IMG/VR virus record: IMGVR_UViG_3300042923_000607
Coordinates: 32,001-96,000 of that record
Length of the DNA stretch: 64,000 bases
DNA from: a virus
Direction: 5' to 3' (one strand)
This document shows positions 1-64,000 of the stretch, one piece after another. The position numbers and the translations under genes are program-made. The notes beneath the pieces were generated by a model. The model did no database searches and was not told the origin of the DNA. It saw only the letters and a list, made by a program, of their open reading frames with translations. Positions within the stretch are counted from its first letter, which is position 1; every line of letters begins with the position of its first letter.

Positions 1-196
1 CTATAGGAATAATTTTACCCCAGATTTTAGAAGTTTCCTCTCCGATTTCTTGAAGTGATTTTATCTGCTGTTGATTTTTTTCTTCGTCTACCGTATAAGA
101 TACTACTGCATGTGAAAGTAAATTATAAATACTATGCCACCTTTTAATCTCTTCATATAAAGATAATAACTCTTTGTAATTTTCTTGTTTAATCAT
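1..196 (-). CDS. hypothetical phage protein (runs off window start)
   Basis: ATG at 196 after GAGGAGGAAG SD; open frame MIKQENYKELL... to window edge. Confidence 0.6.
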   Translation of the reverse strand, partial: MIKQENYKELLSLYEEIKRWHSIYNLLSHAVVSYTVDEEKNQQQIKSLQEIGEETSKIWGKIIPI

Positions 197-241
197 GTTT
201 TCTTCCTCCTGATTTTTCACTATAGAATCAATAATTGGTTC

Positions 242-514
242 TCATATTAATTCTTTAATTCTTTCTTTCACTTTATGTAGTTCCCAAAACCCTTTGTCAA
301 GTAACTGATTGTCTTTCCATATAGAGAAGCCGTCAATACAGTTGTTATTGAATTTGATTACATATAATCCATCTATTTCAAATTTCGTATATTGCATATT
401 ACCATTTAAAATTCTATAAATCTCTTGCCCATATATTTGATAATACTTATTCCTTTTTGAATCTTCATAAAAGGTAACATCTCCTTTTATTTCAGTAACT
501 TGCAAATGCTTCAC
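242..514 (-). CDS. hypothetical phage early protein
   Basis: 90-aa ORF with G-rich SD, co-oriented with neighbours. Confidence 0.65.
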   Translation of the reverse strand: MKHLQVTEIKGDVTFYEDSKRNKYYQIYGQEIYRILNGNMQYTKFEIDGLYVIKFNNNCIDGFSIWKDNQLLDKGFWELHKVKERIKELI

Positions 515-565
515 CCCCTTCAGTTCTTTGTGTAATTATACTATAAATATATAATTGTTACAATC

Positions 566-844
566 TTACATTTCTTCTTTAATAGCCATAAATCCAAAAC
601 ATATAGGTAAAAGAAATACCAGAGCTGTAGGATCTTTTAGTATTAGACTTATTACTGTTAAGAGTACTAGTAGACTAAGGCCTCCGGCAATATGTTTTGC
701 TCTATAGCTGGTTAATTGATTTACTATTGTATTTAATATTTTTAATCTCTTCTCTCTCTTATGCTGCCTATATATTCTCACTACCTGGTCATATGAATAG
801 AACTCAATTACATTGCTGTTTCGCTGCATTTGTGCCCCCTTCAC
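566..844 (-). CDS. small membrane protein
   Basis: two hydrophobic C-terminal segments (GLSLLVLLTVISLIL; ALVFLLPICFGFMAI). Confidence 0.6.
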   Translation of the reverse strand: MKGAQMQRNSNVIEFYSYDQVVRIYRQHKREKRLKILNTIVNQLTSYRAKHIAGGLSLLVLLTVISLILKDPTALVFLLPICFGFMAIKEEM

Positions 845-1132
845 TTTCTATACGTTCCATAACAATGGATATCAATTTGTTCCATGCTTCTTTTTTATTG
901 TGTTCTTTCTGTTGTTCTGTAAGTTTAATATTTTTATTCATCTGTTTGAATCCTTTCAAAATCTTTATAAAAGAGTACTTTTATGTTGCTTGTGTTTGAT
1001 ATTACTATTAATTATTACATTTAATCCGTACGTCCCAAGATAATTCTATTTCAATCATGCGGCTGTCCTCCTGTTTAAATGTATTATTTACTGTATCAGC
1101 TACTAACATACTTTTAATTCCTTTCCGCCTGT

Positions 1133-1321
1133 TTAGGCTATATAATCCGTATCTGCCATATCAGATATATTTGGTGTTTGTTTTATAGATTCTAACTCTC
1201 TCGTAAAACCACTTTTAATCATAATTGCATACGCTAATATTAAAGCATCGTCCTCATTGAAAGCTGAAGCGTATACTGTCTTAGCGTTCTTAAAAGTTAT
1301 AATATAATGATTGTGTTTCAT
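1133..1321 (-). CDS. hypothetical phage protein
   Basis: 62 aa, SD AGAAAGGA. Confidence 0.65.
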   Translation of the reverse strand: MKHNHYIITFKNAKTVYASAFNEDDALILAYAIMIKSGFTRELESIKQTPNISDMADTDYIA

Positions 1322-1365
1322 ATTTTATATTCCTTTCTAATAGACTATAAATACATTCTTTTATT

Positions 1366-1659
1366 TTATACAGACATTGTTCCATCTGAATAATCATTCA
1401 CACATTCAAAGTAATCTTGATTACTCTCTCTGCTGTAATATTGTTCATACATACTTGTTTGACAACCTTCATCACCTAAATTGCAATTTCTGTTTATGTG
1501 ATTTGCACAAGTATCGCAATCTTTAATTAATGTATTTTCAATTTCTAAAAATCTATGTTGTTCTATATCTGTTAACTCTATTCCATTTTCTAATTTTATT
1601 TTTAAACTTGTTAATTCACCTATTAAATTTGATTTCTTTTCTATACTTAAACTATACAT
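1366..1659 (-). CDS. hypothetical Cys-containing phage protein
   Basis: 97 aa, CDTC...C...C motif, SD AGTAGGT. Confidence 0.65.
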   Translation of the reverse strand: MYSLSIEKKSNLIGELTSLKIKLENGIELTDIEQHRFLEIENTLIKDCDTCANHINRNCNLGDEGCQTSMYEQYYSRESNQDYFECVNDYSDGTMSV

Positions 1660-1707
1660 TATACCTACTTTCTAACGGTTTTAGTTTACCAATAACTAAG
1701 TAAAATC

Positions 1708-1941
1708 TTAATTTTGTTTGCTTAATTTGTTTATTTGTCTTGTATAATAACCTTTATCTCTTTTATCGTTTGCATGTTCACGACATATCATTAAATATTC
1801 GATATCATTCTCATGAATTGCAGTATGAACATTTTCAATTTTAAGTATTTCATTTAATAATGATATTTTCATTCTGTTAGATGTTTCACTATTCACGGTT
1901 GATACGGTTTTGTATGTTTCTTTTAATACCTTTATATTCAT
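1708..1941 (-). CDS. hypothetical phage protein
   Basis: 77 aa, SD GGAGGTG. Confidence 0.65.
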   Translation of the reverse strand: MNIKVLKETYKTVSTVNSETSNRMKISLLNEILKIENVHTAIHENDIEYLMICREHANDKRDKGYYTRQINKLSKQN

Positions 1942-1987
1942 GCTTTACACCTCCAAAGTGTGAATAAAATGTTAGTTTTGTTTTGTT

Positions 1988-2131
1988 TTATCTATCTTTG
2001 TTCGCTTGACTATATGCACTGTATTCAGTATTATCCATGTTTGCATATTCAAAATAATTTGTAAATTGTAAATCGGTCATACTCATAAATTCATCATAAC
2101 AAAAATTATAATACTTTTCATCTTCGCTCAT
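1988..2131 (-). CDS. small hypothetical protein (47 aa, not in ORF track)
   Basis: GGAGGG SD then ATG AGC GAA GAT... to TAA. Confidence 0.5.
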   Translation of the reverse strand: MSEDEKYYNFCYDEFMSMTDLQFTNYFEYANMDNTEYSAYSQANKDR

Positions 2132-2859
2132 TGCTAAACCCTCCAATATTTGAATTTGTTTACTACGTTTTTTTGTGCCGAATCGTAGTTGCTCCGCCTA
2201 TAAGTTTAAACCTCATATAGTGGTTGGTCAATTGTAAAGCATAAAGACCAATGCTGTTATTATAGGAACTTTGTTTGTCACTCGTCAAAGTCAAGTTTTT
2301 AAAGACTTCAAACCTATAACAATGTAGATAAAATAGCTTGAATTACATTACTGCGTTTAATTGATCAATTTCTCTTTGTCTTGCTTGCCAATGCTCAATA
2401 TTTCTCAGTGTGCTATAGGCAATAATAAATTCCATCAGGCTAGTAAAAATATACTCAACCTCGTTATATGTTGCCTTGATTATGTTTCCATGTCTTTTAA
2501 TATTCTTCATATGTGGGTATCCTTTCCTGTTTCATTTATTAGTTATTCATGCAGACAATACTAATATTTTTCAATTATCAACTACCATTATTAAAGCGTT
2601 TACTATGTCCCGTTTGGCGGTGGTTCGTCATACTCTTGTAACTGTTTAATGTTTGTTATTCTTGTATTATCTGCATTCTATAATTAATAAATGTTTTATT
2701 TAGTGTTTACTGGCTTACACAAACGATTTTCACGTTTTATAGTTACCTGTCAAGATGCTATCTTGTAACCCTTCACTATTCCAGAATGGATTTAATTGTC
2801 ATTGTTCAAGTGCCGATAAATCTTTGAGGACTTATTGTTTACAGGTTGCTATTGCTTAA

Positions 2860-2914
2860 AACCCATTGTAGGAATTGCACCCACTAACTCGTTGCTAGAG
2901 CCACTATTAAGGTT
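2860..2914 (-). ncRNA. truncated tRNA-like element (acceptor-like stem plus T-arm)
   Basis: minus strand AACCT...GTGGG-TGCAATT-CCTAC-AAT-GGGTT; T-arm geometry, no D arm. Confidence 0.35.
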
Positions 2915-2915
2915 G

Positions 2916-3101
2916 TTATAAGTACTTCTTTATGTCTATTGTGTCCGATATGTCGGAAAGTCTGGAGCAAAGTATATTCTCTATTTCTTCCTCTATATCC
3001 ACGTTATATGCTAATCTCTGAAACACCTTTGTAGCTTCCTTTACTATTTCGTCCTGTACTTCCTGTGGTAACTGTGACACGTATAAATGACTATTACTCA
3101 T
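2916..3101 (-). CDS. hypothetical phage protein
   Basis: 61 aa, SD AGGAGGT, directly behind a consensus promoter. Confidence 0.7.
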   Translation of the reverse strand: MSNSHLYVSQLPQEVQDEIVKEATKVFQRLAYNVDIEEEIENILCSRLSDISDTIDIKKYL

Positions 3102-3150
3102 TTTGACTACCTCCTATTAAGTTGTTGTTGTATCTCTTATCTATGTATTA

Positions 3151-3179
3151 AGTATAACATACTATGTTGTATATGTCAA
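3151..3179 (-). promoter_or_regulatory. sigmaA-type early promoter overlapping operator motif
   Basis: minus strand TTGACA-17bp-TATACT with TG extension; spacer carries the ACATATACAACAT operator. Confidence 0.8.
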
Positions 3180-3206
3180 CAACTTTTTAATATATTTTTA
3201 CAACTT

Positions 3207-3422
3207 TTAATATTCTTTTTTCGTATCCCTGTCGACAAGCTTAATCTCAATATCACAGTTTAATGCCTCAACTATGTCTTTCAGTGTCTTGGGAATGAAC
3301 TCATCCTTGCTTAGTAATCTGGAGAAGTTACCTTTTTCCATTCCTATTTGAGTATAGATGTCTTTCTGCTTCAAGTCCTTATCAATGAGTATTGTCTTAA
3401 TCTTCTTTGATATTGAGTCCAT
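3207..3422 (-). CDS. XRE/Cro-C1 family HTH repressor
   Basis: HTH pattern LKQKDIYTQIGMEKGNFSRLL...TLKDIVEALNC. Confidence 0.85.
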   Translation of the reverse strand: MDSISKKIKTILIDKDLKQKDIYTQIGMEKGNFSRLLSKDEFIPKTLKDIVEALNCDIEIKLVDRDTKKEY

Positions 3423-3447
3423 GCTTTCACCTCTTTATTTTGGTTAA

Positions 3448-3476
3448 AGTATATTGGTTTGTCGTGTGACTGTCAA
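3448..3476 (-). promoter_or_regulatory. sigmaA promoter for the XRE repressor
   Basis: minus strand TTGACA-17bp-TATACT upstream of the start at 3422. Confidence 0.7.
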
Positions 3477-4544
3477 GTGTCTATCTACATATAAGTATAC
3501 TACTTTTGCCGGAAATGTCAAGACATTTGTTGTATATATTATTTATTAAGGTATTGATTTAAGCTATGATTATGCTAGAAAGCCGGATTAAACCTATATC
3601 AATTATTTATTAATGTATCTTATTTATATATTAATTGTGGTTATAATTTGATATTCCATAGTCCCAGACTGTTGATATAAGAAATCGTTATACATATGTT
3701 GATGTAATATAAGTTATAGTTATTACGCTAATCAGAATGGATTATACGATTACAGATGAATAACCAATTTCAATAATGATATCATTTCGATATCACTTTA
3801 ATATTATTTCTAATTATGACAAGTAAACTTGGCAAAGTACGAACTATATTGATATCTATCTAATTAATTTTTAAATAATGTCTATGGTTTCAATAACAAG
3901 TAAACTTGACATAAAATATCTTAATCCAGTAAAAGAGAAGTTGATAAAATGATATAAAGTCAACTTTACTCTTCATACATACTCTGGAAGCCTTGATTTT
4001 ACTGCGTTGTATGGGGGTACATTTACAAATTTTGATCAGATTTATTTTACCGGTATGCTGCTATCTGTTCTACTCACACGTCAACTTTGATTTTCAACTC
4101 CGAATAATATTGTATAATATTCTCACACAACTAACAATTACACCTCATGAATACTTCGGGAGATGTTTCGAGCAAATACAGTATATAAAAGGCTTAACAA
4201 ATTTTCAGACAATTAGTTATTGAATAACATATACAACATACAGATTCAAGTAAAGCCAGTAAACATCAATATCCCATCGATTTTTGAGCCTGTAAATAAA
4301 AAATAATAAGATATTTACTTTTTACAGGAAAACTCAGCAAAATCAATGGTTTAAGCTACTATTCTTCCGAAGATACATAATAATGGCCAATATATAAGAA
4401 AAATATTAATAAAATGTTATATATTATAAGATAGATAATCCGGAGAATCCTAGCAATTTCAATGGTTTTGATTGATTATGGATCTATGCTGCCGAAGTAT
4501 CATTGATTACAGTAAATAATTTCACTAAATAACATATAAAACAG

Positions 4545-4573
4545 TTGACACAGATAAAATACCGTGATATAAT
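4545..4573 (+). promoter_or_regulatory. consensus sigmaA promoter for the helicase-RNAP operon
   Basis: TTGACA-17bp-TATAAT with TG extension; operator motif at 4530-4544 abuts the -35. Confidence 0.85.
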
Positions 4574-4643
4574 TTTCTTTGTAGGGGAAAGCTATACTCT
4601 TTTTCTACTACATAACAAATGCAACATCATGGTTTTATATTCA

Positions 4644-4711
4644 TGTTACCTATCCTAAAATGTGTACATAATATATATTATATATATGTACCAAAAATAG
4701 GATTGTAAACA
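4644..4711. repeat. long imperfect AT-rich inverted repeat
   Basis: TGTT..ATCCTA..GTACATAATATAT / ATATATATGTAC..TAGGAT..AAACA. Confidence 0.65.
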
Positions 4712-4863
4712 ATTTAATTATCTTAAAGGAGGAAAATAATATGGCAAATTTTCGGATTTTCGATTAATCAAAGAACCAAAAATTCGGCATGGGTTATTCT
4801 ATAAATTTACGGTAGCCTCACGAAATTCAGAATAAAAAAATATAACATAAAGGAGGATTTATT

Positions 4864-6387
4864 ATTAGCGAAATATTTATTTCTGACGTAATAGACGTTA
4901 ATAATTTTAAAGACGATGAGTTTAACTTAATTGCATCTGGTTGTGGCACAGGTAAGTCTACTTTTATTTTTAAGCATTTACTACTAAAATATAAAACAAT
5001 ACAACCTCACGAAATTTTATTTATAACTTCAAGGTCTATGATCGTAGATCAGCAGTCTCAGGAAGAGGGAGTTGTTAAATATAATCCGTTCAATTATAAG
5101 ATAATACAGCTTTGGAGCGGAATTGATGATGACTATAATCAAATTCAAGCTAAAGGCATAACTATAATGACCTATGATAAGATTATTAATATTCTTTTAA
5201 ACGAAAACAGTGAGCAAGGAGAAACATTAAGCAAAATTAAAATGATAGTTTTTGATGAATGCCATACTTTGTTCAGTGATTTATTTATAAGAAACATTGA
5301 AGCTTTAAAGGTTTGGATTAGAGATAATCTTTATCAGAAAGAAAAAATATTTTTAGGATTAACTGCCACTCCAAATATTCTTTTATATTACAAGGAATGG
5401 GGAGTAAAAATAAACCAGCTTAATAAAGAACCAATAATTAGATATAAAGCTAATCAACTAATATGTACTAGCTTCGAAACAATTCCATATCTTATAACCA
5501 CAAATAAACTAAAAGGCAAAACAATAATAATGTGTAGCAGTATAAAGGAATGCATTAAGTTACAAGAAGAAATACCTAACGCTGCTATTTTGGTAAGTAG
5601 GAGTAACGAATATTATAAAAAAGATAAGTACATGAATAAAATCAGAGAAGAGATTATTATAAATAGTACGTTGCCTGATATGTTTATGTATCCTACAAAA
5701 AGAGATAAAAATGGATTTCCTGTTGAATATGAAAAAAGACCTTTAGAGGTTTTAATATCTACTTCTACCTTAAGAGAGGGGATCAACTTGGTAGAGAGTA
5801 GCTGCATAAGAAATGTAGTATGTTGTTTTCAAGACGAATTACATATTTCACAATTTATGGGAAGGTGCAGGTACGATATAGATAACTTAGTCGTCGCAGA
5901 ATCTTATGTTAGGGTTGATAATTTTAACAAAGATAGCTACATGTCTAGGTGTCACATAATGTATAAGGAGTTTATAGAAAATAAGTCTAATGTTAAGTGG
6001 TTTGACAGTATTTCACACCTTGTTACTCATGAGTGCTACCAAACAAAGAGATTTATTTTATGTAAAGACGAAAGAAAATTTATAGAATACATAAACGGAA
6101 AATGGTTGGTTCCTATCGGAACTAAAAAAGAAGGATTAAATGATTATAAAATATGGAGAGATTCAGATAAAAATGAAATAATAGACATGTCAATCCGGTG
6201 TAAACTTTACGAGTTATGTAATAGTAAAATAACCTTTAATCGAGTCATAAGAACAATGCAAGACTCTCTTGGTTATGAGATAGAAAGTGGAAATCAAAGA
6301 TTTGACAATGAAAAGAAAACATATAAGTTAATCATATCTTATGAAGAAGAAAAAATAGAAAATAAAAATATAAAGGAGAATATTTAA
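4864..6387 (+). CDS. SF2 (DExH) helicase; true start is a non-canonical ATT upstream of the track start at 5038
   Basis: in-frame upstream Walker A SGCGTGKS, DECH motif II, TAT motif III, QFMGRCR motif VI; SD AGGAGG at 4851-4856; in-frame stop at 4843. Confidence 0.85.
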   Translation: MSEIFISDVIDVNNFKDDEFNLIASGCGTGKSTFIFKHLLLKYKTIQPHEILFITSRSMIVDQQSQEEGVVKYNPFNYKIIQLWSGIDDDYNQIQAKGITIMTYDKIINILLNENSEQGETLSKIKMIVFDECHTLFSDLFIRNIEALKVWIRDNLYQKEKIFLGLTATPNILLYYKEWGVKINQLNKEPIIRYKANQLICTSFETIPYLITTNKLKGKTIIMCSSIKECIKLQEEIPNAAILVSRSNEYYKKDKYMNKIREEIIINSTLPDMFMYPTKRDKNGFPVEYEKRPLEVLISTSTLREGINLVESSCIRNVVCCFQDELHISQFMGRCRYDIDNLVVAESYVRVDNFNKDSYMSRCHIMYKEFIENKSNVKWFDSISHLVTHECYQTKRFILCKDERKFIEYINGKWLVPIGTKKEGLNDYKIWRDSDKNEIIDMSIRCKLYELCNSKITFNRVIRTMQDSLGYEIESGNQRFDNEKKTYKLIISYEEEKIENKNIKENI

Positions 6388-6780
6388 GTGATCAGCAACC
6401 TTACTATGCAACATATAAAACATTTAGATTTCAAAACACTTACTGATTCTGAGTGGCAACCAATATACAAATCGATTCGAGAGATTATTCCTGTAGTTGG
6501 TACTCTTCCATCTCGACGCGCGTTAAATCCGAGGTGTATGAAAACTTACATACAGTTAACAAATGGAGAATTAGATACGACTGAAACGCTGGATAGTCGG
6601 CACGTTAAAAGAATTAAAGATATATTGAAAAATATCCGGTCAAGGACAAAGAGAAAACCTGCTGTCGATTATGTCTACTTTTTAAGTGATTTAATTGAGT
6701 TGATGAAATATGAAAAAGATTTAGAAATACGTTTAGTTCACGATGAAGTTACATACTGGGAAGTTTGGATTAATAGATAA
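6388..6780 (+). CDS. hypothetical protein
   Basis: 130 aa, SD AAGGAG, between helicase and RNAP. Confidence 0.7.
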   Translation: MISNLTMQHIKHLDFKTLTDSEWQPIYKSIREIIPVVGTLPSRRALNPRCMKTYIQLTNGELDTTETLDSRHVKRIKDILKNIRSRTKRKPAVDYVYFLSDLIELMKYEKDLEIRLVHDEVTYWEVWINR

Positions 6781-6817
6781 CATATATAACACAAAACATG
6801 TATGGAGGATGATTTAT

Positions 6818-9433
6818 TTGAGTGAATATGGAATAAAAATCAAGAACATTGAAGCTAGTACGTTATTCGAATATAATAATGGCATTAGGGATCACTACGA
6901 ATATAAAGATGCAATGTTAACTAATAGTTTATTTAATGATTTTTTACAAGAAAATGGGATGAAAGTATGGAAAGAAGAATCTACTAGAGATATTATTTGT
7001 TTGGAATTCAATTTTGGAACAAGGTCTTACGACGAAGAAAAAAAACATTTATTGGATATTGCTAAAAAATCAAGATTAGAATATAAAATAGCAAAGTCAC
7101 ACAGAAATAAAAATGAGATAAAAAGCAAATCTAATAAAAGAATAAAAATAATGAATTTAATAAAACTTGTAGATGAAAACAAGGATAAGTATATTAAAAT
7201 ATCCAAAAAGGAAATTAGGAGAATGTATTACAATGATGGAGTGGAAGTAGAATATATAACAAGAAACAAAAAGGGAGAAATAACAAAAAGAGAAAAAATA
7301 CATTATAAAATGCTTTATAGGAGTACGGGGAAGGCGAAAAAAGGATCATGTATGTTTATTTGTGATAGATTACACAAAAAGGCTATTGATTTTTTGAGAA
7401 TGAAAATAAAAATATCTAAAAAAAATGCCCCTATAGTTGAGATAAGTGCTTACAGCCCTTTGGTTTCAAGTGCTATAGTAGGTCGGATAAAAATAAATCC
7501 AAAAAACATATTGATATTAAAAGATATAGAAAGATCTTTCATAACAAACGTGGTAAGCATAGAAACTGATGAAAACAAACATTGTTTTGCTAAAAACATA
7601 GATAATTACGAGTTAAAAAATACATTGTTTGATGGGCAGGCTCTTATAGATAGTGGGATTTTCCCAGAATGGGGAAATGGATATATATTATTAAGACATC
7701 ATTTTTGTAAAATGGCTGCATTTAGTACAAATATTCAAAAGTTTTTTAAAGATTATTTTGGAGATAAATATTTAACGGCAACAGTTAAAGACATGTTTGG
7801 CAGTGAACATTTTGTGAAAGACATAGAGTTGATAACAACTGATAATGCAATGAAATGGTTAAAGTTTGATAAGTCGTATGAATATTGGTGTGAGAAAGTT
7901 TATGAAAATAACTGCATGTTTGGAATTGTAAAAACCGCACATAAGAGTAAACTTGGAGATGTACAAAAAATGAGTTATCAAATGGTAAACTCCCTTGATG
8001 AACACATTATGGATGATGTAGTAAAAGAAAGTGTTTCTTATGTTGAAAAATTAAAACAAGATGATGATTTTTTCTTGGAATACTTAGAAAAAAATAAAAA
8101 CTTTTCAAATGATCACGAAGTATTGATTGCTCTATGCAACCAAAATAAAGATTTTACAAGGAGTGAGTATTTCAGAAGAAGAAAAAGAAAAATAATAGAA
8201 ACTTATGTTCTGAATTTAAAATCAGGAAAGATCATTCAGAATGCGGAGAATTTAGTCATCGTAGGCTCTCCTTATGCTATGTTACTATATGCTACGGATG
8301 GAAAAGAGAATAACGTAGATAAAGATGACACCTTTTTTGTAGAGGAAAATACAATACAATGTTTTACTCAGAGGTTTGATGATGACGAATATTTGGCGTT
8401 CTTCAGAAGCCCTTTTAACAGTAAAAACAATTTAACTTATTTACATAATAAATATAACTATAAATTAGATAAATATTTTAACCTGGGCGAGCAAGTGGTT
8501 GCGGTTAATATGGTGGGGACTGATTTTCAAGATAGGAACAATGGTAGTGATCAAGATTCAGACAGTGGATATACGACTAATCAAAATAATATAGTGGAAC
8601 ATGCGAAAATGTGTTATTTAAAATATCCAACTATAGTTAATAATATTCCAAAAGACAAAAATGTATATAGTAATACAATGGATGACTTTGCATTGATTGA
8701 TGATATGTTAGCTAATTCACAAAGAGATATTGGAGAATCTAGCAATTTAGCCCAGATAGCACAAACCTATGCTTGTAATTTTAATGATAAAAAATATATT
8801 GATTATGTATGTATTCTATCAGTTTTAGCTCAAGTTGCGATCGATAATGCAAAAAGACGATTTGACATTGATTTAACGCAGGAAATACGAAGAATAAAAA
8901 ACGATATGAATATAAAGAAATATAAATACCCTGAATTCTGGTTGATTATTAAGAAAAATTTTAATAGGAAGAATATTAATTATGGATTAAAATGTCCAAT
9001 GAATAAATTGTATGATTTGAACTTATCAGAATTTCATCCAGCAGATACCACTCTTCTAATGTCTGATTTTTTTATAAAGTATCCTCTCGATAAAAAAGAT
9101 ATATTTAGGAAATCAATGAAAGTAGAAGAATTATTACATAAATATTCATTATCAATTTATAAATCCAATATAAATGATGGTTCAAACGAAGATTATTTAT
9201 TATTGAGAAATGACTATGCAAATCTCTTGAATGATATAACCAAAATCAACATATCTTATAATTATATTGGATTGTTTTCATGGCTAATTGACAGAGCATT
9301 TATTATAACGCCCAATATAAAAAGCACAAAAAAAGAAATTTGTACTTTGCTGGATAAAAATAAATCTATGTTATTGAAAATATTATATGACGTAAATAGT
9401 AAAAATTTATTAAAATGTTTTAAAAATGGTTAA
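6818..9433 (+). CDS. yonO: YonO-like single-subunit (double-psi barrel) phage RNA polymerase
   Basis: LFDGQALID, FRSPFN and catalytic NGSDQDSD (DxDxD) motifs; position upstream of the late operon as in SPbeta; probable TTG start after GGAGG. Confidence 0.85.
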   Translation: MSEYGIKIKNIEASTLFEYNNGIRDHYEYKDAMLTNSLFNDFLQENGMKVWKEESTRDIICLEFNFGTRSYDEEKKHLLDIAKKSRLEYKIAKSHRNKNEIKSKSNKRIKIMNLIKLVDENKDKYIKISKKEIRRMYYNDGVEVEYITRNKKGEITKREKIHYKMLYRSTGKAKKGSCMFICDRLHKKAIDFLRMKIKISKKNAPIVEISAYSPLVSSAIVGRIKINPKNILILKDIERSFITNVVSIETDENKHCFAKNIDNYELKNTLFDGQALIDSGIFPEWGNGYILLRHHFCKMAAFSTNIQKFFKDYFGDKYLTATVKDMFGSEHFVKDIELITTDNAMKWLKFDKSYEYWCEKVYENNCMFGIVKTAHKSKLGDVQKMSYQMVNSLDEHIMDDVVKESVSYVEKLKQDDDFFLEYLEKNKNFSNDHEVLIALCNQNKDFTRSEYFRRRKRKIIETYVLNLKSGKIIQNAENLVIVGSPYAMLLYATDGKENNVDKDDTFFVEENTIQCFTQRFDDDEYLAFFRSPFNSKNNLTYLHNKYNYKLDKYFNLGEQVVAVNMVGTDFQDRNNGSDQDSDSGYTTNQNNIVEHAKMCYLKYPTIVNNIPKDKNVYSNTMDDFALIDDMLANSQRDIGESSNLAQIAQTYACNFNDKKYIDYVCILSVLAQVAIDNAKRRFDIDLTQEIRRIKNDMNIKKYKYPEFWLIIKKNFNRKNINYGLKCPMNKLYDLNLSEFHPADTTLLMSDFFIKYPLDKKDIFRKSMKVEELLHKYSLSIYKSNINDGSNEDYLLLRNDYANLLNDITKINISYNYIGLFSWLIDRAFIITPNIKSTKKEICTLLDKNKSMLLKILYDVNSKNLLKCFKNG

Positions 9434-9525
9434 AATTTGTGGGGGCGAAGATATTTTTATGTTTTTAAACCCACTGTTTATGCTTGTTGTCTTAGATTCA
9501 CTACTGCCCACTAATGAGGAAGAAA

Positions 9526-9726
9526 GTGAGCAATGACAGTCTTGCGATTTATCGTATAGAAAATAAACTTGCGTGCATGTAAATGCAACACCAGCACAAG
9601 TATCCTCACCGCTTAATACCGATGCGGTATACAAATATGGAATCGCGATATTATAATTATAGCCTCTCCACAGGCGTAATATGTGGATAGAGAATTAATA
9701 GGGTGGTATTATACTGCCCTATTTTT
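9526..9726 (+). ncRNA. candidate structured RNA downstream of RNAP, ending in a terminator
   Basis: GTGAG/CTCAC closing a multi-stem junction, further hairpins, terminator at 9697-9726. Confidence 0.45.
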
Positions 9727-10033
9727 CATTATTACATAACATATACAACATTTGCAATTCACACTCAATCGAGTAAAAATATATTCTCCTTTCAAGCAGG
9801 GCGTATGGTTTACAAACTACATACTCTCCTGCTATCCCAATTAAATCATCAAATTTAGTATATTAAACTTATTATATTTTCTTTAAGTTGTACGGGATTA
9901 GCTAGAACTGACCATTCTGAAGCGAGATCTCTAGTTATAGAAGAAAATTAAATCTTGATATGGAGTGGTTTCCAATTTCAAGATTTAAAGGCTGGCAGCG
10001 ACTAGGCACAAGTCCAGTCTTTAACTACATATT

Positions 10034-10094
10034 TGCAGTATAGCTTAAAGGTAAAGCGAATTTATATATGGTATATCAAAAATACCTACTGCAC
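10034..10094 (+). ncRNA. tRNA-like RNA lacking an anticodon arm
   Basis: acceptor TGCAGTA/TACTGCA, D arm GCTT-AAAGGTA-AAGC, T arm GGTAT-ATCAAAA-ATACC; only 12 nt between D and T arms. Confidence 0.6.
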
Positions 10095-10137
10095 TCTCCT
10101 ATTCGGGGTAAAATTACAATGAAAGAAGGAAATAAGT

Positions 10138-10308
10138 ATTTTAGTAATTAAGCAGCATGAAGCAAAATATTTGAGAAGTCAGGGAGTTTTTGTCCCAATG
10201 TATAACAAAACAAAGAGTTCCAGGGGAAAGAAATATTTATTGATTGAAAGCCGAGAAAACATTGCGCTATTGGAGCAATATCGCAAGAAAATCAGGAATA
10301 ACAAATAA
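10138..10308 (+). CDS. small basic hypothetical protein (ATT start, not in track)
   Basis: SD GAAGGA, open frame ILVIKQHEAKYLRSQG... Confidence 0.5.
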   Translation: MLVIKQHEAKYLRSQGVFVPMYNKTKSSRGKKYLLIESRENIALLEQYRKKIRNNK

Positions 10309-10318
10309 AACATGAAAG

Positions 10319-11773
10319 ATGGTGGACACTATTGCCAAGAAAGATAATAAAGTAAGTATAGAAATTATAGGTGGCAATGCAGAAAGTGTAACTGGTAGTT
10401 GTTCAATTATAAAACATAACGGATATACCTCGATATTTGAACTTGGTATGATTCAAGACGGTAAAACAGTAAAAGAAAATTATGATCTAAATAAAAAATT
10501 GATTTCTAATATAAAAAATAAAACAGAAATAAAATATATATTCATTGGTCACGGGCATTCTGATCACATCGGAAACATTCCCGCTCTTTATAAATATGAT
10601 TGCAACGCAAGGATAATAGTCCCAAAAGGAAGTTCCAGAATTTTAAAAGAGATGTGGCTAGATTCTAGTTATATAAACCAGCGAGATTGTGAGTATCTTA
10701 CAGATAAATTTGAAAAATTATATGAGCCTTTATATGGGGACACTGAAGTTTTAGACGCATTGTCTCATGTAGATGAATACGATTTTGATGAAATAATTGA
10801 GTTAGACGAATATCTAAAATTTAGATTCATACATGCTGGACATATTCTTTTTTCAGCTCAAACAGAATTGTTCATATCGGTTAATAATTCCACAAAGAAG
10901 ATACTATTCACTTCTGACTTAGGAAATATAAAACTGAATAATAATAAAGTATTTGTTGAGAATTTTGTTCCGATTACAAAGTGCAATATAGTGATAGGAG
11001 AAGCTACATACTCTTCTAGTTCAAGATCAATGAATAAGAAAGATCTTCAGAATGATTTAAATAAAATAAAGTCTGTTATAACTCAATATTGTGTAGATAA
11101 CAAAAAGATTGTAGTAATACCTACTTTTAGCCTGGACAGGCTTCCATATATGTTGTGGATATTATTTTCTCTATTTGGAGAAGACAAAACGTTCTCAGTT
11201 CCAATTGTCGTTGACAGCCCATTATCAATAAGACTTCTTAATGCATATTCAGAATCTCTTACTGGGGAAGCAAAAGAAAAGTTTGACGAGATGATGAATT
11301 GGAGCAATTTGAAATTCTCGTACACACCAGAAGAAAGTAAATCATTGCTGGCGGATGGTAAGTCAAAGTGTGTACTCAGTTCTAGTGGAATGTTGCAGGC
11401 TGGAAGATCTGTAAAATGGGTTCAACATGTTTTGCCCAATCCAGACGACTGTATTTTATTTATCGGATTTTCTACCACGAATACGCTAGCCTATAAAATA
11501 AAGCACGGTAAAGAGCAGAAAACTATAACAATCAATGGTAAAGTTGTTAAAAATAGGGCGGCGATTGTTGACCTTCATTCGTTTAGTTCTCACATGCAGC
11601 ACGATGATTTGTTAAACTACTACTCTTCTATTAATTGCGAAAAAATATATCTTGTTCATTCTAATCAGGATGATAAAATCCAATTTAAAAAAGAGTTAGA
11701 AAAAGTAATAAGTGATAAATGCAAGACTACTAAGGTTGTAGCCGTTAATAAGAGTACGATAATTAACTTATAA
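10319..11773 (+). CDS. MBL-fold metallo-hydrolase, beta-CASP ribonuclease family
   Basis: HGHSDHIG, AGHILFS, TSDLG, SSSGMLQAGRS, FSSH, LVH motifs. Confidence 0.9.
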   Translation: MVDTIAKKDNKVSIEIIGGNAESVTGSCSIIKHNGYTSIFELGMIQDGKTVKENYDLNKKLISNIKNKTEIKYIFIGHGHSDHIGNIPALYKYDCNARIIVPKGSSRILKEMWLDSSYINQRDCEYLTDKFEKLYEPLYGDTEVLDALSHVDEYDFDEIIELDEYLKFRFIHAGHILFSAQTELFISVNNSTKKILFTSDLGNIKLNNNKVFVENFVPITKCNIVIGEATYSSSSRSMNKKDLQNDLNKIKSVITQYCVDNKKIVVIPTFSLDRLPYMLWILFSLFGEDKTFSVPIVVDSPLSIRLLNAYSESLTGEAKEKFDEMMNWSNLKFSYTPEESKSLLADGKSKCVLSSSGMLQAGRSVKWVQHVLPNPDDCILFIGFSTTNTLAYKIKHGKEQKTITINGKVVKNRAAIVDLHSFSSHMQHDDLLNYYSSINCEKIYLVHSNQDDKIQFKKELEKVISDKCKTTKVVAVNKSTIINL

Positions 11774-11866
11774 TTTTTTTATTGCTTAAATGACTATATT
11801 TATCCAATTTAATAATACATCAACTATTAACCATTGTCAAATAAAAAATGAAGGGATTGGTGACTT

Positions 11867-12829
11867 ATAAATTATCAAGAAATAAAAGAATTAGTAGAGG
11901 GGAAATTAGTTAATAAAAAAATAAATACGCCATTTGAAGAATTAAGCGAGATGTTGTTTGGTGAGGGAAATTGCTTTAACGAATCAGAAGTTAGAAAGAG
12001 AATGTACGGAATGAAACGACTAATAGAAATAATAGAGTCCGACAACTCTTTCCATACAATAGACGCTAGAATATTATCAATATCTGATTTACATGTACCA
12101 TATCAATTACCAATTGAAACATACAGTAATTATGTCGGTAAGGTTGATATATTGCAAATTAATGGAGACGTTGGTGATTGTCAAAGCATAAGTAAATTTC
12201 CAAAAGCTTATAGGGTTAGTCCCATGGAAGAACTGATTGAAACCAGACAGCATTTAATTGATTTAATAGAATATATAAAACCTAAAAAAGTCATTGTTAC
12301 ATATGGAAATCATGATATGAGATTTCAGAGCTATTTTGCTAAAAATTTAGACACTGACTTGTTAGAACTGATGCCCAAAACTTCTCTTGAATTGATTTTG
12401 GTAGATGGCTTTAAACACTACAATAAAAGGGAACGTGCAAAAATCGAGTATAAACCCTTGGTTGATGTTTTTGATGACGTAGAAATCGAATATACCGACA
12501 ATTGGTTCTGTCAAATCGGAGAAACTATTTTCTGTCATCCCACAGCATATTCAAGCGGAATATTAAAGACCGCTGAAAAGGCTATGATGTGGTTTAGAAA
12601 CGAAGGATGTCAGTTCAAATCACTGGTTATGGCTCATACTCATAGGATTGGACAGTATAGCATTGGGAATACGACAATCTACGAACAGGGATGTTGTTGC
12701 GACGTAAAAAAGGTGCACTATTCCGATGGTCTACTGGTAAACAGTCAAAAAGAAGGATTTATTTATATATGCCAAGATAAAGAAGGTAATATACTAAAAG
12801 ATCATACTAGACTTGAAGTATTAAATTAG
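11867..12829 (+). CDS. calcineurin-like metallophosphoesterase (possible ATA start upstream of 11951)
   Basis: SDLHVP, NGDVGD, YGNHD, MAHTH motifs. Confidence 0.85.
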   Translation: MNYQEIKELVEGKLVNKKINTPFEELSEMLFGEGNCFNESEVRKRMYGMKRLIEIIESDNSFHTIDARILSISDLHVPYQLPIETYSNYVGKVDILQINGDVGDCQSISKFPKAYRVSPMEELIETRQHLIDLIEYIKPKKVIVTYGNHDMRFQSYFAKNLDTDLLELMPKTSLELILVDGFKHYNKRERAKIEYKPLVDVFDDVEIEYTDNWFCQIGETIFCHPTAYSSGILKTAEKAMMWFRNEGCQFKSLVMAHTHRIGQYSIGNTTIYEQGCCCDVKKVHYSDGLLVNSQKEGFIYICQDKEGNILKDHTRLEVLN

Positions 12830-12839
12830 AGGTAAACTT

Positions 12840-13295
12840 ATGGACATAGAATTCGAATACAAAGTAGTTACATATGACTCAGTGATGAGTGTTTTATCGG
12901 ACGCACTCTCCGCTCTTGACTATAAAGACAGAGAAAACATGAAGAATGAGGAAGAATATACCAACGTTTCGATTGTTTCTTATAGTGAAGTTATTGAAGA
13001 GTTATTAAAAGATATCTGCTTATTTGCTTCAGTTAATGACATAGATGTTGTTATTGATTTTATTGATTTTGACACGGCGGATTATGAAGACGTTTATGTG
13101 GCTTCAATAATTATGCAAGATGGAGAAATGCATTTTAATATTGAAAAAGCATTATATGATGATGAAAAATATAAAGAAATCATTTGTCACAAATTGTATC
13201 TCGATGCGGATAGTGATGAAGATTTAATCTCTTCTGCGTTTACTTATGAATCCGACGTGGAGTATTTCATGATTGACGAGTCAGAAGAAGAATAA
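12840..13295 (+). CDS. acidic hypothetical protein
   Basis: 151 aa, D/E rich, SD GAGGT. Confidence 0.75.
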   Translation: MDIEFEYKVVTYDSVMSVLSDALSALDYKDRENMKNEEEYTNVSIVSYSEVIEELLKDICLFASVNDIDVVIDFIDFDTADYEDVYVASIIMQDGEMHFNIEKALYDDEKYKEIICHKLYLDADSDEDLISSAFTYESDVEYFMIDESEEE

Positions 13296-13401
13296 AATAC
13301 AGTTTTTATATTGATATATCTAGGGAACCGGGTGCCACAGCTCGGTTCTTTATTATTGTACTACTCTCCTACCGTAGTGCAAATTAATTATATGAAAGGA
13401 C

Positions 13402-14493
13402 GTGTTTATAATCGGTCGTAAACCAAAGGTTGCAGAAGCAACAGATAATTTTGATGATTCTCATTCTTATAAATGTTTAAGATGTGGTGCTGAACACGAG
13501 AATCCGATTAAGAAGTTTTATAAAATTCAGTGGTCTGAACTATGGCTAAAAAATGATAGGTATGCGCCATATTGTATTGAATGTATAAACGAAATGTTTT
13601 CATCTTATGAAAAGAAATATGGAACTGAAACCGCATGTAAATTAATGTGCTATAAACTTGATATTCCTTATTATTATTCATTATTTTCGAGTATAACAAA
13701 GAATAATAATAATTTTAGTATGGGGTTAATGTTACGCCAAATGAATGGGAGACAATATCAATATCAGGATTTTTCCCAATCGATTTTAAACGGTGAACTG
13801 GGCAAAAACAATTTGGATCACGAAAAAGATAAAGAAATCAAGTGGTCGAAAACAGATCAGGAACATAGAGATTATTCAATTGAAGTGTTAGAGTATGATC
13901 CTTTTGAGGGATACCCGGAAGAAGATAGAAAATTTTTATTTAATCAGCTATTTCCATATCTTGAAGATGAAGACATAGTGGATGACAAGTATAAATTATC
14001 TCAGCTATTACAGATAGTAGACAATAACAAACAAATCAGGCAATGTGATATGAAAATTGCAAATCTAGACCCAATTAAGGATGCTACAGACATTAAAACC
14101 TTACAGCAAATCAAAAAGGCACTAGTTGATGCTAATGATAAGATTGCAAAAGAAAACGAGATATCTGTAAAGAATCGCTCAAACAAAGAAGTGGGAAAAT
14201 CCACCTTAACTTATTTAATGAGAAAATTACGTGAAGACAACTTTGATAAAGCTGAGGCGGATTATTATGATCAGCTCAAAGGCGAAGGAACTTTGTGGGC
14301 GATTGAGATGTCAAATAAGGCAATTCTACAAAACGGAATGTTTGATGAGAATGATAAAAAAGAAGTATACGAGATTCAATTACAACTAATAAATGACTTA
14401 AATACAGAACTAGATGATAAAAAAGAACAGGTCAGACTTTTGCTTAAAGAGATTGATTTATTAAAGGCTGGTGATACAATTGGCTCGCCATAA
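13402..14493 (+). CDS. Zn-finger protein, putative terminase small subunit
   Basis: CLRC...CIEC, coiled C-terminus, overlaps the large terminase start. Confidence 0.6.
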   Translation: MFIIGRKPKVAEATDNFDDSHSYKCLRCGAEHENPIKKFYKIQWSELWLKNDRYAPYCIECINEMFSSYEKKYGTETACKLMCYKLDIPYYYSLFSSITKNNNNFSMGLMLRQMNGRQYQYQDFSQSILNGELGKNNLDHEKDKEIKWSKTDQEHRDYSIEVLEYDPFEGYPEEDRKFLFNQLFPYLEDEDIVDDKYKLSQLLQIVDNNKQIRQCDMKIANLDPIKDATDIKTLQQIKKALVDANDKIAKENEISVKNRSNKEVGKSTLTYLMRKLREDNFDKAEADYYDQLKGEGTLWAIEMSNKAILQNGMFDENDKKEVYEIQLQLINDLNTELDDKKEQVRLLLKEIDLLKAGDTIGSP

Positions 14494-16366
14494 ATTAATG
14501 TCTGAGAGAAAAAGAAAAATATGCGAACTTGATTCTAAATCTATTGCTTTTTACAGAAGAAATCCCTGTCTTGCATGTGAGGATCTTTTAGGGATAAAAC
14601 TAATTGATAGTCAGAAATATATTTTACAACAAAGTTGGAATAAGCCACATGTTCTTTGGTGTTGTAGTCGAAACTTTGGCAAATCATTTTTAGGTGCAGT
14701 TTTTATGATATTAAAGGCTGTTCTTTATGAAAATCAAGCTATATATATTGTTTCTAGCGTAGGAGATCAAAGTAAGGAGACATTTACCAAGATTGAAGAG
14801 ATAGTTTTACGTATAGGTAAAACGGCGGCTTCAATAGATAGTTTACAAGATATAATCGATAAGGAAACCGTAAAATCTGCTAATAATAAAACTGGGTTCA
14901 GTCACCCACAAGCTGGATATCATGTATCGTTTTATAATGGTAGCGAAATTATTACATTAAATGGTAATCCTGACAATAATAGAAGTAGACGTGCAACTAT
15001 GGTATTTTTTGATGAAGCTGCATTCTCTTCTGATGAGTTAATAGCAGTTTGCGAAGCTTTTGCTACTCAAAATACAGAATTTAAAACTTCTACTAAAGAA
15101 GGATTTAACCCTGATACTCTTAAAAGAAAATGTCCTACTCAACTTGTTTATGCATCCTCTCAGGATGATATGAGCAAAGTATTTTATAAACATTATAAGA
15201 ACTTTTCAAAGAGAATGATGGCTGGAGATAGAAATTATTTTGTTGCAGATATGATTTGTGATACTGCCATTCGCACATTCATGAATGGAAGGCCGTACAC
15301 TGCATTATTGACACAAGCAAAAGTTGACGCTGCAATGAAAGCGAACAGAGATAAGGCATTAAGAGAATATTATAATCAACCAACTAGAGATGGTGGAGTA
15401 AATCAGATTGTAAAATGGGGTGTAATACGTAGGAATGAATCATTTTATTTGCCAGAGCTAGAATATAAAAAAGGTGGAAGATATGCTTTGGCTCTTGACC
15501 CTGCTCGTACTAAGGATAATTCAATATTGAGCGCCATGAGAATAAAATATGACGAAAATATCGGATACTACGGAGAGTTTGTTAATAGTATAAATTTTGT
15601 AGATGTCTCAAGTAAAAAAGGTTACAAATTGGATTCTAACAGACAGATCGAAGAAATAAGGAAAAACATATTGGCTTACAACGGAAAAACTGCGGATTAT
15701 GCAAATATAGATGCAATATTAGTCGACCAAGGTTCTGGTGGAGGAGGTACTTCTACATACGCTGATACATTATTAAATGATTGGGTTGATGAAAATGGTA
15801 TTTCTCATAGGGGATTAATAGATGCTAATCATGAAATATATGCGGGGTACACTAGCCTGTATCCAAACGCAGTAGATAAGTTAAGACTGATAAATCCCAA
15901 AAAATTTAGAACCCAAATGGTTGATGAATTTATAGAATTAATAGGATTGGGAGTGTTAAAATTCCCCTATGAATTTAAAAATGACGTTATTTCATTTACT
16001 CATCAAGTGGACGAGGACAACGAGGAACTTATAAAGTATTCGTTGTCAGATGATGAGATAATGTCGTTAATGAGTTTAGATGTTATGAAAAACGAAATAA
16101 CATCTATTTACAAATTTGAAAATCCTGAAAAAACAACCAAATCTTATGCACTACCCAAAGACAAAGAAAATAGAATGCATGACGATAGGTTTTATACCGC
16201 AATCATGCTTGCTCATCATTTATATGAATTAAGAAGAGGAGAAATAATTACTAATTCAAAGCCAAACAACTCACTAGAGAATTTCGTTAAAAATTTTAAT
16301 AATTCTAATGTCTCATCTTCTACCGCTTTTAAAAAAGACAGCCTATATAAAAAAATATTCCGTTAG
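14480..16366 (+). CDS. terL: terminase large subunit
   Basis: SRNFGKS Walker A, VFFDEAAF Walker B, LALDPAR and HDDRF nuclease motifs. Confidence 0.92.
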   Translation: MARHKLMSERKRKICELDSKSIAFYRRNPCLACEDLLGIKLIDSQKYILQQSWNKPHVLWCCSRNFGKSFLGAVFMILKAVLYENQAIYIVSSVGDQSKETFTKIEEIVLRIGKTAASIDSLQDIIDKETVKSANNKTGFSHPQAGYHVSFYNGSEIITLNGNPDNNRSRRATMVFFDEAAFSSDELIAVCEAFATQNTEFKTSTKEGFNPDTLKRKCPTQLVYASSQDDMSKVFYKHYKNFSKRMMAGDRNYFVADMICDTAIRTFMNGRPYTALLTQAKVDAAMKANRDKALREYYNQPTRDGGVNQIVKWGVIRRNESFYLPELEYKKGGRYALALDPARTKDNSILSAMRIKYDENIGYYGEFVNSINFVDVSSKKGYKLDSNRQIEEIRKNILAYNGKTADYANIDAILVDQGSGGGGTSTYADTLLNDWVDENGISHRGLIDANHEIYAGYTSLYPNAVDKLRLINPKKFRTQMVDEFIELIGLGVLKFPYEFKNDVISFTHQVDEDNEELIKYSLSDDEIMSLMSLDVMKNEITSIYKFENPEKTTKSYALPKDKENRMHDDRFYTAIMLAHHLYELRRGEIITNSKPNNSLENFVKNFNNSNVSSSTAFKKDSLYKKIFR

Positions 16367-16383
16367 AGAGGAGGTAGTAAATA

Positions 16384-18021
16384 TTGTCTGAAGTAAATAA
16401 TCAGCCAAAAAAGCGCGGACGCCCACCAAAAGAAAAAATGGCAACCCCAGAACAGTTGTCTCAAATACAAGAGGCACTTGGAGAACCTCTGGAAACATAT
16501 ATAAAAAATATATATGATGAATATAAACTTCAAATATTCGCAAATAATTTAAATCGTTCTGTTAAACAGCTAGAAAAACTTACTACCGAATCCTCTGGGA
16601 ACGGCAAATATCAACCAATATACAGCGAAGAACTATTGCAAGAAATAAATATTAACCCTAGAGTTGCTAGCTCTGAAGAAATAAGTAATTGGTTATTGAA
16701 TCCTCAAAATCACGACATGGAACTTAGACATCTGAGTCAGTACTTATCATATGCGGTTGGACAATACAATAGAACTCTATGGTATCTAAACACCATTAAA
16801 TCCTATAACTACTCTCCTAAATTCCCATATTGTAGCCCATTAGAGGAAAATAGCAAAGAATATCAGGACGACTGGGAAGTTTATTTAAAGACATTGCAAA
16901 AGATGAATCTTAAATACAACATCTCGAAGATAGATTTACAAGTTCAATATGATGGAGTCTTAGCCGTCTACATAGTAGAAACTAATGATACGATTAGTTT
17001 ACATCACATACCTACTGATTATATTTATATTACGGCTCCTTGGACTTTCGGATATACATTTGCCATTGATTTGACTTATTTTGATAGGTTTGCAATGTTA
17101 GATGACCAAGTTCCAGAATTAGTTGCGGCATATCAGTTATTTGTGGAAAAACGTAAAGCTTTATACAAAGGAGAAAAACTCGCTCCTTATCAGTATTATC
17201 AGGTTCCACCGAATAAAGGATGGGTCTTTACTTTCGACCCGATTCACCCTGACAAAGTTCCTCCTTTAACAAGCTCCATGCAGTCTTCTATTGATATTCT
17301 TAGCTATAAAGAACTTCTAAAAAATAAATTAGCCTTGGATTTATACAAGGTTATCGCCATGAGAATTCCATTAGATAAAGATAATAAAAATATGGCGATA
17401 ACTTATGATTTGGCTACGGAGATAACCCAAGTTATTCAATCACAGTTGCCAGATAACATGCGAGTATTTTCTGCCCCATTTGATAGTACTCCAATTGTCA
17501 CGGATCAAACAAATAGGTTTAAAGAAATAATAGATATTTCCAATGACAGCTTTTCTACTAGTACTGGTATTAATCAAGCGGTTTTAGGAAGCAGCGAAGC
17601 TAAACAGGGAACCGCATTACAAATGTCTCAAAGAGTTGACTTTGCTTATGTGAGTACTCATATGTATAACCAATATAACAACTTCGTAAATTATCAAATA
17701 GCAATACGGACTAAAAAATATCGGTTTGGAGTTAAATTTTTCGGAAATAAAATTGAAGAACAGAAAGAACTTGAAATGTATTCTGCTCTTGTACGTAATA
17801 ACAATACAGGCGTTTTTGAATTGTTTGGAGCTATGGGGAGAGAACCATTTGAAATAGAGAGTAGCCTAAGACATGAAAACAGAATAAAAACTCTAATGAT
17901 CCCGATTGTGTCGGCTTTTAATACTAAAGCATCAGATTCTGGAAGAACTCAGAAAAATGAAAGTGATTTAGCTGATGGAGGTAATAACACGAGGGATTAT
18001 GAAAGTAATGAAAACAGGTGA
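16384..18021 (+). CDS. portal protein
   Basis: 545 aa directly after TerL; SPbeta-like head gene order. Confidence 0.75.
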   Translation: MSEVNNQPKKRGRPPKEKMATPEQLSQIQEALGEPLETYIKNIYDEYKLQIFANNLNRSVKQLEKLTTESSGNGKYQPIYSEELLQEININPRVASSEEISNWLLNPQNHDMELRHLSQYLSYAVGQYNRTLWYLNTIKSYNYSPKFPYCSPLEENSKEYQDDWEVYLKTLQKMNLKYNISKIDLQVQYDGVLAVYIVETNDTISLHHIPTDYIYITAPWTFGYTFAIDLTYFDRFAMLDDQVPELVAAYQLFVEKRKALYKGEKLAPYQYYQVPPNKGWVFTFDPIHPDKVPPLTSSMQSSIDILSYKELLKNKLALDLYKVIAMRIPLDKDNKNMAITYDLATEITQVIQSQLPDNMRVFSAPFDSTPIVTDQTNRFKEIIDISNDSFSTSTGINQAVLGSSEAKQGTALQMSQRVDFAYVSTHMYNQYNNFVNYQIAIRTKKYRFGVKFFGNKIEEQKELEMYSALVRNNNTGVFELFGAMGREPFEIESSLRHENRIKTLMIPIVSAFNTKASDSGRTQKNESDLADGGNNTRDYESNENR

Positions 18022-18046
18022 AAAACTATGAAAGGTGGTGATTAAA

Positions 18047-18565
18047 ATGCTAATAAGCCCCAAGACGAATGATCAATTGAACTTGATTATTCAGAAATTC
18101 TTCGGATTAAACAGAATCATGGATAGAATCGTATCTGTAATGAGCGTTGATTTTGCATGTGTTGATTCGTCAAAGATACTACACATGCAATTCGCCCATA
18201 AATTCCCTTTACTTGCGGATCAAATATCAGAAATCCAAGATTCTTTTAATGTAAAAACCGACTATTTAGAGACTCCACGCGATGGCTCTGACTACTCTTC
18301 TCTTTTAGAAATCTTTCAAAAGGTTCTTGATAATGTATTAGAGGCTAATGATTTAATCACTGGGGCTATAGAAATATGTATTGAAGAAGGCGATTATAAC
18401 GTTAAATCAAGTCTAGAATCATTTTTGTCTCAAACTTATATCCAATATATAAAACAAGCAATTATATTACGAGACAAGGCAAAAATGTATGGTGACGACA
18501 TTATTAGATTTGATAAGGATTTGCACATGTTCTTTATTTTGGACAGGGCTGGAAGCGGTGACTAA
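18047..18565 (+). CDS. ferritin/Dps-like four-helix bundle protein
   Basis: LH..FAH....LADQISE...AIEICIEEGDYNVKSSLE pattern. Confidence 0.6.
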   Translation: MLISPKTNDQLNLIIQKFFGLNRIMDRIVSVMSVDFACVDSSKILHMQFAHKFPLLADQISEIQDSFNVKTDYLETPRDGSDYSSLLEIFQKVLDNVLEANDLITGAIEICIEEGDYNVKSSLESFLSQTYIQYIKQAIILRDKAKMYGDDIIRFDKDLHMFFILDRAGSGD

Positions 18566-18566
18566 T

Positions 18567-18797
18567 ATGAAAATAATCAATATCGAGGACAGCACCAAAA
18601 AAGAAGAATTATATTATTGTGGAAGTCTAAATTTAAAAAGATTTCTTGAAAAGAATGGATTAGTACATATTTCGTCTTACACAAAAAATAAAACACATAA
18701 AAACATCTATATCTATATTAAATCAAAGAAGCTAGAAGAACTCCTTACGGTATGGTCTAACAATAAAGGGAAAGGAGGTGCAGAAGGTGGAAAATGA
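18567..18797 (+). CDS. small hypothetical protein (DUF5659-like)
   Basis: YYCGSLNLKRFLEKNG...LEELLTVW; resembles the 27759 ORF. Confidence 0.55.
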   Translation: MKIINIEDSTKKEELYYCGSLNLKRFLEKNGLVHISSYTKNKTHKNIYIYIKSKKLEELLTVWSNNKGKGGAEGGK

Positions 18798-20499
18798 ATT
18801 AAGATCTAGTCTTGATATAGATTTTATGGACATTCTCTACGAAGACGACTCTGTTAGCATTGTTGACGTTCTTGTTCTTCATGAAGGAATAAATCGTAAT
18901 AATTGCGATATTGCTCATGATGTAATATTAGCAGCCCTACCTACTCTTGCTAATAAGCCACTTTGGGCAATTCCTAACCGCACATATATGAAATCATATA
19001 GTGACGACTTTATAGAACACGCAAGAAATAAAGAAGACGAAAAAGATATTATAATTTTTGGAGTTTTTACTGAGTCAGGAGTTAAGAACTATAGTTTCGT
19101 AGAGATAAATAATAAAACATATTTAAAAGTTCAAGCAGTTTTGTTTAAAAAGTATAGCCCAATAGCAATCAACATTATTAAAAACAGAGATGGAAATTGC
19201 AAAATAAGCATTGAAATTTTAGCCAAAGGAAAAATGAACGATGGGATTTTTAAGATTGAAGAAATGATATTTGAGGCAGCTGTTGCACTTGGCGCCGATA
19301 TACCAGAAGGAATTGAAGGAAGTTCATTGGATGTTGTTCGTTTTTCATTGGATGACACCATTAAAGATTTTAATGATAGATATTTCAGATTTTCTATGGA
19401 AGATAAATATAAAATACCTCAAAAAGTAAAAGATAATGCAAAGTTTGGGCTAGAGTTAAGAAAAGAATACGGAAGAGGGGGAACTTCTGTTGGAGCAAAC
19501 ACGGCAAAACAAATCACCTCTAACGATTATCTTTCGTATGAAAAAGTAAAAAAAATAAGCCAATATTTCCCTAGGCACGCAAATGATAATTTAGACCAAA
19601 AAGATCCACCTAGTAACGGATATATTGCTTGGATGTTATGGGGCGGAAAAGAAGCTTGGAATTGGTCAAAGGGAATTGTTGATAAAAAAGAAGGTGAAGA
19701 AGTGAAAAATTCAGTAAACCCCATTGTCGAAGAAGAAGTTGAAGTAACGGATTTAGACAATGAAGAAATTAAAAATAATGAAAGAGAGGAGAAAATTTTG
19801 GAAAATAATAATTTAACCTTTAGTTTAAATTCTGCTCAAATATTTGAAATATTAAGTGTTGCTATTTCAAATGTTAAATACATGTGTGGAGAATATGAAT
19901 GCAGAAAATATTATACAGAGGCATATGACGAGAACTACGTATATTTGTGCGATTGCGAAGAGAATAAAACCTTCAAATTCCCTTTTGTAATTGAAAACAA
20001 TATGGCAACTGTGAATCTTGATGAAAAAATTGAGGTTATTCGCGGTGGATATTTGGAAGTTGGAGAAGAGATTAAAAATACTGAAAATGAGAAGGAAGCA
20101 AAGTATGCCGAGTTAGAAGAAAAGTATGCATCTGCAACTACCGAGTTAGAGGAATGTAAAAACAAACTGATGACCTACGAAAGAAAAGAAGAAGAAGAGA
20201 AAATGTCTTCATATATACAAAAATACTCACACCGTTTATCAAAAGAGGATGTTAAGAAGTTCAGCGAAAACATTGAAAATTCTAAATTTGAAGAACTTAA
20301 ACATTCTGTAGACGAAAGAGTTCTGGAATACGCTGAAAGAAAAGAAGATACAAAGGCTGAAGAAATAAAGAATTCTTATCAGACATCGGCCTCAAATTTC
20401 GGAGCAGTTGATCCAGTAGTATTTGAAACAAACAAAAACAAACCTAACGACCTTGATTCAATCACCAAAAAATCAGGCGTTAAAATAAAAACTAATTAA
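18787..20499 (+). CDS. prohead protease/scaffold fusion
   Basis: LHEGINRN, ISIEI, ALG..PEG.EG protease-like motifs; acidic coiled-coil C-terminus; precedes capsid genes. Confidence 0.75.
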   Translation: MENELRSSLDIDFMDILYEDDSVSIVDVLVLHEGINRNNCDIAHDVILAALPTLANKPLWAIPNRTYMKSYSDDFIEHARNKEDEKDIIIFGVFTESGVKNYSFVEINNKTYLKVQAVLFKKYSPIAINIIKNRDGNCKISIEILAKGKMNDGIFKIEEMIFEAAVALGADIPEGIEGSSLDVVRFSLDDTIKDFNDRYFRFSMEDKYKIPQKVKDNAKFGLELRKEYGRGGTSVGANTAKQITSNDYLSYEKVKKISQYFPRHANDNLDQKDPPSNGYIAWMLWGGKEAWNWSKGIVDKKEGEEVKNSVNPIVEEEVEVTDLDNEEIKNNEREEKILENNNLTFSLNSAQIFEILSVAISNVKYMCGEYECRKYYTEAYDENYVYLCDCEENKTFKFPFVIENNMATVNLDEKIEVIRGGYLEVGEEIKNTENEKEAKYAELEEKYASATTELEECKNKLMTYERKEEEEKMSSYIQKYSHRLSKEDVKKFSENIENSKFEELKHSVDERVLEYAERKEDTKAEEIKNSYQTSASNFGAVDPVVFETNKNKPNDLDSITKKSGVKIKTN

Positions 20500-20523
20500 T
20501 TATTCTATAGGAGGAATTCAATT

Positions 20524-21072
20524 ATGGCAAATAGACTTGCACGTCCCGTTACAGCAGTACCCGAATATGCAGTATTAAATTTTAAAGTACCTACAGGTAA
20601 AACATACTATGCAGGTGATGTATTTGTATTGAATACATTAGATACAGACCTAGTTAATAATTTTAGTACATTTGCACCGACTGAACCAGCTACCGCAAAT
20701 CTCGGAAAACAAATGGCTATTGTAATTAATAGCGGATTCGAGCAGTTGGAAGACGGAAGACGTCCCGACGGTCAGCCAGATTTTACACAGTATTCATTTG
20801 TTGCTGGTGACATTGTAACCGCAGTTCTCTTAGTTCAGGGATTAAGATTTGAAATTTCTACAGATTGTTTTACTGGAACAGCAACAGTGGGATATTCTAT
20901 TCATCCAGTAAATGCTGATACAAAGATGGCAACTGCTTCTGCTACTCCCGCTGGTACATATAGTTCTCTTACTACTTTGGCTAAGAAATATTTCCGTATC
21001 GGTGGCTTATTTGCTGCTCAGTCAATCAACACAGTTGTGGCTATGGTTAAAGAACCTACCCCTGCGGCTTAA
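20524..21072 (+). CDS. capsid decoration / head protein
   Basis: 182 aa A/T/G-rich protein between scaffold and major capsid; strong SD. Confidence 0.65.
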   Translation: MANRLARPVTAVPEYAVLNFKVPTGKTYYAGDVFVLNTLDTDLVNNFSTFAPTEPATANLGKQMAIVINSGFEQLEDGRRPDGQPDFTQYSFVAGDIVTAVLLVQGLRFEISTDCFTGTATVGYSIHPVNADTKMATASATPAGTYSSLTTLAKKYFRIGGLFAAQSINTVVAMVKEPTPAA

Positions 21073-21098
21073 TTTAAAATAATAGGAGGAACTATAAT

Positions 21099-22232
21099 AT
21101 GAATAAAGACTTTACTGAAATTAAATACTCTCTCGCTTTAGCTGACGATTCTGATGCTAAAGTAATAGTTAAAAATCTTGAGGAAGTAGTTCTTGCAGCT
21201 GCTACTAATGAATATGGGAAACGCAGTATGACAAAGAATTTTTCAATGGATGGTGCTACATATACTGAAAAAGAAGATAAAGTAAGAAAAGCACTATTGG
21301 CATTTGCTGCTTCCAAATCTGGTATCACTAAACTAGAAGACAAAAGAGATATCATAATGGCGTTTGATAATCCTCAGTTTGTTTCAGTGTTAAATAGTAT
21401 TGTATCTGAAACATTAACCGGAGTTGTTATTAATGCAAACGGAAGTCAGTTGCTTTCTATGTGCAATGTTTCAGATGTTGAGGTTGGTGATAGCAAGACT
21501 TTTACAATTGAACCAAAAGGACTGCCTATCGCACAGAGAGGTTCTTACATGAATAACGTTGCTTTTCTTGACGGATATTCAGCAAGCTCTCTTACTGTGG
21601 TTCCTAAATTATATACAGCCGGATCTTCCATCGATTACATTAGAATCCTTGCGAATGGATTTGATTGGGGTAAGGAATTAGCAAGAGTTGCTATGGGTAT
21701 GTTATATGCTCAGTATAAGTTAGTTGCTGGTTTATTATTTGACACAACTAACGTATCAAGCACTCCTTTATATCAGGCAACATTTGACTCATCTAAATAC
21801 ACATTGATGATTCAGTATTTACAGGCATTAAATAAAACAGGAGTTAAAGCGTATGGCACACTTCCTGCATTCCAGAAGCAGGGAACTACTGCCACCACTA
21901 ACTATGGTTTTGTACTTCAGGATACTATGATCAAAGACGGATATCTTGGAAGCGCTTATGGTGTAGATAACGTTCTTATTGATCAGGCAACTGATTTATC
22001 TGCGCCATTTGTTGATGCTAATCTTTCTAGCTTATTATTAGTACCAAATAACAAGATTCTTTTAGTTTCTGACGCAGGAGACAAGCCTGTTAAATTAGTT
22101 AGAGAGAATTTCGTTAGAACATACAGCAAGCCAGCTCAGGATGGAGCGTTATACAGACAGGAATATTCATATACCATGTCTTTCGATGCAGCCATCATTA
22201 CATCTGGTCACTATGCAATTCAGGCAGTTTAA
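21099..22232 (+). CDS. major capsid protein
   Basis: 377 aa, strong SD, followed by a terminator-like hairpin; synteny. Confidence 0.75.
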   Translation: MNKDFTEIKYSLALADDSDAKVIVKNLEEVVLAAATNEYGKRSMTKNFSMDGATYTEKEDKVRKALLAFAASKSGITKLEDKRDIIMAFDNPQFVSVLNSIVSETLTGVVINANGSQLLSMCNVSDVEVGDSKTFTIEPKGLPIAQRGSYMNNVAFLDGYSASSLTVVPKLYTAGSSIDYIRILANGFDWGKELARVAMGMLYAQYKLVAGLLFDTTNVSSTPLYQATFDSSKYTLMIQYLQALNKTGVKAYGTLPAFQKQGTTATTNYGFVLQDTMIKDGYLGSAYGVDNVLIDQATDLSAPFVDANLSSLLLVPNNKILLVSDAGDKPVKLVRENFVRTYSKPAQDGALYRQEYSYTMSFDAAIITSGHYAIQAV

Positions 22233-22313
22233 TATAAAACATTGAGGGGTTGGGGAGTTTATCCTTCTCTTCCCCTTTCAATTTAAAATTATTGAATAAA
22301 AAGGAGTTATAAA

Positions 22314-23003
22314 ATGGCAAACGTAAAAAAAACAAAAACAGAAGTAGATAACTTAGAAACAAGCAATGTCGCATCCATAGTTGTAGATACCTCGTCTTCA
22401 GACAATTCAAAAGATCAAGAGATAAGTGCTTTACAGAAGCAACTTCAAGAAATGCAGAAGGTTATCCTTGCAATGCAGTCTGCTCAATATCCAAATTCTC
22501 AGAAAGAAGACTCTTCTGAAGTTCTTTATGAAATTGGAACTAGGTTTGTAAATGGTGTAACAATCTTCTCTCCTATGAAAGACGTAAAGATTGAGATGGA
22601 TTTTGGTAAATTATACGAAATTGAGTTACACGAATTAAATTCTCTTTTAAAAAATCCTCAAAACAGAGAGTGGTTGGAAAAGGATATTCTTTTCTTTACA
22701 AACTCAGAAGTCTATAAAAAGAAAAAGCTTAACAGGCAGTATTTTTTAGATGATGATACTCTGACGGAGTTAATCATGTCTAAAGATACAGATGTATTAA
22801 AGTCCATCTTTAATAAAATGACAGAAAATATGAATTATGATCCTATGATTTATTGCTTGTTTTATAGGATTGTAGAACTCGCTTATTCTGGAAAACTAAA
22901 TAGCATGAGCCATCCTACCAGGCAAATGATAGAAAAAATGTTCAAGTTCAACTTGGATAATGCTGAGATGTTATTCCAGAGATACAAAGAGGTTAGTCGT
23001 TAA
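22314..23003 (+). CDS. hypothetical head-associated protein
   Basis: follows the capsid gene; coiled segment. Confidence 0.6.
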   Translation: MANVKKTKTEVDNLETSNVASIVVDTSSSDNSKDQEISALQKQLQEMQKVILAMQSAQYPNSQKEDSSEVLYEIGTRFVNGVTIFSPMKDVKIEMDFGKLYEIELHELNSLLKNPQNREWLEKDILFFTNSEVYKKKKLNRQYFLDDDTLTELIMSKDTDVLKSIFNKMTENMNYDPMIYCLFYRIVELAYSGKLNSMSHPTRQMIEKMFKFNLDNAEMLFQRYKEVSR

Positions 23004-23022
23004 AAAGGGGAGGTGTTAAATT

Positions 23023-23730
23023 GTGGGAACTAAGTTCGCAGCTGTTTATGAGAAAATGGATATTATCAGAGACGATAATAGAATAAGAAATAAGAGGACT
23101 AATGATATTTATAGACTTTACTATGACTACTTGACTTTTGCTATTGCCCAGTTCTATAGAACATGTAAAAAAGTTAGTTCCAAAGATTTAACTCAGAATA
23201 CACCTTTTCAGCAGATAGAGTATGGATTTATTAGTGATGGAGTAGACACTGAGTTCGTACTCACAAGTCCAAGTGTTCCTTTAGAAGACGGATGTTTTTA
23301 CGTTGGGTTTTCTCCTGACGCTACTACTTCTTTCACTGAAATAACTTCTGATAAGTATTCTTACGACAGTGTAACAAATACTATCACTGTTACGGGAATT
23401 TCAATACCTGAAAACTATATTGTGTACATATCTAGTTATTTGATAGGCGAATTCAATGATAACCTGGTTTATGATGAAATATCTATTTTGGCAAATGGAG
23501 CTATAATCCCATATCTGCAAGAGCAACAGAATAGAACAAGTTTAATGACTCAGTATGTATATGGTGCTTCCATGAAGATGTTTTCTCAAGCTGAACATAT
23601 ATCTTCGGTTCATAATGTTGTAAATTCTCAAGAGGATAAAGTTACAAATATGATAACAAAATATTCTTATTTAGCATCTCAGAACCAGCTAAAGGGGCTA
23701 GGAGGTGTAGGGTATGAACAAACAGTTTAA
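23023..23730 (+). CDS. head-tail adaptor protein (putative)
   Basis: synteny; DEISILA...FSQAEH pattern. Confidence 0.55.
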   Translation: MGTKFAAVYEKMDIIRDDNRIRNKRTNDIYRLYYDYLTFAIAQFYRTCKKVSSKDLTQNTPFQQIEYGFISDGVDTEFVLTSPSVPLEDGCFYVGFSPDATTSFTEITSDKYSYDSVTNTITVTGISIPENYIVYISSYLIGEFNDNLVYDEISILANGAIIPYLQEQQNRTSLMTQYVYGASMKMFSQAEHISSVHNVVNSQEDKVTNMITKYSYLASQNQLKGLGGVGYEQTV

Positions 23731-24775
23731 TATAAATTGTAACATAAACGAATGGAGAAATGATGTTCTCGGTTATACAAATACTCGGTTGGATTTAACG
23801 AGGAATGTATTTGACAAAGTAAAAGAAGGATTTACCACTAACCTATATTACAAGCTAGTACATAAAAATCTTGATGAGAATTCAAATTATCATGTTTGGA
23901 TTTTCGATGGAAACAATAAGGAAAAGAAAATTAAAAAATTCCAGTCTTATCCTTATCCCGCTGTTCAGTTTAAATCCGGTGACTATATAAGTTACACTGA
24001 CGATAGTGGAAACTATCAGATTTGGCTAATTATCGATTTAGATCAGACAAATGAATGGGAAGTTACTGGTGAAGTTCGTCAATGTGTTTATGAATTAAAA
24101 TGGCAAAATGCATCTGGCGATATTATTCATCGTTGGTGCACCATTGACACTTACAGTGTTGGAGACGGTCTACAGGTAACTGATGTTATTAGAGCATTAG
24201 ATGGGACATTCAAAATAAAACTGCCATTTGATAATGAAACTAAATTGCTCAAAGAAGACAAGCGGTTTCTTATTGATATTGAAGGATTGTCGGAACCACA
24301 TGCTTATAAGACTACAATGAACAACATGATCACACAAAACTTTGGAGCAAACGGAAATATTGTTGAGTTGACCGTGACAAAAGATCCTTTTATTGCAGGG
24401 ATAGATAATGCGGAACTTATGATCGCTAATTATTTTACTCCCCCGAATGAGCCTAATCCTCCAACAAACGAGCATTACTCGGTTATTTCTTGTAGTAATC
24501 CCTTAAATCAAATAAGTATAGGTGGAGCGACTAGAACGCTCTCTCCTACTTTTTATGATAATCCAGATACGATAAATACTTCTATAATATCATCTTGGAC
24601 TTACGTTTTACCTTCAGGATATGAAAATCAAATTGTTATTACTCCTTCGGGTAATAATTTAAAAATTAAAGCATTAGACAATACTTCTTTAATCGGAAAA
24701 ATAATTACTGCTACCGTTAGCGATGGAAACAATGATTATGTGTCAAGTATTGTAATTACAATTATTGCAGGATAG
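23714..24775 (+). CDS. head closure/neck protein with C-terminal Ig-like region (putative)
   Basis: synteny; beta-rich C-terminus. Confidence 0.55.
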   Translation: MNKQFNINCNINEWRNDVLGYTNTRLDLTRNVFDKVKEGFTTNLYYKLVHKNLDENSNYHVWIFDGNNKEKKIKKFQSYPYPAVQFKSGDYISYTDDSGNYQIWLIIDLDQTNEWEVTGEVRQCVYELKWQNASGDIIHRWCTIDTYSVGDGLQVTDVIRALDGTFKIKLPFDNETKLLKEDKRFLIDIEGLSEPHAYKTTMNNMITQNFGANGNIVELTVTKDPFIAGIDNAELMIANYFTPPNEPNPPTNEHYSVISCSNPLNQISIGGATRTLSPTFYDNPDTINTSIISSWTYVLPSGYENQIVITPSGNNLKIKALDNTSLIGKIITATVSDGNNDYVSSIVITIIAG

Positions 24776-24785
24776 AGGTGATTTA

Positions 24786-25373
24786 ATGGCATATAATGAA
24801 ACTTTTACCTATTTAAGTGCTTTATATAAAAGTAGATTGCTTAATAGGTTTTCAACCAGTGATGATTTATTTTTCATTATTAGCCCCACTCCTGTACAAG
24901 GATTTGATAATGACCAAATATTGCTTGGTGGAGAATTTATCATTAATGGGAATAAGACGGTGCTTCAACCATACTTATACGATTTTCAGTTTGTTCCCAC
25001 GACTCTTACAGAGGCAAAGCTAATAGTATGCGTAGAAATAGACCCTACTTCTGTAGAGAATTCAATGATGAGTAATTTTGTTTTTAATGTTTACATTTTT
25101 TCTCCAAGAACAAGTATTCCATTAAACGAATATACCATTCCGAAAAAATCAGAGGTGAACCAACACGGGTTGATAGGAAACAGAATAGATTGTACTTGCC
25201 AAATCATAGAACATTTAATGAAAGGTTCTGAATCATTTGGCTTAGGCAAGATTACAGTGGCTGCGAGAGATTTTACCGCTCCTTTTTCTCCTAATGATGC
25301 ATATGCTGGGAAACGTATGAAATTTAAGGTTAATGGATTCTCGCCTTTGGAGGTGGTTACTTGTGGCAATTAA
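24786..25373 (+). CDS. tail terminator/completion protein (putative)
   Basis: synteny; NRID....IEHLM motif. Confidence 0.5.
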   Translation: MAYNETFTYLSALYKSRLLNRFSTSDDLFFIISPTPVQGFDNDQILLGGEFIINGNKTVLQPYLYDFQFVPTTLTEAKLIVCVEIDPTSVENSMMSNFVFNVYIFSPRTSIPLNEYTIPKKSEVNQHGLIGNRIDCTCQIIEHLMKGSESFGLGKITVAARDFTAPFSPNDAYAGKRMKFKVNGFSPLEVVTCGN

Positions 25374-26136
25374 TAAGGAACTGATAGAACAACTACTTAT
25401 GTTTGGAGATCCTTATGTGTATGAAGAAAAAATTATTTTATATCCCGTACTAATGAGTAATGTGGTTCCGTTTAATATTTACTCACAATCTATAACAGTA
25501 AGGAAAGACAGTACTTTTCCAGAAAAAAAGATTATCAAGATGCCATATTTACAGTTTTTATACTATTGTTCAAACAATAAAGAACTAGCAGAAAAATATA
25601 ACATCTTTGATTTGCCAAACTGGTATAGATATGCAATGAGGTTATTAAAACTTGTTTGTCAAACTGACAATGTTAGGTTTGATCTTAATACTGGTAATTT
25701 TTATATAGAAAACATAGAAGTAAATTATAAAATGTTTGATGACATAAGAAGAATTATCATATTGCAAAATGAAATAAGCTTCGACATCGATGAGTTTTTG
25801 CATTATGAGGCGGAACAAGCTCTCATAGATTCTTCAAACAAATTAAACCAAGACAAGATAACATTAGAAGATCAAATAGATAGCTTAATAATTCAGACTC
25901 ATTACTCGGAGCAAGACATCAAAAATTTAACGATTAGAAGATTTAATAGACTTCTAAGAAGAATTAATATGAGAGATGATTTTATTATTGCCAAAGAGGC
26001 CGAAATGGGAGGAATGGTTAAGTTTAAGAATCCGATAAAGCATTGGATGATTAGTATAGAAAAACAAGACAAATATTCTGACGTTAAAACTGATAGTAAA
26101 TCATTTAACGAACTAAAGGGCAAGATTGAATCTTAG
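25363..26136 (+). CDS. tail assembly protein (putative)
   Basis: DIRRIIILQN...LTIRRF...AEMGGMVKFK.PI.HW; precedes the major tail gene. Confidence 0.5.
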   Translation: MAINKELIEQLLMFGDPYVYEEKIILYPVLMSNVVPFNIYSQSITVRKDSTFPEKKIIKMPYLQFLYYCSNNKELAEKYNIFDLPNWYRYAMRLLKLVCQTDNVRFDLNTGNFYIENIEVNYKMFDDIRRIIILQNEISFDIDEFLHYEAEQALIDSSNKLNQDKITLEDQIDSLIIQTHYSEQDIKNLTIRRFNRLLRRINMRDDFIIAKEAEMGGMVKFKNPIKHWMISIEKQDKYSDVKTDSKSFNELKGKIES

Positions 26137-26176
26137 CTCTTTTTTTATATGATAAATAAGAAAGAGAGGAAAAAAT

Positions 26177-27178
26177 ATGAAACAAAACGAATTCGTCGCA
26201 AGTGCTGCGAATCTTGCATTTTTTGTTAATGATCAGTTGGCATTCACTGGCACTGCAAACTTAAACTCTACTGTTACCGTGGCAATGCAGGAAACAAATG
26301 TAAATGCAGGACAGGGAAATATGCTTCTGTTCTCATACAAACATTCTAGAGAAATGACGGTAGCCGCCACAGCCGCTGATTGGAAGTTAGAATATCTGGC
26401 ATCTCAAGCTGGAACAGCCGTATCTCAGGGATTAAAGGATTTCTATAAGATTAACGAATGTATTACATTAACTGGCGGGGTAGGCACATTGTCTGAAGTT
26501 CCATTAGGCGGAAAAGTCGGAGTTGAACTTCCTTCTGGAAGTGTAGTTACTGTGGTTCCTACGTCTAGTACCATCAACTTATCTAGTTATGGGTTAACAA
26601 CTGAATCTGTAAAAGTTACATATAGGTATTCTACCACTGCAAAATCGGTTGTTATTGATGCTAGTTCTACTCCGCTTACCGGAAAATTAATATTAAGTGC
26701 AGGAAAATATCAGAGCAATAGAGGAAAGACTGGAAATATTGAAATAATCATTCCAGCATTTCAGTTGTCTGGTAATTTTGAAATTGCTTTAACTCCCGAC
26801 TCCGTTGTTTCCACAAACCTTGAGGGTAGATCATTGGCTGTATATGGTGATACCTGTGAGAGTGGAGCTCCTGTATATGCTTATATCAACGAAGAAGATT
26901 CTACTGAAGCACTAGCTGTATCTGAAATTTCAGCCGCTCCTTCTTTCGTGACTGTAGGAGTTGGAGACACCCAAACCCTTACCGTTCTTGGTTTAAATGG
27001 AGAATTATACCGCCCAGTGGCGCTTAGTAATTCAGACTGTACTTTTACATCTGATACTCCTGGAAAGGCAACTGTGAATTCGAGCGGTGTTATAACTGGA
27101 GTTGCAACGGGAACTGCTCTTGTTACCGTAGAATATGAAGGATTAGAAGACGTAGTATCGGTAACTATAGAAGCATAA
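26177..27178 (+). CDS. major tail protein with C-terminal Big_2 Ig domain
   Basis: TVGVGDTQTL...FTSD...ATVNSSGVITGVATG Ig motif; terminator after. Confidence 0.8.
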   Translation: MKQNEFVASAANLAFFVNDQLAFTGTANLNSTVTVAMQETNVNAGQGNMLLFSYKHSREMTVAATAADWKLEYLASQAGTAVSQGLKDFYKINECITLTGGVGTLSEVPLGGKVGVELPSGSVVTVVPTSSTINLSSYGLTTESVKVTYRYSTTAKSVVIDASSTPLTGKLILSAGKYQSNRGKTGNIEIIIPAFQLSGNFEIALTPDSVVSTNLEGRSLAVYGDTCESGAPVYAYINEEDSTEALAVSEISAAPSFVTVGVGDTQTLTVLGLNGELYRPVALSNSDCTFTSDTPGKATVNSSGVITGVATGTALVTVEYEGLEDVVSVTIEA

Positions 27179-27187
27179 GGATATATT

Positions 27188-27211
27188 GTGGGAGGGGAAA
27201 CTCTCCCACTT
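27188..27211 (+). terminator. intrinsic terminator-like hairpin
   Basis: GTGGGAGGG-GAAA-CTCTCCCAC. Confidence 0.65.
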
Positions 27212-27227
27212 ATATTAAAGGAGTTTT

Positions 27228-27458
27228 ATGGAAAATATTGATATTAAAGAGTCAAAAGATGAAAGTTATAAGAAGGTAAAAAAGAAAATCAAACAGTGTA
27301 GAATAATTAAATTTGATCCCTTGAGAAAAAGAATCAAAATTGATTTTGATGGATATGGCATTGATGTGTCTGATGTTGTGGAAATTAAAAGCGAATATGT
27401 TAGAATTGAATATTCAGGTGAAATCGGACGATCAAATTTTAAGTTTAGGATAATCTAG
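27228..27458 (+). CDS. hypothetical protein
   Basis: 76 aa, SD AAGGAG. Confidence 0.65.
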   Translation: MENIDIKESKDESYKKVKKKIKQCRIIKFDPLRKRIKIDFDGYGIDVSDVVEIKSEYVRIEYSGEIGRSNFKFRII

Positions 27459-27465
27459 GAGTCGT

Positions 27466-27690
27466 ATGTGTAAAAATTCATATATAAAACTCAGTTCCAC
27501 CACAAAAACAGAAATGATATATTGTCACTTATTTGATGATGAAAATTCAGATATGCTAAGGATTTGCAGGTTTCAAAAGTATTGTGGACAAGTAAAAAAA
27601 TATATATTTAATAACGAAAATAAGTGTAAAAGAAAAAATATATTAGAGGATGGGCATGAAAAGTGCAATGAAGATATTAATTTTTCATAG
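27466..27690 (+). CDS. Cys-rich hypothetical protein
   Basis: 74 aa with several Cys, SD AGGAG. Confidence 0.6.
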   Translation: MCKNSYIKLSSTTKTEMIYCHLFDDENSDMLRICRFQKYCGQVKKYIFNNENKCKRKNILEDGHEKCNEDINFS

Positions 27691-27758
27691 GCATATGTCC
27701 GTTACAAAATGGATGTATGCCTATTTTTTTACAAATTATAAATGAAAGAAGGGTTTAT

Positions 27759-27968
27759 GTGGAAAAGATAATAACAATAAGATACGACAGTAATGATGTC
27801 GTCTATACCGATAACCAAAAAATGGTAGCCTTCTATTTAGAGCAAGGAGAACAAGTTCTATATACACTATTGGGAAATGAAAAAAAGTTATTATTTGCAT
27901 TTTCAAAAATAAAAACAGCAGAATCATTTAAGAAGTGGACTGAAAATAAACCAAGAAAAAATAAATAG
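27759..27968 (+). CDS. small hypothetical protein (DUF5659-like)
   Basis: GTG start after GAAGGG; FAFSK..T...FKKW motif. Confidence 0.55.
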   Translation: MEKIITIRYDSNDVVYTDNQKMVAFYLEQGEQVLYTLLGNEKKLLFAFSKIKTAESFKKWTENKPRKNK

Positions 27969-27978
27969 AGGTGATTTA

Positions 27979-28314
27979 TTGTACAAAGAATTAAAATCGC
28001 ACAACACATCTTCAGAAATGGGATATGTCTACATATTACACAACCCAGAAAGTAACTTAGTTAAGATTGGGAAAACAAAATTCCCTTATAAAAGATTCTC
28101 TAATCTTTCAAATCAAAATGGCAGTAAGTTCAAATATCATATTACTGAATCTATGTTTATAGAAGGAATTATAGAAAAAATATTACATAATAAGTTTGCG
28201 ATGAAAAGAAAATGTGGTGAATGGTTTAATATTAATTTTGATGATGCTCTTTCGGAGTTAGAAAATATATTAAACAGCGAAGATTTCAAGAGAAGAAATA
28301 TCAATAAAATATAA
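27979..28314 (+). CDS. GIY-YIG superfamily (T5orf172-like) protein
   Basis: GYVYIL..VKIGKT..P.KR..L...IE..LH..F....GEWF. Confidence 0.8.
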   Translation: MYKELKSHNTSSEMGYVYILHNPESNLVKIGKTKFPYKRFSNLSNQNGSKFKYHITESMFIEGIIEKILHNKFAMKRKCGEWFNINFDDALSELENILNSEDFKRRNINKI

Positions 28315-28336
28315 GTTTGATTTAAGGAGGATTAAC

Positions 28337-28516
28337 TTGCCAAATTACTATTATGAATGCGAAGACCACGGAGAAATGATTTTGCGATTGAGTATGTCTG
28401 AAGTAAAGGATGAAATGGAGTGTCCACTATGCAAAAAGAAAGTTAAAAGAGTATACTCTCCTACTCCTAGCGTTTGGTGCTGCTCAGGCTCATACAATCA
28501 GACAAGAGGTAAATAA
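28337..28516 (+). CDS. FmdB-like zinc-ribbon protein (not in track)
   Basis: TTG start after AAGGAGG; MPNYYYECEDHG...CPLC...KRVYS. Confidence 0.7.
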   Translation: MPNYYYECEDHGEMILRLSMSEVKDEMECPLCKKKVKRVYSPTPSVWCCSGSYNQTRGK

Positions 28517-28990
28517 ATGGCTAAGAAAAGAACAAGGTCAAAATTTCATGTAGATATTACATCTAAAGGTATAGAAAAACGTACATATGAGGGAGAAACT
28601 TATGACAGTTTAACGGAAATGAGATTCCTTCAAGAGTGGATTCTGCCAAAAATGGAAAGCGGAGAAATAGAAAAATGGGAAAGACAAATACCCTTTATTC
28701 TGCAAGAGGGATTCACAAGAAAAAATGGCAGCAAGGTTTTGCCTATAAAATATATAAGCGACTTCATTGTTTATTGGACTGATGGTACCCGTACTATTTT
28801 TGATGTTAAAGGTCAGCCGGATAATTTAAGCAAAACAAAAAGAAAAATTTTCTGGAAGAAATATCCTGACGAAGAATATGTGTGGATGTGTAGAAATATA
28901 AAATTTGGAGATGAGAGTCACTGGTTGACATACGAAGAGTTGGAGCAGAAAAGGAAAATGGAAAAGAAAAACAAGACCTCAAATAAGTAG
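28517..28990 (+). CDS. DUF1064-like PD-(D/E)XK nuclease
   Basis: YDSLTE, QIPFILQE, YISDF, DVKG, K.K.F motifs. Confidence 0.8.
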   Translation: MAKKRTRSKFHVDITSKGIEKRTYEGETYDSLTEMRFLQEWILPKMESGEIEKWERQIPFILQEGFTRKNGSKVLPIKYISDFIVYWTDGTRTIFDVKGQPDNLSKTKRKIFWKKYPDEEYVWMCRNIKFGDESHWLTYEELEQKRKMEKKNKTSNK

Positions 28991-29022
28991 GTCTTTTATT
29001 TAATCTAAAATGGAGGATTAGA

Positions 29023-29592
29023 ATGAAAACATCAAACAACATTGAATTAAAAGATAAAGTATCTTTAGATGACAAGATTAAAATTATTAATACGGTAGTT
29101 AATTCATGCTTTTTAAATGGAGAATATACTCCTTATTATAAGGATTATACCTTAAAAATGTGTTTTGGATTATATGTTTTAAGTGGAATAGAATTTGAAG
29201 AAAACGAAGATATTGCAGAATTAATAGAGGAAAAAAATGAACTATCTGAACTATGGAGAATGTGGAAAGACGATAGTTTTAGCTGGGAACTAACTCAAGA
29301 CATCGATGACATTGTAGACTACAAAAAGAAACAATTGTTGAATGAAAACAATGAGATTAATAAATATTTGATTGACTTATTAAGGGAACAAGTTGAAACA
29401 GTAAAATTACAGAAAAAGGTTCTTGAGCAGGCCGATAAAATTAATGGTCAGTATTCAAAGGAAGACATCATGAGAATAACTGAGGCTTCTGAGAAATTAT
29501 CAGATAAATTAAAAGATATTGACGTTCAGAAAGGCTTAGTTCAAAGCATAAAGAAACCAACCGACCACAAAAGAGCTCAGAGGGCAAAGTAA
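29023..29592 (+). CDS. hypothetical tail-region protein
   Basis: 189 aa, strong SD. Confidence 0.65.
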   Translation: MKTSNNIELKDKVSLDDKIKIINTVVNSCFLNGEYTPYYKDYTLKMCFGLYVLSGIEFEENEDIAELIEEKNELSELWRMWKDDSFSWELTQDIDDIVDYKKKQLLNENNEINKYLIDLLREQVETVKLQKKVLEQADKINGQYSKEDIMRITEASEKLSDKLKDIDVQKGLVQSIKKPTDHKRAQRAK

Positions 29593-30026
29593 TGACTACA
29601 TATGGTAGAAACGCGAAAGACTTAGAAAAATACTTAAAGAATCTTGCGAAACAGGTTTGTGACTATGCTAGCAATGTTGTATATGAAGCGATTAATTACT
29701 ATTTGAACCAATACTATTTAGAATTTGATCCCGTGTCATATCGTAGAACGGAACAATTATTAAGAAGTGCTTTTAAGACTAAATCTGTTTGGTCAGGAAG
29801 TGCATGGACTGCTGAAGTCGGTATTGATTATGAGTCTTTGGATTACAACGAAGCGACTGGTTACGATGTAATTTCCTATGCGAATCAAGGGTTGCATGGG
29901 GGTATAGACGTTGGTTCTGACACTCATGTATATGATGATGCAATTAATAAAACAATCAGAAATGGACAATTGATTGAAGATATTATTAAATACATTCAAG
30001 ATAAGGGTATAAGGGTAACAAGATAA
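29592..30026 (+). CDS. tail-region protein (putative structural)
   Basis: Y.P..Y.RT..L..S motif typical of SPbeta-like pre-tape-measure genes. Confidence 0.55.
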   Translation: MTTYGRNAKDLEKYLKNLAKQVCDYASNVVYEAINYYLNQYYLEFDPVSYRRTEQLLRSAFKTKSVWSGSAWTAEVGIDYESLDYNEATGYDVISYANQGLHGGIDVGSDTHVYDDAINKTIRNGQLIEDIIKYIQDKGIRVTR

Positions 30027-30036
30027 AAGCAGTATT

Positions 30037-30258
30037 TTATATTGAATAATCCTCATTACTCTCCTCTTCTATTATCAACAACTCTTCAACTCCACAATTC
30101 AATATCTTGCATAATTTTTCTAGTATGTCAAATCTAATACTTTGAGTTTTCCCGTTACATAAATTATGTAAGTTTTTATATGTGCAACCAGCCCCTTTCG
30201 CTACTATTGCCATATTAAGATTTTCTTCTTGAATTTTGTTTGCTATATTAATTATCAT
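30037..30258 (-). CDS. XRE-family HTH regulator (moron)
   Basis: VAKGAGCTYKNLHNL...LEKLCKILNCGVEELL. Confidence 0.85.
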   Translation of the reverse strand: MIINIANKIQEENLNMAIVAKGAGCTYKNLHNLCNGKTQSIRFDILEKLCKILNCGVEELLIIEEESNEDYSI

Positions 30259-30527
30259 GTTTGAATTGCCCCCACAAAGAATATACCATAACTTACCATA
30301 TTTGTCAATTTTTATGTAATATTTATTACCTAGCAAATAACTCGGAATTGTATCATATAGAAAAACAATTATGTCGATATCGACATAATTATATTGACAA
30401 TTTATAGGGACTATAGTATGATATTCCTAAGGAAAAAATAGGGGGGAGGATTGCACATAATGTACATGATTATTTTGTAAACAATACACTATAAAACAAG
30501 TTTAATTAAATCTTAATCTTTGCAATA

Positions 30528-30932
30528 TTGACATTTATTGGAACAAGACCTATAATAAAAATTGTTAAAATTAAACAATTCACCCGATTGCGAGGAGGGG
30601 TTATTACGGAAAATGAAAGAATTGGTTTTGACGAGCTAGAAGAAGATTTATTAATGTTAATTTTTTATCACGGCAAAGAAAAATTTAGGATCACTGAGGA
30701 CTTGGTGAATACAGTTACATACACCGTAGAAGGCATTGGATTTGAACAAGAAGATGATGAAGTCGTCGTAGGAAGCGATATGTATGATTATATGATATTA
30801 AAAAATACATTTTTGTCATGTTTCAATTTAATTCAAATTGTATGTATAACTCGTTATCGAGATGAAAATAGATTACCATGTTGCTATGAGTTACATGTGA
30901 CAGAAGGGCATGTATCGATTGAAGTTCTATAA
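30528..30932 (+). CDS. hypothetical moron protein (true start probably near 30603)
   Basis: GAGGAGGGGG SD lies inside the track ORF; own promoter-like TTGACA and a terminator. Confidence 0.55.
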   Translation: MTFIGTRPIIKIVKIKQFTRLRGGVITENERIGFDELEEDLLMLIFYHGKEKFRITEDLVNTVTYTVEGIGFEQEDDEVVVGSDMYDYMILKNTFLSCFNLIQIVCITRYRDENRLPCCYELHVTEGHVSIEVL

Positions 30933-31075
30933 AAAATAAATAATAAAATTTAAAGAGCTATTTAGTGAAAACTATTTGGCTCTTTTTTAATGAAGAAAAA
31001 TATCACACTCCTTTCAGGGGTGTTTTTTTATGTGAAAAATAACCCGTGAGTTAGAAAGGATGGTGTTACTTATAG

Positions 31076-34000
31076 ATGGATGATTTTAAAACCCTGTTGA
31101 GCGTTGCCTATAGTATAAAGCAAGCTCAGACTGAAACAAATAAAGTAATAAAAGAGGTACAAAAAAACGCTAAAATACAGCTTGACTTGGATATTACAGA
31201 TAAGGAAGCCAAGAAAGTAATAAATGAAACAAGAAAAGATTATCAGAATTGGTGGAAAACTGCTTTATCTCAGGAGTCTAATTTGCAAAAGCAAAAAGAT
31301 AACTTTAATAAAAAAAATCTTTCGGCTATAGATTTAGAGATAAAAAAAAGAAAAGAACAGTCCACACAGTTTAGCAATCAAATAAAATCACAGATGTTGG
31401 AAGCTCAAAAACTTGCTAAAGCTCAACAATCGGCAATCTCCCTAAGCCAAGACAGAGATACTCTTAAAAACAGAATAAACTCTTATGTTAAAAATAATCC
31501 AGCTTTAAAGGAAATGTCTTCTGATTTTATTAAACTAAGAGATTCGGTTGAAGGATTAGATAAAGTGGGATTATCTTCTGCTAATAAAGAATTTAGATTA
31601 CTACAGTCTTCTGCTGAATCTTTAGGGAAAACCGGAGATACTTATTTCAGTAAATTAGGAAAGAATGTTCAACAGTTTGTTGGTTTCTTGGGTTCCGCTA
31701 CGGTAGTAATGACAGGAGTTAATGCTATTCGTAATATGATTACCGAGGTTTATAATTTAGACCAAGCCTTGGTTGATTTGCAAATGGCTACTGGATACAC
31801 TCACGAACAAGCAAAAGAACTTCTCAGCACATATATTGATTTAGGAAAACAAATGGGTGCTACTGCAACTGAGGTTGCTGCCGCTGCCGGTGACTATCTT
31901 AGACAAGGTATGACAATAGCTGAAACAAACAAGTTAATAAAGGACTCCCTAGTACTTGCAAAGTTGGGCAATATTGATACGGCACAAGCAACTACTTACT
32001 TAACTACGGCAATGAAGGGCTATAAAGTTTCAGTCGAAGACGTTATTGGGATTGTAGACAAACTGTCAGCAGTAGATTTAGAATCAGCTACGGATGCTGG
32101 AGGACTGGCAGAAGGCATGAGCGAAGTGGCCAATAATGCTAGAATTGCCGGAGTTGAGATGGATAAACTGTTGGGTTATCTTGCGGTAATTGGAGAAACG
32201 ACAGGTGAATCCATGTCATCTGTTGGAGTTGGACTAAACGCAATCTTCTCTCGTATGGGAAATATTAAGCTTGCCAGGCTCAAAGACTATCAGAATAATG
32301 GCGAAGATTTATCAAATGTTGAAACCGTTTTGAGTGGCTTGGGAATTAAACTAAGAGACTCTGTTGATCAGTTTAGAAATTTTGGCGATGTATTAGATGA
32401 AGTTGCCACTAAATGGGGATCATTCAGCGATGTAAGTCAAAGAGCTTTAGCTAGTGCGTTTGCGGGCACTAATCATATGGAAGAATTCCTTGTGCTTATG
32501 GAAAATTATGGTACAGCTCTTAATTATAGTGAGGTTGCAGCTAATTCAGCCGGAACTGCAATGCAGAAGTTTGGAGCATATCAGGAAAGTTTAGAAGCAA
32601 AAACAAAAAGGCTTAGTGCATCATTTCAAGATCTAGCAAATGATACCATAGATAGTGGAATAGTCAAAGGATTTTTAGATTTATCAAACTTCTTAATTAA
32701 CGTTACCGATAATATAGGACTGCTAAACATTGCACTTGTATCACTAGCAGGAGTTATGGGAGCTAAAACAACCGCTGGAATAAATCTGTTTGCACAAGGA
32801 TTACAAGGATTAGCTTCAAGAATGGGAGCAACTACTGCTCTAGCCGGAACAATGATGTCGGCATTAAGTATTGCACTCCCAGTAGCTGCGGTTTTAGTTG
32901 CGGTTGCAGCATACAATCATTTTAACGTTACATTAGAAGAAACCAGAGCTAACCTGGCAAAACAAAAAGACGCTTATGATTCTGAGGTTTCAAATGTTCA
33001 ATCACTAACAAACGAATTGGAGTCAACAAGAAAAAAATTAGAAGAATTAAACAGTGTTGGCGGAGCTGTAGTTACTAAGGATGGAGAAAAAGAAAAACTT
33101 CAAGCCCAAACCGAAGAATTGCAACGACAATTAGATATTGCAAAAGAAACTCAAAGAATAGCCGGGTTAAAAGCAGAAAACACAGCAACGGAAGCTCTTA
33201 GTAAAAAGATTGAAAGCAAATACATTACTGGCAAAGTTAGTAATGATTATGCCGGATATGACGTAACATTTGATAAGGTCACAAGAGATGTCGAGTTAGA
33301 AAGAGCAATTAATGAATATAATAAACTGGCCAAGTCTTATGAAGCGGTAGAAAAAAAACAACAGGATTTAGCAAATGCTCAAAAGGGAAATAGTAAAGAA
33401 TTTAAAAACAATCAAAAAACTTTAGATTTATTAAACAAGTCAATGTCAAATGCCAGATCCTACGCCAATGAACTAGCAACTGGAATGCAAGAAGATTCTA
33501 ATAGTTTGATAGGCGCTACAGTGGCCGGAGACAATCTAAAGAATGTGGTAGATAGATCTCTTAATAGTTATAGTTCATGGACTTCTTCAATCAGTAGTGC
33601 AAATGATGCGCTTGGAGATACTAGTGACATATCTTCAGAGGTGGTTTCTGGAATAGATTCCACGACTGCAAGCGTAGAGGATGCAAATAAGGCTATAGAT
33701 GCGTTCCAGACTTCTATGTCTTCAATAAAAAATGCTCTCTCAGATGTATCTTCTCTTTCAACGAATGACATCATTGATTTAATGCAAGAATTTAAAGAAT
33801 TTGATTGGAATTCATACGGGGTCACTGGAGTTGAGGGAGTTGGAGATTTAACTGGAGCATTAAAAACTTTAGCCAAGCAACAATATGATTCGATAACTTC
33901 AACCAATGGAAGTAGTGTAGCGTTTAGTAATCTATATCAAGATGCAATTAAAGTTAAAGATGGAATACAGGGAATCTCCTCTTCTATCTCTTCCCTTGAT

Positions 34001-36745
34001 AATTTGAATAGTTCATTGTCGTCGTTGGATTCTGCATATGCTAGTTTAATTTCCAAACAATCTGTTTCACTTGATGATATAACTAAATTAAACGAAGTAT
34101 TTGGAAATACTGCAGGGTTTAATGATTTTATAAACACGGTATCTTCAGCAAAATCTGTTACTGGAGACGTACAAAACGCTTTTAACGACCTTGTTACCAC
34201 TTATTTATATTCAAGCGATATATTAAACACATTGACAGACGACACAAAAAGTCTGGTAATCACGCAACTACAGCACATAGGAGTTTCAAATGCTGAAGAA
34301 GTTGTAACCTCAAAACTAGCCGAGCAGAAAAAAATATTGGCGGAAACAGGATTAGATGTTAAGGACGCAACGGTTGAAGAAATAATAGAATTAATTAATG
34401 AGGGAAACGTTTCAGATGATACAAGAAATTCCCTATCTGGGTTAGCCGCTCAAAAGTTAAATGTTAACAATGTAGCGCTCAGTACTTCTGGAGATATCGC
34501 AAATCTTATCAGCCTTATGTCTATAACAAACTCAACCACAGAAGCCTTACAAGCATTACAGATGGCAAAAGAGGGTAAAGTCCCTATGTCTATTGCTAGG
34601 CCTGGGGATATGGAATCCATGATTAGTAGAGCCCAAGCCGAGGTTGAGAGTTATTATAAAGGACTAGGGAATTCGCAAAATATTAAGTATACGGGTGGTT
34701 CAAAAACATCCTCTGTAAAAGATAAGGCCAGTAGTAAAAAAACTGAGTTTTCTCAACAGATTGACCAAATAGCAAGATCTGTTGAATTAGCGGAAAAAGC
34801 ACTGTCTAGATTAAACGAAGCTATTGACGATGATGCTCCCTACAAAAAACAAATTACGAATTTACAAGCATTGATTAAAGGGCAAAAAGAACTGTTATCT
34901 ACTTACAACAAATCCGCTACCGCCTATGAATCTCAATATAATAAATCAATTTCTGGACTATCATCAAAATATGTAAAGCAAATTCAATCCGGTGGAACAT
35001 TCAAAGTTCAAGACTTTAAAGGAGAATCCGGAGAAAAATTATATAATCAGATAATTACAGCTCAGAAATATTGGGACGAATATCAAAACTCTCTTGATAA
35101 ATCAAACAAAACTACTAAAGAAATTGTAGAAAACACAGAAAAACTTGCTAAAATAAAAATAGACCTAAAGCTTGATAAATTTGAAAAGCAAAAAGAAAAA
35201 CTTTCCGGATTAGATGATGACATACAGAATGCCTTAGATTTAGTTGAATCTGGAAGTAATGAATCAGTATTGCTCTTACAGGCTGGATATAAAAATGCGT
35301 CTGATTCGGTTGCTAACTTAAAGAAGGAAATTACGGCTTTAAACAAAGCATATGCCGGAAACAAGTCAGATGAAACATATAAAACAAGACTTGCTGACTT
35401 AGAGGAACAATTAAACTCGGCAGCTTCATCAATGAAAAGCTACAAAGACCAAATAATTGACGCAATGAAGCAAGGCTATGAAGAACAAACCGATAATTTA
35501 AAAGACGCCTTAGATGAACAGCTAGATGCAATAGAAAAAGCGCATGATGCCATAATTGATAGTCTCAATGATCAGTTAGACGCTTATAAAGAAATAATTG
35601 ACGCCAAGAAAGAATCACTGAGAACAACGGAAGATGAATACCAGTATCAGAAGAAAATCGCAGAACAGACTAATAATATTAACAAAATTAATTCCAGAAT
35701 AGCTGAACTATCAAAGGCTGCAAGCTCCGGTGATCGAGCTGCGGCTGCCGAAATGAAAAAGTTGCAAGACGAATTAGCCGAAGCACAATCATACTTGGAC
35801 GACACTCAGCATGACAGAAAAATAGAACTTGAAGAAGAGGCTCTTGATAAAGCTTACGATGATTATGAAAAGTTAATTAACGGTCAGATAGATTTAGAAA
35901 ATAAGGCTTATGAAATGCAGAAAACCATGGCACAAAAAGCTTATGATTCTAAACTAGCTAATCTGACAAGTTTATATACGACCGAGATGGATTACATAAA
36001 ACAGGCAGCAGAATTAACAACATCTGCTTTTTCAGAAGCTTTTGCGGGAATCAATCAACAGTTGGCTCAATATGGTTTATCGATATCTTCTGATTTGTCT
36101 GGAGCATTATTTAACACAAATTCATCATTAAACACTTCTCTTTCAAGCGTATCAAAAACTTCATCGTCATCATCTTACGATCCTGTATTGAAATTGCTTA
36201 AAAACGGAACTGGAACTACAGGAAATAGTAATCTTAATAAATATATAAGCTCTAACTATGGATCATATCTTACATTTTCAGAGATGTTGCAATTGGCAAA
36301 ACTCATGGGAGTATCAGGAATAAGCTCGCTAAAAGATGTTGAGGAAAGTGGGACTAACAGAAATAAAATATTAGATGCATTAAAATCCTCTGGTTATAAG
36401 AATGGTGGAATTTTAGGAGAAGTTAACAGTACTATTAAAGGAATGGGAGAAGATGCTTTATTTGTAGGAAGTAAAGGAGAATCTGTTTTAACAGAACCAG
36501 AAACAAAAGCCTATAGGATGACAGGCGGATATCTGGCAGAAATGGTTAATCTGCTTAAGGCCCACAATCTAAATCCAGCCAACTACTCTAATAACACAAA
36601 CAACTCTCCTAATATTCAAATCGAAAGTCTGCTTACAGTTCAGGGAAATGTTAACAAAGATGTGGTCAATGATTTAAATGCTTCTATGAATTCACTAGTT
36701 GAAAAAGTTTCGGACGATATAATGAAAAAGATGCGTAAGTTCTAA
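31076..36745 (+). CDS. tail tape measure protein (TP901-type core)
   Basis: 1889 aa, Ala/Ser-rich coiled coil, IVDKLSAVD...G.GL..IFSR core. Confidence 0.92.
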   Translation: MDDFKTLLSVAYSIKQAQTETNKVIKEVQKNAKIQLDLDITDKEAKKVINETRKDYQNWWKTALSQESNLQKQKDNFNKKNLSAIDLEIKKRKEQSTQFSNQIKSQMLEAQKLAKAQQSAISLSQDRDTLKNRINSYVKNNPALKEMSSDFIKLRDSVEGLDKVGLSSANKEFRLLQSSAESLGKTGDTYFSKLGKNVQQFVGFLGSATVVMTGVNAIRNMITEVYNLDQALVDLQMATGYTHEQAKELLSTYIDLGKQMGATATEVAAAAGDYLRQGMTIAETNKLIKDSLVLAKLGNIDTAQATTYLTTAMKGYKVSVEDVIGIVDKLSAVDLESATDAGGLAEGMSEVANNARIAGVEMDKLLGYLAVIGETTGESMSSVGVGLNAIFSRMGNIKLARLKDYQNNGEDLSNVETVLSGLGIKLRDSVDQFRNFGDVLDEVATKWGSFSDVSQRALASAFAGTNHMEEFLVLMENYGTALNYSEVAANSAGTAMQKFGAYQESLEAKTKRLSASFQDLANDTIDSGIVKGFLDLSNFLINVTDNIGLLNIALVSLAGVMGAKTTAGINLFAQGLQGLASRMGATTALAGTMMSALSIALPVAAVLVAVAAYNHFNVTLEETRANLAKQKDAYDSEVSNVQSLTNELESTRKKLEELNSVGGAVVTKDGEKEKLQAQTEELQRQLDIAKETQRIAGLKAENTATEALSKKIESKYITGKVSNDYAGYDVTFDKVTRDVELERAINEYNKLAKSYEAVEKKQQDLANAQKGNSKEFKNNQKTLDLLNKSMSNARSYANELATGMQEDSNSLIGATVAGDNLKNVVDRSLNSYSSWTSSISSANDALGDTSDISSEVVSGIDSTTASVEDANKAIDAFQTSMSSIKNALSDVSSLSTNDIIDLMQEFKEFDWNSYGVTGVEGVGDLTGALKTLAKQQYDSITSTNGSSVAFSNLYQDAIKVKDGIQGISSSISSLDNLNSSLSSLDSAYASLISKQSVSLDDITKLNEVFGNTAGFNDFINTVSSAKSVTGDVQNAFNDLVTTYLYSSDILNTLTDDTKSLVITQLQHIGVSNAEEVVTSKLAEQKKILAETGLDVKDATVEEIIELINEGNVSDDTRNSLSGLAAQKLNVNNVALSTSGDIANLISLMSITNSTTEALQALQMAKEGKVPMSIARPGDMESMISRAQAEVESYYKGLGNSQNIKYTGGSKTSSVKDKASSKKTEFSQQIDQIARSVELAEKALSRLNEAIDDDAPYKKQITNLQALIKGQKELLSTYNKSATAYESQYNKSISGLSSKYVKQIQSGGTFKVQDFKGESGEKLYNQIITAQKYWDEYQNSLDKSNKTTKEIVENTEKLAKIKIDLKLDKFEKQKEKLSGLDDDIQNALDLVESGSNESVLLLQAGYKNASDSVANLKKEITALNKAYAGNKSDETYKTRLADLEEQLNSAASSMKSYKDQIIDAMKQGYEEQTDNLKDALDEQLDAIEKAHDAIIDSLNDQLDAYKEIIDAKKESLRTTEDEYQYQKKIAEQTNNINKINSRIAELSKAASSGDRAAAAEMKKLQDELAEAQSYLDDTQHDRKIELEEEALDKAYDDYEKLINGQIDLENKAYEMQKTMAQKAYDSKLANLTSLYTTEMDYIKQAAELTTSAFSEAFAGINQQLAQYGLSISSDLSGALFNTNSSLNTSLSSVSKTSSSSSYDPVLKLLKNGTGTTGNSNLNKYISSNYGSYLTFSEMLQLAKLMGVSGISSLKDVEESGTNRNKILDALKSSGYKNGGILGEVNSTIKGMGEDALFVGSKGESVLTEPETKAYRMTGGYLAEMVNLLKAHNLNPANYSNNTNNSPNIQIESLLTVQGNVNKDVVNDLNASMNSLVEKVSDDIMKKMRKF

Positions 36746-36749
36746 AACA

Positions 36750-36782
36750 GGCTACCTAGCAGTCAAATGTTGGGTAGCTTTT
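36750..36782 (+). terminator. intrinsic terminator
   Basis: GGCTACCTAGCA-GTCAAA-TGTTGGGTAGCT followed by T run. Confidence 0.65.
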
Positions 36783-36811
36783 CTAATAAATATATGAAAG
36801 GAAGTGTTTAA

Positions 36812-37591
36812 ATGGCAACAATTAATGGGCTTAATTGTATTTTTGCGAATCAGTCATCAGAAGAATTTGGAGTAAAGATGGGATTCATCGGAAGCAACAA
36901 CCGAGATTCAAACGATGAACAATGGAATTTAGTACAAACAAAAAATGTTGTTCAAGAAATTTTTAATTATCACGGTAAATACAGCAGCGAACCTTTACAG
37001 TTTAAGCTTACTTTTTTCAATGATGATGGAAGTTATATAGATGCTGACAAGCAAGAAGATTTGAAAAATTGGCTTATCCGAGATGATTTTTCTTGGTTAG
37101 TTGTAGACCAGGAAGACTTATGTGACAAAGAGTTTCGGTGTACAGGGTTAAGTGTTGGATTAGAAGATGTTGGACTGAGAAATGCTGGGTTAACGGTTCA
37201 AATGACGTGCGACTGTAATCATGCTTGGACAGGAATAAGAACTAAGCCCTACTCTTCTACCACTACCGCTTCCTATCAATTTATTAATCCAGCTAAATTT
37301 AATAAGTATATAGTGTATCCCCAGCTAACCATTACTCCCACATCAAACGGAGACATCACGGTAAAGAATAACACAACAAATAGAACAATGTCGATTCTTA
37401 ATTGTGTTACAACGGAGACTATCTATATTGATTGTAGAAACGAAATAATTAAATCTTCTAATGGAAGAAATCTTTTGGACGATTTCAATAAATACTTTTT
37501 AGAATTAATACAAGGGAATAACTCTCTTACTCTTACAGGAGCATTCACAATGAAAATGGAATATCGTCTTCCTGTTCGTATAGGTGGATAA
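36812..37591 (+). CDS. distal tail protein (Dit)
   Basis: follows tape measure; F....S..FG start and FLELIQGNNSL C-terminal motif. Confidence 0.8.
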   Translation: MATINGLNCIFANQSSEEFGVKMGFIGSNNRDSNDEQWNLVQTKNVVQEIFNYHGKYSSEPLQFKLTFFNDDGSYIDADKQEDLKNWLIRDDFSWLVVDQEDLCDKEFRCTGLSVGLEDVGLRNAGLTVQMTCDCNHAWTGIRTKPYSSTTTASYQFINPAKFNKYIVYPQLTITPTSNGDITVKNNTTNRTMSILNCVTTETIYIDCRNEIIKSSNGRNLLDDFNKYFLELIQGNNSLTLTGAFTMKMEYRLPVRIGG

Positions 37592-37610
37592 TTTATAGAA
37601 AGGAGGAAAA

Positions 37611-40604
37611 ATGCAACAGTCCTATAATGCAAATAATAGATGGCAGCAACCAAGGTTATTTTTGGCTAACCCTCAAAAAACATATGTAAAAAATGGGGTT
37701 ATTCCTTATGTAAAAGACTTAAATTTGTCTCTAAAATTCAATAATATAAAGGAGATGACTTTTAAGTTATATGAATATGAAGATGGGGTTAAAAACGAAT
37801 TTTATGACCTTATTGAGCCTAATAGGCTTATTGAGCTTCAATATATAGACTGGTTTCAAATTGATGAACCACCGGAAACTTATTTGGATAATGACAAGAT
37901 ACCCTACAAAACAGTCAAGTGTCTATCAATGGAAAATCAATTAGTAAGAAAAAGAATTGATGCAATTGATGGAGTATATTCTTTGTATGACGTTGCAAAT
38001 CCTTCTTATAGTATCTTGCATATTGTTCACGCCTTATGCGGATGGAACATTGGACACGTTGACGCTGACCTGCTATCTCTGTATCGTACTTTTCAAGTAG
38101 ACACTGATTTTATATATAATTTTCTTACTACAACCATTAGTCAATCATTTGACTGTATTTTTGTCTTTGACAATTATTCAAAAACCATATCTGCATACAA
38201 ACTAGATAGTATTGAGAATTTAACAAATATAATTATTAGCGAAAAGAATTTATTAAATCAAGCAACCGTTGAAACCTACTCTAATCAGATCGTGACTAAA
38301 TTACTAGTTAAAGGAAATGATACTTGCGATATAAGGGCGGTTAACCCCAACGGAACAAATTATTTAATAAATGTAGATTATTATTTGACGAAAATATCTG
38401 AAGGCGGTTGGATGTCAGATGGATTAGTTGATAATTGGAACGCTTACAAAACTGCTTATGCTAGTGCTCAATCTACATGGATTTCATTGATAAATTCTTT
38501 AAAGACTAAAAACGGGGATTTGACGGTTTTAAAAGCTGAGTTAACAGATTTAAAGTCTGCTCAAACTGCTCAGAGTGACGTATACTCTTCTATCTTACAA
38601 AACAATAATGGTGTTGTGCCACCAGTTGGTTCTCCTGATTATACAATATATATAGCGGCATGGAATTCATATAATTCATATTTTACATTAATTGCAAATA
38701 AGCAAGTCCAAATTAATAGTAAAGAAGTCGAAATAGCGTCAATTCAAGCATCACTAGATTCATTATCAAGTTCGTTAGATGAAAGCAATTATCTTACAAC
38801 CAATCAAATTGCAGAATTGGAAACCTTTCTAATTGAAGGCGATTCATATCAAGACGATACCTTTGTAATAACTGATACAATGACCGAAACCGAAGCTATA
38901 CAGATGAAACTTGAGCTTATGGACAACGGTTCTAAGCAATTGGCAATGTACTCACATCCGCAGTATACATACAAAATATCTGCAAAAAATCTTTTCTCAA
39001 TAATAGATAATCCTGAAAATGTCTGTAAATTTGAAGATTGGCGTGAAGATTTAGATGTTGGGAATATGGTTACTATAAAACTGAGAGCCGATTACTGGGT
39101 AACCACCAGGATAATGGAGATTGACATTGACTATAACAATTTAGAAGAAATTCAGATTGTACTTAGTGACAAAACCAGAGAAGATACTAGAACCACTCAA
39201 ATGGCAGCGTTGTTTGCGACAGCCGGAAGAACAAGTGCTGCTTTAAATCTTTACAAGTATGGATATAGTCAAGCAAGTGGTCAAGTTTCTGACGTTAGGA
39301 CGTTTTTAAATAGCAGTTTAAATGCGACTCTGAATTCGGTAGTAAACAACGATAATCAAGACTTATTAATAGACACATACGGTTTGCATATGCGTAAGTG
39401 GCTACCAGATCAAAATAAGTACTCGGATTATCAAAGTTGGTGGCTAAATAACGTTCTGTTGTTTACAGACGACGGATTTCAATCTGCTACTACTGCTATC
39501 GGATTACTTACTGCTCCAGATGGGTCAAATTATTGGGGGTTAAATACCGAGGTATTGGTCGGATCTCTTATTATGGGAGAAAAGATGATTCTTACTAATT
39601 CATCTGGCAATTACACTTGGGACAATAATGGTATGGTTGCTACTGCTACAGTAGGATCAAACACGTATTTGGTTGGGATTAATCCAAGTACTCCTAGCAA
39701 CATAATTAGGATAGCCGTTAATGGTAGTAACAAGTTTTATATTGATACTATTACAAATAACTTAGTTTTTAGTGGAAACCTACAGGCCGCAGGGGGAACA
39801 TTCTCTGGTGCTTTAAACGCTGCAACTGGAACTTTTAGTGGTAGTTTGTCCGCTGCGTCTGGTACCTTTACAGGAAATTTAGTGGCGGCCGGTGGTACTT
39901 TTACAGGAACATTACAGGGTGTAAATGGTACCTTTTCGGGCACCATTAGTGCGAGCACCATAAATAGTTCATCTCTAACTGGAGTAGATATAAAGGCAGT
40001 TTCTTTTGAAGTGCAAGGAACATCCTCGGCTAAGACATTTATTACAGGATTAGATGTTGATACTACGTATGTAAACTGCACAAATGTGTCATGTGACACT
40101 ATAAATAATTCCACTCCTGTTACCTTTAGTAACGTAGCCGGTTCACATACTCACAACTCAAGTAATATCATAGCAACAGTTGTTAGCTCTAGTTATATAA
40201 ATTTTAATGGGGGAAATGCGGCTGGATATCAATGGGTTATAAATAACTTTGAACCAAAGTCATCGTCAGATAGAAGGTTGAAAAAAAATATTAATGACTT
40301 ATCCCTATTGCCCATAGAAATATATTTAGAATTGAATCCGGTGCAATTTGAATTTATCGACGATCCATATAATAACGGTATTGTTTTTGGATTTATTGCT
40401 CAAGATGTGATTGATGTATTTGCTAAATATGGATACAATGCATTGGATTATAATCTTGTTCAAAATGTTCCAATAAGAATGGATTCTGTTGATGAAAGTA
40501 AATACATAGAAGATGGGTTTAAGTATATAATTAACTATACAAATATGATTTCATGGAACAAGTTAATTATCAAGAAGATGTGGGATAAAATACAATATTT
40601 ATAA
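37611..40604 (+). CDS. tail tip/Tal protein with C-terminal peptidase S74 chaperone
   Basis: IVTKL..KG...IRAVNP.G motif, GTFSG repeats, SSDRRLKKNI...GFIAQDV. Confidence 0.85.
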   Translation: MQQSYNANNRWQQPRLFLANPQKTYVKNGVIPYVKDLNLSLKFNNIKEMTFKLYEYEDGVKNEFYDLIEPNRLIELQYIDWFQIDEPPETYLDNDKIPYKTVKCLSMENQLVRKRIDAIDGVYSLYDVANPSYSILHIVHALCGWNIGHVDADLLSLYRTFQVDTDFIYNFLTTTISQSFDCIFVFDNYSKTISAYKLDSIENLTNIIISEKNLLNQATVETYSNQIVTKLLVKGNDTCDIRAVNPNGTNYLINVDYYLTKISEGGWMSDGLVDNWNAYKTAYASAQSTWISLINSLKTKNGDLTVLKAELTDLKSAQTAQSDVYSSILQNNNGVVPPVGSPDYTIYIAAWNSYNSYFTLIANKQVQINSKEVEIASIQASLDSLSSSLDESNYLTTNQIAELETFLIEGDSYQDDTFVITDTMTETEAIQMKLELMDNGSKQLAMYSHPQYTYKISAKNLFSIIDNPENVCKFEDWREDLDVGNMVTIKLRADYWVTTRIMEIDIDYNNLEEIQIVLSDKTREDTRTTQMAALFATAGRTSAALNLYKYGYSQASGQVSDVRTFLNSSLNATLNSVVNNDNQDLLIDTYGLHMRKWLPDQNKYSDYQSWWLNNVLLFTDDGFQSATTAIGLLTAPDGSNYWGLNTEVLVGSLIMGEKMILTNSSGNYTWDNNGMVATATVGSNTYLVGINPSTPSNIIRIAVNGSNKFYIDTITNNLVFSGNLQAAGGTFSGALNAATGTFSGSLSAASGTFTGNLVAAGGTFTGTLQGVNGTFSGTISASTINSSSLTGVDIKAVSFEVQGTSSAKTFITGLDVDTTYVNCTNVSCDTINNSTPVTFSNVAGSHTHNSSNIIATVVSSSYINFNGGNAAGYQWVINNFEPKSSSDRRLKKNINDLSLLPIEIYLELNPVQFEFIDDPYNNGIVFGFIAQDVIDVFAKYGYNALDYNLVQNVPIRMDSVDESKYIEDGFKYIINYTNMISWNKLIIKKMWDKIQYL
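39768..39960 (+). repeat. 33-bp / 11-aa coding tandem repeat (GTF[ST]GxL/I)
   Basis: FSGNLQAAG GTFSGALNAAT GTFSGSLSAAS GTFTGNLVAAG GTFTGTLQGVN GTFSGTI. Confidence 0.75.
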
Positions 40605-40711
40605 TTTACAATATAACATATAAAACATTTAACTTTCTATTGCATATTATTTTATTATATTGTATAATATTAGTAGAGTATGATATAATAAAATTTGGAG
40701 GTGGAAATTAT

Positions 40712-41542
40712 ATGAAAAAAGGAATAATATTCTTAATGCTTTTATTTTTAGTTTCAACAAGTTTGGTGATTTACAACAAGGAAAATGTTAAGGCCAGTAC
40801 CGATGAGGCTGTGTTTGACGGCAAAATATCTCCCACAAGACCTTTTTATCAAGGAGAGAATATTTACTATAGTGATTTTAAAATGAGTGGTAAATTTACA
40901 GATACTAAAACAGGAAAAGAAATACCCAAGGATGAATGGAAAATTTTTGCTTATAAGCCTGCCAGTTCAAATAGCATAACTCTAAACATTGTGCATCTTC
41001 CATCATTTGAAACCAACAAGTATCAAGATATAAAATATAAAGTGAAAATAAAAACAGAAAAATTTTCACCTTATTTAATCAGCTCATATAAAGATAATAC
41101 TATCTTTAAAAATCTCGAATGTGTAAAGCCACAATTTAAAAATTCATTAGGATTAAAAATTGATGGAGACGTGCTATATTCTTACAATGAAAAGAAAAAA
41201 TCTCTGGATTATACGTTTATTCCAAGTAAAAGATATGTTGATACTGACGAGTTATTATATGAATATAATATATTCAGAGGGTCAATAATTGTTGAAAAAC
41301 TTGAATCTCCTATTTTTGAAAATAGTTATATAGAACTTTCTGAAAAAGATGTGTTTTATTTAAGAATAAAGAATCCAATTCCTAATAGTTCTTATAATTG
41401 GTATTCAGATGATCCTACAAATGTAAGTGTTGAAGACGGAAAAATAAAAGCTGAATCTCTTGGATTTTCAAAGATATATTGCGAAGTTGCTCTGCCAGAC
41501 GGAGAATCAATAACCTTAAAATGTTATGTCGTAGTTAAATAG
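40712..41542 (+). CDS. secreted moron protein with C-terminal Ig-like domain
   Basis: signal peptide MKKGIIFLMLLFLVS...VKA; W.SDDP..VSV..G.I.A...G motif; own promoter and terminator. Confidence 0.75.
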   Translation: MKKGIIFLMLLFLVSTSLVIYNKENVKASTDEAVFDGKISPTRPFYQGENIYYSDFKMSGKFTDTKTGKEIPKDEWKIFAYKPASSNSITLNIVHLPSFETNKYQDIKYKVKIKTEKFSPYLISSYKDNTIFKNLECVKPQFKNSLGLKIDGDVLYSYNEKKKSLDYTFIPSKRYVDTDELLYEYNIFRGSIIVEKLESPIFENSYIELSEKDVFYLRIKNPIPNSSYNWYSDDPTNVSVEDGKIKAESLGFSKIYCEVALPDGESITLKCYVVVK

Positions 41543-41721
41543 CCAAATGATAAAAGCACTTCTATAATGAGGTGCTTTTATTATACTTAAAATTAAATAG
41601 AGAGAAGGTTGTTTAATGGTAGAAAAAGATAGGAAACTATTTACAAATAGCATATGCGTAGGATTAGTAAGTATCAATATTTTAAAAGAAAAATAGAATA
41701 TATTGAAAGGTGGCGAATTAA

Positions 41722-41892
41722 TTGAGTATCGAAGAAGAAAAATCCTTACTAAATGAAATTGATACACTAAGGAAAGACAATGAACGTAAAGCAAGAGTTA
41801 TACTAGGGCTTTACACACTTATTCTTAAAACTGAGGATATAAATTTAATAGCAGAAGCCGGAGCTATGACGTTGGAAGCACAGGCAGGCTAA
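41722..41892 (+). CDS. small hypothetical protein (56 aa, not in track)
   Basis: TTG start after GAAAGGTGG; MSIEEEKSLLNEIDTLRK... Confidence 0.55.
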   Translation: MSIEEEKSLLNEIDTLRKDNERKARVILGLYTLILKTEDINLIAEAGAMTLEAQAG

Positions 41893-41953
41893 CATTTAAA
41901 AAACTAGAAAATAAAATAAGGGGAGTGTTTTCCGCACTCCCTTTGACTCGAAA

Positions 41954-42607
41954 TTAATAATGGTATCTAATGGTGAATATTGGATCATTTTGATACATGA
42001 AGCTAACAATATTTCTACCAATATTATTAATTGGAGTGATTAATTCTTCTATTTTTAATCCGTTAATATCAACACCTTCAGTGACGATTGGATCTACTTG
42101 AGAATTCAGAGGCATGATAATGGTCATTTGAACTTTACCACCAACAGCAACCCCTAGGCCACTAAAAGGGAGTTGAACCTTGAAATCAAATATGTTAGTT
42201 GTATTAACCTGAGGAAATATTTTATAGTCATATGATAATCTGTACATATTAGTAGTTCCGGTGATTGGCTCTAATGCTTGTTTTTTCATTAAAGACATCA
42301 TCATTAATTTAGAAGTGTCTTCGAGAACGCCATCAAAACTACCAGCTTTAGCTTGATCAATAACATCAGAGGTACCGGCTAATAATTCATCTTCTGACAT
42401 TGGATACATTGACATATTTTTTGCATTAAAAATCATGTCAGCGATAGGATTGGATGTTACCCCATTTGGCACGTACCAAAATTTATCATGGGGGATTGGT
42501 TCGTCGGTTTGGATAATATTCTCCACGTGCACTAAATCGTATTGACCACCATTAGATTGAGAAACATTGTGAATCATTGCAGTCAAATCTTGTAATCTTA
42601 CATTCAT
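41954..42607 (-). CDS. hypothetical moron protein
   Basis: 217 aa, own promoter (TTGACA 42678-42673, TATAAT 42656-42651) and hairpin terminator at 41919-41944. Confidence 0.75.
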   Translation of the reverse strand: MNVRLQDLTAMIHNVSQSNGGQYDLVHVENIIQTDEPIPHDKFWYVPNGVTSNPIADMIFNAKNMSMYPMSEDELLAGTSDVIDQAKAGSFDGVLEDTSKLMMMSLMKKQALEPITGTTNMYRLSYDYKIFPQVNTTNIFDFKVQLPFSGLGVAVGGKVQMTIIMPLNSQVDPIVTEGVDINGLKIEELITPINNIGRNIVSFMYQNDPIFTIRYHY

Positions 42608-42990
42608 GTTTTAAATTCCCTTCTGTGAAATGTTAATTAGTTACAGGAATATTATACCATATTCAACAGATATGTCAATATATAGCTATTGTAAAATTTG
42701 TAAAATACAATATATAGTGCTTTACTATGAATATAAGAAAATGATTCTGATAAAGATTTTTGCCCAGAGTGTGGCATTTATAAATAATTACTAGTCCCAT
42801 ATACCCACTGAAACAGGCTACATAAAATGATAAACTACAATAGCATTGTAGGTATGCTGTGCTCTGTTTATAGGGGTGCAGCATTACTTATATAATCGTA
42901 TTTTCAATTTTGCAAAATAATCAAACATTTATGTAACTCAAAAAGTACAATTTGCCCTTGATATCCAAAGGAAAATGAGTTACAAAGTTG

Positions 42991-43019
42991 TTGACTTTAT
43001 ATGTATTTAATGCTAACAT
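42991..43019 (+). promoter_or_regulatory. promoter of the type III TA locus
   Basis: TTGACT-17bp-TAACAT with TG extension. Confidence 0.6.
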
Positions 43020-43071
43020 ATAGATGTAATAAATATTAAGATTATTTTAGGAGCAATCCTATTATAATATA

Positions 43072-43165
43072 TGAGACATGGTTCAGGAGTGTCTGGCTAA
43101 AAATAACCTGAAAATATTGCGGGGGCTTTCTCGATGTCACCCGGCTAATAAAAAATCGAAAAATT
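43072..43165 (+). ncRNA. type III antitoxin RNA (TenpI-like), two pseudoknot units
   Basis: unit 1 AGACA/TGTCT plus TTCAGG/CCTGAA; unit 2 CGGG..GC/GT..CCCG plus TCGAT/ATCGA; both carry a GGCTAA-A-rich linker. Confidence 0.7.
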
Positions 43166-43171
43166 AGTTTT

Positions 43172-43198
43172 AAAGAGGAAGCTTTGGCTTCCTTTTTT
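43172..43198 (+). terminator. terminator between antitoxin RNA and toxin gene
   Basis: GGAAGC-TTTG-GCTTCC-TTTTTT. Confidence 0.8.
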
Positions 43199-43211
43199 AC
43201 TGGGGAGAATA

Positions 43212-43730
43212 GTGATGAAATACTGTTATATTGAAAAATCATTTTATGATGACCATCCATGTTTAAAGAAAATTCTAGATCAATTTGATGAAGAAAAACG
43301 TGGGTATCGCACACATTTATGCTTGAATATTCAATATAAGGGAAATAATATACTCATTCCTCTCAGAAAAAACATGGGTTTAGCTGATCGAAAATTTGGA
43401 AATATTGGTCATCAAGTATCAAGTGAAAGCAAACCATTGGCTGGACTAGACTATAGATATATTATGATAATAAACGATATGAGATATCTAAGATTTGATA
43501 CTCCACGAATACCTAATAAACAAGCCAGTATAATAGATAAAGATTTCTTAGAAATTGAGAGAGAAGCTATTGCGTATATTGAAGCATATATAAGAGTTGC
43601 AATAAAAAATCGTGCTGAAAGAAATGCTAGATTTCGAGAATCAAGTCTTATAAATTTTCATAAAGAACTATTTTTTGTAGAAAGTGTTGAAGACATTGCA
43701 GTAACAGATGAATCAGAAACTAATACATAA
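43212..43730 (+). CDS. tenpN: type III TA toxin, TenpN-like endoribonuclease
   Basis: IPLRKN, GLDYR..II, SSLINFHKEL motifs; promoter-RNA-terminator-toxin layout. Confidence 0.75.
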   Translation: MMKYCYIEKSFYDDHPCLKKILDQFDEEKRGYRTHLCLNIQYKGNNILIPLRKNMGLADRKFGNIGHQVSSESKPLAGLDYRYIMIINDMRYLRFDTPRIPNKQASIIDKDFLEIEREAIAYIEAYIRVAIKNRAERNARFRESSLINFHKELFFVESVEDIAVTDESETNT

Positions 43731-43855
43731 AACAAGATAAGGCACCTGTAAAGAATACAGATGCCTTTCTTATATAATTTCATTTTCCAAATACAACCAA
43801 ACGTTCTATCTTCCATCTCTTACCAATTTGTCGTAAATAGGATATTATACCTAGG

Positions 43856-44497
43856 ATGAGAGGAAGAGGAATGAAGCAGGATATTATTGATGAAATTGAC
43901 TCAACTTTAAAGTATATAAAGGGGGAACTTATTAGTTCATTTAATGAAGAAGACGCTGATCTTTATATTAAATGGGCAAAAAAGAAAGTTTATGATACAA
44001 TACAAAATGAAAAGGAATTTATAGTTAATCAAGAAATTAAATCTGTAAAGGCTAAAACTCCAATTGATTATAAACTTATAAAAACATTAAAGAAGAAAAA
44101 GAAAAAATACGAACATCAAAATTATAATCACGATCTAAAAATAGGTGACATTGTTCATGTGGACTATGGATTTGGATACTGTGGTGAATTATCAATAGGA
44201 CATTATGGAATAATAATGTCAGAAATAAAAAACAATATGTATTTTATAGTTGCGCTATCTAGCGATCCTTTAAATAGTTTTCCATTTTATTTTGAAAATT
44301 TAAGTTTGCCAAATGCTGATTGTGATAAAAATAAAAAATCGTATGTAAGGTTTGAACAATCTAGATTTCTACATTATAGAAGAATAGAAAATATTACTAT
44401 TAATAATATGGTGATAGAAAAACACCTTGACGCTCCACAAATAGTAGAATTAAAAGAAAAATTCCTTGAATTTATGAAATTAACTGTTGACAAATAA
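43856..44497 (+). CDS. PemK/MazF-like toxin domain protein
   Basis: GDIVHVDYG.G..GEL...HYGII...VALSS...EQSRF...R; N-terminal helical extension. Confidence 0.75.
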   Translation: MRGRGMKQDIIDEIDSTLKYIKGELISSFNEEDADLYIKWAKKKVYDTIQNEKEFIVNQEIKSVKAKTPIDYKLIKTLKKKKKKYEHQNYNHDLKIGDIVHVDYGFGYCGELSIGHYGIIMSEIKNNMYFIVALSSDPLNSFPFYFENLSLPNADCDKNKKSYVRFEQSRFLHYRRIENITINNMVIEKHLDAPQIVELKEKFLEFMKLTVDK

Positions 44498-44515
44498 ATA
44501 TGAATAGCATATTAT
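44487..44515 (+). promoter_or_regulatory. sigmaA promoter embedded in the toxin 3' end
   Basis: TTGACA (within the last codons V-D-K)-17bp-TATTAT. Confidence 0.7.
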
Positions 44516-44521
44516 AAAAGT

Positions 44522-44630
44522 GTACACATTATATAATGTCACTAAGATATTTGGCGAGAGCTGAAAATCTGAAATATATTTTTAAAAAGCAACCACTTAG
44601 AGACTGGCGAGAGCTGGTCTCTTTCGCGTT
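44522..44630 (+). ncRNA. candidate antitoxin RNA with two repeated GAGA-tetraloop hairpins
   Basis: CACTAAGATATTTGGCGAGAGCTGAAAATCT (44540-44570) and CACTTAGAGACTGGCGAGAGCTGGTCTCT (44594-44622). Confidence 0.6.
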
Positions 44631-44737
44631 ACACTCAAGAAATTACAACAATTAAATATATAATCCAATCTGGCACTCTTCCACTCGGATGGTGCTTTTT
44701 TGATGCAAAAATATAAGAATGAAAGGATGATTTTATC

Positions 44738-45151
44738 GTGAAAATTACTCTTAAGAATTATCAATTAATAAACGGAATCACGGCAATAAAAGAACTCATT
44801 AATAATCCAGAAATGAGTACTAAAACTAAATGGAATTTTATTAAAAACTTGAATAAATTTCAGGCTATTATAGATGATTTTTCAAAAATGGAAATAGATC
44901 TTGTTAAAAAATATGCGGTGAAGGACGAAAACGGCGATGTTGTAGCGTATGAGTTGGATGAAGATGGTTTTAAGAAGGGTGATGCAAAATTTGCCCCAGG
45001 AAACCGAAGTAAATTTATAACGGAAAGAAATGAATTACTTCAGTGCGAAAGCGATGTTGACGTACATCTCATAAAACTTGATGACTTGCCGAATATAGAC
45101 AATGGAAACACTCTTCTACTCTGTTCGTTCTTAATTGATGACAGCGAATAA
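44738..45151 (+). CDS. hypothetical tail-region protein (DUF1617-like)
   Basis: KN...LVKKYA.KDENG motif. Confidence 0.6.
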   Translation: MKITLKNYQLINGITAIKELINNPEMSTKTKWNFIKNLNKFQAIIDDFSKMEIDLVKKYAVKDENGDVVAYELDEDGFKKGDAKFAPGNRSKFITERNELLQCESDVDVHLIKLDDLPNIDNGNTLLLCSFLIDDSE

Positions 45152-45230
45152 ACAACATATAAAACAATACATACAGCCATGTTAGTGTAAAAGCTATCGT
45201 GGCTTTTACTATTATCAAAGGAGGTAAAGC

Positions 45231-46316
45231 ATGGCTGATTTGATTACTATTCCAGAGGGGTCAATCGTTTATGACATATCACTAGATTTACATGACCTAA
45301 TTACTGGACAAGTGGTTAGAGCAAAACAGTACGATACTAGAACAAGATATATACGAGCAACAATTTTTAACGATGGAGACTTATATCCTATTACTCCAGA
45401 CAAATTAATATCTTTTTCAGCTACAAAGCCAGATGGGTATGGAATTGATAACTCAGCCGGAATAGACGCTGATGGAAAAATAATTTACATGATTACAGAT
45501 CAAACTACCGCAAAAGACGGAGTTTTTGATGCTGAATTTAGGATATATGATACAGAAACTATCTCTGGGATAACTTATTCTAGAAGAAAAACATCGTTTA
45601 GTTTTAAAATGTCAGTTGTAAAATCGGCACTAAATGATGCTACTGTAATTAGTTCTTACGAATTTAATCAATTGACAGAACTCATGGGAACAGTTGGAGA
45701 TATTGTAACAGACGGAACTGCCTTAATTTTGGAAATGCAAGTCCTCATAGAAACGGGAAATACGTTGATAAATTCTATGACGGAATTAGAAACAACAGTT
45801 GAATCAAACGAAGAGATACGAATCGAAAATGAAGACGCCAGATATAAACAGTTCTACGTTACTCAGGCTCAATATAATACACTACCACAAGAAGACAAAG
45901 ATAACCCAAAATATGTTTATGAAATTACGGATAATCCAGATGCTACACTTATTGCTACTTTGACCGATCTTTTAAATCAAATTAATATTGCTTTAGCTGC
46001 GGTTGAAGAATCCACCGTTGACATTAACAATATAAACGATTTAATAGTCACAACAATTCAGACGTGGTCTAGTTCTAAAATTGTATCTAGAATTAGAAAT
46101 TTTAAATATACTGCATCTTCCACGGTATCAAGCATAACTCACGGGCTAGATTATAACTCAACAACTGACGATCTTCAAGTTTATTATAATGGGTTGTTGT
46201 TAGAGGAAGGGGTTAATTTTACCAATTCAACAGACTTTCACACAATAAACCTTACTTCTTGGACTGTATCTAGTGGAGACAGGGTTTACTTTAAGTTATA
46301 CAAATACGTTAAGTAA
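45231..46316 (+). CDS. BppU-like baseplate upper protein
   Basis: AKQYD..TR.I.A...KPDG...S.EF..L N-terminal domain. Confidence 0.8.
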   Translation: MADLITIPEGSIVYDISLDLHDLITGQVVRAKQYDTRTRYIRATIFNDGDLYPITPDKLISFSATKPDGYGIDNSAGIDADGKIIYMITDQTTAKDGVFDAEFRIYDTETISGITYSRRKTSFSFKMSVVKSALNDATVISSYEFNQLTELMGTVGDIVTDGTALILEMQVLIETGNTLINSMTELETTVESNEEIRIENEDARYKQFYVTQAQYNTLPQEDKDNPKYVYEITDNPDATLIATLTDLLNQINIALAAVEESTVDINNINDLIVTTIQTWSSSKIVSRIRNFKYTASSTVSSITHGLDYNSTTDDLQVYYNGLLLEEGVNFTNSTDFHTINLTSWTVSSGDRVYFKLYKYVK

Positions 46317-46327
46317 GGAGTGAAAAC

Positions 46328-48829
46328 ATGAGCGATTACATACCTAAAATAATGAAGGGAGGAGCCGAACTAACATCTCCTTCTCTTATAGCAAGTGTAA
46401 TATTAACAAACAACACTATAAATCAACAAGAGGCAACTAGGCAGTCTCATGAAGCTGATAGGGAATTTGCTGAAACACAAAGAGATTCTGCTGAGTCTGC
46501 CAGAGTTGCCGATGAACTAACAAGAGAGTCAAATGAAGAAACTAGAGTTGCCGATGAAATTACTAGACAAGACTACTATAATGCATATAAAGTTTTAGTA
46601 AATTACAACTCTTCTACTGATTATATTATTGGGAATAAGGTTACGTATCAAGGTGGAACGTATCAATGCATAACAAATACAACAGGAAATCCCCCAACTT
46701 ATAATACTGATAATACTTGGTGGAAATGTATTGCTGCAAAGGGAACCGATGGCGCTGGTGGTGACATGTTCAAATCCACTTATGATCCCAACAATAAGAA
46801 CACAGATGCTTTTAATTCAGAAAATCAAGTATACGACAACACGACCAGCGGATTGTCTGCGACGAATGCTCAAGCCGCAATAGATGAATTAAAACTAGAA
46901 ACAGACTCCTTGGGCATCGCTGTTTCTAGTAAGGCCAGTCAGTCCGACTTAAATTCAACAAATTTTACAGTAAGTCAAAAGGCAAATCAATCTGACTTAA
47001 GCGCAATTTCTGATGATTTAAGTAGTTTGCAAGGACTAGTAGATTCTAATTACATAGTTTTAGATGGAAAGATAAATAGTCAAGCTAGTGGTTCACCAAA
47101 GGGGACATATGCAACTTTAACTGCTTTAACATCTGCATATCCTGCGGGCAATAGTAATATTTATGTTGTTACAGCAGATGGCAATTGGTATTACTGGAAC
47201 GGGACTGCGTGGACGGCAGGAGGAGTTTATCAGAGTACGGGAATAGCGAATAATTCAATTTCAGAAGAAAAGCTTTCTTTTGTTCCGGTAAACGGAATAC
47301 CGAGTAAAAATAAATTCAATAAATCTACCGCTATCGTTGGATACTATGTTAGATATCAAGACGGAGTTTTAATCGCAAATGCAAGCTATACTGCAAGCGA
47401 TTTTATTCCCGTATTACCAAGCACTGCATATAGAGTTTCAGGGTCTGGAGGAGAGCAAGGAGCTTTTTATGACATAAATAAGAATTACATTAGCGGATTA
47501 GTATTTATGGGGGACTTATCGACGACTCCATCTAATTGCTACTATGTTAGACTTACTGTAAGAAATGAAAATATAAACATCACGCAAATAGAAAAAGGAA
47601 CTGTTGTAACACCATATGAACCATATGGAAATAAAATTAAAGCAAGTCAGGTTATTGGATTAACATCTATCAGTTATACAGACATCATCGTAGATTTAAA
47701 TGGCGGGGGTGACTATACAAATATATCATCGGCGGTTGCAAGTATATCAGAAAATAGTTACTATAATAGATATAACATCATAATAAAACCGGGAACATAC
47801 AACATATTTGCAAATTTAACCTCTACAGAGTTGGGTAATTATGGGCTCGATATACCAGATTATGTTAATCTTATAGGAGAGGGAAATCCTATTTTAAATG
47901 GGGAAATACCTTCGGGTATAGCTACACTTGACAATACAACGAGAATATCAACTCTGAATACATACAGAAACAATGAACTTAAAAATTTGACAATAACAGC
48001 AAAGAATATGAGATACGCTGTTCATGATGACAGCGGGAATACCATAAAAAACTGGGAAAGAAGAGTTGAAAATTGTACATTTATACACTACGGGAACGAC
48101 CCTGGAATGTGGCTTTACACCAATGCATGGGGAGAAGGGTGTTCAAGTGGTTCTAAAAGTTATTTCAAAAACTGTAGGTTTATAAGTAGCACAACTAACC
48201 CAGCGTATAGTACGCATAATAATGTTTCATTTTTAACTCCGTCTTTTCATGAATTTGATTGTTGTAATTTTATAAGTTTAGCAAATAATGGAGTTTCTGC
48301 CAGATTTGGCTCAATGGGAAGTGGTCAAATAGACAGGGTGATAATGAAGGGCTGCGGATTTGCCGGATATATTTCCATTATTGAAGAATTAGGTAATGGA
48401 GTAGGAATAGACTTTAAATTTGATGGATATTCCAATCAAAAAACCCCCTATGGATTTAGCTATACGAGTGTAAATAACTACTTGAAAAATCTAGCTTTTG
48501 AGGATGAAGTATATACAGTATTGAATCTTTCTGGGTCGAGCATATCACCCAAGGATATTGTTAAAATCACAGGAATAAATCAAGTTTCTGTTATGAATAC
48601 ATCAGACAGTGCAGTCAGATTCTATGGTATAGTATTAGAGTCTATTCCAAATGGATCATATGGCAAAGTAAGGGTTTGTGGATATATGAGATTAAGTGAT
48701 ACAAACCTACCAACAATTAATGTTGGGGATAAAGTAGGAATTGTGAGTGGAGCTCTTGCAGTTGTAACGAGTGGAGACTACGTCGGAACATGCGAGGTAG
48801 ATGGATACATTAGGCTAACAAACAAATAA
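46328..48829 (+). CDS. tail spike / receptor-binding protein with pectin-lyase-like domain
   Basis: E..R heptads, CBM-like YIIGNKVTYQGGTYQC, GSPKGTYATL..L..AYP, GGGDYTNISSAV...IKPGTY, RYAVHDD. Confidence 0.8.
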   Translation: MSDYIPKIMKGGAELTSPSLIASVILTNNTINQQEATRQSHEADREFAETQRDSAESARVADELTRESNEETRVADEITRQDYYNAYKVLVNYNSSTDYIIGNKVTYQGGTYQCITNTTGNPPTYNTDNTWWKCIAAKGTDGAGGDMFKSTYDPNNKNTDAFNSENQVYDNTTSGLSATNAQAAIDELKLETDSLGIAVSSKASQSDLNSTNFTVSQKANQSDLSAISDDLSSLQGLVDSNYIVLDGKINSQASGSPKGTYATLTALTSAYPAGNSNIYVVTADGNWYYWNGTAWTAGGVYQSTGIANNSISEEKLSFVPVNGIPSKNKFNKSTAIVGYYVRYQDGVLIANASYTASDFIPVLPSTAYRVSGSGGEQGAFYDINKNYISGLVFMGDLSTTPSNCYYVRLTVRNENINITQIEKGTVVTPYEPYGNKIKASQVIGLTSISYTDIIVDLNGGGDYTNISSAVASISENSYYNRYNIIIKPGTYNIFANLTSTELGNYGLDIPDYVNLIGEGNPILNGEIPSGIATLDNTTRISTLNTYRNNELKNLTITAKNMRYAVHDDSGNTIKNWERRVENCTFIHYGNDPGMWLYTNAWGEGCSSGSKSYFKNCRFISSTTNPAYSTHNNVSFLTPSFHEFDCCNFISLANNGVSARFGSMGSGQIDRVIMKGCGFAGYISIIEELGNGVGIDFKFDGYSNQKTPYGFSYTSVNNYLKNLAFEDEVYTVLNLSGSSISPKDIVKITGINQVSVMNTSDSAVRFYGIVLESIPNGSYGKVRVCGYMRLSDTNLPTINVGDKVGIVSGALAVVTSGDYVGTCEVDGYIRLTNK

Positions 48830-48957
48830 AATCGGTGTTTTATCGTGTTTTTAAATCAAGCTATTGTGTTATAGAATTTTAGACATACTATATATTGTAT
48901 GTATAATCTGAGAGAATCTTAGATGGTTCTCTCTTTTATTTAGAAAGGGGGAAATAA

Positions 48958-50283
48958 ATGAGTAAACCTTATGTAGAACAAAAATTTGATAATGTTGAGT
49001 CGCAATTGGCACAGGTTGCGAATGATATCAATTCATTGACATTTTTTCCAAGAATAGTACCAGAAACTAACGATTATCCAAGAATGATAAGAGCCATTGA
49101 CAATACATCTACAGGGGGATTATTAAAAATCCCTAATGGAACATACGATTTAAATAGCAATGATGTTCGTCTAAATAAAAAAGTAACCATTCAAGGAGAA
49201 GGAATTAATAATACCATATTTATTAACGGGGGGTTTTCATTAGAAACTTCTGACATACAAATATCGAATTTGTTTGTTAATTGTCCTAGTTTAGATAACG
49301 GATTTCAAATAAATCAAGCAGTTGCATCAAATATATTAATAAGTAACTGTAAATCGACAGCGAGGGATCATTCATTTTTGATAGAAAGCTACAATGGAAT
49401 AGTTCAAAATGTAACAATTGAAAATTGTGTATCAGAATCATCAATACATGGTTTTATTTCTAAAGCGATAAACGTTAGATTTATAAATTGCAAGGCTATT
49501 AACCATACTGGATTTGCTTTTGGATTTATAAGTGATAATATACCATCCAGTGCTCAAATTGCCAATTGTATATCAAGTAAAATATTGAATTGTGAAGTTG
49601 ATAGCTGTGGAACTGGATTTTTTAGTTATTGTCGAGATAAATGGAGTACTACGTGTGCCCCTCGTGTAAACAATAATAGTATTGATGGATTAGTTATAAA
49701 TAATACTGGCAATCCTCTTGCGGTTGGTGAAGAAATAATTCCTACTGGATATTTATCTATCTATAGAATAGATTTTATGACAATTAATAATGTAAGAGTT
49801 ATAAATCCTTCTCAAAATGTTTGGGCTATATCTCTGAGAAATTGCTATAGATGCATTGTAGATAATTGTATATTACCTTACAAACTAGAGCAAAAGACAA
49901 CAGCACAAGAATGTTTAATAGGAAACATAATTGTTGAGAACTCACGACCACATACGAAGCCAATCACTTTAAGTTCGACTGGAACAAGTGGTGTATTGGA
50001 TACATCGTTGAATAGCGTATTCGAAATTATGATTAGCGGGAACCCTACTGATACAGTAATACTTACTGGTTTGCCGAAAAATGGCTCTACAGTTACTATT
50101 ATAGTAAGGGCAACGAGTTCAACTTCTTTTGCTGGATTTAACTCCAGTAATATAAAATTAGCAGGTAATACCATATTAACAAATTTTGTTTTTAATCACG
50201 GTCAAATTAGTCAATGGATGTGGGTTACTGGACTAAATAAGTTTGTTTGTATTAGCACTTCCACTGACATTGATTTAGTTTGA
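48958..50283 (+). CDS. second depolymerase-like beta-helix protein
   Basis: SQLA.., D..RMIRAID....IPNGTY, repeated I.NC beta-helix rungs; no N-terminal anchor. Confidence 0.75.
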   Translation: MSKPYVEQKFDNVESQLAQVANDINSLTFFPRIVPETNDYPRMIRAIDNTSTGGLLKIPNGTYDLNSNDVRLNKKVTIQGEGINNTIFINGGFSLETSDIQISNLFVNCPSLDNGFQINQAVASNILISNCKSTARDHSFLIESYNGIVQNVTIENCVSESSIHGFISKAINVRFINCKAINHTGFAFGFISDNIPSSAQIANCISSKILNCEVDSCGTGFFSYCRDKWSTTCAPRVNNNSIDGLVINNTGNPLAVGEEIIPTGYLSIYRIDFMTINNVRVINPSQNVWAISLRNCYRCIVDNCILPYKLEQKTTAQECLIGNIIVENSRPHTKPITLSSTGTSGVLDTSLNSVFEIMISGNPTDTVILTGLPKNGSTVTIIVRATSSTSFAGFNSSNIKLAGNTILTNFVFNHGQISQWMWVTGLNKFVCISTSTDIDLV

Positions 50284-50392
50284 TAAATCTTCAGAGACAA
50301 ACATACCTGTATAATCTATGTATCATAAACAATCGGTAGAAAATGCGACACAAATAATATAAATGAAAGATATGTTTTATTATGTTATATAT

Positions 50393-50551
50393 AAAAGAGC
50401 CTGATTAAAGGCTCTTATTTTTGTGTTAGAGACAGGATTGCACTCAGGGGATTGAGCCTGTCTCTATTTATTTTAATCTATAGTTAATTCTAAACGATGG
50501 GTCGTATGAAATTTTGGGAGATCAATAAACCCATCGTTACCAACTAGTGGT
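50393..50551 (-). ncRNA. candidate sRNA with C-rich loops
   Basis: promoter TTGAAG-17bp-TATAAT (50586-50558), two long hairpins, terminator at 50416-50393. Confidence 0.55.
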
Positions 50552-50626
50552 GTATTTATTATACCACTTCTCTCCTAGTTCTTCAAGACTAAGAGTATAA
50601 ATCGAAAGGGTGAGGTGCGATGTAGT

Positions 50627-51079
50627 ATGGAATGGTTGTATGATAACGCGGGGCTTGTTATTGTTATAGGTCTAGGACTAATTAATATAGTAGGATGGAT
50701 ATTTAGTAATTTTAATAAGGTTTATAAAATTAAAAAGAATAACGAAGAGTTTCATGAAACTGTTGATGAACATTCTAAAATAATAGAATCAATGTCATCA
50801 AAGATAGATAATGTTTCATCCGTCCTAACAGATTTTGTTTCGGAAAATAAAAAGAATAATCAAGTTATTTTTAGAGATAAAATTTATGATACATATAAAC
50901 TTACTCTTCAAAAGGGATACATTCTTGAAAAGGATTCGAAAAATTATCATTATGCTCTCGAAAGGTATAAAGCTAATGATGGGAACAGTTATATTTGTGA
51001 CGAAATAGAACCCAGAATGAAAACATTTCAAGTATTTAATACAGACGAAGAAGCTGAAGAGTACTTTAAAAACAAGTAG
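50627..51079 (+). CDS. lysis-module membrane protein (N-terminal TM plus coiled coil)
   Basis: TM then RDKI...Y.....GNSY motif, first gene of the lysis cluster. Confidence 0.65.
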   Translation: MEWLYDNAGLVIVIGLGLINIVGWIFSNFNKVYKIKKNNEEFHETVDEHSKIIESMSSKIDNVSSVLTDFVSENKKNNQVIFRDKIYDTYKLTLQKGYILEKDSKNYHYALERYKANDGNSYICDEIEPRMKTFQVFNTDEEAEEYFKNK

Positions 51080-51087
51080 GTAATGTT

Positions 51088-51345
51088 ATGAAAAAGAAAA
51101 AAGAGAAATCATATGCTAAGTCATTATTGCCATGGATTATTATGGCTGTATTGGTTTATACCGTAGCTTCATTTGTACTACAATTTGTAACATCAGTTGA
51201 GATATCTCCTACTCTCACAACTGCCTATTTCGCATTTTGGACTGTAGAAATAATATCGCTGGCAGGTATAAAGACAATTAAGGTAAAAGGTAAAAAAGAA
51301 GAAATTAGAGAAGTTGAAGATGATTCTTCTGAAACAGATAATTAA
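51088..51345 (+). CDS. two-TM holin-like protein
   Basis: two hydrophobic helices; TLTTAYFAFWTVEI..LAGIK. Confidence 0.65.
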   Translation: MKKKKEKSYAKSLLPWIIMAVLVYTVASFVLQFVTSVEISPTLTTAYFAFWTVEIISLAGIKTIKVKGKKEEIREVEDDSSETDN

Positions 51346-51393
51346 CTATTGATGAGCCATAATTCAGGCTCTTTTTTTATAGGAGGATTCACT

Positions 51394-51783
51394 ATGAATG
51401 AATTTTTACAAAACTTATTATATGCAGTCATAACTACTTCTCTTCCACTTATTGTTGGATATGGAGTTAGCTATCTCAAGGCGGTACGTGCAGAAAAATT
51501 ACAGCAAATTGATAATAAATATGCAGAAAAAACGATTACACAAGTAACAGACATTATTATGGATGCTGTAGATACGGTGTCTCAGACTTATGTTGATAGT
51601 CTTAAAAAAGAGGGGACATTTAATCAAGATAAGCAAAAAGAAGCACTTAATATGGCAATAGAAAAGGCTAAGGAGCTTATTAATATTGAATCTGAAAATC
51701 TTATAGTTGAAAAATACAATGACCTTGATACATTTATTCGAAATACTATTGAAGCATATATTCGAAGCACAAAACCCATGTAA
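51394..51783 (+). CDS. LL-H-like holin
   Basis: N-terminal TM, AV..V.QTYVD.LKK.G.F...IEA. Confidence 0.75.
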   Translation: MNEFLQNLLYAVITTSLPLIVGYGVSYLKAVRAEKLQQIDNKYAEKTITQVTDIIMDAVDTVSQTYVDSLKKEGTFNQDKQKEALNMAIEKAKELINIESENLIVEKYNDLDTFIRNTIEAYIRSTKPM

Positions 51784-51813
51784 CTTTTTTGAAAGTTTGA
51801 AAGGATTAAAAAT

Positions 51814-52572
51814 ATGAGTAAGAAATTATCAGGTAAAGAATTAAGTGTTTTTGCATTGTCTAAACTTGGAGTGCCTTATGTTTACGGTGCTAAAGGATTA
51901 TATGGTACATTTACTAAGAGTCAATTAGATGGACTAGCTAGAAGTTATCCTAACATGTTTACTTCATCTTACATAGCAAAAGCCAATAAGTTTATAGGAA
52001 AAGTGTGTACAGATTGTTCTGGCCTTATATCCTGGTTTACTGGTAAAAATATTGGTTCAGCTCAGATGTATTCTACCGCAACAAAAAGAGGACTAATTAA
52101 AGATGTGACTAAAGCTCCCATCGGTGCAGTATTGTGGAAGACTGGACATGTTGGCGTAAAAGTTGATGGAACATATTGTGTCGAAGCAAAGGGGATAAAC
52201 TTCGGAACAATTAAATCAAAAATAAGTGACACCAAATGGACTCATTGGCTATTGTTTGAAGATATCTTGACTTATGAAGAAGTGAAAACCCCCGTTGTAA
52301 CAACTGCAAAACCTAAAAATCCATACAAAGAACCTTTAGTTTCTATAAGAAAGAATATGACTGGTGAATCAGTTAAGTGGCTTCAGTGGGAGCTTGTAGA
52401 GGCTGGATATACAAAGGTAAAGGTAGGACTAGCCACTAAAACACTTACTATTGATGGAGAGTTTGGATCTATTACAGATACTTCTCTCAGGTTATTCCAA
52501 CAGTCGTCTAAGCTTATAATAGATGGCATCTGTGGTAAAAAAACAATTGCTGCTTTGTTAGCAAATAAATAA
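51814..52572 (+). CDS. endolysin, NlpC/P60 catalytic domain plus peptidoglycan-binding domain
   Basis: LG.PYVYG, DCSGLI, GHVGV; VKWLQ..L...IDG.FG..T...FQ..L..DG.CG. Confidence 0.9.
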   Translation: MSKKLSGKELSVFALSKLGVPYVYGAKGLYGTFTKSQLDGLARSYPNMFTSSYIAKANKFIGKVCTDCSGLISWFTGKNIGSAQMYSTATKRGLIKDVTKAPIGAVLWKTGHVGVKVDGTYCVEAKGINFGTIKSKISDTKWTHWLLFEDILTYEEVKTPVVTTAKPKNPYKEPLVSIRKNMTGESVKWLQWELVEAGYTKVKVGLATKTLTIDGEFGSITDTSLRLFQQSSKLIIDGICGKKTIAALLANK

Positions 52573-52687
52573 ACATAAAAGAGAGATTTTATAGGGATAG
52601 ACTTAGTTGTCTATCCCATTTTTTTACTTTTATTAGTTTCCCATAGATGTTGATGGATTCTTTAAATTTATAGCCCCAAGTAAGTGG

Positions 52688-53626
52688 CTATTTTAAATTA
52701 GTTAATTGACACTCACTGGCAAGTTTATCATCTCTAAATCCCTTAAATACGGCTTGTCTGTACGATGATTTATCTGTAGGCATATATTCTATAATGCATA
52801 CATTTTCAGGTTCTATCCAAATTGCTTTTTCATTCCCCTTAATTTGATATCCGAACGGGGAGCATTCTATTTGCTTAAACCCTTGCTGGTACAACTTTTT
52901 AAGAGTAACTCCAAGTGTTACGTGTCCTTTATACTTCAATTTATCCCCATCATACTGCCCTAAAATTAGGCTTGTCATATTTTTTTCTTTAAAAATATAC
53001 CCACAAACAATACAGTCATCAGTAAACATTCTTTTACACTTAATCCAGTCCTTGCTTCTCTTCCCTTGCCAATAACTACTTGTCTTTCTTTTAGCAACAA
53101 TACCTTCTAACTTCTTCTCTTCTACTTGTTTATATAATTCTACTCCATAGGTTTCAATAAATCGAGATACAATAAGTCTTTCATTTTCAATTATTGCCTC
53201 TTCTAATAACTTTTTTCTTTCAATTAAAGGAGTATATAGCACATCGTGATCCTTGTAATAGAGTATGTCATAAGTGATTAGACTTACAGGCAATTGCTTC
53301 ATGGCTATGTTAATTTTCATTTGATTAGTCATTACGGATCGTCTCTGTACTTCATAAAAATCAGGATAACTACCCTTTAGAACGACCAGTTCACAGTCTA
53401 ATATACATTTGCATTTCACTTGCTTATTTAATTCGGCTAATTCAGGAAGTGTTGGTAGCATCATCTTATTTTTCTTGTTTCTTATATCTACTGAATTTTC
53501 ATCAATATAAGTAATTACCCTGATGCCGTCCCATTTAATTTCATACAGGAAATCTTCAGAATCAAATGCTTCTTTCATCTCGTATATCAACATGGGTTTA
53601 ATATTCTTATTCTCAAACAAATCCAT
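52688..53626 (-). CDS. ATP-dependent DNA ligase (LigD-type ligase domain)
   Basis: EIKWDGIR, LDCELV, EGIVAKR..S.Y..GKRS.DW.K.K. Confidence 0.92.
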   Translation of the reverse strand: MDLFENKNIKPMLIYEMKEAFDSEDFLYEIKWDGIRVITYIDENSVDIRNKKNKMMLPTLPELAELNKQVKCKCILDCELVVLKGSYPDFYEVQRRSVMTNQMKINIAMKQLPVSLITYDILYYKDHDVLYTPLIERKKLLEEAIIENERLIVSRFIETYGVELYKQVEEKKLEGIVAKRKTSSYWQGKRSKDWIKCKRMFTDDCIVCGYIFKEKNMTSLILGQYDGDKLKYKGHVTLGVTLKKLYQQGFKQIECSPFGYQIKGNEKAIWIEPENVCIIEYMPTDKSSYRQAVFKGFRDDKLASECQLTNLK

Positions 53627-53703
53627 ATGTTACCTCAATCAAATATTTATCATTAATGTGTGTTATTAAGACTTATAATATACGGGTAATCAAATAAAAC
53701 TGG

Positions 53704-54960
53704 TTAGTGAACATTACTGTCCCTTTTTAACTCTTCTTCATTTATTTTATTCATTTTGTTTAGTACATCTTTAGCATTAATTCCCATCTTTTTTATATAT
53801 CCAATATAAGTGTCCATAGTAAGTGAAACGCTAGCATGTCCCATTAGAACTGATATTGTTTTAATATCTACCCCATTCAATAGAAGCATTAATCCATACG
53901 CTTTTCTAATTGAATGTATTCCACATTTATTAACTTTACAGTTAGCTCTAACTTGCATTGCATTTAAGGTTCTTGTTATGTTTCTCTCAGACTTTGGTTT
54001 ACCATCTGTACCTAATAAAACTTTATCCGTAGGATTATGATTTGGATTAGATTTTTCTAACTCTTTAAGTGCTATAAGTGCTCTTTCAGGAAGGGGGATT
54101 GTACGGTAACTATTTTTTGTTTTTGGAGTTTTAATTTCTTTAATAACATGAGCTACTCCATTCTCATTTTTTTCTACGGATGCAGCTGCTCTTCTTATAA
54201 TAATTTCTTGTTTTTCATATGATATATCTTGCCACTCTAATGCTAAAAGCTCACCTATTCTAATTCCAGTATAAGCAACTAATACTATAGCATAAGCATT
54301 ATCACCATAAACTCGTGTGCCCTCTTTTCCAGTAAAACAGAATCCTGCAACATTTAATCGTCCAGCCTCTTTAAATAATAGGTCAACGTCTTCAGGTTCT
54401 GGAATCACATATTCTTTCTTTTTATTTGATACGTTTGATTCGCTTGGCATTTTTACAATAGTCATAGGATTTCTTAATATATCTCTTTTAGTTAATGCAT
54501 AATCAAAGCAAAGATTGTATAAAAAGTATGCTTTACTAACAGTACTTCTAGCATATTTAGATGCCAGTATATTTATGTGCTTTTGAATTACATCGGAATC
54601 TAATGCTGCCATTTGCATATTTATTGGATCATAACCCTTAATTTGATTTTCATATGTTTTCTTGTTAGTTAAATAACTAGATTTTTCTACCTCATTTATC
54701 CTGACGTTATAGAGCCAGTCTTCAATATAAGTTTGAAGTGTTTGCTTTTTTATTTCTTTGCTTGTTAAATAGTGGTTACTAGATTCAAAGTTCTTAATTT
54801 TTTCTTTAACTTCTCGCTGAGTTAAACCATAGAAATCTTTATATCTACCATTATACTTTTTTCGAAAATGGAAATACTCGATATCTTTGATTGTTTTCTT
54901 TCCCCAAGATCCTTCGCCTTTTGGCCGTCTCTTTTTACTAGCAGAACTATCCATAAACAT
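53704..54960 (-). CDS. int: tyrosine integrase
   Basis: RRPKGEGS arm domain, TGIRIGELLAL, PKT, HSIRK, MGHAS..T..TY. Confidence 0.92.
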   Translation of the reverse strand: MFMDSSASKKRRPKGEGSWGKKTIKDIEYFHFRKKYNGRYKDFYGLTQREVKEKIKNFESSNHYLTSKEIKKQTLQTYIEDWLYNVRINEVEKSSYLTNKKTYENQIKGYDPINMQMAALDSDVIQKHINILASKYARSTVSKAYFLYNLCFDYALTKRDILRNPMTIVKMPSESNVSNKKKEYVIPEPEDVDLLFKEAGRLNVAGFCFTGKEGTRVYGDNAYAIVLVAYTGIRIGELLALEWQDISYEKQEIIIRRAAASVEKNENGVAHVIKEIKTPKTKNSYRTIPLPERALIALKELEKSNPNHNPTDKVLLGTDGKPKSERNITRTLNAMQVRANCKVNKCGIHSIRKAYGLMLLLNGVDIKTISVLMGHASVSLTMDTYIGYIKKMGINAKDVLNKMNKINEEELKRDSNVH

Positions 54961-55050
54961 CTCCTTTAATATAATAAAATTGTTTACATTATTAAAGTAA
55001 TTTGATATAATGTAAATATTGTATCATGATTAAAGGGCTAATGCAACAGC

Positions 55051-55444
55051 GTTACCACTTATTTATTGATCTAATGAATATTTTACCCTTTAAGTTACCC
55101 ATTATAGAATTGGAAACCATGGTAAAAGGGATGCAAATAAGGTATTTAATGTGATATATAGTAAACTAAATAAATTATTCGAGCCAAATAAGACATAAAA
55201 AATCCAGTAAAATCAAGTATCTAAGGCTCTTATAATATACAATGCATCTATAGCTCAGTGGATAGAGCAGAAGCTTCCGAAGCTTTTACTCTAATTAACT
55301 AGGATTAGTTGTTTTCAATATATTTAAGCGTTCTTAATGTAAAATTACCACTTGTTTACCACTTATAGAACAAATATAAAAAAATACCACTTACTATTAA
55401 GCCTTAAGTGGTATTTTTTTTAATTCTTTTATGTCGTTACCCTT
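55051..55444. mobile_element. attP region with integrase arm-type repeats
   Basis: TTACC(A/C)CTT-like repeats at 55052, 55083, 55095, 55345, 55356, 55385 and 55437 flank a tRNA fragment between int and xis. Confidence 0.7.
55244..55286 (+). pseudogene. 5' half of tRNA-Arg(CCG), att core
   Basis: GCATCTA-TA-GCTC-AGTGGATA-GAGC-A-GAAGC-TTCCGAA-GCTTT; no T arm or 3' acceptor strand follows. Confidence 0.85.
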
Positions 55445-55462
55445 TGTCTTTGTTAATTCTAT

Positions 55463-55690
55463 TTAAAGTATTATTTCTTTTCCCATGTTTGCCTCCAACC
55501 ATTTAAGATATTTTTGCTCAGGGATTCTATAGCGATTTCCTATTTTTATCTTTGGGAAAGAACCAACCGCAAGTATTTTTGTCATTGTGTTTTTGCTCAA
55601 CCCTAAATGTTTCTGAACCTCTTGAACGGTCAGCATTTTTTCATAATCTTCTATGTTTTTATTATTCATAATTCTTCTCCTCTCAAGCAT
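55463..55690 (-). CDS. xis: excisionase-like HTH protein
   Basis: MLTVQEVQKHLGLS...FPKIKIGNRYRIP...WL. Confidence 0.8.
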   Translation of the reverse strand: MLERRRIMNNKNIEDYEKMLTVQEVQKHLGLSKNTMTKILAVGSFPKIKIGNRYRIPEQKYLKWLEANMGKEIIL

Positions 55691-56257
55691 CTATTTATTC
55701 TGGTTCAAATGTTGTTCTACTTCATACCAATTGAAACATCTTGTACCAATCCAATCCTCGTTCCAAGTATAAATGTCTCCAAAGCAAATATTTTCTTTTG
55801 CATTGCTGGTGTATAAATTTTTAGAAACATCATCAATTAATATTCCATCTGATAAATCTAAACATCTTTTGTCTATGTTAGTATCTATGTCTACCCCTAT
55901 TAGCTTAATAAACGGTAGATTCAATTTTAACCACATATTCTTAAGAAACAGATTTACATTTGTCCCCATGGATACGCAATAGATATCATAATTAGCCTTA
56001 AGTTTGTTTATTATTTCTAAAGCATTATCCATGTATTTCAAGTTGCTAAAAAATCTTTCATCAGAAAAATATTTATCAATTACATTATTATTTGCCAAGG
56101 GCAATTCGGAAAATCCCCATGTGGATATTTCAGTCCAGTGAACTGGTTTGTAGCTATCTGATTTTGCATAGTCAATATTATAAAGCTCAACCACTTTTTC
56201 TATCGTATTTACAATTGTACAGTCAAAATCCAAATAAAGTTTATTTATTTTAATCAT
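55691..56257 (-). CDS. 5'(3')-deoxyribonucleotidase (HAD)
   Basis: LDFDCTIV, LIDD, WN..W...RC.NW motifs. Confidence 0.85.
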   Translation of the reverse strand: MIKINKLYLDFDCTIVNTIEKVVELYNIDYAKSDSYKPVHWTEISTWGFSELPLANNNVIDKYFSDERFFSNLKYMDNALEIINKLKANYDIYCVSMGTNVNLFLKNMWLKLNLPFIKLIGVDIDTNIDKRCLDLSDGILIDDVSKNLYTSNAKENICFGDIYTWNEDWIGTRCFNWYEVEQHLNQNK

Positions 56258-56793
56258 CTCCCTTTATATTTTTCTATAATTTCAATAGCTGCTTCATTTG
56301 CTGTTTTATTTTCATTGTCAATTACAAATTTGTAGAGATGGCCTACAAATGAAAAATCTAACATATCCGCTTTAAATCTTCTTTCAGCTTCTGTATTATT
56401 ATCTCCACGATGCAATTGTCTCTTTTTTATTTCATCGTCTGAGACATTTAACAAAAAACTTGTGTGAGTTACATTTTTGTTTATAAGTTTATTTACACCA
56501 CTAGGAGTTAGAATGATTACATCATTATCAGTAGAATTCTCGACGCTATCAAGACTTGATCCGTAATACCAAATACCATCAGCTGTTGTATAGTATTTAA
56601 TTTCAATAAAGAATCCTTCGGTGTATTTTTTAAGAAAATCTTTGACGTTGAGAAAATGATAATCAACACCGTCTATCTCACCTTTTCGTTTAGGGCGGGT
56701 TGTAAATGTTGTTATGCGAGAAAACCCCATCTCACACAACTCTTTTACTATTTGATCTTTACCAGTTGCACTTTTACCTGAGATAACTAACAC
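56254..56793 (-). CDS. gmk: guanylate kinase
   Basis: GKSATGKD, TTRPKRKGEIDGVDYHF, YYG. Confidence 0.9.
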   Translation of the reverse strand: MLVISGKSATGKDQIVKELCEMGFSRITTFTTRPKRKGEIDGVDYHFLNVKDFLKKYTEGFFIEIKYYTTADGIWYYGSSLDSVENSTDNDVIILTPSGVNKLINKNVTHTSFLLNVSDDEIKKRQLHRGDNNTEAERRFKADMLDFSFVGHLYKFVIDNENKTANEAAIEIIEKYKGR

Positions 56794-57404
56794 TATTTAT
56801 CACCTCTCTCTTCGTGAAACATCTTATTATAGGCGTCATATCGATTTTGCAGGTTTGATATGTATAGATTATTTTTGTCGCAATATTTAAGGAATTTGCT
56901 CCAATAACCACAGGGTGAAAACTCGCAGCACCCTCCTCTATAAATACAATTTGGGACTAATACGTTTGACTCTAGTGGATGAGTATTATGTAATTCTGAT
57001 TTAAAGTCTTCCGCTAATTCTCTAGCTTCTTTTGTTGCTTGATAACATAGTCTTTTTCTCCAAGCGTCTATTAGATTTTGCATGTTTGCATATCCGTCAA
57101 AATTAACTAATGCCTCTTGTGTCTTTTTGTCCCTGGGGGTATCATCTTTTAGTCTATCGTCTCTCTGTGAGCTAATGAATTTTTCAAAGCGATGTCTTGA
57201 CCACTCAGTCGACAACCAATACTTAATACCTTTCCAACTCCAATCAAACTCTAATAATCTAATAGGAGAATGTTCTGATATAAGCAACTTCTTCTTGAAT
57301 GTATCAGTCGCTTCATTGTCTGTAAATTCTTTATTATCTGTTGTTCTGCAATGATTCTTTACTCTTGTCCAGTCGTCTATAACTTTGTTAAATTTAGTTT
57401 TCAA
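56793..57404 (-). CDS. thyX: FAD-dependent thymidylate synthase (ThyX-like)
   Basis: EHSP, EWSRHR...SQR, KRLC..A..E.R. Confidence 0.8.
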   Translation of the reverse strand: MKTKFNKVIDDWTRVKNHCRTTDNKEFTDNEATDTFKKKLLISEHSPIRLLEFDWSWKGIKYWLSTEWSRHRFEKFISSQRDDRLKDDTPRDKKTQEALVNFDGYANMQNLIDAWRKRLCYQATKEARELAEDFKSELHNTHPLESNVLVPNCIYRGGCCEFSPCGYWSKFLKYCDKNNLYISNLQNRYDAYNKMFHEERGDK

Positions 57405-57461
57405 TAAAATCTCCTTATATTGTTCTATATGTTATATTTAAAACACTAGCAAAGAATACTT

Positions 57462-58337
57462 TTATGTTGTTTTTACCCTGTTTACAGCTATATTAAACGT
57501 GTCTTTATCCTTTTCAATTCCTATGAATTTTCTATGTAAATTCTTGCAAGCTAGTCCAGTTGTATTGCTACCTATACAGGAATCAAAAACTATATCTCCA
57601 TCATTTGTATATGTCTTAATTATTTCTTCTAGTAATGCCAATGGTTTTTGAGTTGGAGTTAATGCGCACTTTTGAGTGTCCTTAGAAAACTTCCAAACGG
57701 ATTTAGGAAATCTTTCTGTGCTGTCATATGTATGATTGTTAATTTCTCCATAGTTACTTGACTGCTTACTATTCTTCTTATGCTCAGCAGTACTAACTTT
57801 TCTTAAATGTCCATTTGTCTTTTGAGGATTATACGTTGGTTGATTCTTATAAAATACACACATATCTTCATGATTTCTCATTGGCATTCTATTAGCGTTC
57901 TGAAACCCAGTTGGTTGTGTTTTTTCCCAAATTAAATTATATCGCCACATTTCTTTATTACTTCGCATCAAGTCTGCAGTAAACATTCCATTAGCAAATA
58001 ATACAATTGCTCCATCATCTTTAATTATCCTATTGTATTCAGTCCAAATTCCAGACCTTTTATTAAAATGGAAATAATCTAATGCTTCTTTATAACTCAA
58101 TTTACCATTCATATAACAGTAAAGAAGAAAATCATCTAGGTACATTGTTTTATATTTCTTTCCAATATTTACATCTATGTAGTCATTAAACGGAATTATT
58201 ATATCCCATTTGTTTCTTGCGGTCTGTCCATATGGAAGATCAGTACAAATTAAATCCACAGACTTATCTTTTATATGTTTCATTAATTCTAAACAATCAC
58301 CTTTATACAAGGTTATATCTTTTAATATTTCCATCAA
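57462..58337 (-). CDS. N4/N6 DNA methyltransferase (beta class)
   Basis: DLPYG, PTQKP, DSCIGSNTTG, GIE. Confidence 0.88.
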   Translation of the reverse strand: MMEILKDITLYKGDCLELMKHIKDKSVDLICTDLPYGQTARNKWDIIIPFNDYIDVNIGKKYKTMYLDDFLLYCYMNGKLSYKEALDYFHFNKRSGIWTEYNRIIKDDGAIVLFANGMFTADLMRSNKEMWRYNLIWEKTQPTGFQNANRMPMRNHEDMCVFYKNQPTYNPQKTNGHLRKVSTAEHKKNSKQSSNYGEINNHTYDSTERFPKSVWKFSKDTQKCALTPTQKPLALLEEIIKTYTNDGDIVFDSCIGSNTTGLACKNLHRKFIGIEKDKDTFNIAVNRVKTT

Positions 58338-58417
58338 TACTCAGAGTAAAATGCATTTTATCGGTCGACCAAACCTCTTACTCCTTTCCTTTTTATTATC
58401 AAATACTCCTTTGTTTG

Positions 58418-59086
58418 TTAATCCATACCTTCGTACAAACTTGCTTCTGTTAATCCTTCAGTGTTTTTTTGTTGTTGAATGGCTTGTATTATTTTCAATT
58501 TAGTTTCCTTACAAGGTAAGTAACCATACTTAATATATCTAATCATTCTCTCAAATGTTGAAACGGGGAATGGAATTTTATCATCTGTTACTAGTCTTTT
58601 TAAATGTAGATGCTCAAAGAAATTTGAATCACATAGGATTTTATATTCTATATGAGATTTATTTTCTTTAGCCTCTGTGCCAACAATTTCTATGTCTTCT
58701 TTGTCTAAAACTTCTTCTTTAAAGTAAGCAAACTTTGCTATTGTAAAATCAAAATTTTCAAGGATTTGTTTAGGTGTTCCATATATTGTATTTATAAGCT
58801 CCAATGCAATCCCTGTTTTAATGTTTTTATATGCTTTAACTTTTTTGTTCTCATAATAAAAGCAATATGTACCACCTTTATTATCTTCGCCGCAAAGATT
58901 ATCATAGTACTTTACGGCCTCTTCAAAGTCTTTTTGTGATTCAAAGAAAATGTCTAAATCTTTTACTTTTTCATTGCTGAATATATTTTTAAAACATCCA
59001 CCAGCAATGAACCCCTTATGTCCTGTCATGTATTCATCTAACCAATTTAATATGTAAAAGTTATCTCGCTCTTTTTTTACTAACAT
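58418..59086 (-). CDS. nucleotidyltransferase-like protein
   Basis: AGGCF...KDLDIF, FDFTI, ER..RY..YG. Confidence 0.75.
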   Translation of the reverse strand: MLVKKERDNFYILNWLDEYMTGHKGFIAGGCFKNIFSNEKVKDLDIFFESQKDFEEAVKYYDNLCGEDNKGGTYCFYYENKKVKAYKNIKTGIALELINTIYGTPKQILENFDFTIAKFAYFKEEVLDKEDIEIVGTEAKENKSHIEYKILCDSNFFEHLHLKRLVTDDKIPFPVSTFERMIRYIKYGYLPCKETKLKIIQAIQQQKNTEGLTEASLYEGMD

Positions 59087-59120
59087 TTGTCTCCTTTCTC
59101 TGCCAAATATCCGTTTTATG

Positions 59121-60203
59121 CTATTTAATGCTTTTATTTAAATTCATAAATAATCTATCTAATCCCTTTTCAAAAGCTCCAATTCCTGAAAATAAAGACA
59201 GCATTTTCACTTCATTCATAACCTCTGGCAAAACCTTATGTAGTTCTTTAAATATGTAATATGGAATAGTAGTAACAATTGAATTACCGGCTTGTTTAGA
59301 TATCTGTATGTCTGTTACTCCAGCCTTTTTAGCTTTATAATAATCTTTATCATCAAATCCCATTAGTCTCATACGCTCTTTTGCAGTCATAAATCTAATT
59401 CTATCTTTTGATTCAATTACAACTAATCCTTGTTGAGAGGCAGTTAGGGTAGGGCAAATGCAACCCTTACCTTGAACCCTTCCTCTTCTTGTCTTACTCA
59501 TAGGATATGATAGATCTGCAATCCCTCCTAGATCACAATTAATGTATCCCTTTTTAGTAGCTTGTGAAATTGGTATGGTGTCATCAATTTCTTCTTTTAA
59601 ATATCTCCCAATCTTTAATAAATTATTGTTTAATATAACATCAGCTGATATATAGTAAGATTCGTCAGCGTTATCTTCAAGAAAATCTTGTGCTATACAA
59701 TACAGCTCCTGTTTGACGGGAAACTTAAATTCACCATTATCTATATCTTTCCGAATGCTTACGATAAATACTCTTTCTCTCGATTGAGGTATATCATAAT
59801 CTTTTGAACATAATATTTTATAGTAGGTGTTATATCCGGCAGCTTCTAAGTCGTTTAAAATAGTGTTAAATTCATTTATAAACTTCTTGGAAAGCAAGTT
59901 TCCCACATTTTCTATTATTGATATACAAGGTTTATTTGCTTTTAATATTCTCATTCCATCATAATATAGTCCGCTTCTTGTATTGTTCCCCATTAAATCT
60001 TTAAAGCCAATCATATTGCCAGCCTTAGAAATGTCTGTACATGGGAATCCCCAAGTCATCAGATTAAAATTATCAATTTCCTTTTCATTAACCTTTTTTA
60101 TGTCTCCCAAATTAAGACTTGTATTTGTGTTATGTATTGCACAATATGATTTGATTGCATGCTTATCTAGTTCGCAAAAGTTAACTAATTTATATTTTTT
60201 CAA
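59121..60203 (-). CDS. dcm: C5-cytosine DNA methyltransferase, circularly permuted (motif I at C-terminus)
   Basis: GFPCTDIS, ENV, QSRERVF, RLMGF, QAGNS, then LSLFSGIGAFE. Confidence 0.9.
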   Translation of the reverse strand: MKKYKLVNFCELDKHAIKSYCAIHNTNTSLNLGDIKKVNEKEIDNFNLMTWGFPCTDISKAGNMIGFKDLMGNNTRSGLYYDGMRILKANKPCISIIENVGNLLSKKFINEFNTILNDLEAAGYNTYYKILCSKDYDIPQSRERVFIVSIRKDIDNGEFKFPVKQELYCIAQDFLEDNADESYYISADVILNNNLLKIGRYLKEEIDDTIPISQATKKGYINCDLGGIADLSYPMSKTRRGRVQGKGCICPTLTASQQGLVVIESKDRIRFMTAKERMRLMGFDDKDYYKAKKAGVTDIQISKQAGNSIVTTIPYYIFKELHKVLPEVMNEVKMLSLFSGIGAFEKGLDRLFMNLNKSIK

Positions 60204-60319
60204 TCCTGCTTTCTATTGGTTGCGCAACCATTTACCTAGGATTATTTCCCTTTCTTTTATGTATTGTTTAATATCTCTATTATCAATCTAAATAAAACGT
60301 TAGTTTGGTGTATATTTTA

Positions 60320-60366
60320 TGACTATATATTGTGTTTATTAATGTTTACAACACTATATATTGTAA
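60320..60366. promoter_or_regulatory. tandem NrdR-box-like sites
   Basis: TGACTATATATTGTGT (60320) and ACACTATATATTGTAA (60351), 31 bp apart. Confidence 0.6.
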
Positions 60367-60629
60367 TACTTATTTTCTTTTTCTTCCCTCCGGCTTTCCT
60401 CTCCTGACACGATGCAGCAACTCAATATAACCATAGTTAAAATACCCGACACAAATCCAATTGTTAAATTAATCATTTTCTTCATCCTTTTCATTAAAAT
60501 CCTCATGTAGTTGTTTGTTATATCTTCTTCTTAATCTTTCTTCTTCTGCTATGTAATAATCTAAAATATCGTAGTTATCCGGGATTATGTCTTTCAAATA
60601 TGTACCTCTCCTTTATGTGTTTATGTTTG

Positions 60630-61292
60630 TTATTTATAAAATGAGTGCCCGCTATTATCTGTGAACAAATATTTTAAGGCCAAGAACCACTTCTTATTTT
60701 TTGATGATTTCACATCGTTTGGGTTACAAAAAAACAATGCCTCGTTAACGACTCCATTAAGTAAAATTTCATCTACTGCTTTCCTGGTATCATCTGTTAT
60801 AATGACTTCATAATATCGTTTGTCCGCTATTGGCGAAAACTGCCTTTTTTGGAATACTACTTTCTCAATTGTATCTGGGAATTCATCGCTTTCTAATCTA
60901 TTAATTATCACACTAACAACGTTTTTCTTTGATTCTATATCTCCACCTGTTACTTCAGCTTCGGTAATTCTTTCAAGTATTTCAACCTCACTCTTGCTGA
61001 AATTATATTTATATGTATCCTTAGCACCAGAGAGAGGTTTTGATTTCTTTTTACTCTCTCCAGTGGTAGATGGGGTGGGTGTTACAGTAGGAGTTATATA
61101 TTCAACACCAATCGTTGGTGTAGGTGTCGGATCGCTAATATCCGACTGCGTGTAATAAATCTCATACTTATATTCTCTGCCTTCCTCATGAACGGAAGAC
61201 TTATTCTTTTGCTTCCACTCAAATGAGCTGACTAGTAAGGTCATGGCGATTACTACAATTAAGCCGCCACTTAGTAGACTCTCTTTTCTCAT
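60630..61292 (-). CDS. SleB/Hydrolase_2-family cell wall hydrolase with N-terminal TM
   Basis: RITEAE, V.SVI.NR.....FPDTI..VV.Q..QFSP, ALFF, GH.FY. Confidence 0.88.
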   Translation of the reverse strand: MRKESLLSGGLIVVIAMTLLVSSFEWKQKNKSSVHEEGREYKYEIYYTQSDISDPTPTPTIGVEYITPTVTPTPSTTGESKKKSKPLSGAKDTYKYNFSKSEVEILERITEAEVTGGDIESKKNVVSVIINRLESDEFPDTIEKVVFQKRQFSPIADKRYYEVIITDDTRKAVDEILLNGVVNEALFFCNPNDVKSSKNKKWFLALKYLFTDNSGHSFYK

Positions 61293-61325
61293 TTTGTGTT
61301 CCTTTCATTATGTTTTATTTGTTAG

Positions 61326-61829
61326 TTATTCAATAATCTCTATTTTTATCTTTCTTCCATTGAATCGGTCAAGTATATCCGAGATATCAATATCGCCCAG
61401 GAGAACTTCTTTCCAACCGTATGCATCATAAGTCACGTTTACCGTCCCTACGTATTTTGTAATTTGAGCATCTAGGAATCTATTTCTCAATGTTGCATAT
61501 ATTATGTCTTCGCTTAAGTAATTCCCTAGTGGCAAAGCATCATCCATCCCATCAGTAAAATCAATGATATTTCCATTTTTGAGCAATAGATATATATTAA
61601 ATCTATAAAACCCAAATCCATCCACTGGTGAATATCCGTCTACTTGATCAAAAGTCCTATAATCAGATGCTGTTATTTCATCCTTAAACTCCGCTTTGAG
61701 TTTTTCTAATGCCCTATAAACATTCATCGTGTATTCTTCTCTTCTGTCTATGCAATTGCTTTCGTGTCTTTTATAACTCAGGTATCCTTCTATGTCTTCT
61801 CCGCAGCTTTCACAATTATACTTACTCAT
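61326..61829 (-). CDS. hypothetical protein with N-terminal Zn finger
   Basis: CESC...HE..C; ATG after GGAGG. Confidence 0.65.
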   Translation of the reverse strand: MSKYNCESCGEDIEGYLSYKRHESNCIDRREEYTMNVYRALEKLKAEFKDEITASDYRTFDQVDGYSPVDGFGFYRFNIYLLLKNGNIIDFTDGMDDALPLGNYLSEDIIYATLRNRFLDAQITKYVGTVNVTYDAYGWKEVLLGDIDISDILDRFNGRKIKIEIIE

Positions 61830-61981
61830 ATTAACCTCCAGATAATATTTTAATGTTGTATATGTTATATAGTATGCTATATTCATTAACTTGTTACTAG
61901 AATTTACTCTGGGGTATATGTACGATTAGTTTTTCATTCTGTATAGTTCTAGCTCTAAGCAACTTTTCTCCTTTCAATTAC

Positions 61982-62010
61982 ATTATATGTTCTATATGTT
62001 ATTTTGTCAA
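61982..62010 (-). promoter_or_regulatory. consensus sigmaA promoter with operator in its spacer
   Basis: TTGACA-AAATAACATATAGAACA-TATAAT. Confidence 0.85.
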
Positions 62011-62047
62011 CAGATTTATTTAAGATAAAATCCTAATTCTGTATCGT

Positions 62048-62386
62048 TTATTTAACTTTTTTAGCAACCCTTTCATAGACGTATCTCTCTTCGGTTAAGT
62101 TTTCTTTAATATAAATCTCCGCTTCTTCTTTTTTTGAAAATAATGCATCAACGAAATATATCTTATTATCAGGAGACGTTTCGACACAATGTTGGAATTT
62201 CATATTCTCAGTGTCAGTTAAAATTGTCCCCATATAATACCCACACCAAGAATCATATCCTTTAAATAGAGTTGTTGCCGTTTCTACTTCATATGGGTGT
62301 ACAAACCAGCATAACCTTCCTAAATCGTACGGTAAATACATAACATTATCATTAACTACATTTGTATAATAATCAAAATCGTACAT
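62048..62386 (-). CDS. hypothetical protein
   Basis: 112 aa, SD AAGGAG. Confidence 0.65.
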   Translation of the reverse strand: MYDFDYYTNVVNDNVMYLPYDLGRLCWFVHPYEVETATTLFKGYDSWCGYYMGTILTDTENMKFQHCVETSPDNKIYFVDALFSKKEEAEIYIKENLTEERYVYERVAKKVK

Positions 62387-62400
62387 ATTGGTTCTCCTTT

Positions 62401-62607
62401 CTATTTTATCTTATATATTTTATTGATGTCCATTTTTTTATCTTGTGATAAAATGTCGTATTCTGATTGAGTCATTAATATGGGCATCTTTCCATACTTC
62501 CTGACTTTATTTTCAAATAAATCGTCCATTAAAAAATCTATTAATTCTTGCTTTTCTTCTTCGTCCAAAGTTTCACTTAAATAATATTTCAATTTACCAA
62601 TTGACAC
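62401..62607 (-). CDS. hypothetical protein
   Basis: 68 aa, coupled to the upstream gene. Confidence 0.6.
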   Translation of the reverse strand: MSIGKLKYYLSETLDEEEKQELIDFLMDDLFENKVRKYGKMPILMTQSEYDILSQDKKMDINKIYKIK

Positions 62608-63140
62608 TAGGCGTTACCTCTCTCTTTGTTGATTTTCAATGAATTGATAAAATTATTCAGTCTTTCAGCCACTCCATCGTTTCCTCCCATGTCAAAAACT
62701 GGGATGTTATGTGCCTTTGCAATTCTAATGGCCTGACCCGTTCCTCCTGAACCACTTCCATTTTTAGTCCAACAAATAATAAATGAACTTGGAGTTTTTA
62801 AATCGTACCCTAGTACTTGATAACAGTTTCTGGCTTGCAACTTTCTAGCTCCATCAGATAATTTACTCCAATATGGGTGGAATTCTTCTGCTATTTTAAG
62901 GGCTTCCCCTGATGTGTTATATAAAGTAGATGAGGAATTTTCAAAACCTTTCCATGGAAGAAATATTTCTTTCTGGCCTCTAACACTATCACATCCAATT
63001 TCAAAAGCACTATCGGCTCCTTTAGCACCACCTGATCTTAAGACAAATCCTTTTTTCGCAAATATCATAGCAGCGTGTTCAAATTTTAGTAGCATATCTT
63101 TAGGGGTTTCTCTTGATCCTATACCTGCGTAATAAATCAT
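62607..63140 (-). CDS. SLOG/DprA-like Rossmann-fold protein
   Basis: YAGIGSRETP, LRSGGAKGAD..FE, ARN..QVLG, GGTGQA.R.A. Confidence 0.75.
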   Translation of the reverse strand: MIYYAGIGSRETPKDMLLKFEHAAMIFAKKGFVLRSGGAKGADSAFEIGCDSVRGQKEIFLPWKGFENSSSTLYNTSGEALKIAEEFHPYWSKLSDGARKLQARNCYQVLGYDLKTPSSFIICWTKNGSGSGGTGQAIRIAKAHNIPVFDMGGNDGVAERLNNFINSLKINKERGNA

Positions 63141-63165
63141 AATACTTCCTTTCTGAATAGAAATC

Positions 63166-63468
63166 TTATTTTACGTTAATTATATCATCTACAAGTTTAA
63201 ACAATTCAAGCAAAGCATTCTGAACGTTATTTGTGTTAATAACCTCATCAGACAAGTTGTCATCATTTAATTCAAGCAGCCAAAGATATTCTTTTTGATA
63301 ATATGTAGCATCTCCTATAGCATCAGTTAATTTTTTATATCTTCTTAAGTAGTTGATTGCCGTTGCTATTGCCAATGTTTCTATATTTTCTGTATAGCTA
63401 CATCCTTGAACGCTTTGAGTTCCACAGGTTTGCTTTGCCCATTCAAGCCTCTTTATTAAATCTTCCAT
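63166..63468 (-). CDS. hypothetical protein
   Basis: ATG at 63468 after AAAGGAG. Confidence 0.6.
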   Translation of the reverse strand: MEDLIKRLEWAKQTCGTQSVQGCSYTENIETLAIATAINYLRRYKKLTDAIGDATYYQKEYLWLLELNDDNLSDEVINTNNVQNALLELFKLVDDIINVK

Positions 63469-63496
63469 TATTTCTCCTTTTATAAATAATTTCTTT

Positions 63497-63829
63497 TTAT
63501 TTATCTTTGATGGTATACAAATCTCCATCTTTTACCAATATTTCATATTTTTCATTGAACTCAATCAAGCTAACTTCATTACTTATTGTAACTTTGTATT
63601 CATATTTGCCAGTATTGAATCTTATAGGTTCTTCTATCATCATCATTATTGATATAAAAGCTGTACAAGCTATAATGATACCTAATGCCCTAAGTATAAC
63701 ATGTTTGTGCTCTATGACTAAGTACAATCCGTAAAACAGTAAAATGCAAGCAACAATTACAATTATTATATTAATTTCAGTATTTGTTTCATATATTTGT
63801 ATCTTACTTAATACGTCCAATCCATCCAA
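63497..63829 (-). CDS. two-TM membrane protein
   Basis: two hydrophobic helices; YKVTIS..VS..EF.EKYEI. Confidence 0.7.
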   Translation of the reverse strand: MDGLDVLSKIQIYETNTEINIIIVIVACILLFYGLYLVIEHKHVILRALGIIIACTAFISIMMMIEEPIRFNTGKYEYKVTISNEVSLIEFNEKYEILVKDGDLYTIKDK

Positions 63830-64000
63830 TTAATTCACCTCCAAATCAATGTTTGATAGCATAGTTTTTTATTTTTTCTTTAAACTCATCTCTTGTACAT
63901 CCATAAAAAGATATTCTATTCAGTTGAAGTTTTTTGATTAAATACAGTTCCCTCTCACAAGACTCTAGCCAACATTCATCTTTGTTAGTTTTTTGTTCTT

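Follow-up and report, generated by a model that had tools for sequence, protein, structure and literature searches.

An 18-bp palindrome at the gene junctions of SPbeta-like phages probably marks where related phages swap genes

An 18-bp palindrome, ATAAAA-N6-TTTTAT (refined consensus RYMAAA-N6-TTTKRY, i.e. (A/G)(T/C)(A/C)AAA, six free bases and TTT(T/G)(A/G)(T/C)), is a double-stranded DNA element that SPbeta-like phages conserve across genera and that is restricted to prophages. Homology between related phages ends at its edges in excess, and it probably marks where these phages swap genes. The explanation we tentatively prefer is that the 18-mer is a protein-bound preferred crossover point, probably for an Xer-like recombinase, at which flanking gene blocks are exchanged. 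The DNA analysed (the window) is a 64,000-nt stretch of the 116,239-bp genome, 13% of it intergenic, of a soil phage distantly related to SPbeta and carrying MrpR-, YopQ- and YonO-like genes. No published description of the palindrome was found.

The first-pass annotation of the window had listed 14 such 18-mers as genome-wide marks of gene junctions; all 14 lie where it placed them, and the marking of junctions was borne out (Table 1). Nine of them fit the core, whilst those at 222, 1347, 50363, 62025 and 63157 are weak or half sites, and the list was incomplete, the exact copies at 967 and 52575 having been missed. Judging from its letters, the 18-mer at 222 is probably not a genuine site.

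Table 1. Palindrome sites and associated genes (window coordinates unless marked; SD, Shine–Dalgarno sequence).
Feature	Position	Strand	Context
Listed 18-mer	222..239		AAA/TTT core missing in both arms; in first-pass list
Exact site ATAAAA-GAGTAC-TTTTAT	967..984		Intergenic, left minus-strand arm; absent from first-pass list
One-mismatch site ATAAAT-ACATTC-TTTTAT	1347..1364		Between stop codon (1 nt off) and next SD
Site GTAAAA-TCTTAA-TTTTGT, core intact	1700..1717		Overlaps called end of gene 1708-1941
One-mismatch site ATAAAA-TGTTAG-TTTTGT	1964..1981		Stop 6 nt before, next start 22 nt after
Exact site	13292..13309		TAA is stop of gene 12840-13295; then GC hairpin terminator 13321-13352
Exact site	30023..30040		Convergent junction; arms give stops of 29592-30026 (+) and 30037-30336 (-)
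One-mismatch site ATGAAA-GGATGA-TTTTAT	44719..44736		SD within spacer, given which it may be a chance match; contigs from two soil runs break at both edges (44717, 44736)
Exact site	48826..48843		Overlaps stop of 833-aa tail-fibre-like gene
One-mismatch site (ATGAAA)	50363..50380		79 nt past gene 48958-50283, directly before hairpin terminator
Exact site	52575..52592		2 nt past last plus-arm gene, then hairpin terminator; absent from first-pass list
Site AGCAAA-GAATAC-TTTTAT	57448..57465		Overlaps stop of N6/N4 methylase gene
Core site AACAAA-GGAGTA-TTTGAT (transcript orientation)	58398..58415		Absent from first-pass list
Site GCCAAA-TATCCG-TTTTAT	59102..59119		Directly downstream of C5 methylase gene; relative's contig match begins at 59105
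Site ATAAAA-CGTTAG-TTTGGT	60292..60309		Upstream of C5 methylase gene; relative's contig diverges at 60285
Half-degenerate site, right arm TTCTGT	62025..62042		One relative's contig omits 62024-63160, the gap opening 2 nt before this site
Half-degenerate site, left arm ATAGAA	63157..63174		Same contig resumes at 63161, within this site
Site TCCAAA-TCAATG-TTTGAT	63840..63857		Relative's contig diverges exactly at 63857
YopB-like Cro/C1-type HTH gene	30037..30336	-	Best fit to motif presence/absence
Tyrosine integrase gene, 416 aa	53704..54954	-	One of three recombinase-fold phage genes
C5 cytosine methylase gene	59121..60203	-	Sites 59102 and 60292 on either side
MrpR-like gene	genome 20408-21394		Left of window; recombinase fold
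Xer-like protein gene, 246 aa	genome 26452-27192		Left of window; recombinase fold

How far the palindrome is enriched depends on the stringency of the match. In the comparison with shuffled sequence that the first-pass annotation had proposed, the window holds five exact copies against 0.14 expected (at least five in 0 of 100 shuffles) and 12 copies with at most one mismatch against 3.76 (at least 12 in 0 of 100), but matches with at most two mismatches are not enriched (51 against 44.2; at least 51 in 25 of 100). This last result, like the degeneracy of several listed copies, would fit an origin by chance from AT-rich intergenic DNA, TAA stops and T-rich leaders, a reading to which we attach next to no weight. 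Across the whole genome, exact arms occur eight times at spacer 6, whereas any other spacer between 0 and 20 has 0–2; between genes the core MAAA-N6-TTTK occurs 44 times, against 0–12 at spacers 2–10 (with 23 at N11 and 17 at N12 among wider spacers), whereas coding DNA has no excess at spacer 6 (52 against 31–62 at other spacers). The intergenic share falls from 8/8 for exact matches to 17/29 with one mismatch and 27/77 with two. These two controls, of spacing and of location, answer the first-pass caveat that the motif is AT-rich in an AT-rich genome. The spacing controls refute a chance origin, against which a reversed-pattern control (37 versus 8) and the recurrence of the palindrome in unrelated genomes, restricted to prophages, also speak.

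Little room is left around the palindrome, the stop codon of one gene lying just before it and the next gene's ribosome-binding site just after. Among 289 intergenic sites in eight genomes, the TAA of an arm is the stop codon of a called gene in 82, and a further 75 have a gene stop within 12 nt, in agreement with the stop-codon overlap or abutment noted at first; the GAAA of the SD starts 3 nt past the site in 25 of 44 cases. Sites are also present in divergent and convergent gaps, and late-arm sites adjoin terminators at the ends of transcription units. The stop-to-SD position would suit a small AU hairpin that, in RNA, terminates transcription, marks a processing site or spaces cistrons for translation, and 'stem_loop' features in the SPbeta GenBank record overlap 2 of its 13 exact copies; nonetheless, we consider such an RNA element very improbable. 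The predicted hairpin has a free energy of about -0.4 kcal/mol at exact sites (mean -0.89 over 44 sites), pairs AAA with UUU in only 16 of the 44, and is not followed by a U-tract. Copies lie in divergent promoter gaps, and four are contained in the SPbeta late operon, which is reported to be read in one unit (PMC5467207). Both arms draw on the same set of variants and vary independently of each other, and compensatory variation is absent: at positions 3/16, 25 Watson–Crick pairs were found against 23.4 expected (Fisher P 0.73). The independence of the arms and the instability of the hairpin therefore indicate that the palindrome acts as double-stranded DNA.

This palindrome also ranks first among the inverted repeats of the model Bacillus phage SPbeta (34 copies against 1.7), of G009 (36 against 2.2) and of G010 (35 against 4.8). 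Two Paenibacillus prophages hold 29 and 27 copies and an Aquibacillus prophage 50, again as the top inverted repeat, and several of the genomes bearing it have no DNA homology to the source phage. In one 6.4-Mb Paenibacillus genome all 20 copies lie inside the 82 kb of the prophage; in Bacillus rugosus 23 of 31 are in the prophage. The A and T tracts alone are invariant, the centre being unconstrained save that A is avoided at position 7 and T at position 12; no spacer occurs twice within a genome among 13, 34, 35, 29, 27 and 50 sites. These features could also be those of a bent or narrow-groove element, A4-N6-T4, read by shape by a nucleoid-type protein, either phage HU-like or of the host, that organises or compacts the phage genome, and SPbeta does encode an HU-family protein, YonN. 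We regard an architectural role as improbable: tblastn found no counterpart of the SPbeta HU-like genes in the source genome, a host protein predicts sites in host DNA whereas the copies are confined to prophages, and spacer 6 is strict, spacers 5 and 7 being at background.

Homology between related phages was compared with the sites by counting block ends within 10 nt of a site against an intergenic-matched null. Between SPbeta and G009, 12 of 62 block ends lie at sites against 1.7 expected (P<0.001), and this excess was replicated in three of five further pairs: SPbeta and G013 (9/78 against 2.2), G009 and G013 (8/72 against 2.5) and G009 and G017 (5/62 against 1.8). There was no excess between SPbeta and G017 (1/50 against 1.1), and that between G013 and G017 was not significant (4/55 against 1.5, P 0.06). 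At the level of junctions, a site is present in 14 of 39 hit junctions as against 15–20% of all junctions (P 0.0009 uniform, 0.016 length-weighted). For the window and its soil relatives, 7 of 58 contig breakpoints listed are within 10 nt of a site against 2.7 expected (P 0.013). Counting against a crossover point, the junction-level excess is only about two-fold, some 80% of block ends lie away from sites, and most replaced segments carry a site at just one of their ends. The first-pass annotation had proposed to see whether breakpoints in relatives fall in the 6-bp spacer; the excess at sites is there, but at the outer edge. In the SPbeta-group alignments identity extends across the entire 18-mer, unrelated DNA begins at its outer edge and none of the joints aligned has a chimeric spacer, although BLAST can run on through a shared 18-mer and snap block ends to its far edge. 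Such joints occur even in long non-coding gaps (39885, 57147, 99497 and 116414).

A strong rival to the crossover point, although in our estimation somewhat unlikely, is a purely regulatory one, in which the palindrome is an operator or roadblock bound by a dimeric regulator of the phage, such as SroE/YopQ (DndB family) or a YopB-like HTH protein. Bound in the lysogen, the regulator would block read-through or insulate at junctions as stoperators do, and recombination would be a by-product, the sites being the sole sequence common to diverged phages, much as for the PeSLs of T4. The stoperators of cluster A mycobacteriophages, bound by the L5 repressor gp71, recur dozens of times in a temperate phage as one short site; they occupy narrow gaps between genes, both early and late, and frequently lie at stop codons. 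The palindrome resembles them in its many intergenic copies, often at stop codons, in a phage that is likewise temperate, having mutually adjacent MrpR- and YopQ-like genes and an integrase gene. Stoperators are asymmetric 13–14-mers, oriented with transcription, monomer-bound and lineage-specific, whereas the palindrome is dyad-symmetric, kept across genera and without a linked repressor. Dyad symmetry with independently varying half-sites, the tight packing of stop codon, site and SD, and the late-arm sites beside terminators all fit an operator. The YopB-like HTH family is in seven of eight motif genomes and none of five without the motif, a co-occurrence that may serve as weak evidence; its HTH cluster is generic, however, and lacks a conserved recognition helix. 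DndB- and MrpR-family neighbours also occur in YonO-bearing genomes without motif excess (which include G020, G024, G026, G036, G040, G042, G045 and G051), and no conserved family has the site at its own promoter. The phages sharing the sequence have no DNA homology and about 20–30% protein identity, and a lineage-specific regulator is unlikely to keep one operator sequence across them. An operator alone also leaves the outer-edge joints inside long gaps unexplained. In its favour, SroE is reported as a second repressor, its mode being given there as unknown (bioRxiv 10.1101/2025.11.27.690993). The MrpR/SroF operator of SPbeta, SPBRE, likewise recurs between genes in this phage family, with some copies directly upstream of an SD, and its binder is described as a recombinase-fold protein (PMC10516654; bioRxiv 10.1101/2025.11.27.690993). 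It differs in being ATACA-N7-TGTAT with a conserved centre, in about 10 reported copies that are in promoters, oriented and monomer-read over 24–26 bp. SPbeta carries both elements; in the source phage the likelier SPBRE counterpart would be an oriented 12-mer, ACATATA(A/G/C)AACA.

The first-pass annotation had seen in the palindrome the geometry of tyrosine-recombinase core sites, and inverted 6-bp arms around a 6-bp spacer are indeed present; it had gone on to suggest integron-like shuffling of single-gene cassettes, which did not hold. Integron attC sites likewise follow genes, may contain a stop codon and have the cassette boundary at the edge of an imperfect palindrome. They are 57–141 nt long, recombine as a folded single strand with IntI and always follow their ORF, whereas the palindrome has 18 bp and goes with either neighbour, with the upstream gene in three and the downstream gene in four clean SPbeta joints. 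Identity with attC is ruled out: there is no folded attC-like site of 57–141 nt, and matches to integron-integrase models reach 24 and 38 bits against a cut-off of 265. Unlike integrons, the source phage has no IntI, no attI and no common promoter. Paired sites do bracket a single gene at the C5 methyltransferase, but other intervals contain one to several genes, and replaced segments, with a site mostly at one end, give no support to cassette shuffling; the gene at 48958-50283, initially called a second depolymerase, has no Pfam match.

Two further systems are also comparable. In pdif sites, 28 bp long, the XerC and XerD arms take up 11 bp each, and the enzyme they use is the host's XerC/D. 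As pdif/dif modules of Acinetobacter plasmids, they too are many recombinase-type sites in accessory regions with inverted arms around a 6-bp centre, and they are reported to flank adaptive genes that move as modules, an Xer-type enzyme being presumed (Mindlin et al. 2019, PMC6449649). The palindrome differs in its mutually identical 6-bp arms and in being phage-borne and absent from the host chromosome, and most of its modules are flanked by a site on one side alone. The PeSLs of T4-type phages are also short conserved elements dispersed among small accessory genes and bound insertions, deletions and replacements between close relatives, PeSL–PeSL recombination being proposed to drive modular shuffling (Arbiol et al. 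2010, PMC2839356). As described there, PeSLs are about 50–100 nt and combine a sigma-70 promoter with a working terminator hairpin, whereas the 18-bp palindrome is a dyad only, without promoter or stable hairpin; mini-circles were demonstrated for PeSLs, whilst the palindrome is known here from sequence alone.

We infer that a protein binds the 18-mer, what that protein is, and that the recombination there is not incidental but catalysed; the first-pass alternative, in which a single phage protein may bind the 18-mers, agrees with all observations. An iterated profile search recovered just three of this phage's protein families from every one of the eight motif genomes, one helicase-like and two of tyrosine recombinases. 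The best candidate binder, chosen by elimination, would be an Xer-like protein of tyrosine-recombinase fold; the 246-aa protein of this phage is Xer-like and retains HxLR, LGH and a C-terminal Tyr. Against a recombinase, these families are also in 4–5 of the five genomes without the motif, none of the recombinase subfamilies could be seen to co-vary with the motif among the eight genomes with it and five without, and the conserved arms are only 6 bp, those of known recombinases being 9–13 bp. Classical tyrosine recombinases, moreover, require identical spacers, so exchange between different junctions needs a tolerant enzyme or another mechanism.

In the mechanism proposed for the crossover point, two inverted copies of one phage protein would most likely bind the two AT arms, and breakage and rejoining, or template switching, inside the arms would make the site a preferred point of exchange. 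All arms resemble one another, but no two 6-bp centres agree. When the crossover falls in an arm, the complete 18-mer therefore stays with one of the parents, and sequence without resemblance starts precisely at its outer edge, matching the observed pattern. At such points, related phages would trade the gene blocks on either side.

The palindrome ATAAAA-N6-TTTTAT is over-represented in this phage, to an extent that hinges on the stringency of matching. All 14 of the 18-mers recorded in the first-pass annotation are present, five of them with one or both arms degenerate, and two exact copies had been missed (see Table). In the window, five exact copies were found against 0.14 expected, and 12 palindromes when one mismatch is allowed against 3.76 expected; none of 100 dinucleotide shuffles reached either count. 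At two mismatches there is no excess, because 25 of 100 shuffles attain the 51 palindromes observed (44.2 expected); the comparison with shuffles suggested in that annotation thus supports an excess of exact and one-mismatch copies only. The window spans positions 32001–96000 of its source record, an IMG/VR entry of 116,239 bp with a completeness estimate of 72%. Across this whole record, exact arms occur eight times at spacer 6 and zero to two times at each other spacer from 0 to 20, and with one mismatch there are 37 copies, as against 8 for the reversed pattern. Gene calling on this record, using a simple caller written for the present analysis, gave 190 genes and 87% coding sequence; the 13% intergenic share holds all eight exact palindromes, 17 of the 29 with one mismatch and 27 of the 77 with two. 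The core MAAA-N6-TTTK is found 44 times between genes at spacer 6, compared with 0–12 at spacers 2–10 (N11, 23; N12, 17); within genes spacer 6 does not stand out (52 copies, against 31–62 at other spacers). In an unbiased survey covering every 5-mer inverted repeat, TAAAA-N6-TTTTA came out on top (13 versus 2.9). Chance, with which the two-mismatch count is compatible and the spacing and reversed-pattern controls are not, has next to no probability as an explanation.

With 44 sites oriented by transcription, the left arm reads, as letter counts, A33 T28 (A32/C12) AAA and the right arm TTT (T25/G19) A30 T30, the variants in the left arm being those in the complement of the right. Only these 6 bp per arm are informative (flanks <0.5 bit), and the centre is free except that position 7 avoids A (2/44) and position 12 avoids T (4/44). 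The usual order is stop codon, 0–10 nt (or the arm's own TAA serving as stop), site, 3 nt, GAAAGGAG and start codon. Among 289 intergenic core sites from eight genomes, the arm's TAA is the called stop at 82, and at a further 75 a gene ends no more than 12 nt away; where gaps are long, the pooled sites are tied to neither neighbour (61 closer to the stop, 48 closer to the start). Copies also occur in convergent and divergent gaps. The element contains no promoter, the typical gap being 28–48 nt in total.

That the palindrome acts as an RNA element is very improbable. In the GenBank record of SPbeta two of 13 exact copies are annotated, as 'stem_loop' only, and true terminators adjoin some sites; the exact site folds at −0.4 kcal/mol, the paired AAA-UUU fold is available in only 16 of 44 sites, and the palindrome lacks the stable GC-rich hairpin and U-tract of an intrinsic terminator. 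Watson–Crick pairs at positions 3/16, 2/17 and 1/18 number 25, 19 and 26, against 23.4, 20.6 and 24.2 expected, and positions 3 and 16 are independent (Fisher P 0.73). The independent arms, the unstable hairpin and the convergent and divergent copies lead us to take the palindrome for a site in double-stranded DNA viewed from either side, and not for a hairpin.

The 6-bp centres are never repeated within a genome (no duplicates among 13, 34, 35, 29, 27 and 50 sites), which is only suggestive as about 1.5–3 duplicates would be expected in total. Left of the window there is one pair of sites separated by 20 nt and another pair overlapping by 13 nt, and a close pair is also present in a Paenibacillus prophage; such pairs may be footprints of lost cassettes.

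Scanning IMG/VR with a composite pattern (site plus ribosome-binding sequence, SD) gave five records with two matches each, in which we counted 28, 21, 11, 13 and 8 palindromes against 0–1 for the reversed control. In SPbeta (NC_001884) we counted 13 exact palindromes with spacer 6 (0–1 with other spacers) and 39 intergenic core copies (versus 8–18), and the unbiased inverted-repeat scan gave 34 versus 1.7 for SPbeta, 36 versus 2.2 for its relative G009 and 35 versus 4.8 for a further genome, G010. Prophages of two Paenibacillus hosts carry 29 and 27 copies, of Aquibacillus 50 and of Bacillus rugosus 31, and a Bacillus-like contig 24. Its exact letters are conserved among phages whose hosts are Bacillus, Paenibacillus, Virgibacillus, Aquibacillus or uncultured soil bacteria, and outside the SPbeta group the genomes bearing the palindrome have no DNA homology to one another or to the present phage.

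Within host genomes, all 20 copies in a 6.4 Mb Paenibacillus genome lie inside 82 kb (prophage), 23 of 31 in B. rugosus and 6 of 11 in Virgibacillus lie in the prophage, and 7 of 9 in a second Paenibacillus genome lie on a single contig; a Fictibacillus genome with a prophage encoding the RNA polymerase YonO has only two. Among 43 further YonO-bearing genomes the excess is clear in about eight (39 versus 3, 23 versus 2 and 28 versus 9 are examples) and absent from most. Prophage confinement together with this sporadic excess indicates an element that only some SPbeta-like phages carry, not a signal used throughout the host. No alternative junction palindrome was found in three motif-less prophages (G024, G045, G020).

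Megablast of two window stretches against GenBank phages, and a search of IMG/VR with the portal protein alone, returned no match; a portal alignment search gave 29 loci at 25–62% identity, and a protein search found relatives at 70–98% identity. Two portal relatives available whole (G001, G002; portal 48%) show no spacer-6 excess, their TAAAA-N6-TTTTA copies being mostly coding, and in G003–G005 the palindrome is not above the reversed control. The excess is absent from metagenome contigs carrying ligase relatives (45 loci, 38–61% identity), and IMG/VR yielded no close relative of the MrpR-like or 246-aa proteins. G001 has a local palindrome of its own, cTT-TGTTA-N8-TAACA (six copies versus 0.33 expected), clustered in 14 kb with five of the six copies intergenic.

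The ends of homology between related phages coincide with the sites more often than expected. SPbeta and G009 share 32 homology blocks with 62 internal ends, and 12 of these ends fall no more than 10 nt from any of 34 sites; 0.6 would be expected at random and 1.7 when matched for intergenic location, and none of 2000 simulations reached 12 (reciprocal count, 11/64 versus 1.9). Counted by junction, block ends strike 39, of which 14 carry a site; among junctions in general the share with a site is 15% (uniform, P 0.0009) or 20% (length-weighted, P 0.016); the excess is therefore real and approximately two-fold. The counts for SPbeta/G013 (9/78 versus 2.2, P<0.001), G009/G013 (8/72 versus 2.5, P 0.003), G009/G017 (5/62 versus 1.8, P 0.02), G013/G017 (4/55 versus 1.5, P 0.06) and SPbeta/G017 (1/50 versus 1.1, not significant) rest, like the first, on one phage group whose members are related, so that events may be shared between pairs.

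At seven clean joints SPbeta and G009 are identical through the 18-mer, including its centre, and unrelated past its outer edge (BLAST may extend through a common 18-mer, pulling block ends to the far edge). This loss of identity is edge-exact even with 90–400 nt of non-coding DNA beyond, and the site is kept with the upstream gene at three joints and with the downstream gene at four. The first-pass annotation had proposed to see whether breakpoints fall within the 6-bp spacer: a concentration at sites is borne out, and the clean joints are at the outer edge, with the centre kept whole. A crossover within one arm would leave the whole 18-mer with one parent's flank, and, since the arms do not differ from site to site, would fit the edge-exact footprint.

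Soil contigs from four runs, aligned to window positions 44001–64000 at 80% likeness, point the same way: among the 58 breakpoints listed, of a total running to hundreds, 7 fall no more than 10 nt from any of 11 sites (2.7 expected with intergenic matching, P 0.013). One soil contig omits a segment from one site to the next, and others diverge at four positions (see Table). Joints are not all at sites, since one indel lies between a start-codon/SD region and the SD adjoining site 63840. This indel is a 110-codon membrane-protein-like ORF, missing in a soil relative in which six other letters link the upstream SD straight to the next start codon. The C5 methylase has a site at both ends, as originally described; so does the omitted segment, and most segments replaced between SPbeta and G009 have a site at one end only. 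A search for a gene family in which every promoter or every gene end adjoins a site found none; C5 methylases come nearest, an adjoining site in three of the four genomes carrying the family being the most consistent gene–site pairing found.

The integron-like system proposed from the sequence finds no support. Neither the 246-aa protein (24 bits) nor the 416-aa integrase (38 bits) approaches the cut-off of 265 for TIGR02249 (integrase_gron), so that there is no IntI-level match. Integron attC sites are imperfect palindromes of 57–141 nt (R''-L''...L'-R') that always follow their own ORF, whereas the present element is 18 bp and travels with either neighbour. The 28-bp pdif site has two different 11-bp arms around a 6-bp centre, is used by XerC/XerD-type recombinases and bounds its modules at either end; the palindrome shares the 6-bp centre, but has identical arms with 6 informative bp each. 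Against NCBIfam, the 246-aa protein, like YopP and YomM of SPbeta, scores highest with Xer models, though far below cut-off (approximately 41–62 bits against 220–335), and the 246-aa protein retains HxLR, LGH and the C-terminal Tyr.

A regulatory operator at which recombination is incidental, in the manner of PeSLs or stoperators, is a somewhat unlikely alternative. Stoperators are asymmetric, oriented with transcription and bound by the prophage repressor so as to block elongation, whereas the palindrome logo is symmetric with equal arm variants on both sides. PeSLs combine a sigma-70 promoter with a terminator stem-loop (PMC2839356), and recombination between adjacent PeSLs gives mini-circles; the palindrome lacks an internal promoter and a stable hairpin, and resembles them in that indel and replacement boundaries between close relatives lie at palindromes. 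In its manner of working the palindrome appears most like T4 PeSLs (PMC2839356) and pdif modules (PMC6449649). It fails the defining anatomy of PeSLs, pdif, attC, stoperators and the MrpR/SroF operator SPBRE alike. We found no description of it in the passages of the SPbeta literature that were covered, and a mention elsewhere is possible.

Several known boxes were compared with the palindrome and set aside. The ComK box is AAAA-N5-TTTT; it and the CodY box have the wrong spacing or orientation, and the IHF consensus does not fit. SPBRE, derived from the SPbeta promoters named in PMC10516654, is ATACA-N7-TGTAT with a conserved centre (six copies at N7 versus 0–1), and coexists in SPbeta with 34 palindromes, three times more abundant. 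Its sequence differs from the palindrome, and the ChAP-seq peaks at yorM and yorZ each contain an SPBRE, so the palindrome was rejected as the MrpR/SroF operator. The phi3T SroF repressor is described (bioRxiv 10.1101/2025.11.27.690993) as reading a 24–26 bp asymmetric box as a monomer. The present genome has a second, oriented repeat, ACATATA(A/G/C)AACA, present 26 times; all copies but one (25) follow the sense strand of the arm in which they lie, and several abut a TTGACA −35 box; it has ACATAT in common with SPBRE and may be the operator of the MrpR-like repressor, a likelier SPBRE counterpart. The SPbeta late genes are reported as one operon transcribed by YonO (PMC5467207), and because this operon spans four palindromes YonO is not stopped by them; a YonO promoter or terminator was rejected on this ground and on that of a mapped start elsewhere.

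The structural genes are of siphovirus type, with TerL 31% identical to that of Bacillus phages Stahl and Basilisk. In the MrpR-like protein the N-terminal core-binding domain of MrpR is recognised (PF22822, E 1e-9), and its alignment to YopR of SPbeta starts at residue 1 (21% identity, E 1e-7); the preceding gene matches YopQ (E 2e-5). An 896-aa protein matches YonO (23% identity over 337 residues, E 4e-6), its gene standing first in the late arm, on the plus strand; a YonO-like gene is likewise present in G001. Further genes encode a MazF-like protein and the 246-aa tyrosine recombinase (PF00589). Phage sequence occurs in soil and rhizosphere metagenome runs. Next to the integrase, a 40-nt island is the only part matched by contigs of two soil runs, which beyond it resemble a tRNA T-arm; ARAGORN found no tRNA gene at window 54900–55500. 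The island is probably an attP core common with a host tRNA gene.

Positions of features discussed in the text (window or whole-record genome numbering unless a genome is named)
Feature	Position	Strand	Remark
Exact palindromes absent from first-pass list	window 967, 52575
Listed copies with degenerate arm(s)	window 222, 1347, 50363, 62025, 63157
ACATATA(A/G/C)AACA 12-mers	window 3165, 4227, 4532, 6411, 9739, 35375, 40616, 45155, 57421, 61854, 61988
YonO-like gene	window 6743-9433
YopB-like gene, Cro/C1-type HTH	window 30037-30336	minus	lone gene within late structural arm; stop codon from palindrome 30023
Integrase	window 53704-54954
Candidate attP island	window 55243-55283
C5 methylase genes	window 59121-60203; genome 102671-103612		SPbeta: mtbP
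Segment omitted in soil contig	window 62024-63160
Divergence points of other soil contigs	window 44717, 44736, 60285, 63857
Indel off sites	window 63467-63834
Sites overlapping by 13 nt	genome 10842-10864		locus L091
Sites 20 nt apart	genome 12966-13003
MrpR-like gene	genome 20408-21394
Clean SPbeta/G009 joints	39885, 57147, 73668, 86073, 99497, 113663, 116414
Close site pair, Paenibacillus prophage	G011p 63055/63080
Local palindrome cluster	G001 67109-80690		loci L037-L038

By tblastn of the 190 called proteins against six genomes, none was common to all motif genomes. When profiles were searched iteratively through 13 genomes, just three families turned up in each of the eight genomes with the motif, a 630-aa helicase-like protein and two tyrosine-recombinase families, and the same three in three to five of the five genomes without it; a recombinase-fold protein is the only kind of DNA-binder seen throughout the motif genomes. 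By presence and absence, the YopB-like HTH protein fits best (7/8 motif genomes, 0/5 without), but its cluster is generic (Cro/C1) and the recognition helix is not conserved. Two other correlates were discarded: PF14072 (DndB/SroE), whose initial fit was lost when the 43 further genomes included SroE/SroF pairs without the motif, and YonO as sufficient, since G001 and G015 have YonO and no motif.

The best explanation, which we hold tentatively at a little under an even chance, is that the palindrome is a putative protein-bound crossover point: it is letter-exact across unrelated phages, phage-only and dyad-symmetric, has a free 6-bp centre and lies at homology ends. An architectural site is improbable. 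A fuller form of the crossover reading, in which SPbeta-like phages of several Bacillales genera would carry a natural 'addressed' cassette exchange, is unlikely as a whole; a Xer-like recombinase would act on 18-bp cores, the never-repeated centres would forbid intragenomic deletion, and co-infecting phages would swap accessory genes at the same junction in register.

SPbeta is a model temperate phage in which arbitrium signalling, the repressor MrpR/SroF and the RNA polymerase YonO have been studied. If the palindrome is an operator, it would be the target of a regulator such as SroE, as yet unassigned. Were it a crossover site, the palindrome would account for the common frame that phages of 110–140 kb keep despite exchanged methylases, toxins and host-range genes, would give a function to the orphan recombinases YopP and YomM, and would constitute a natural set of orthogonal recombination sites.
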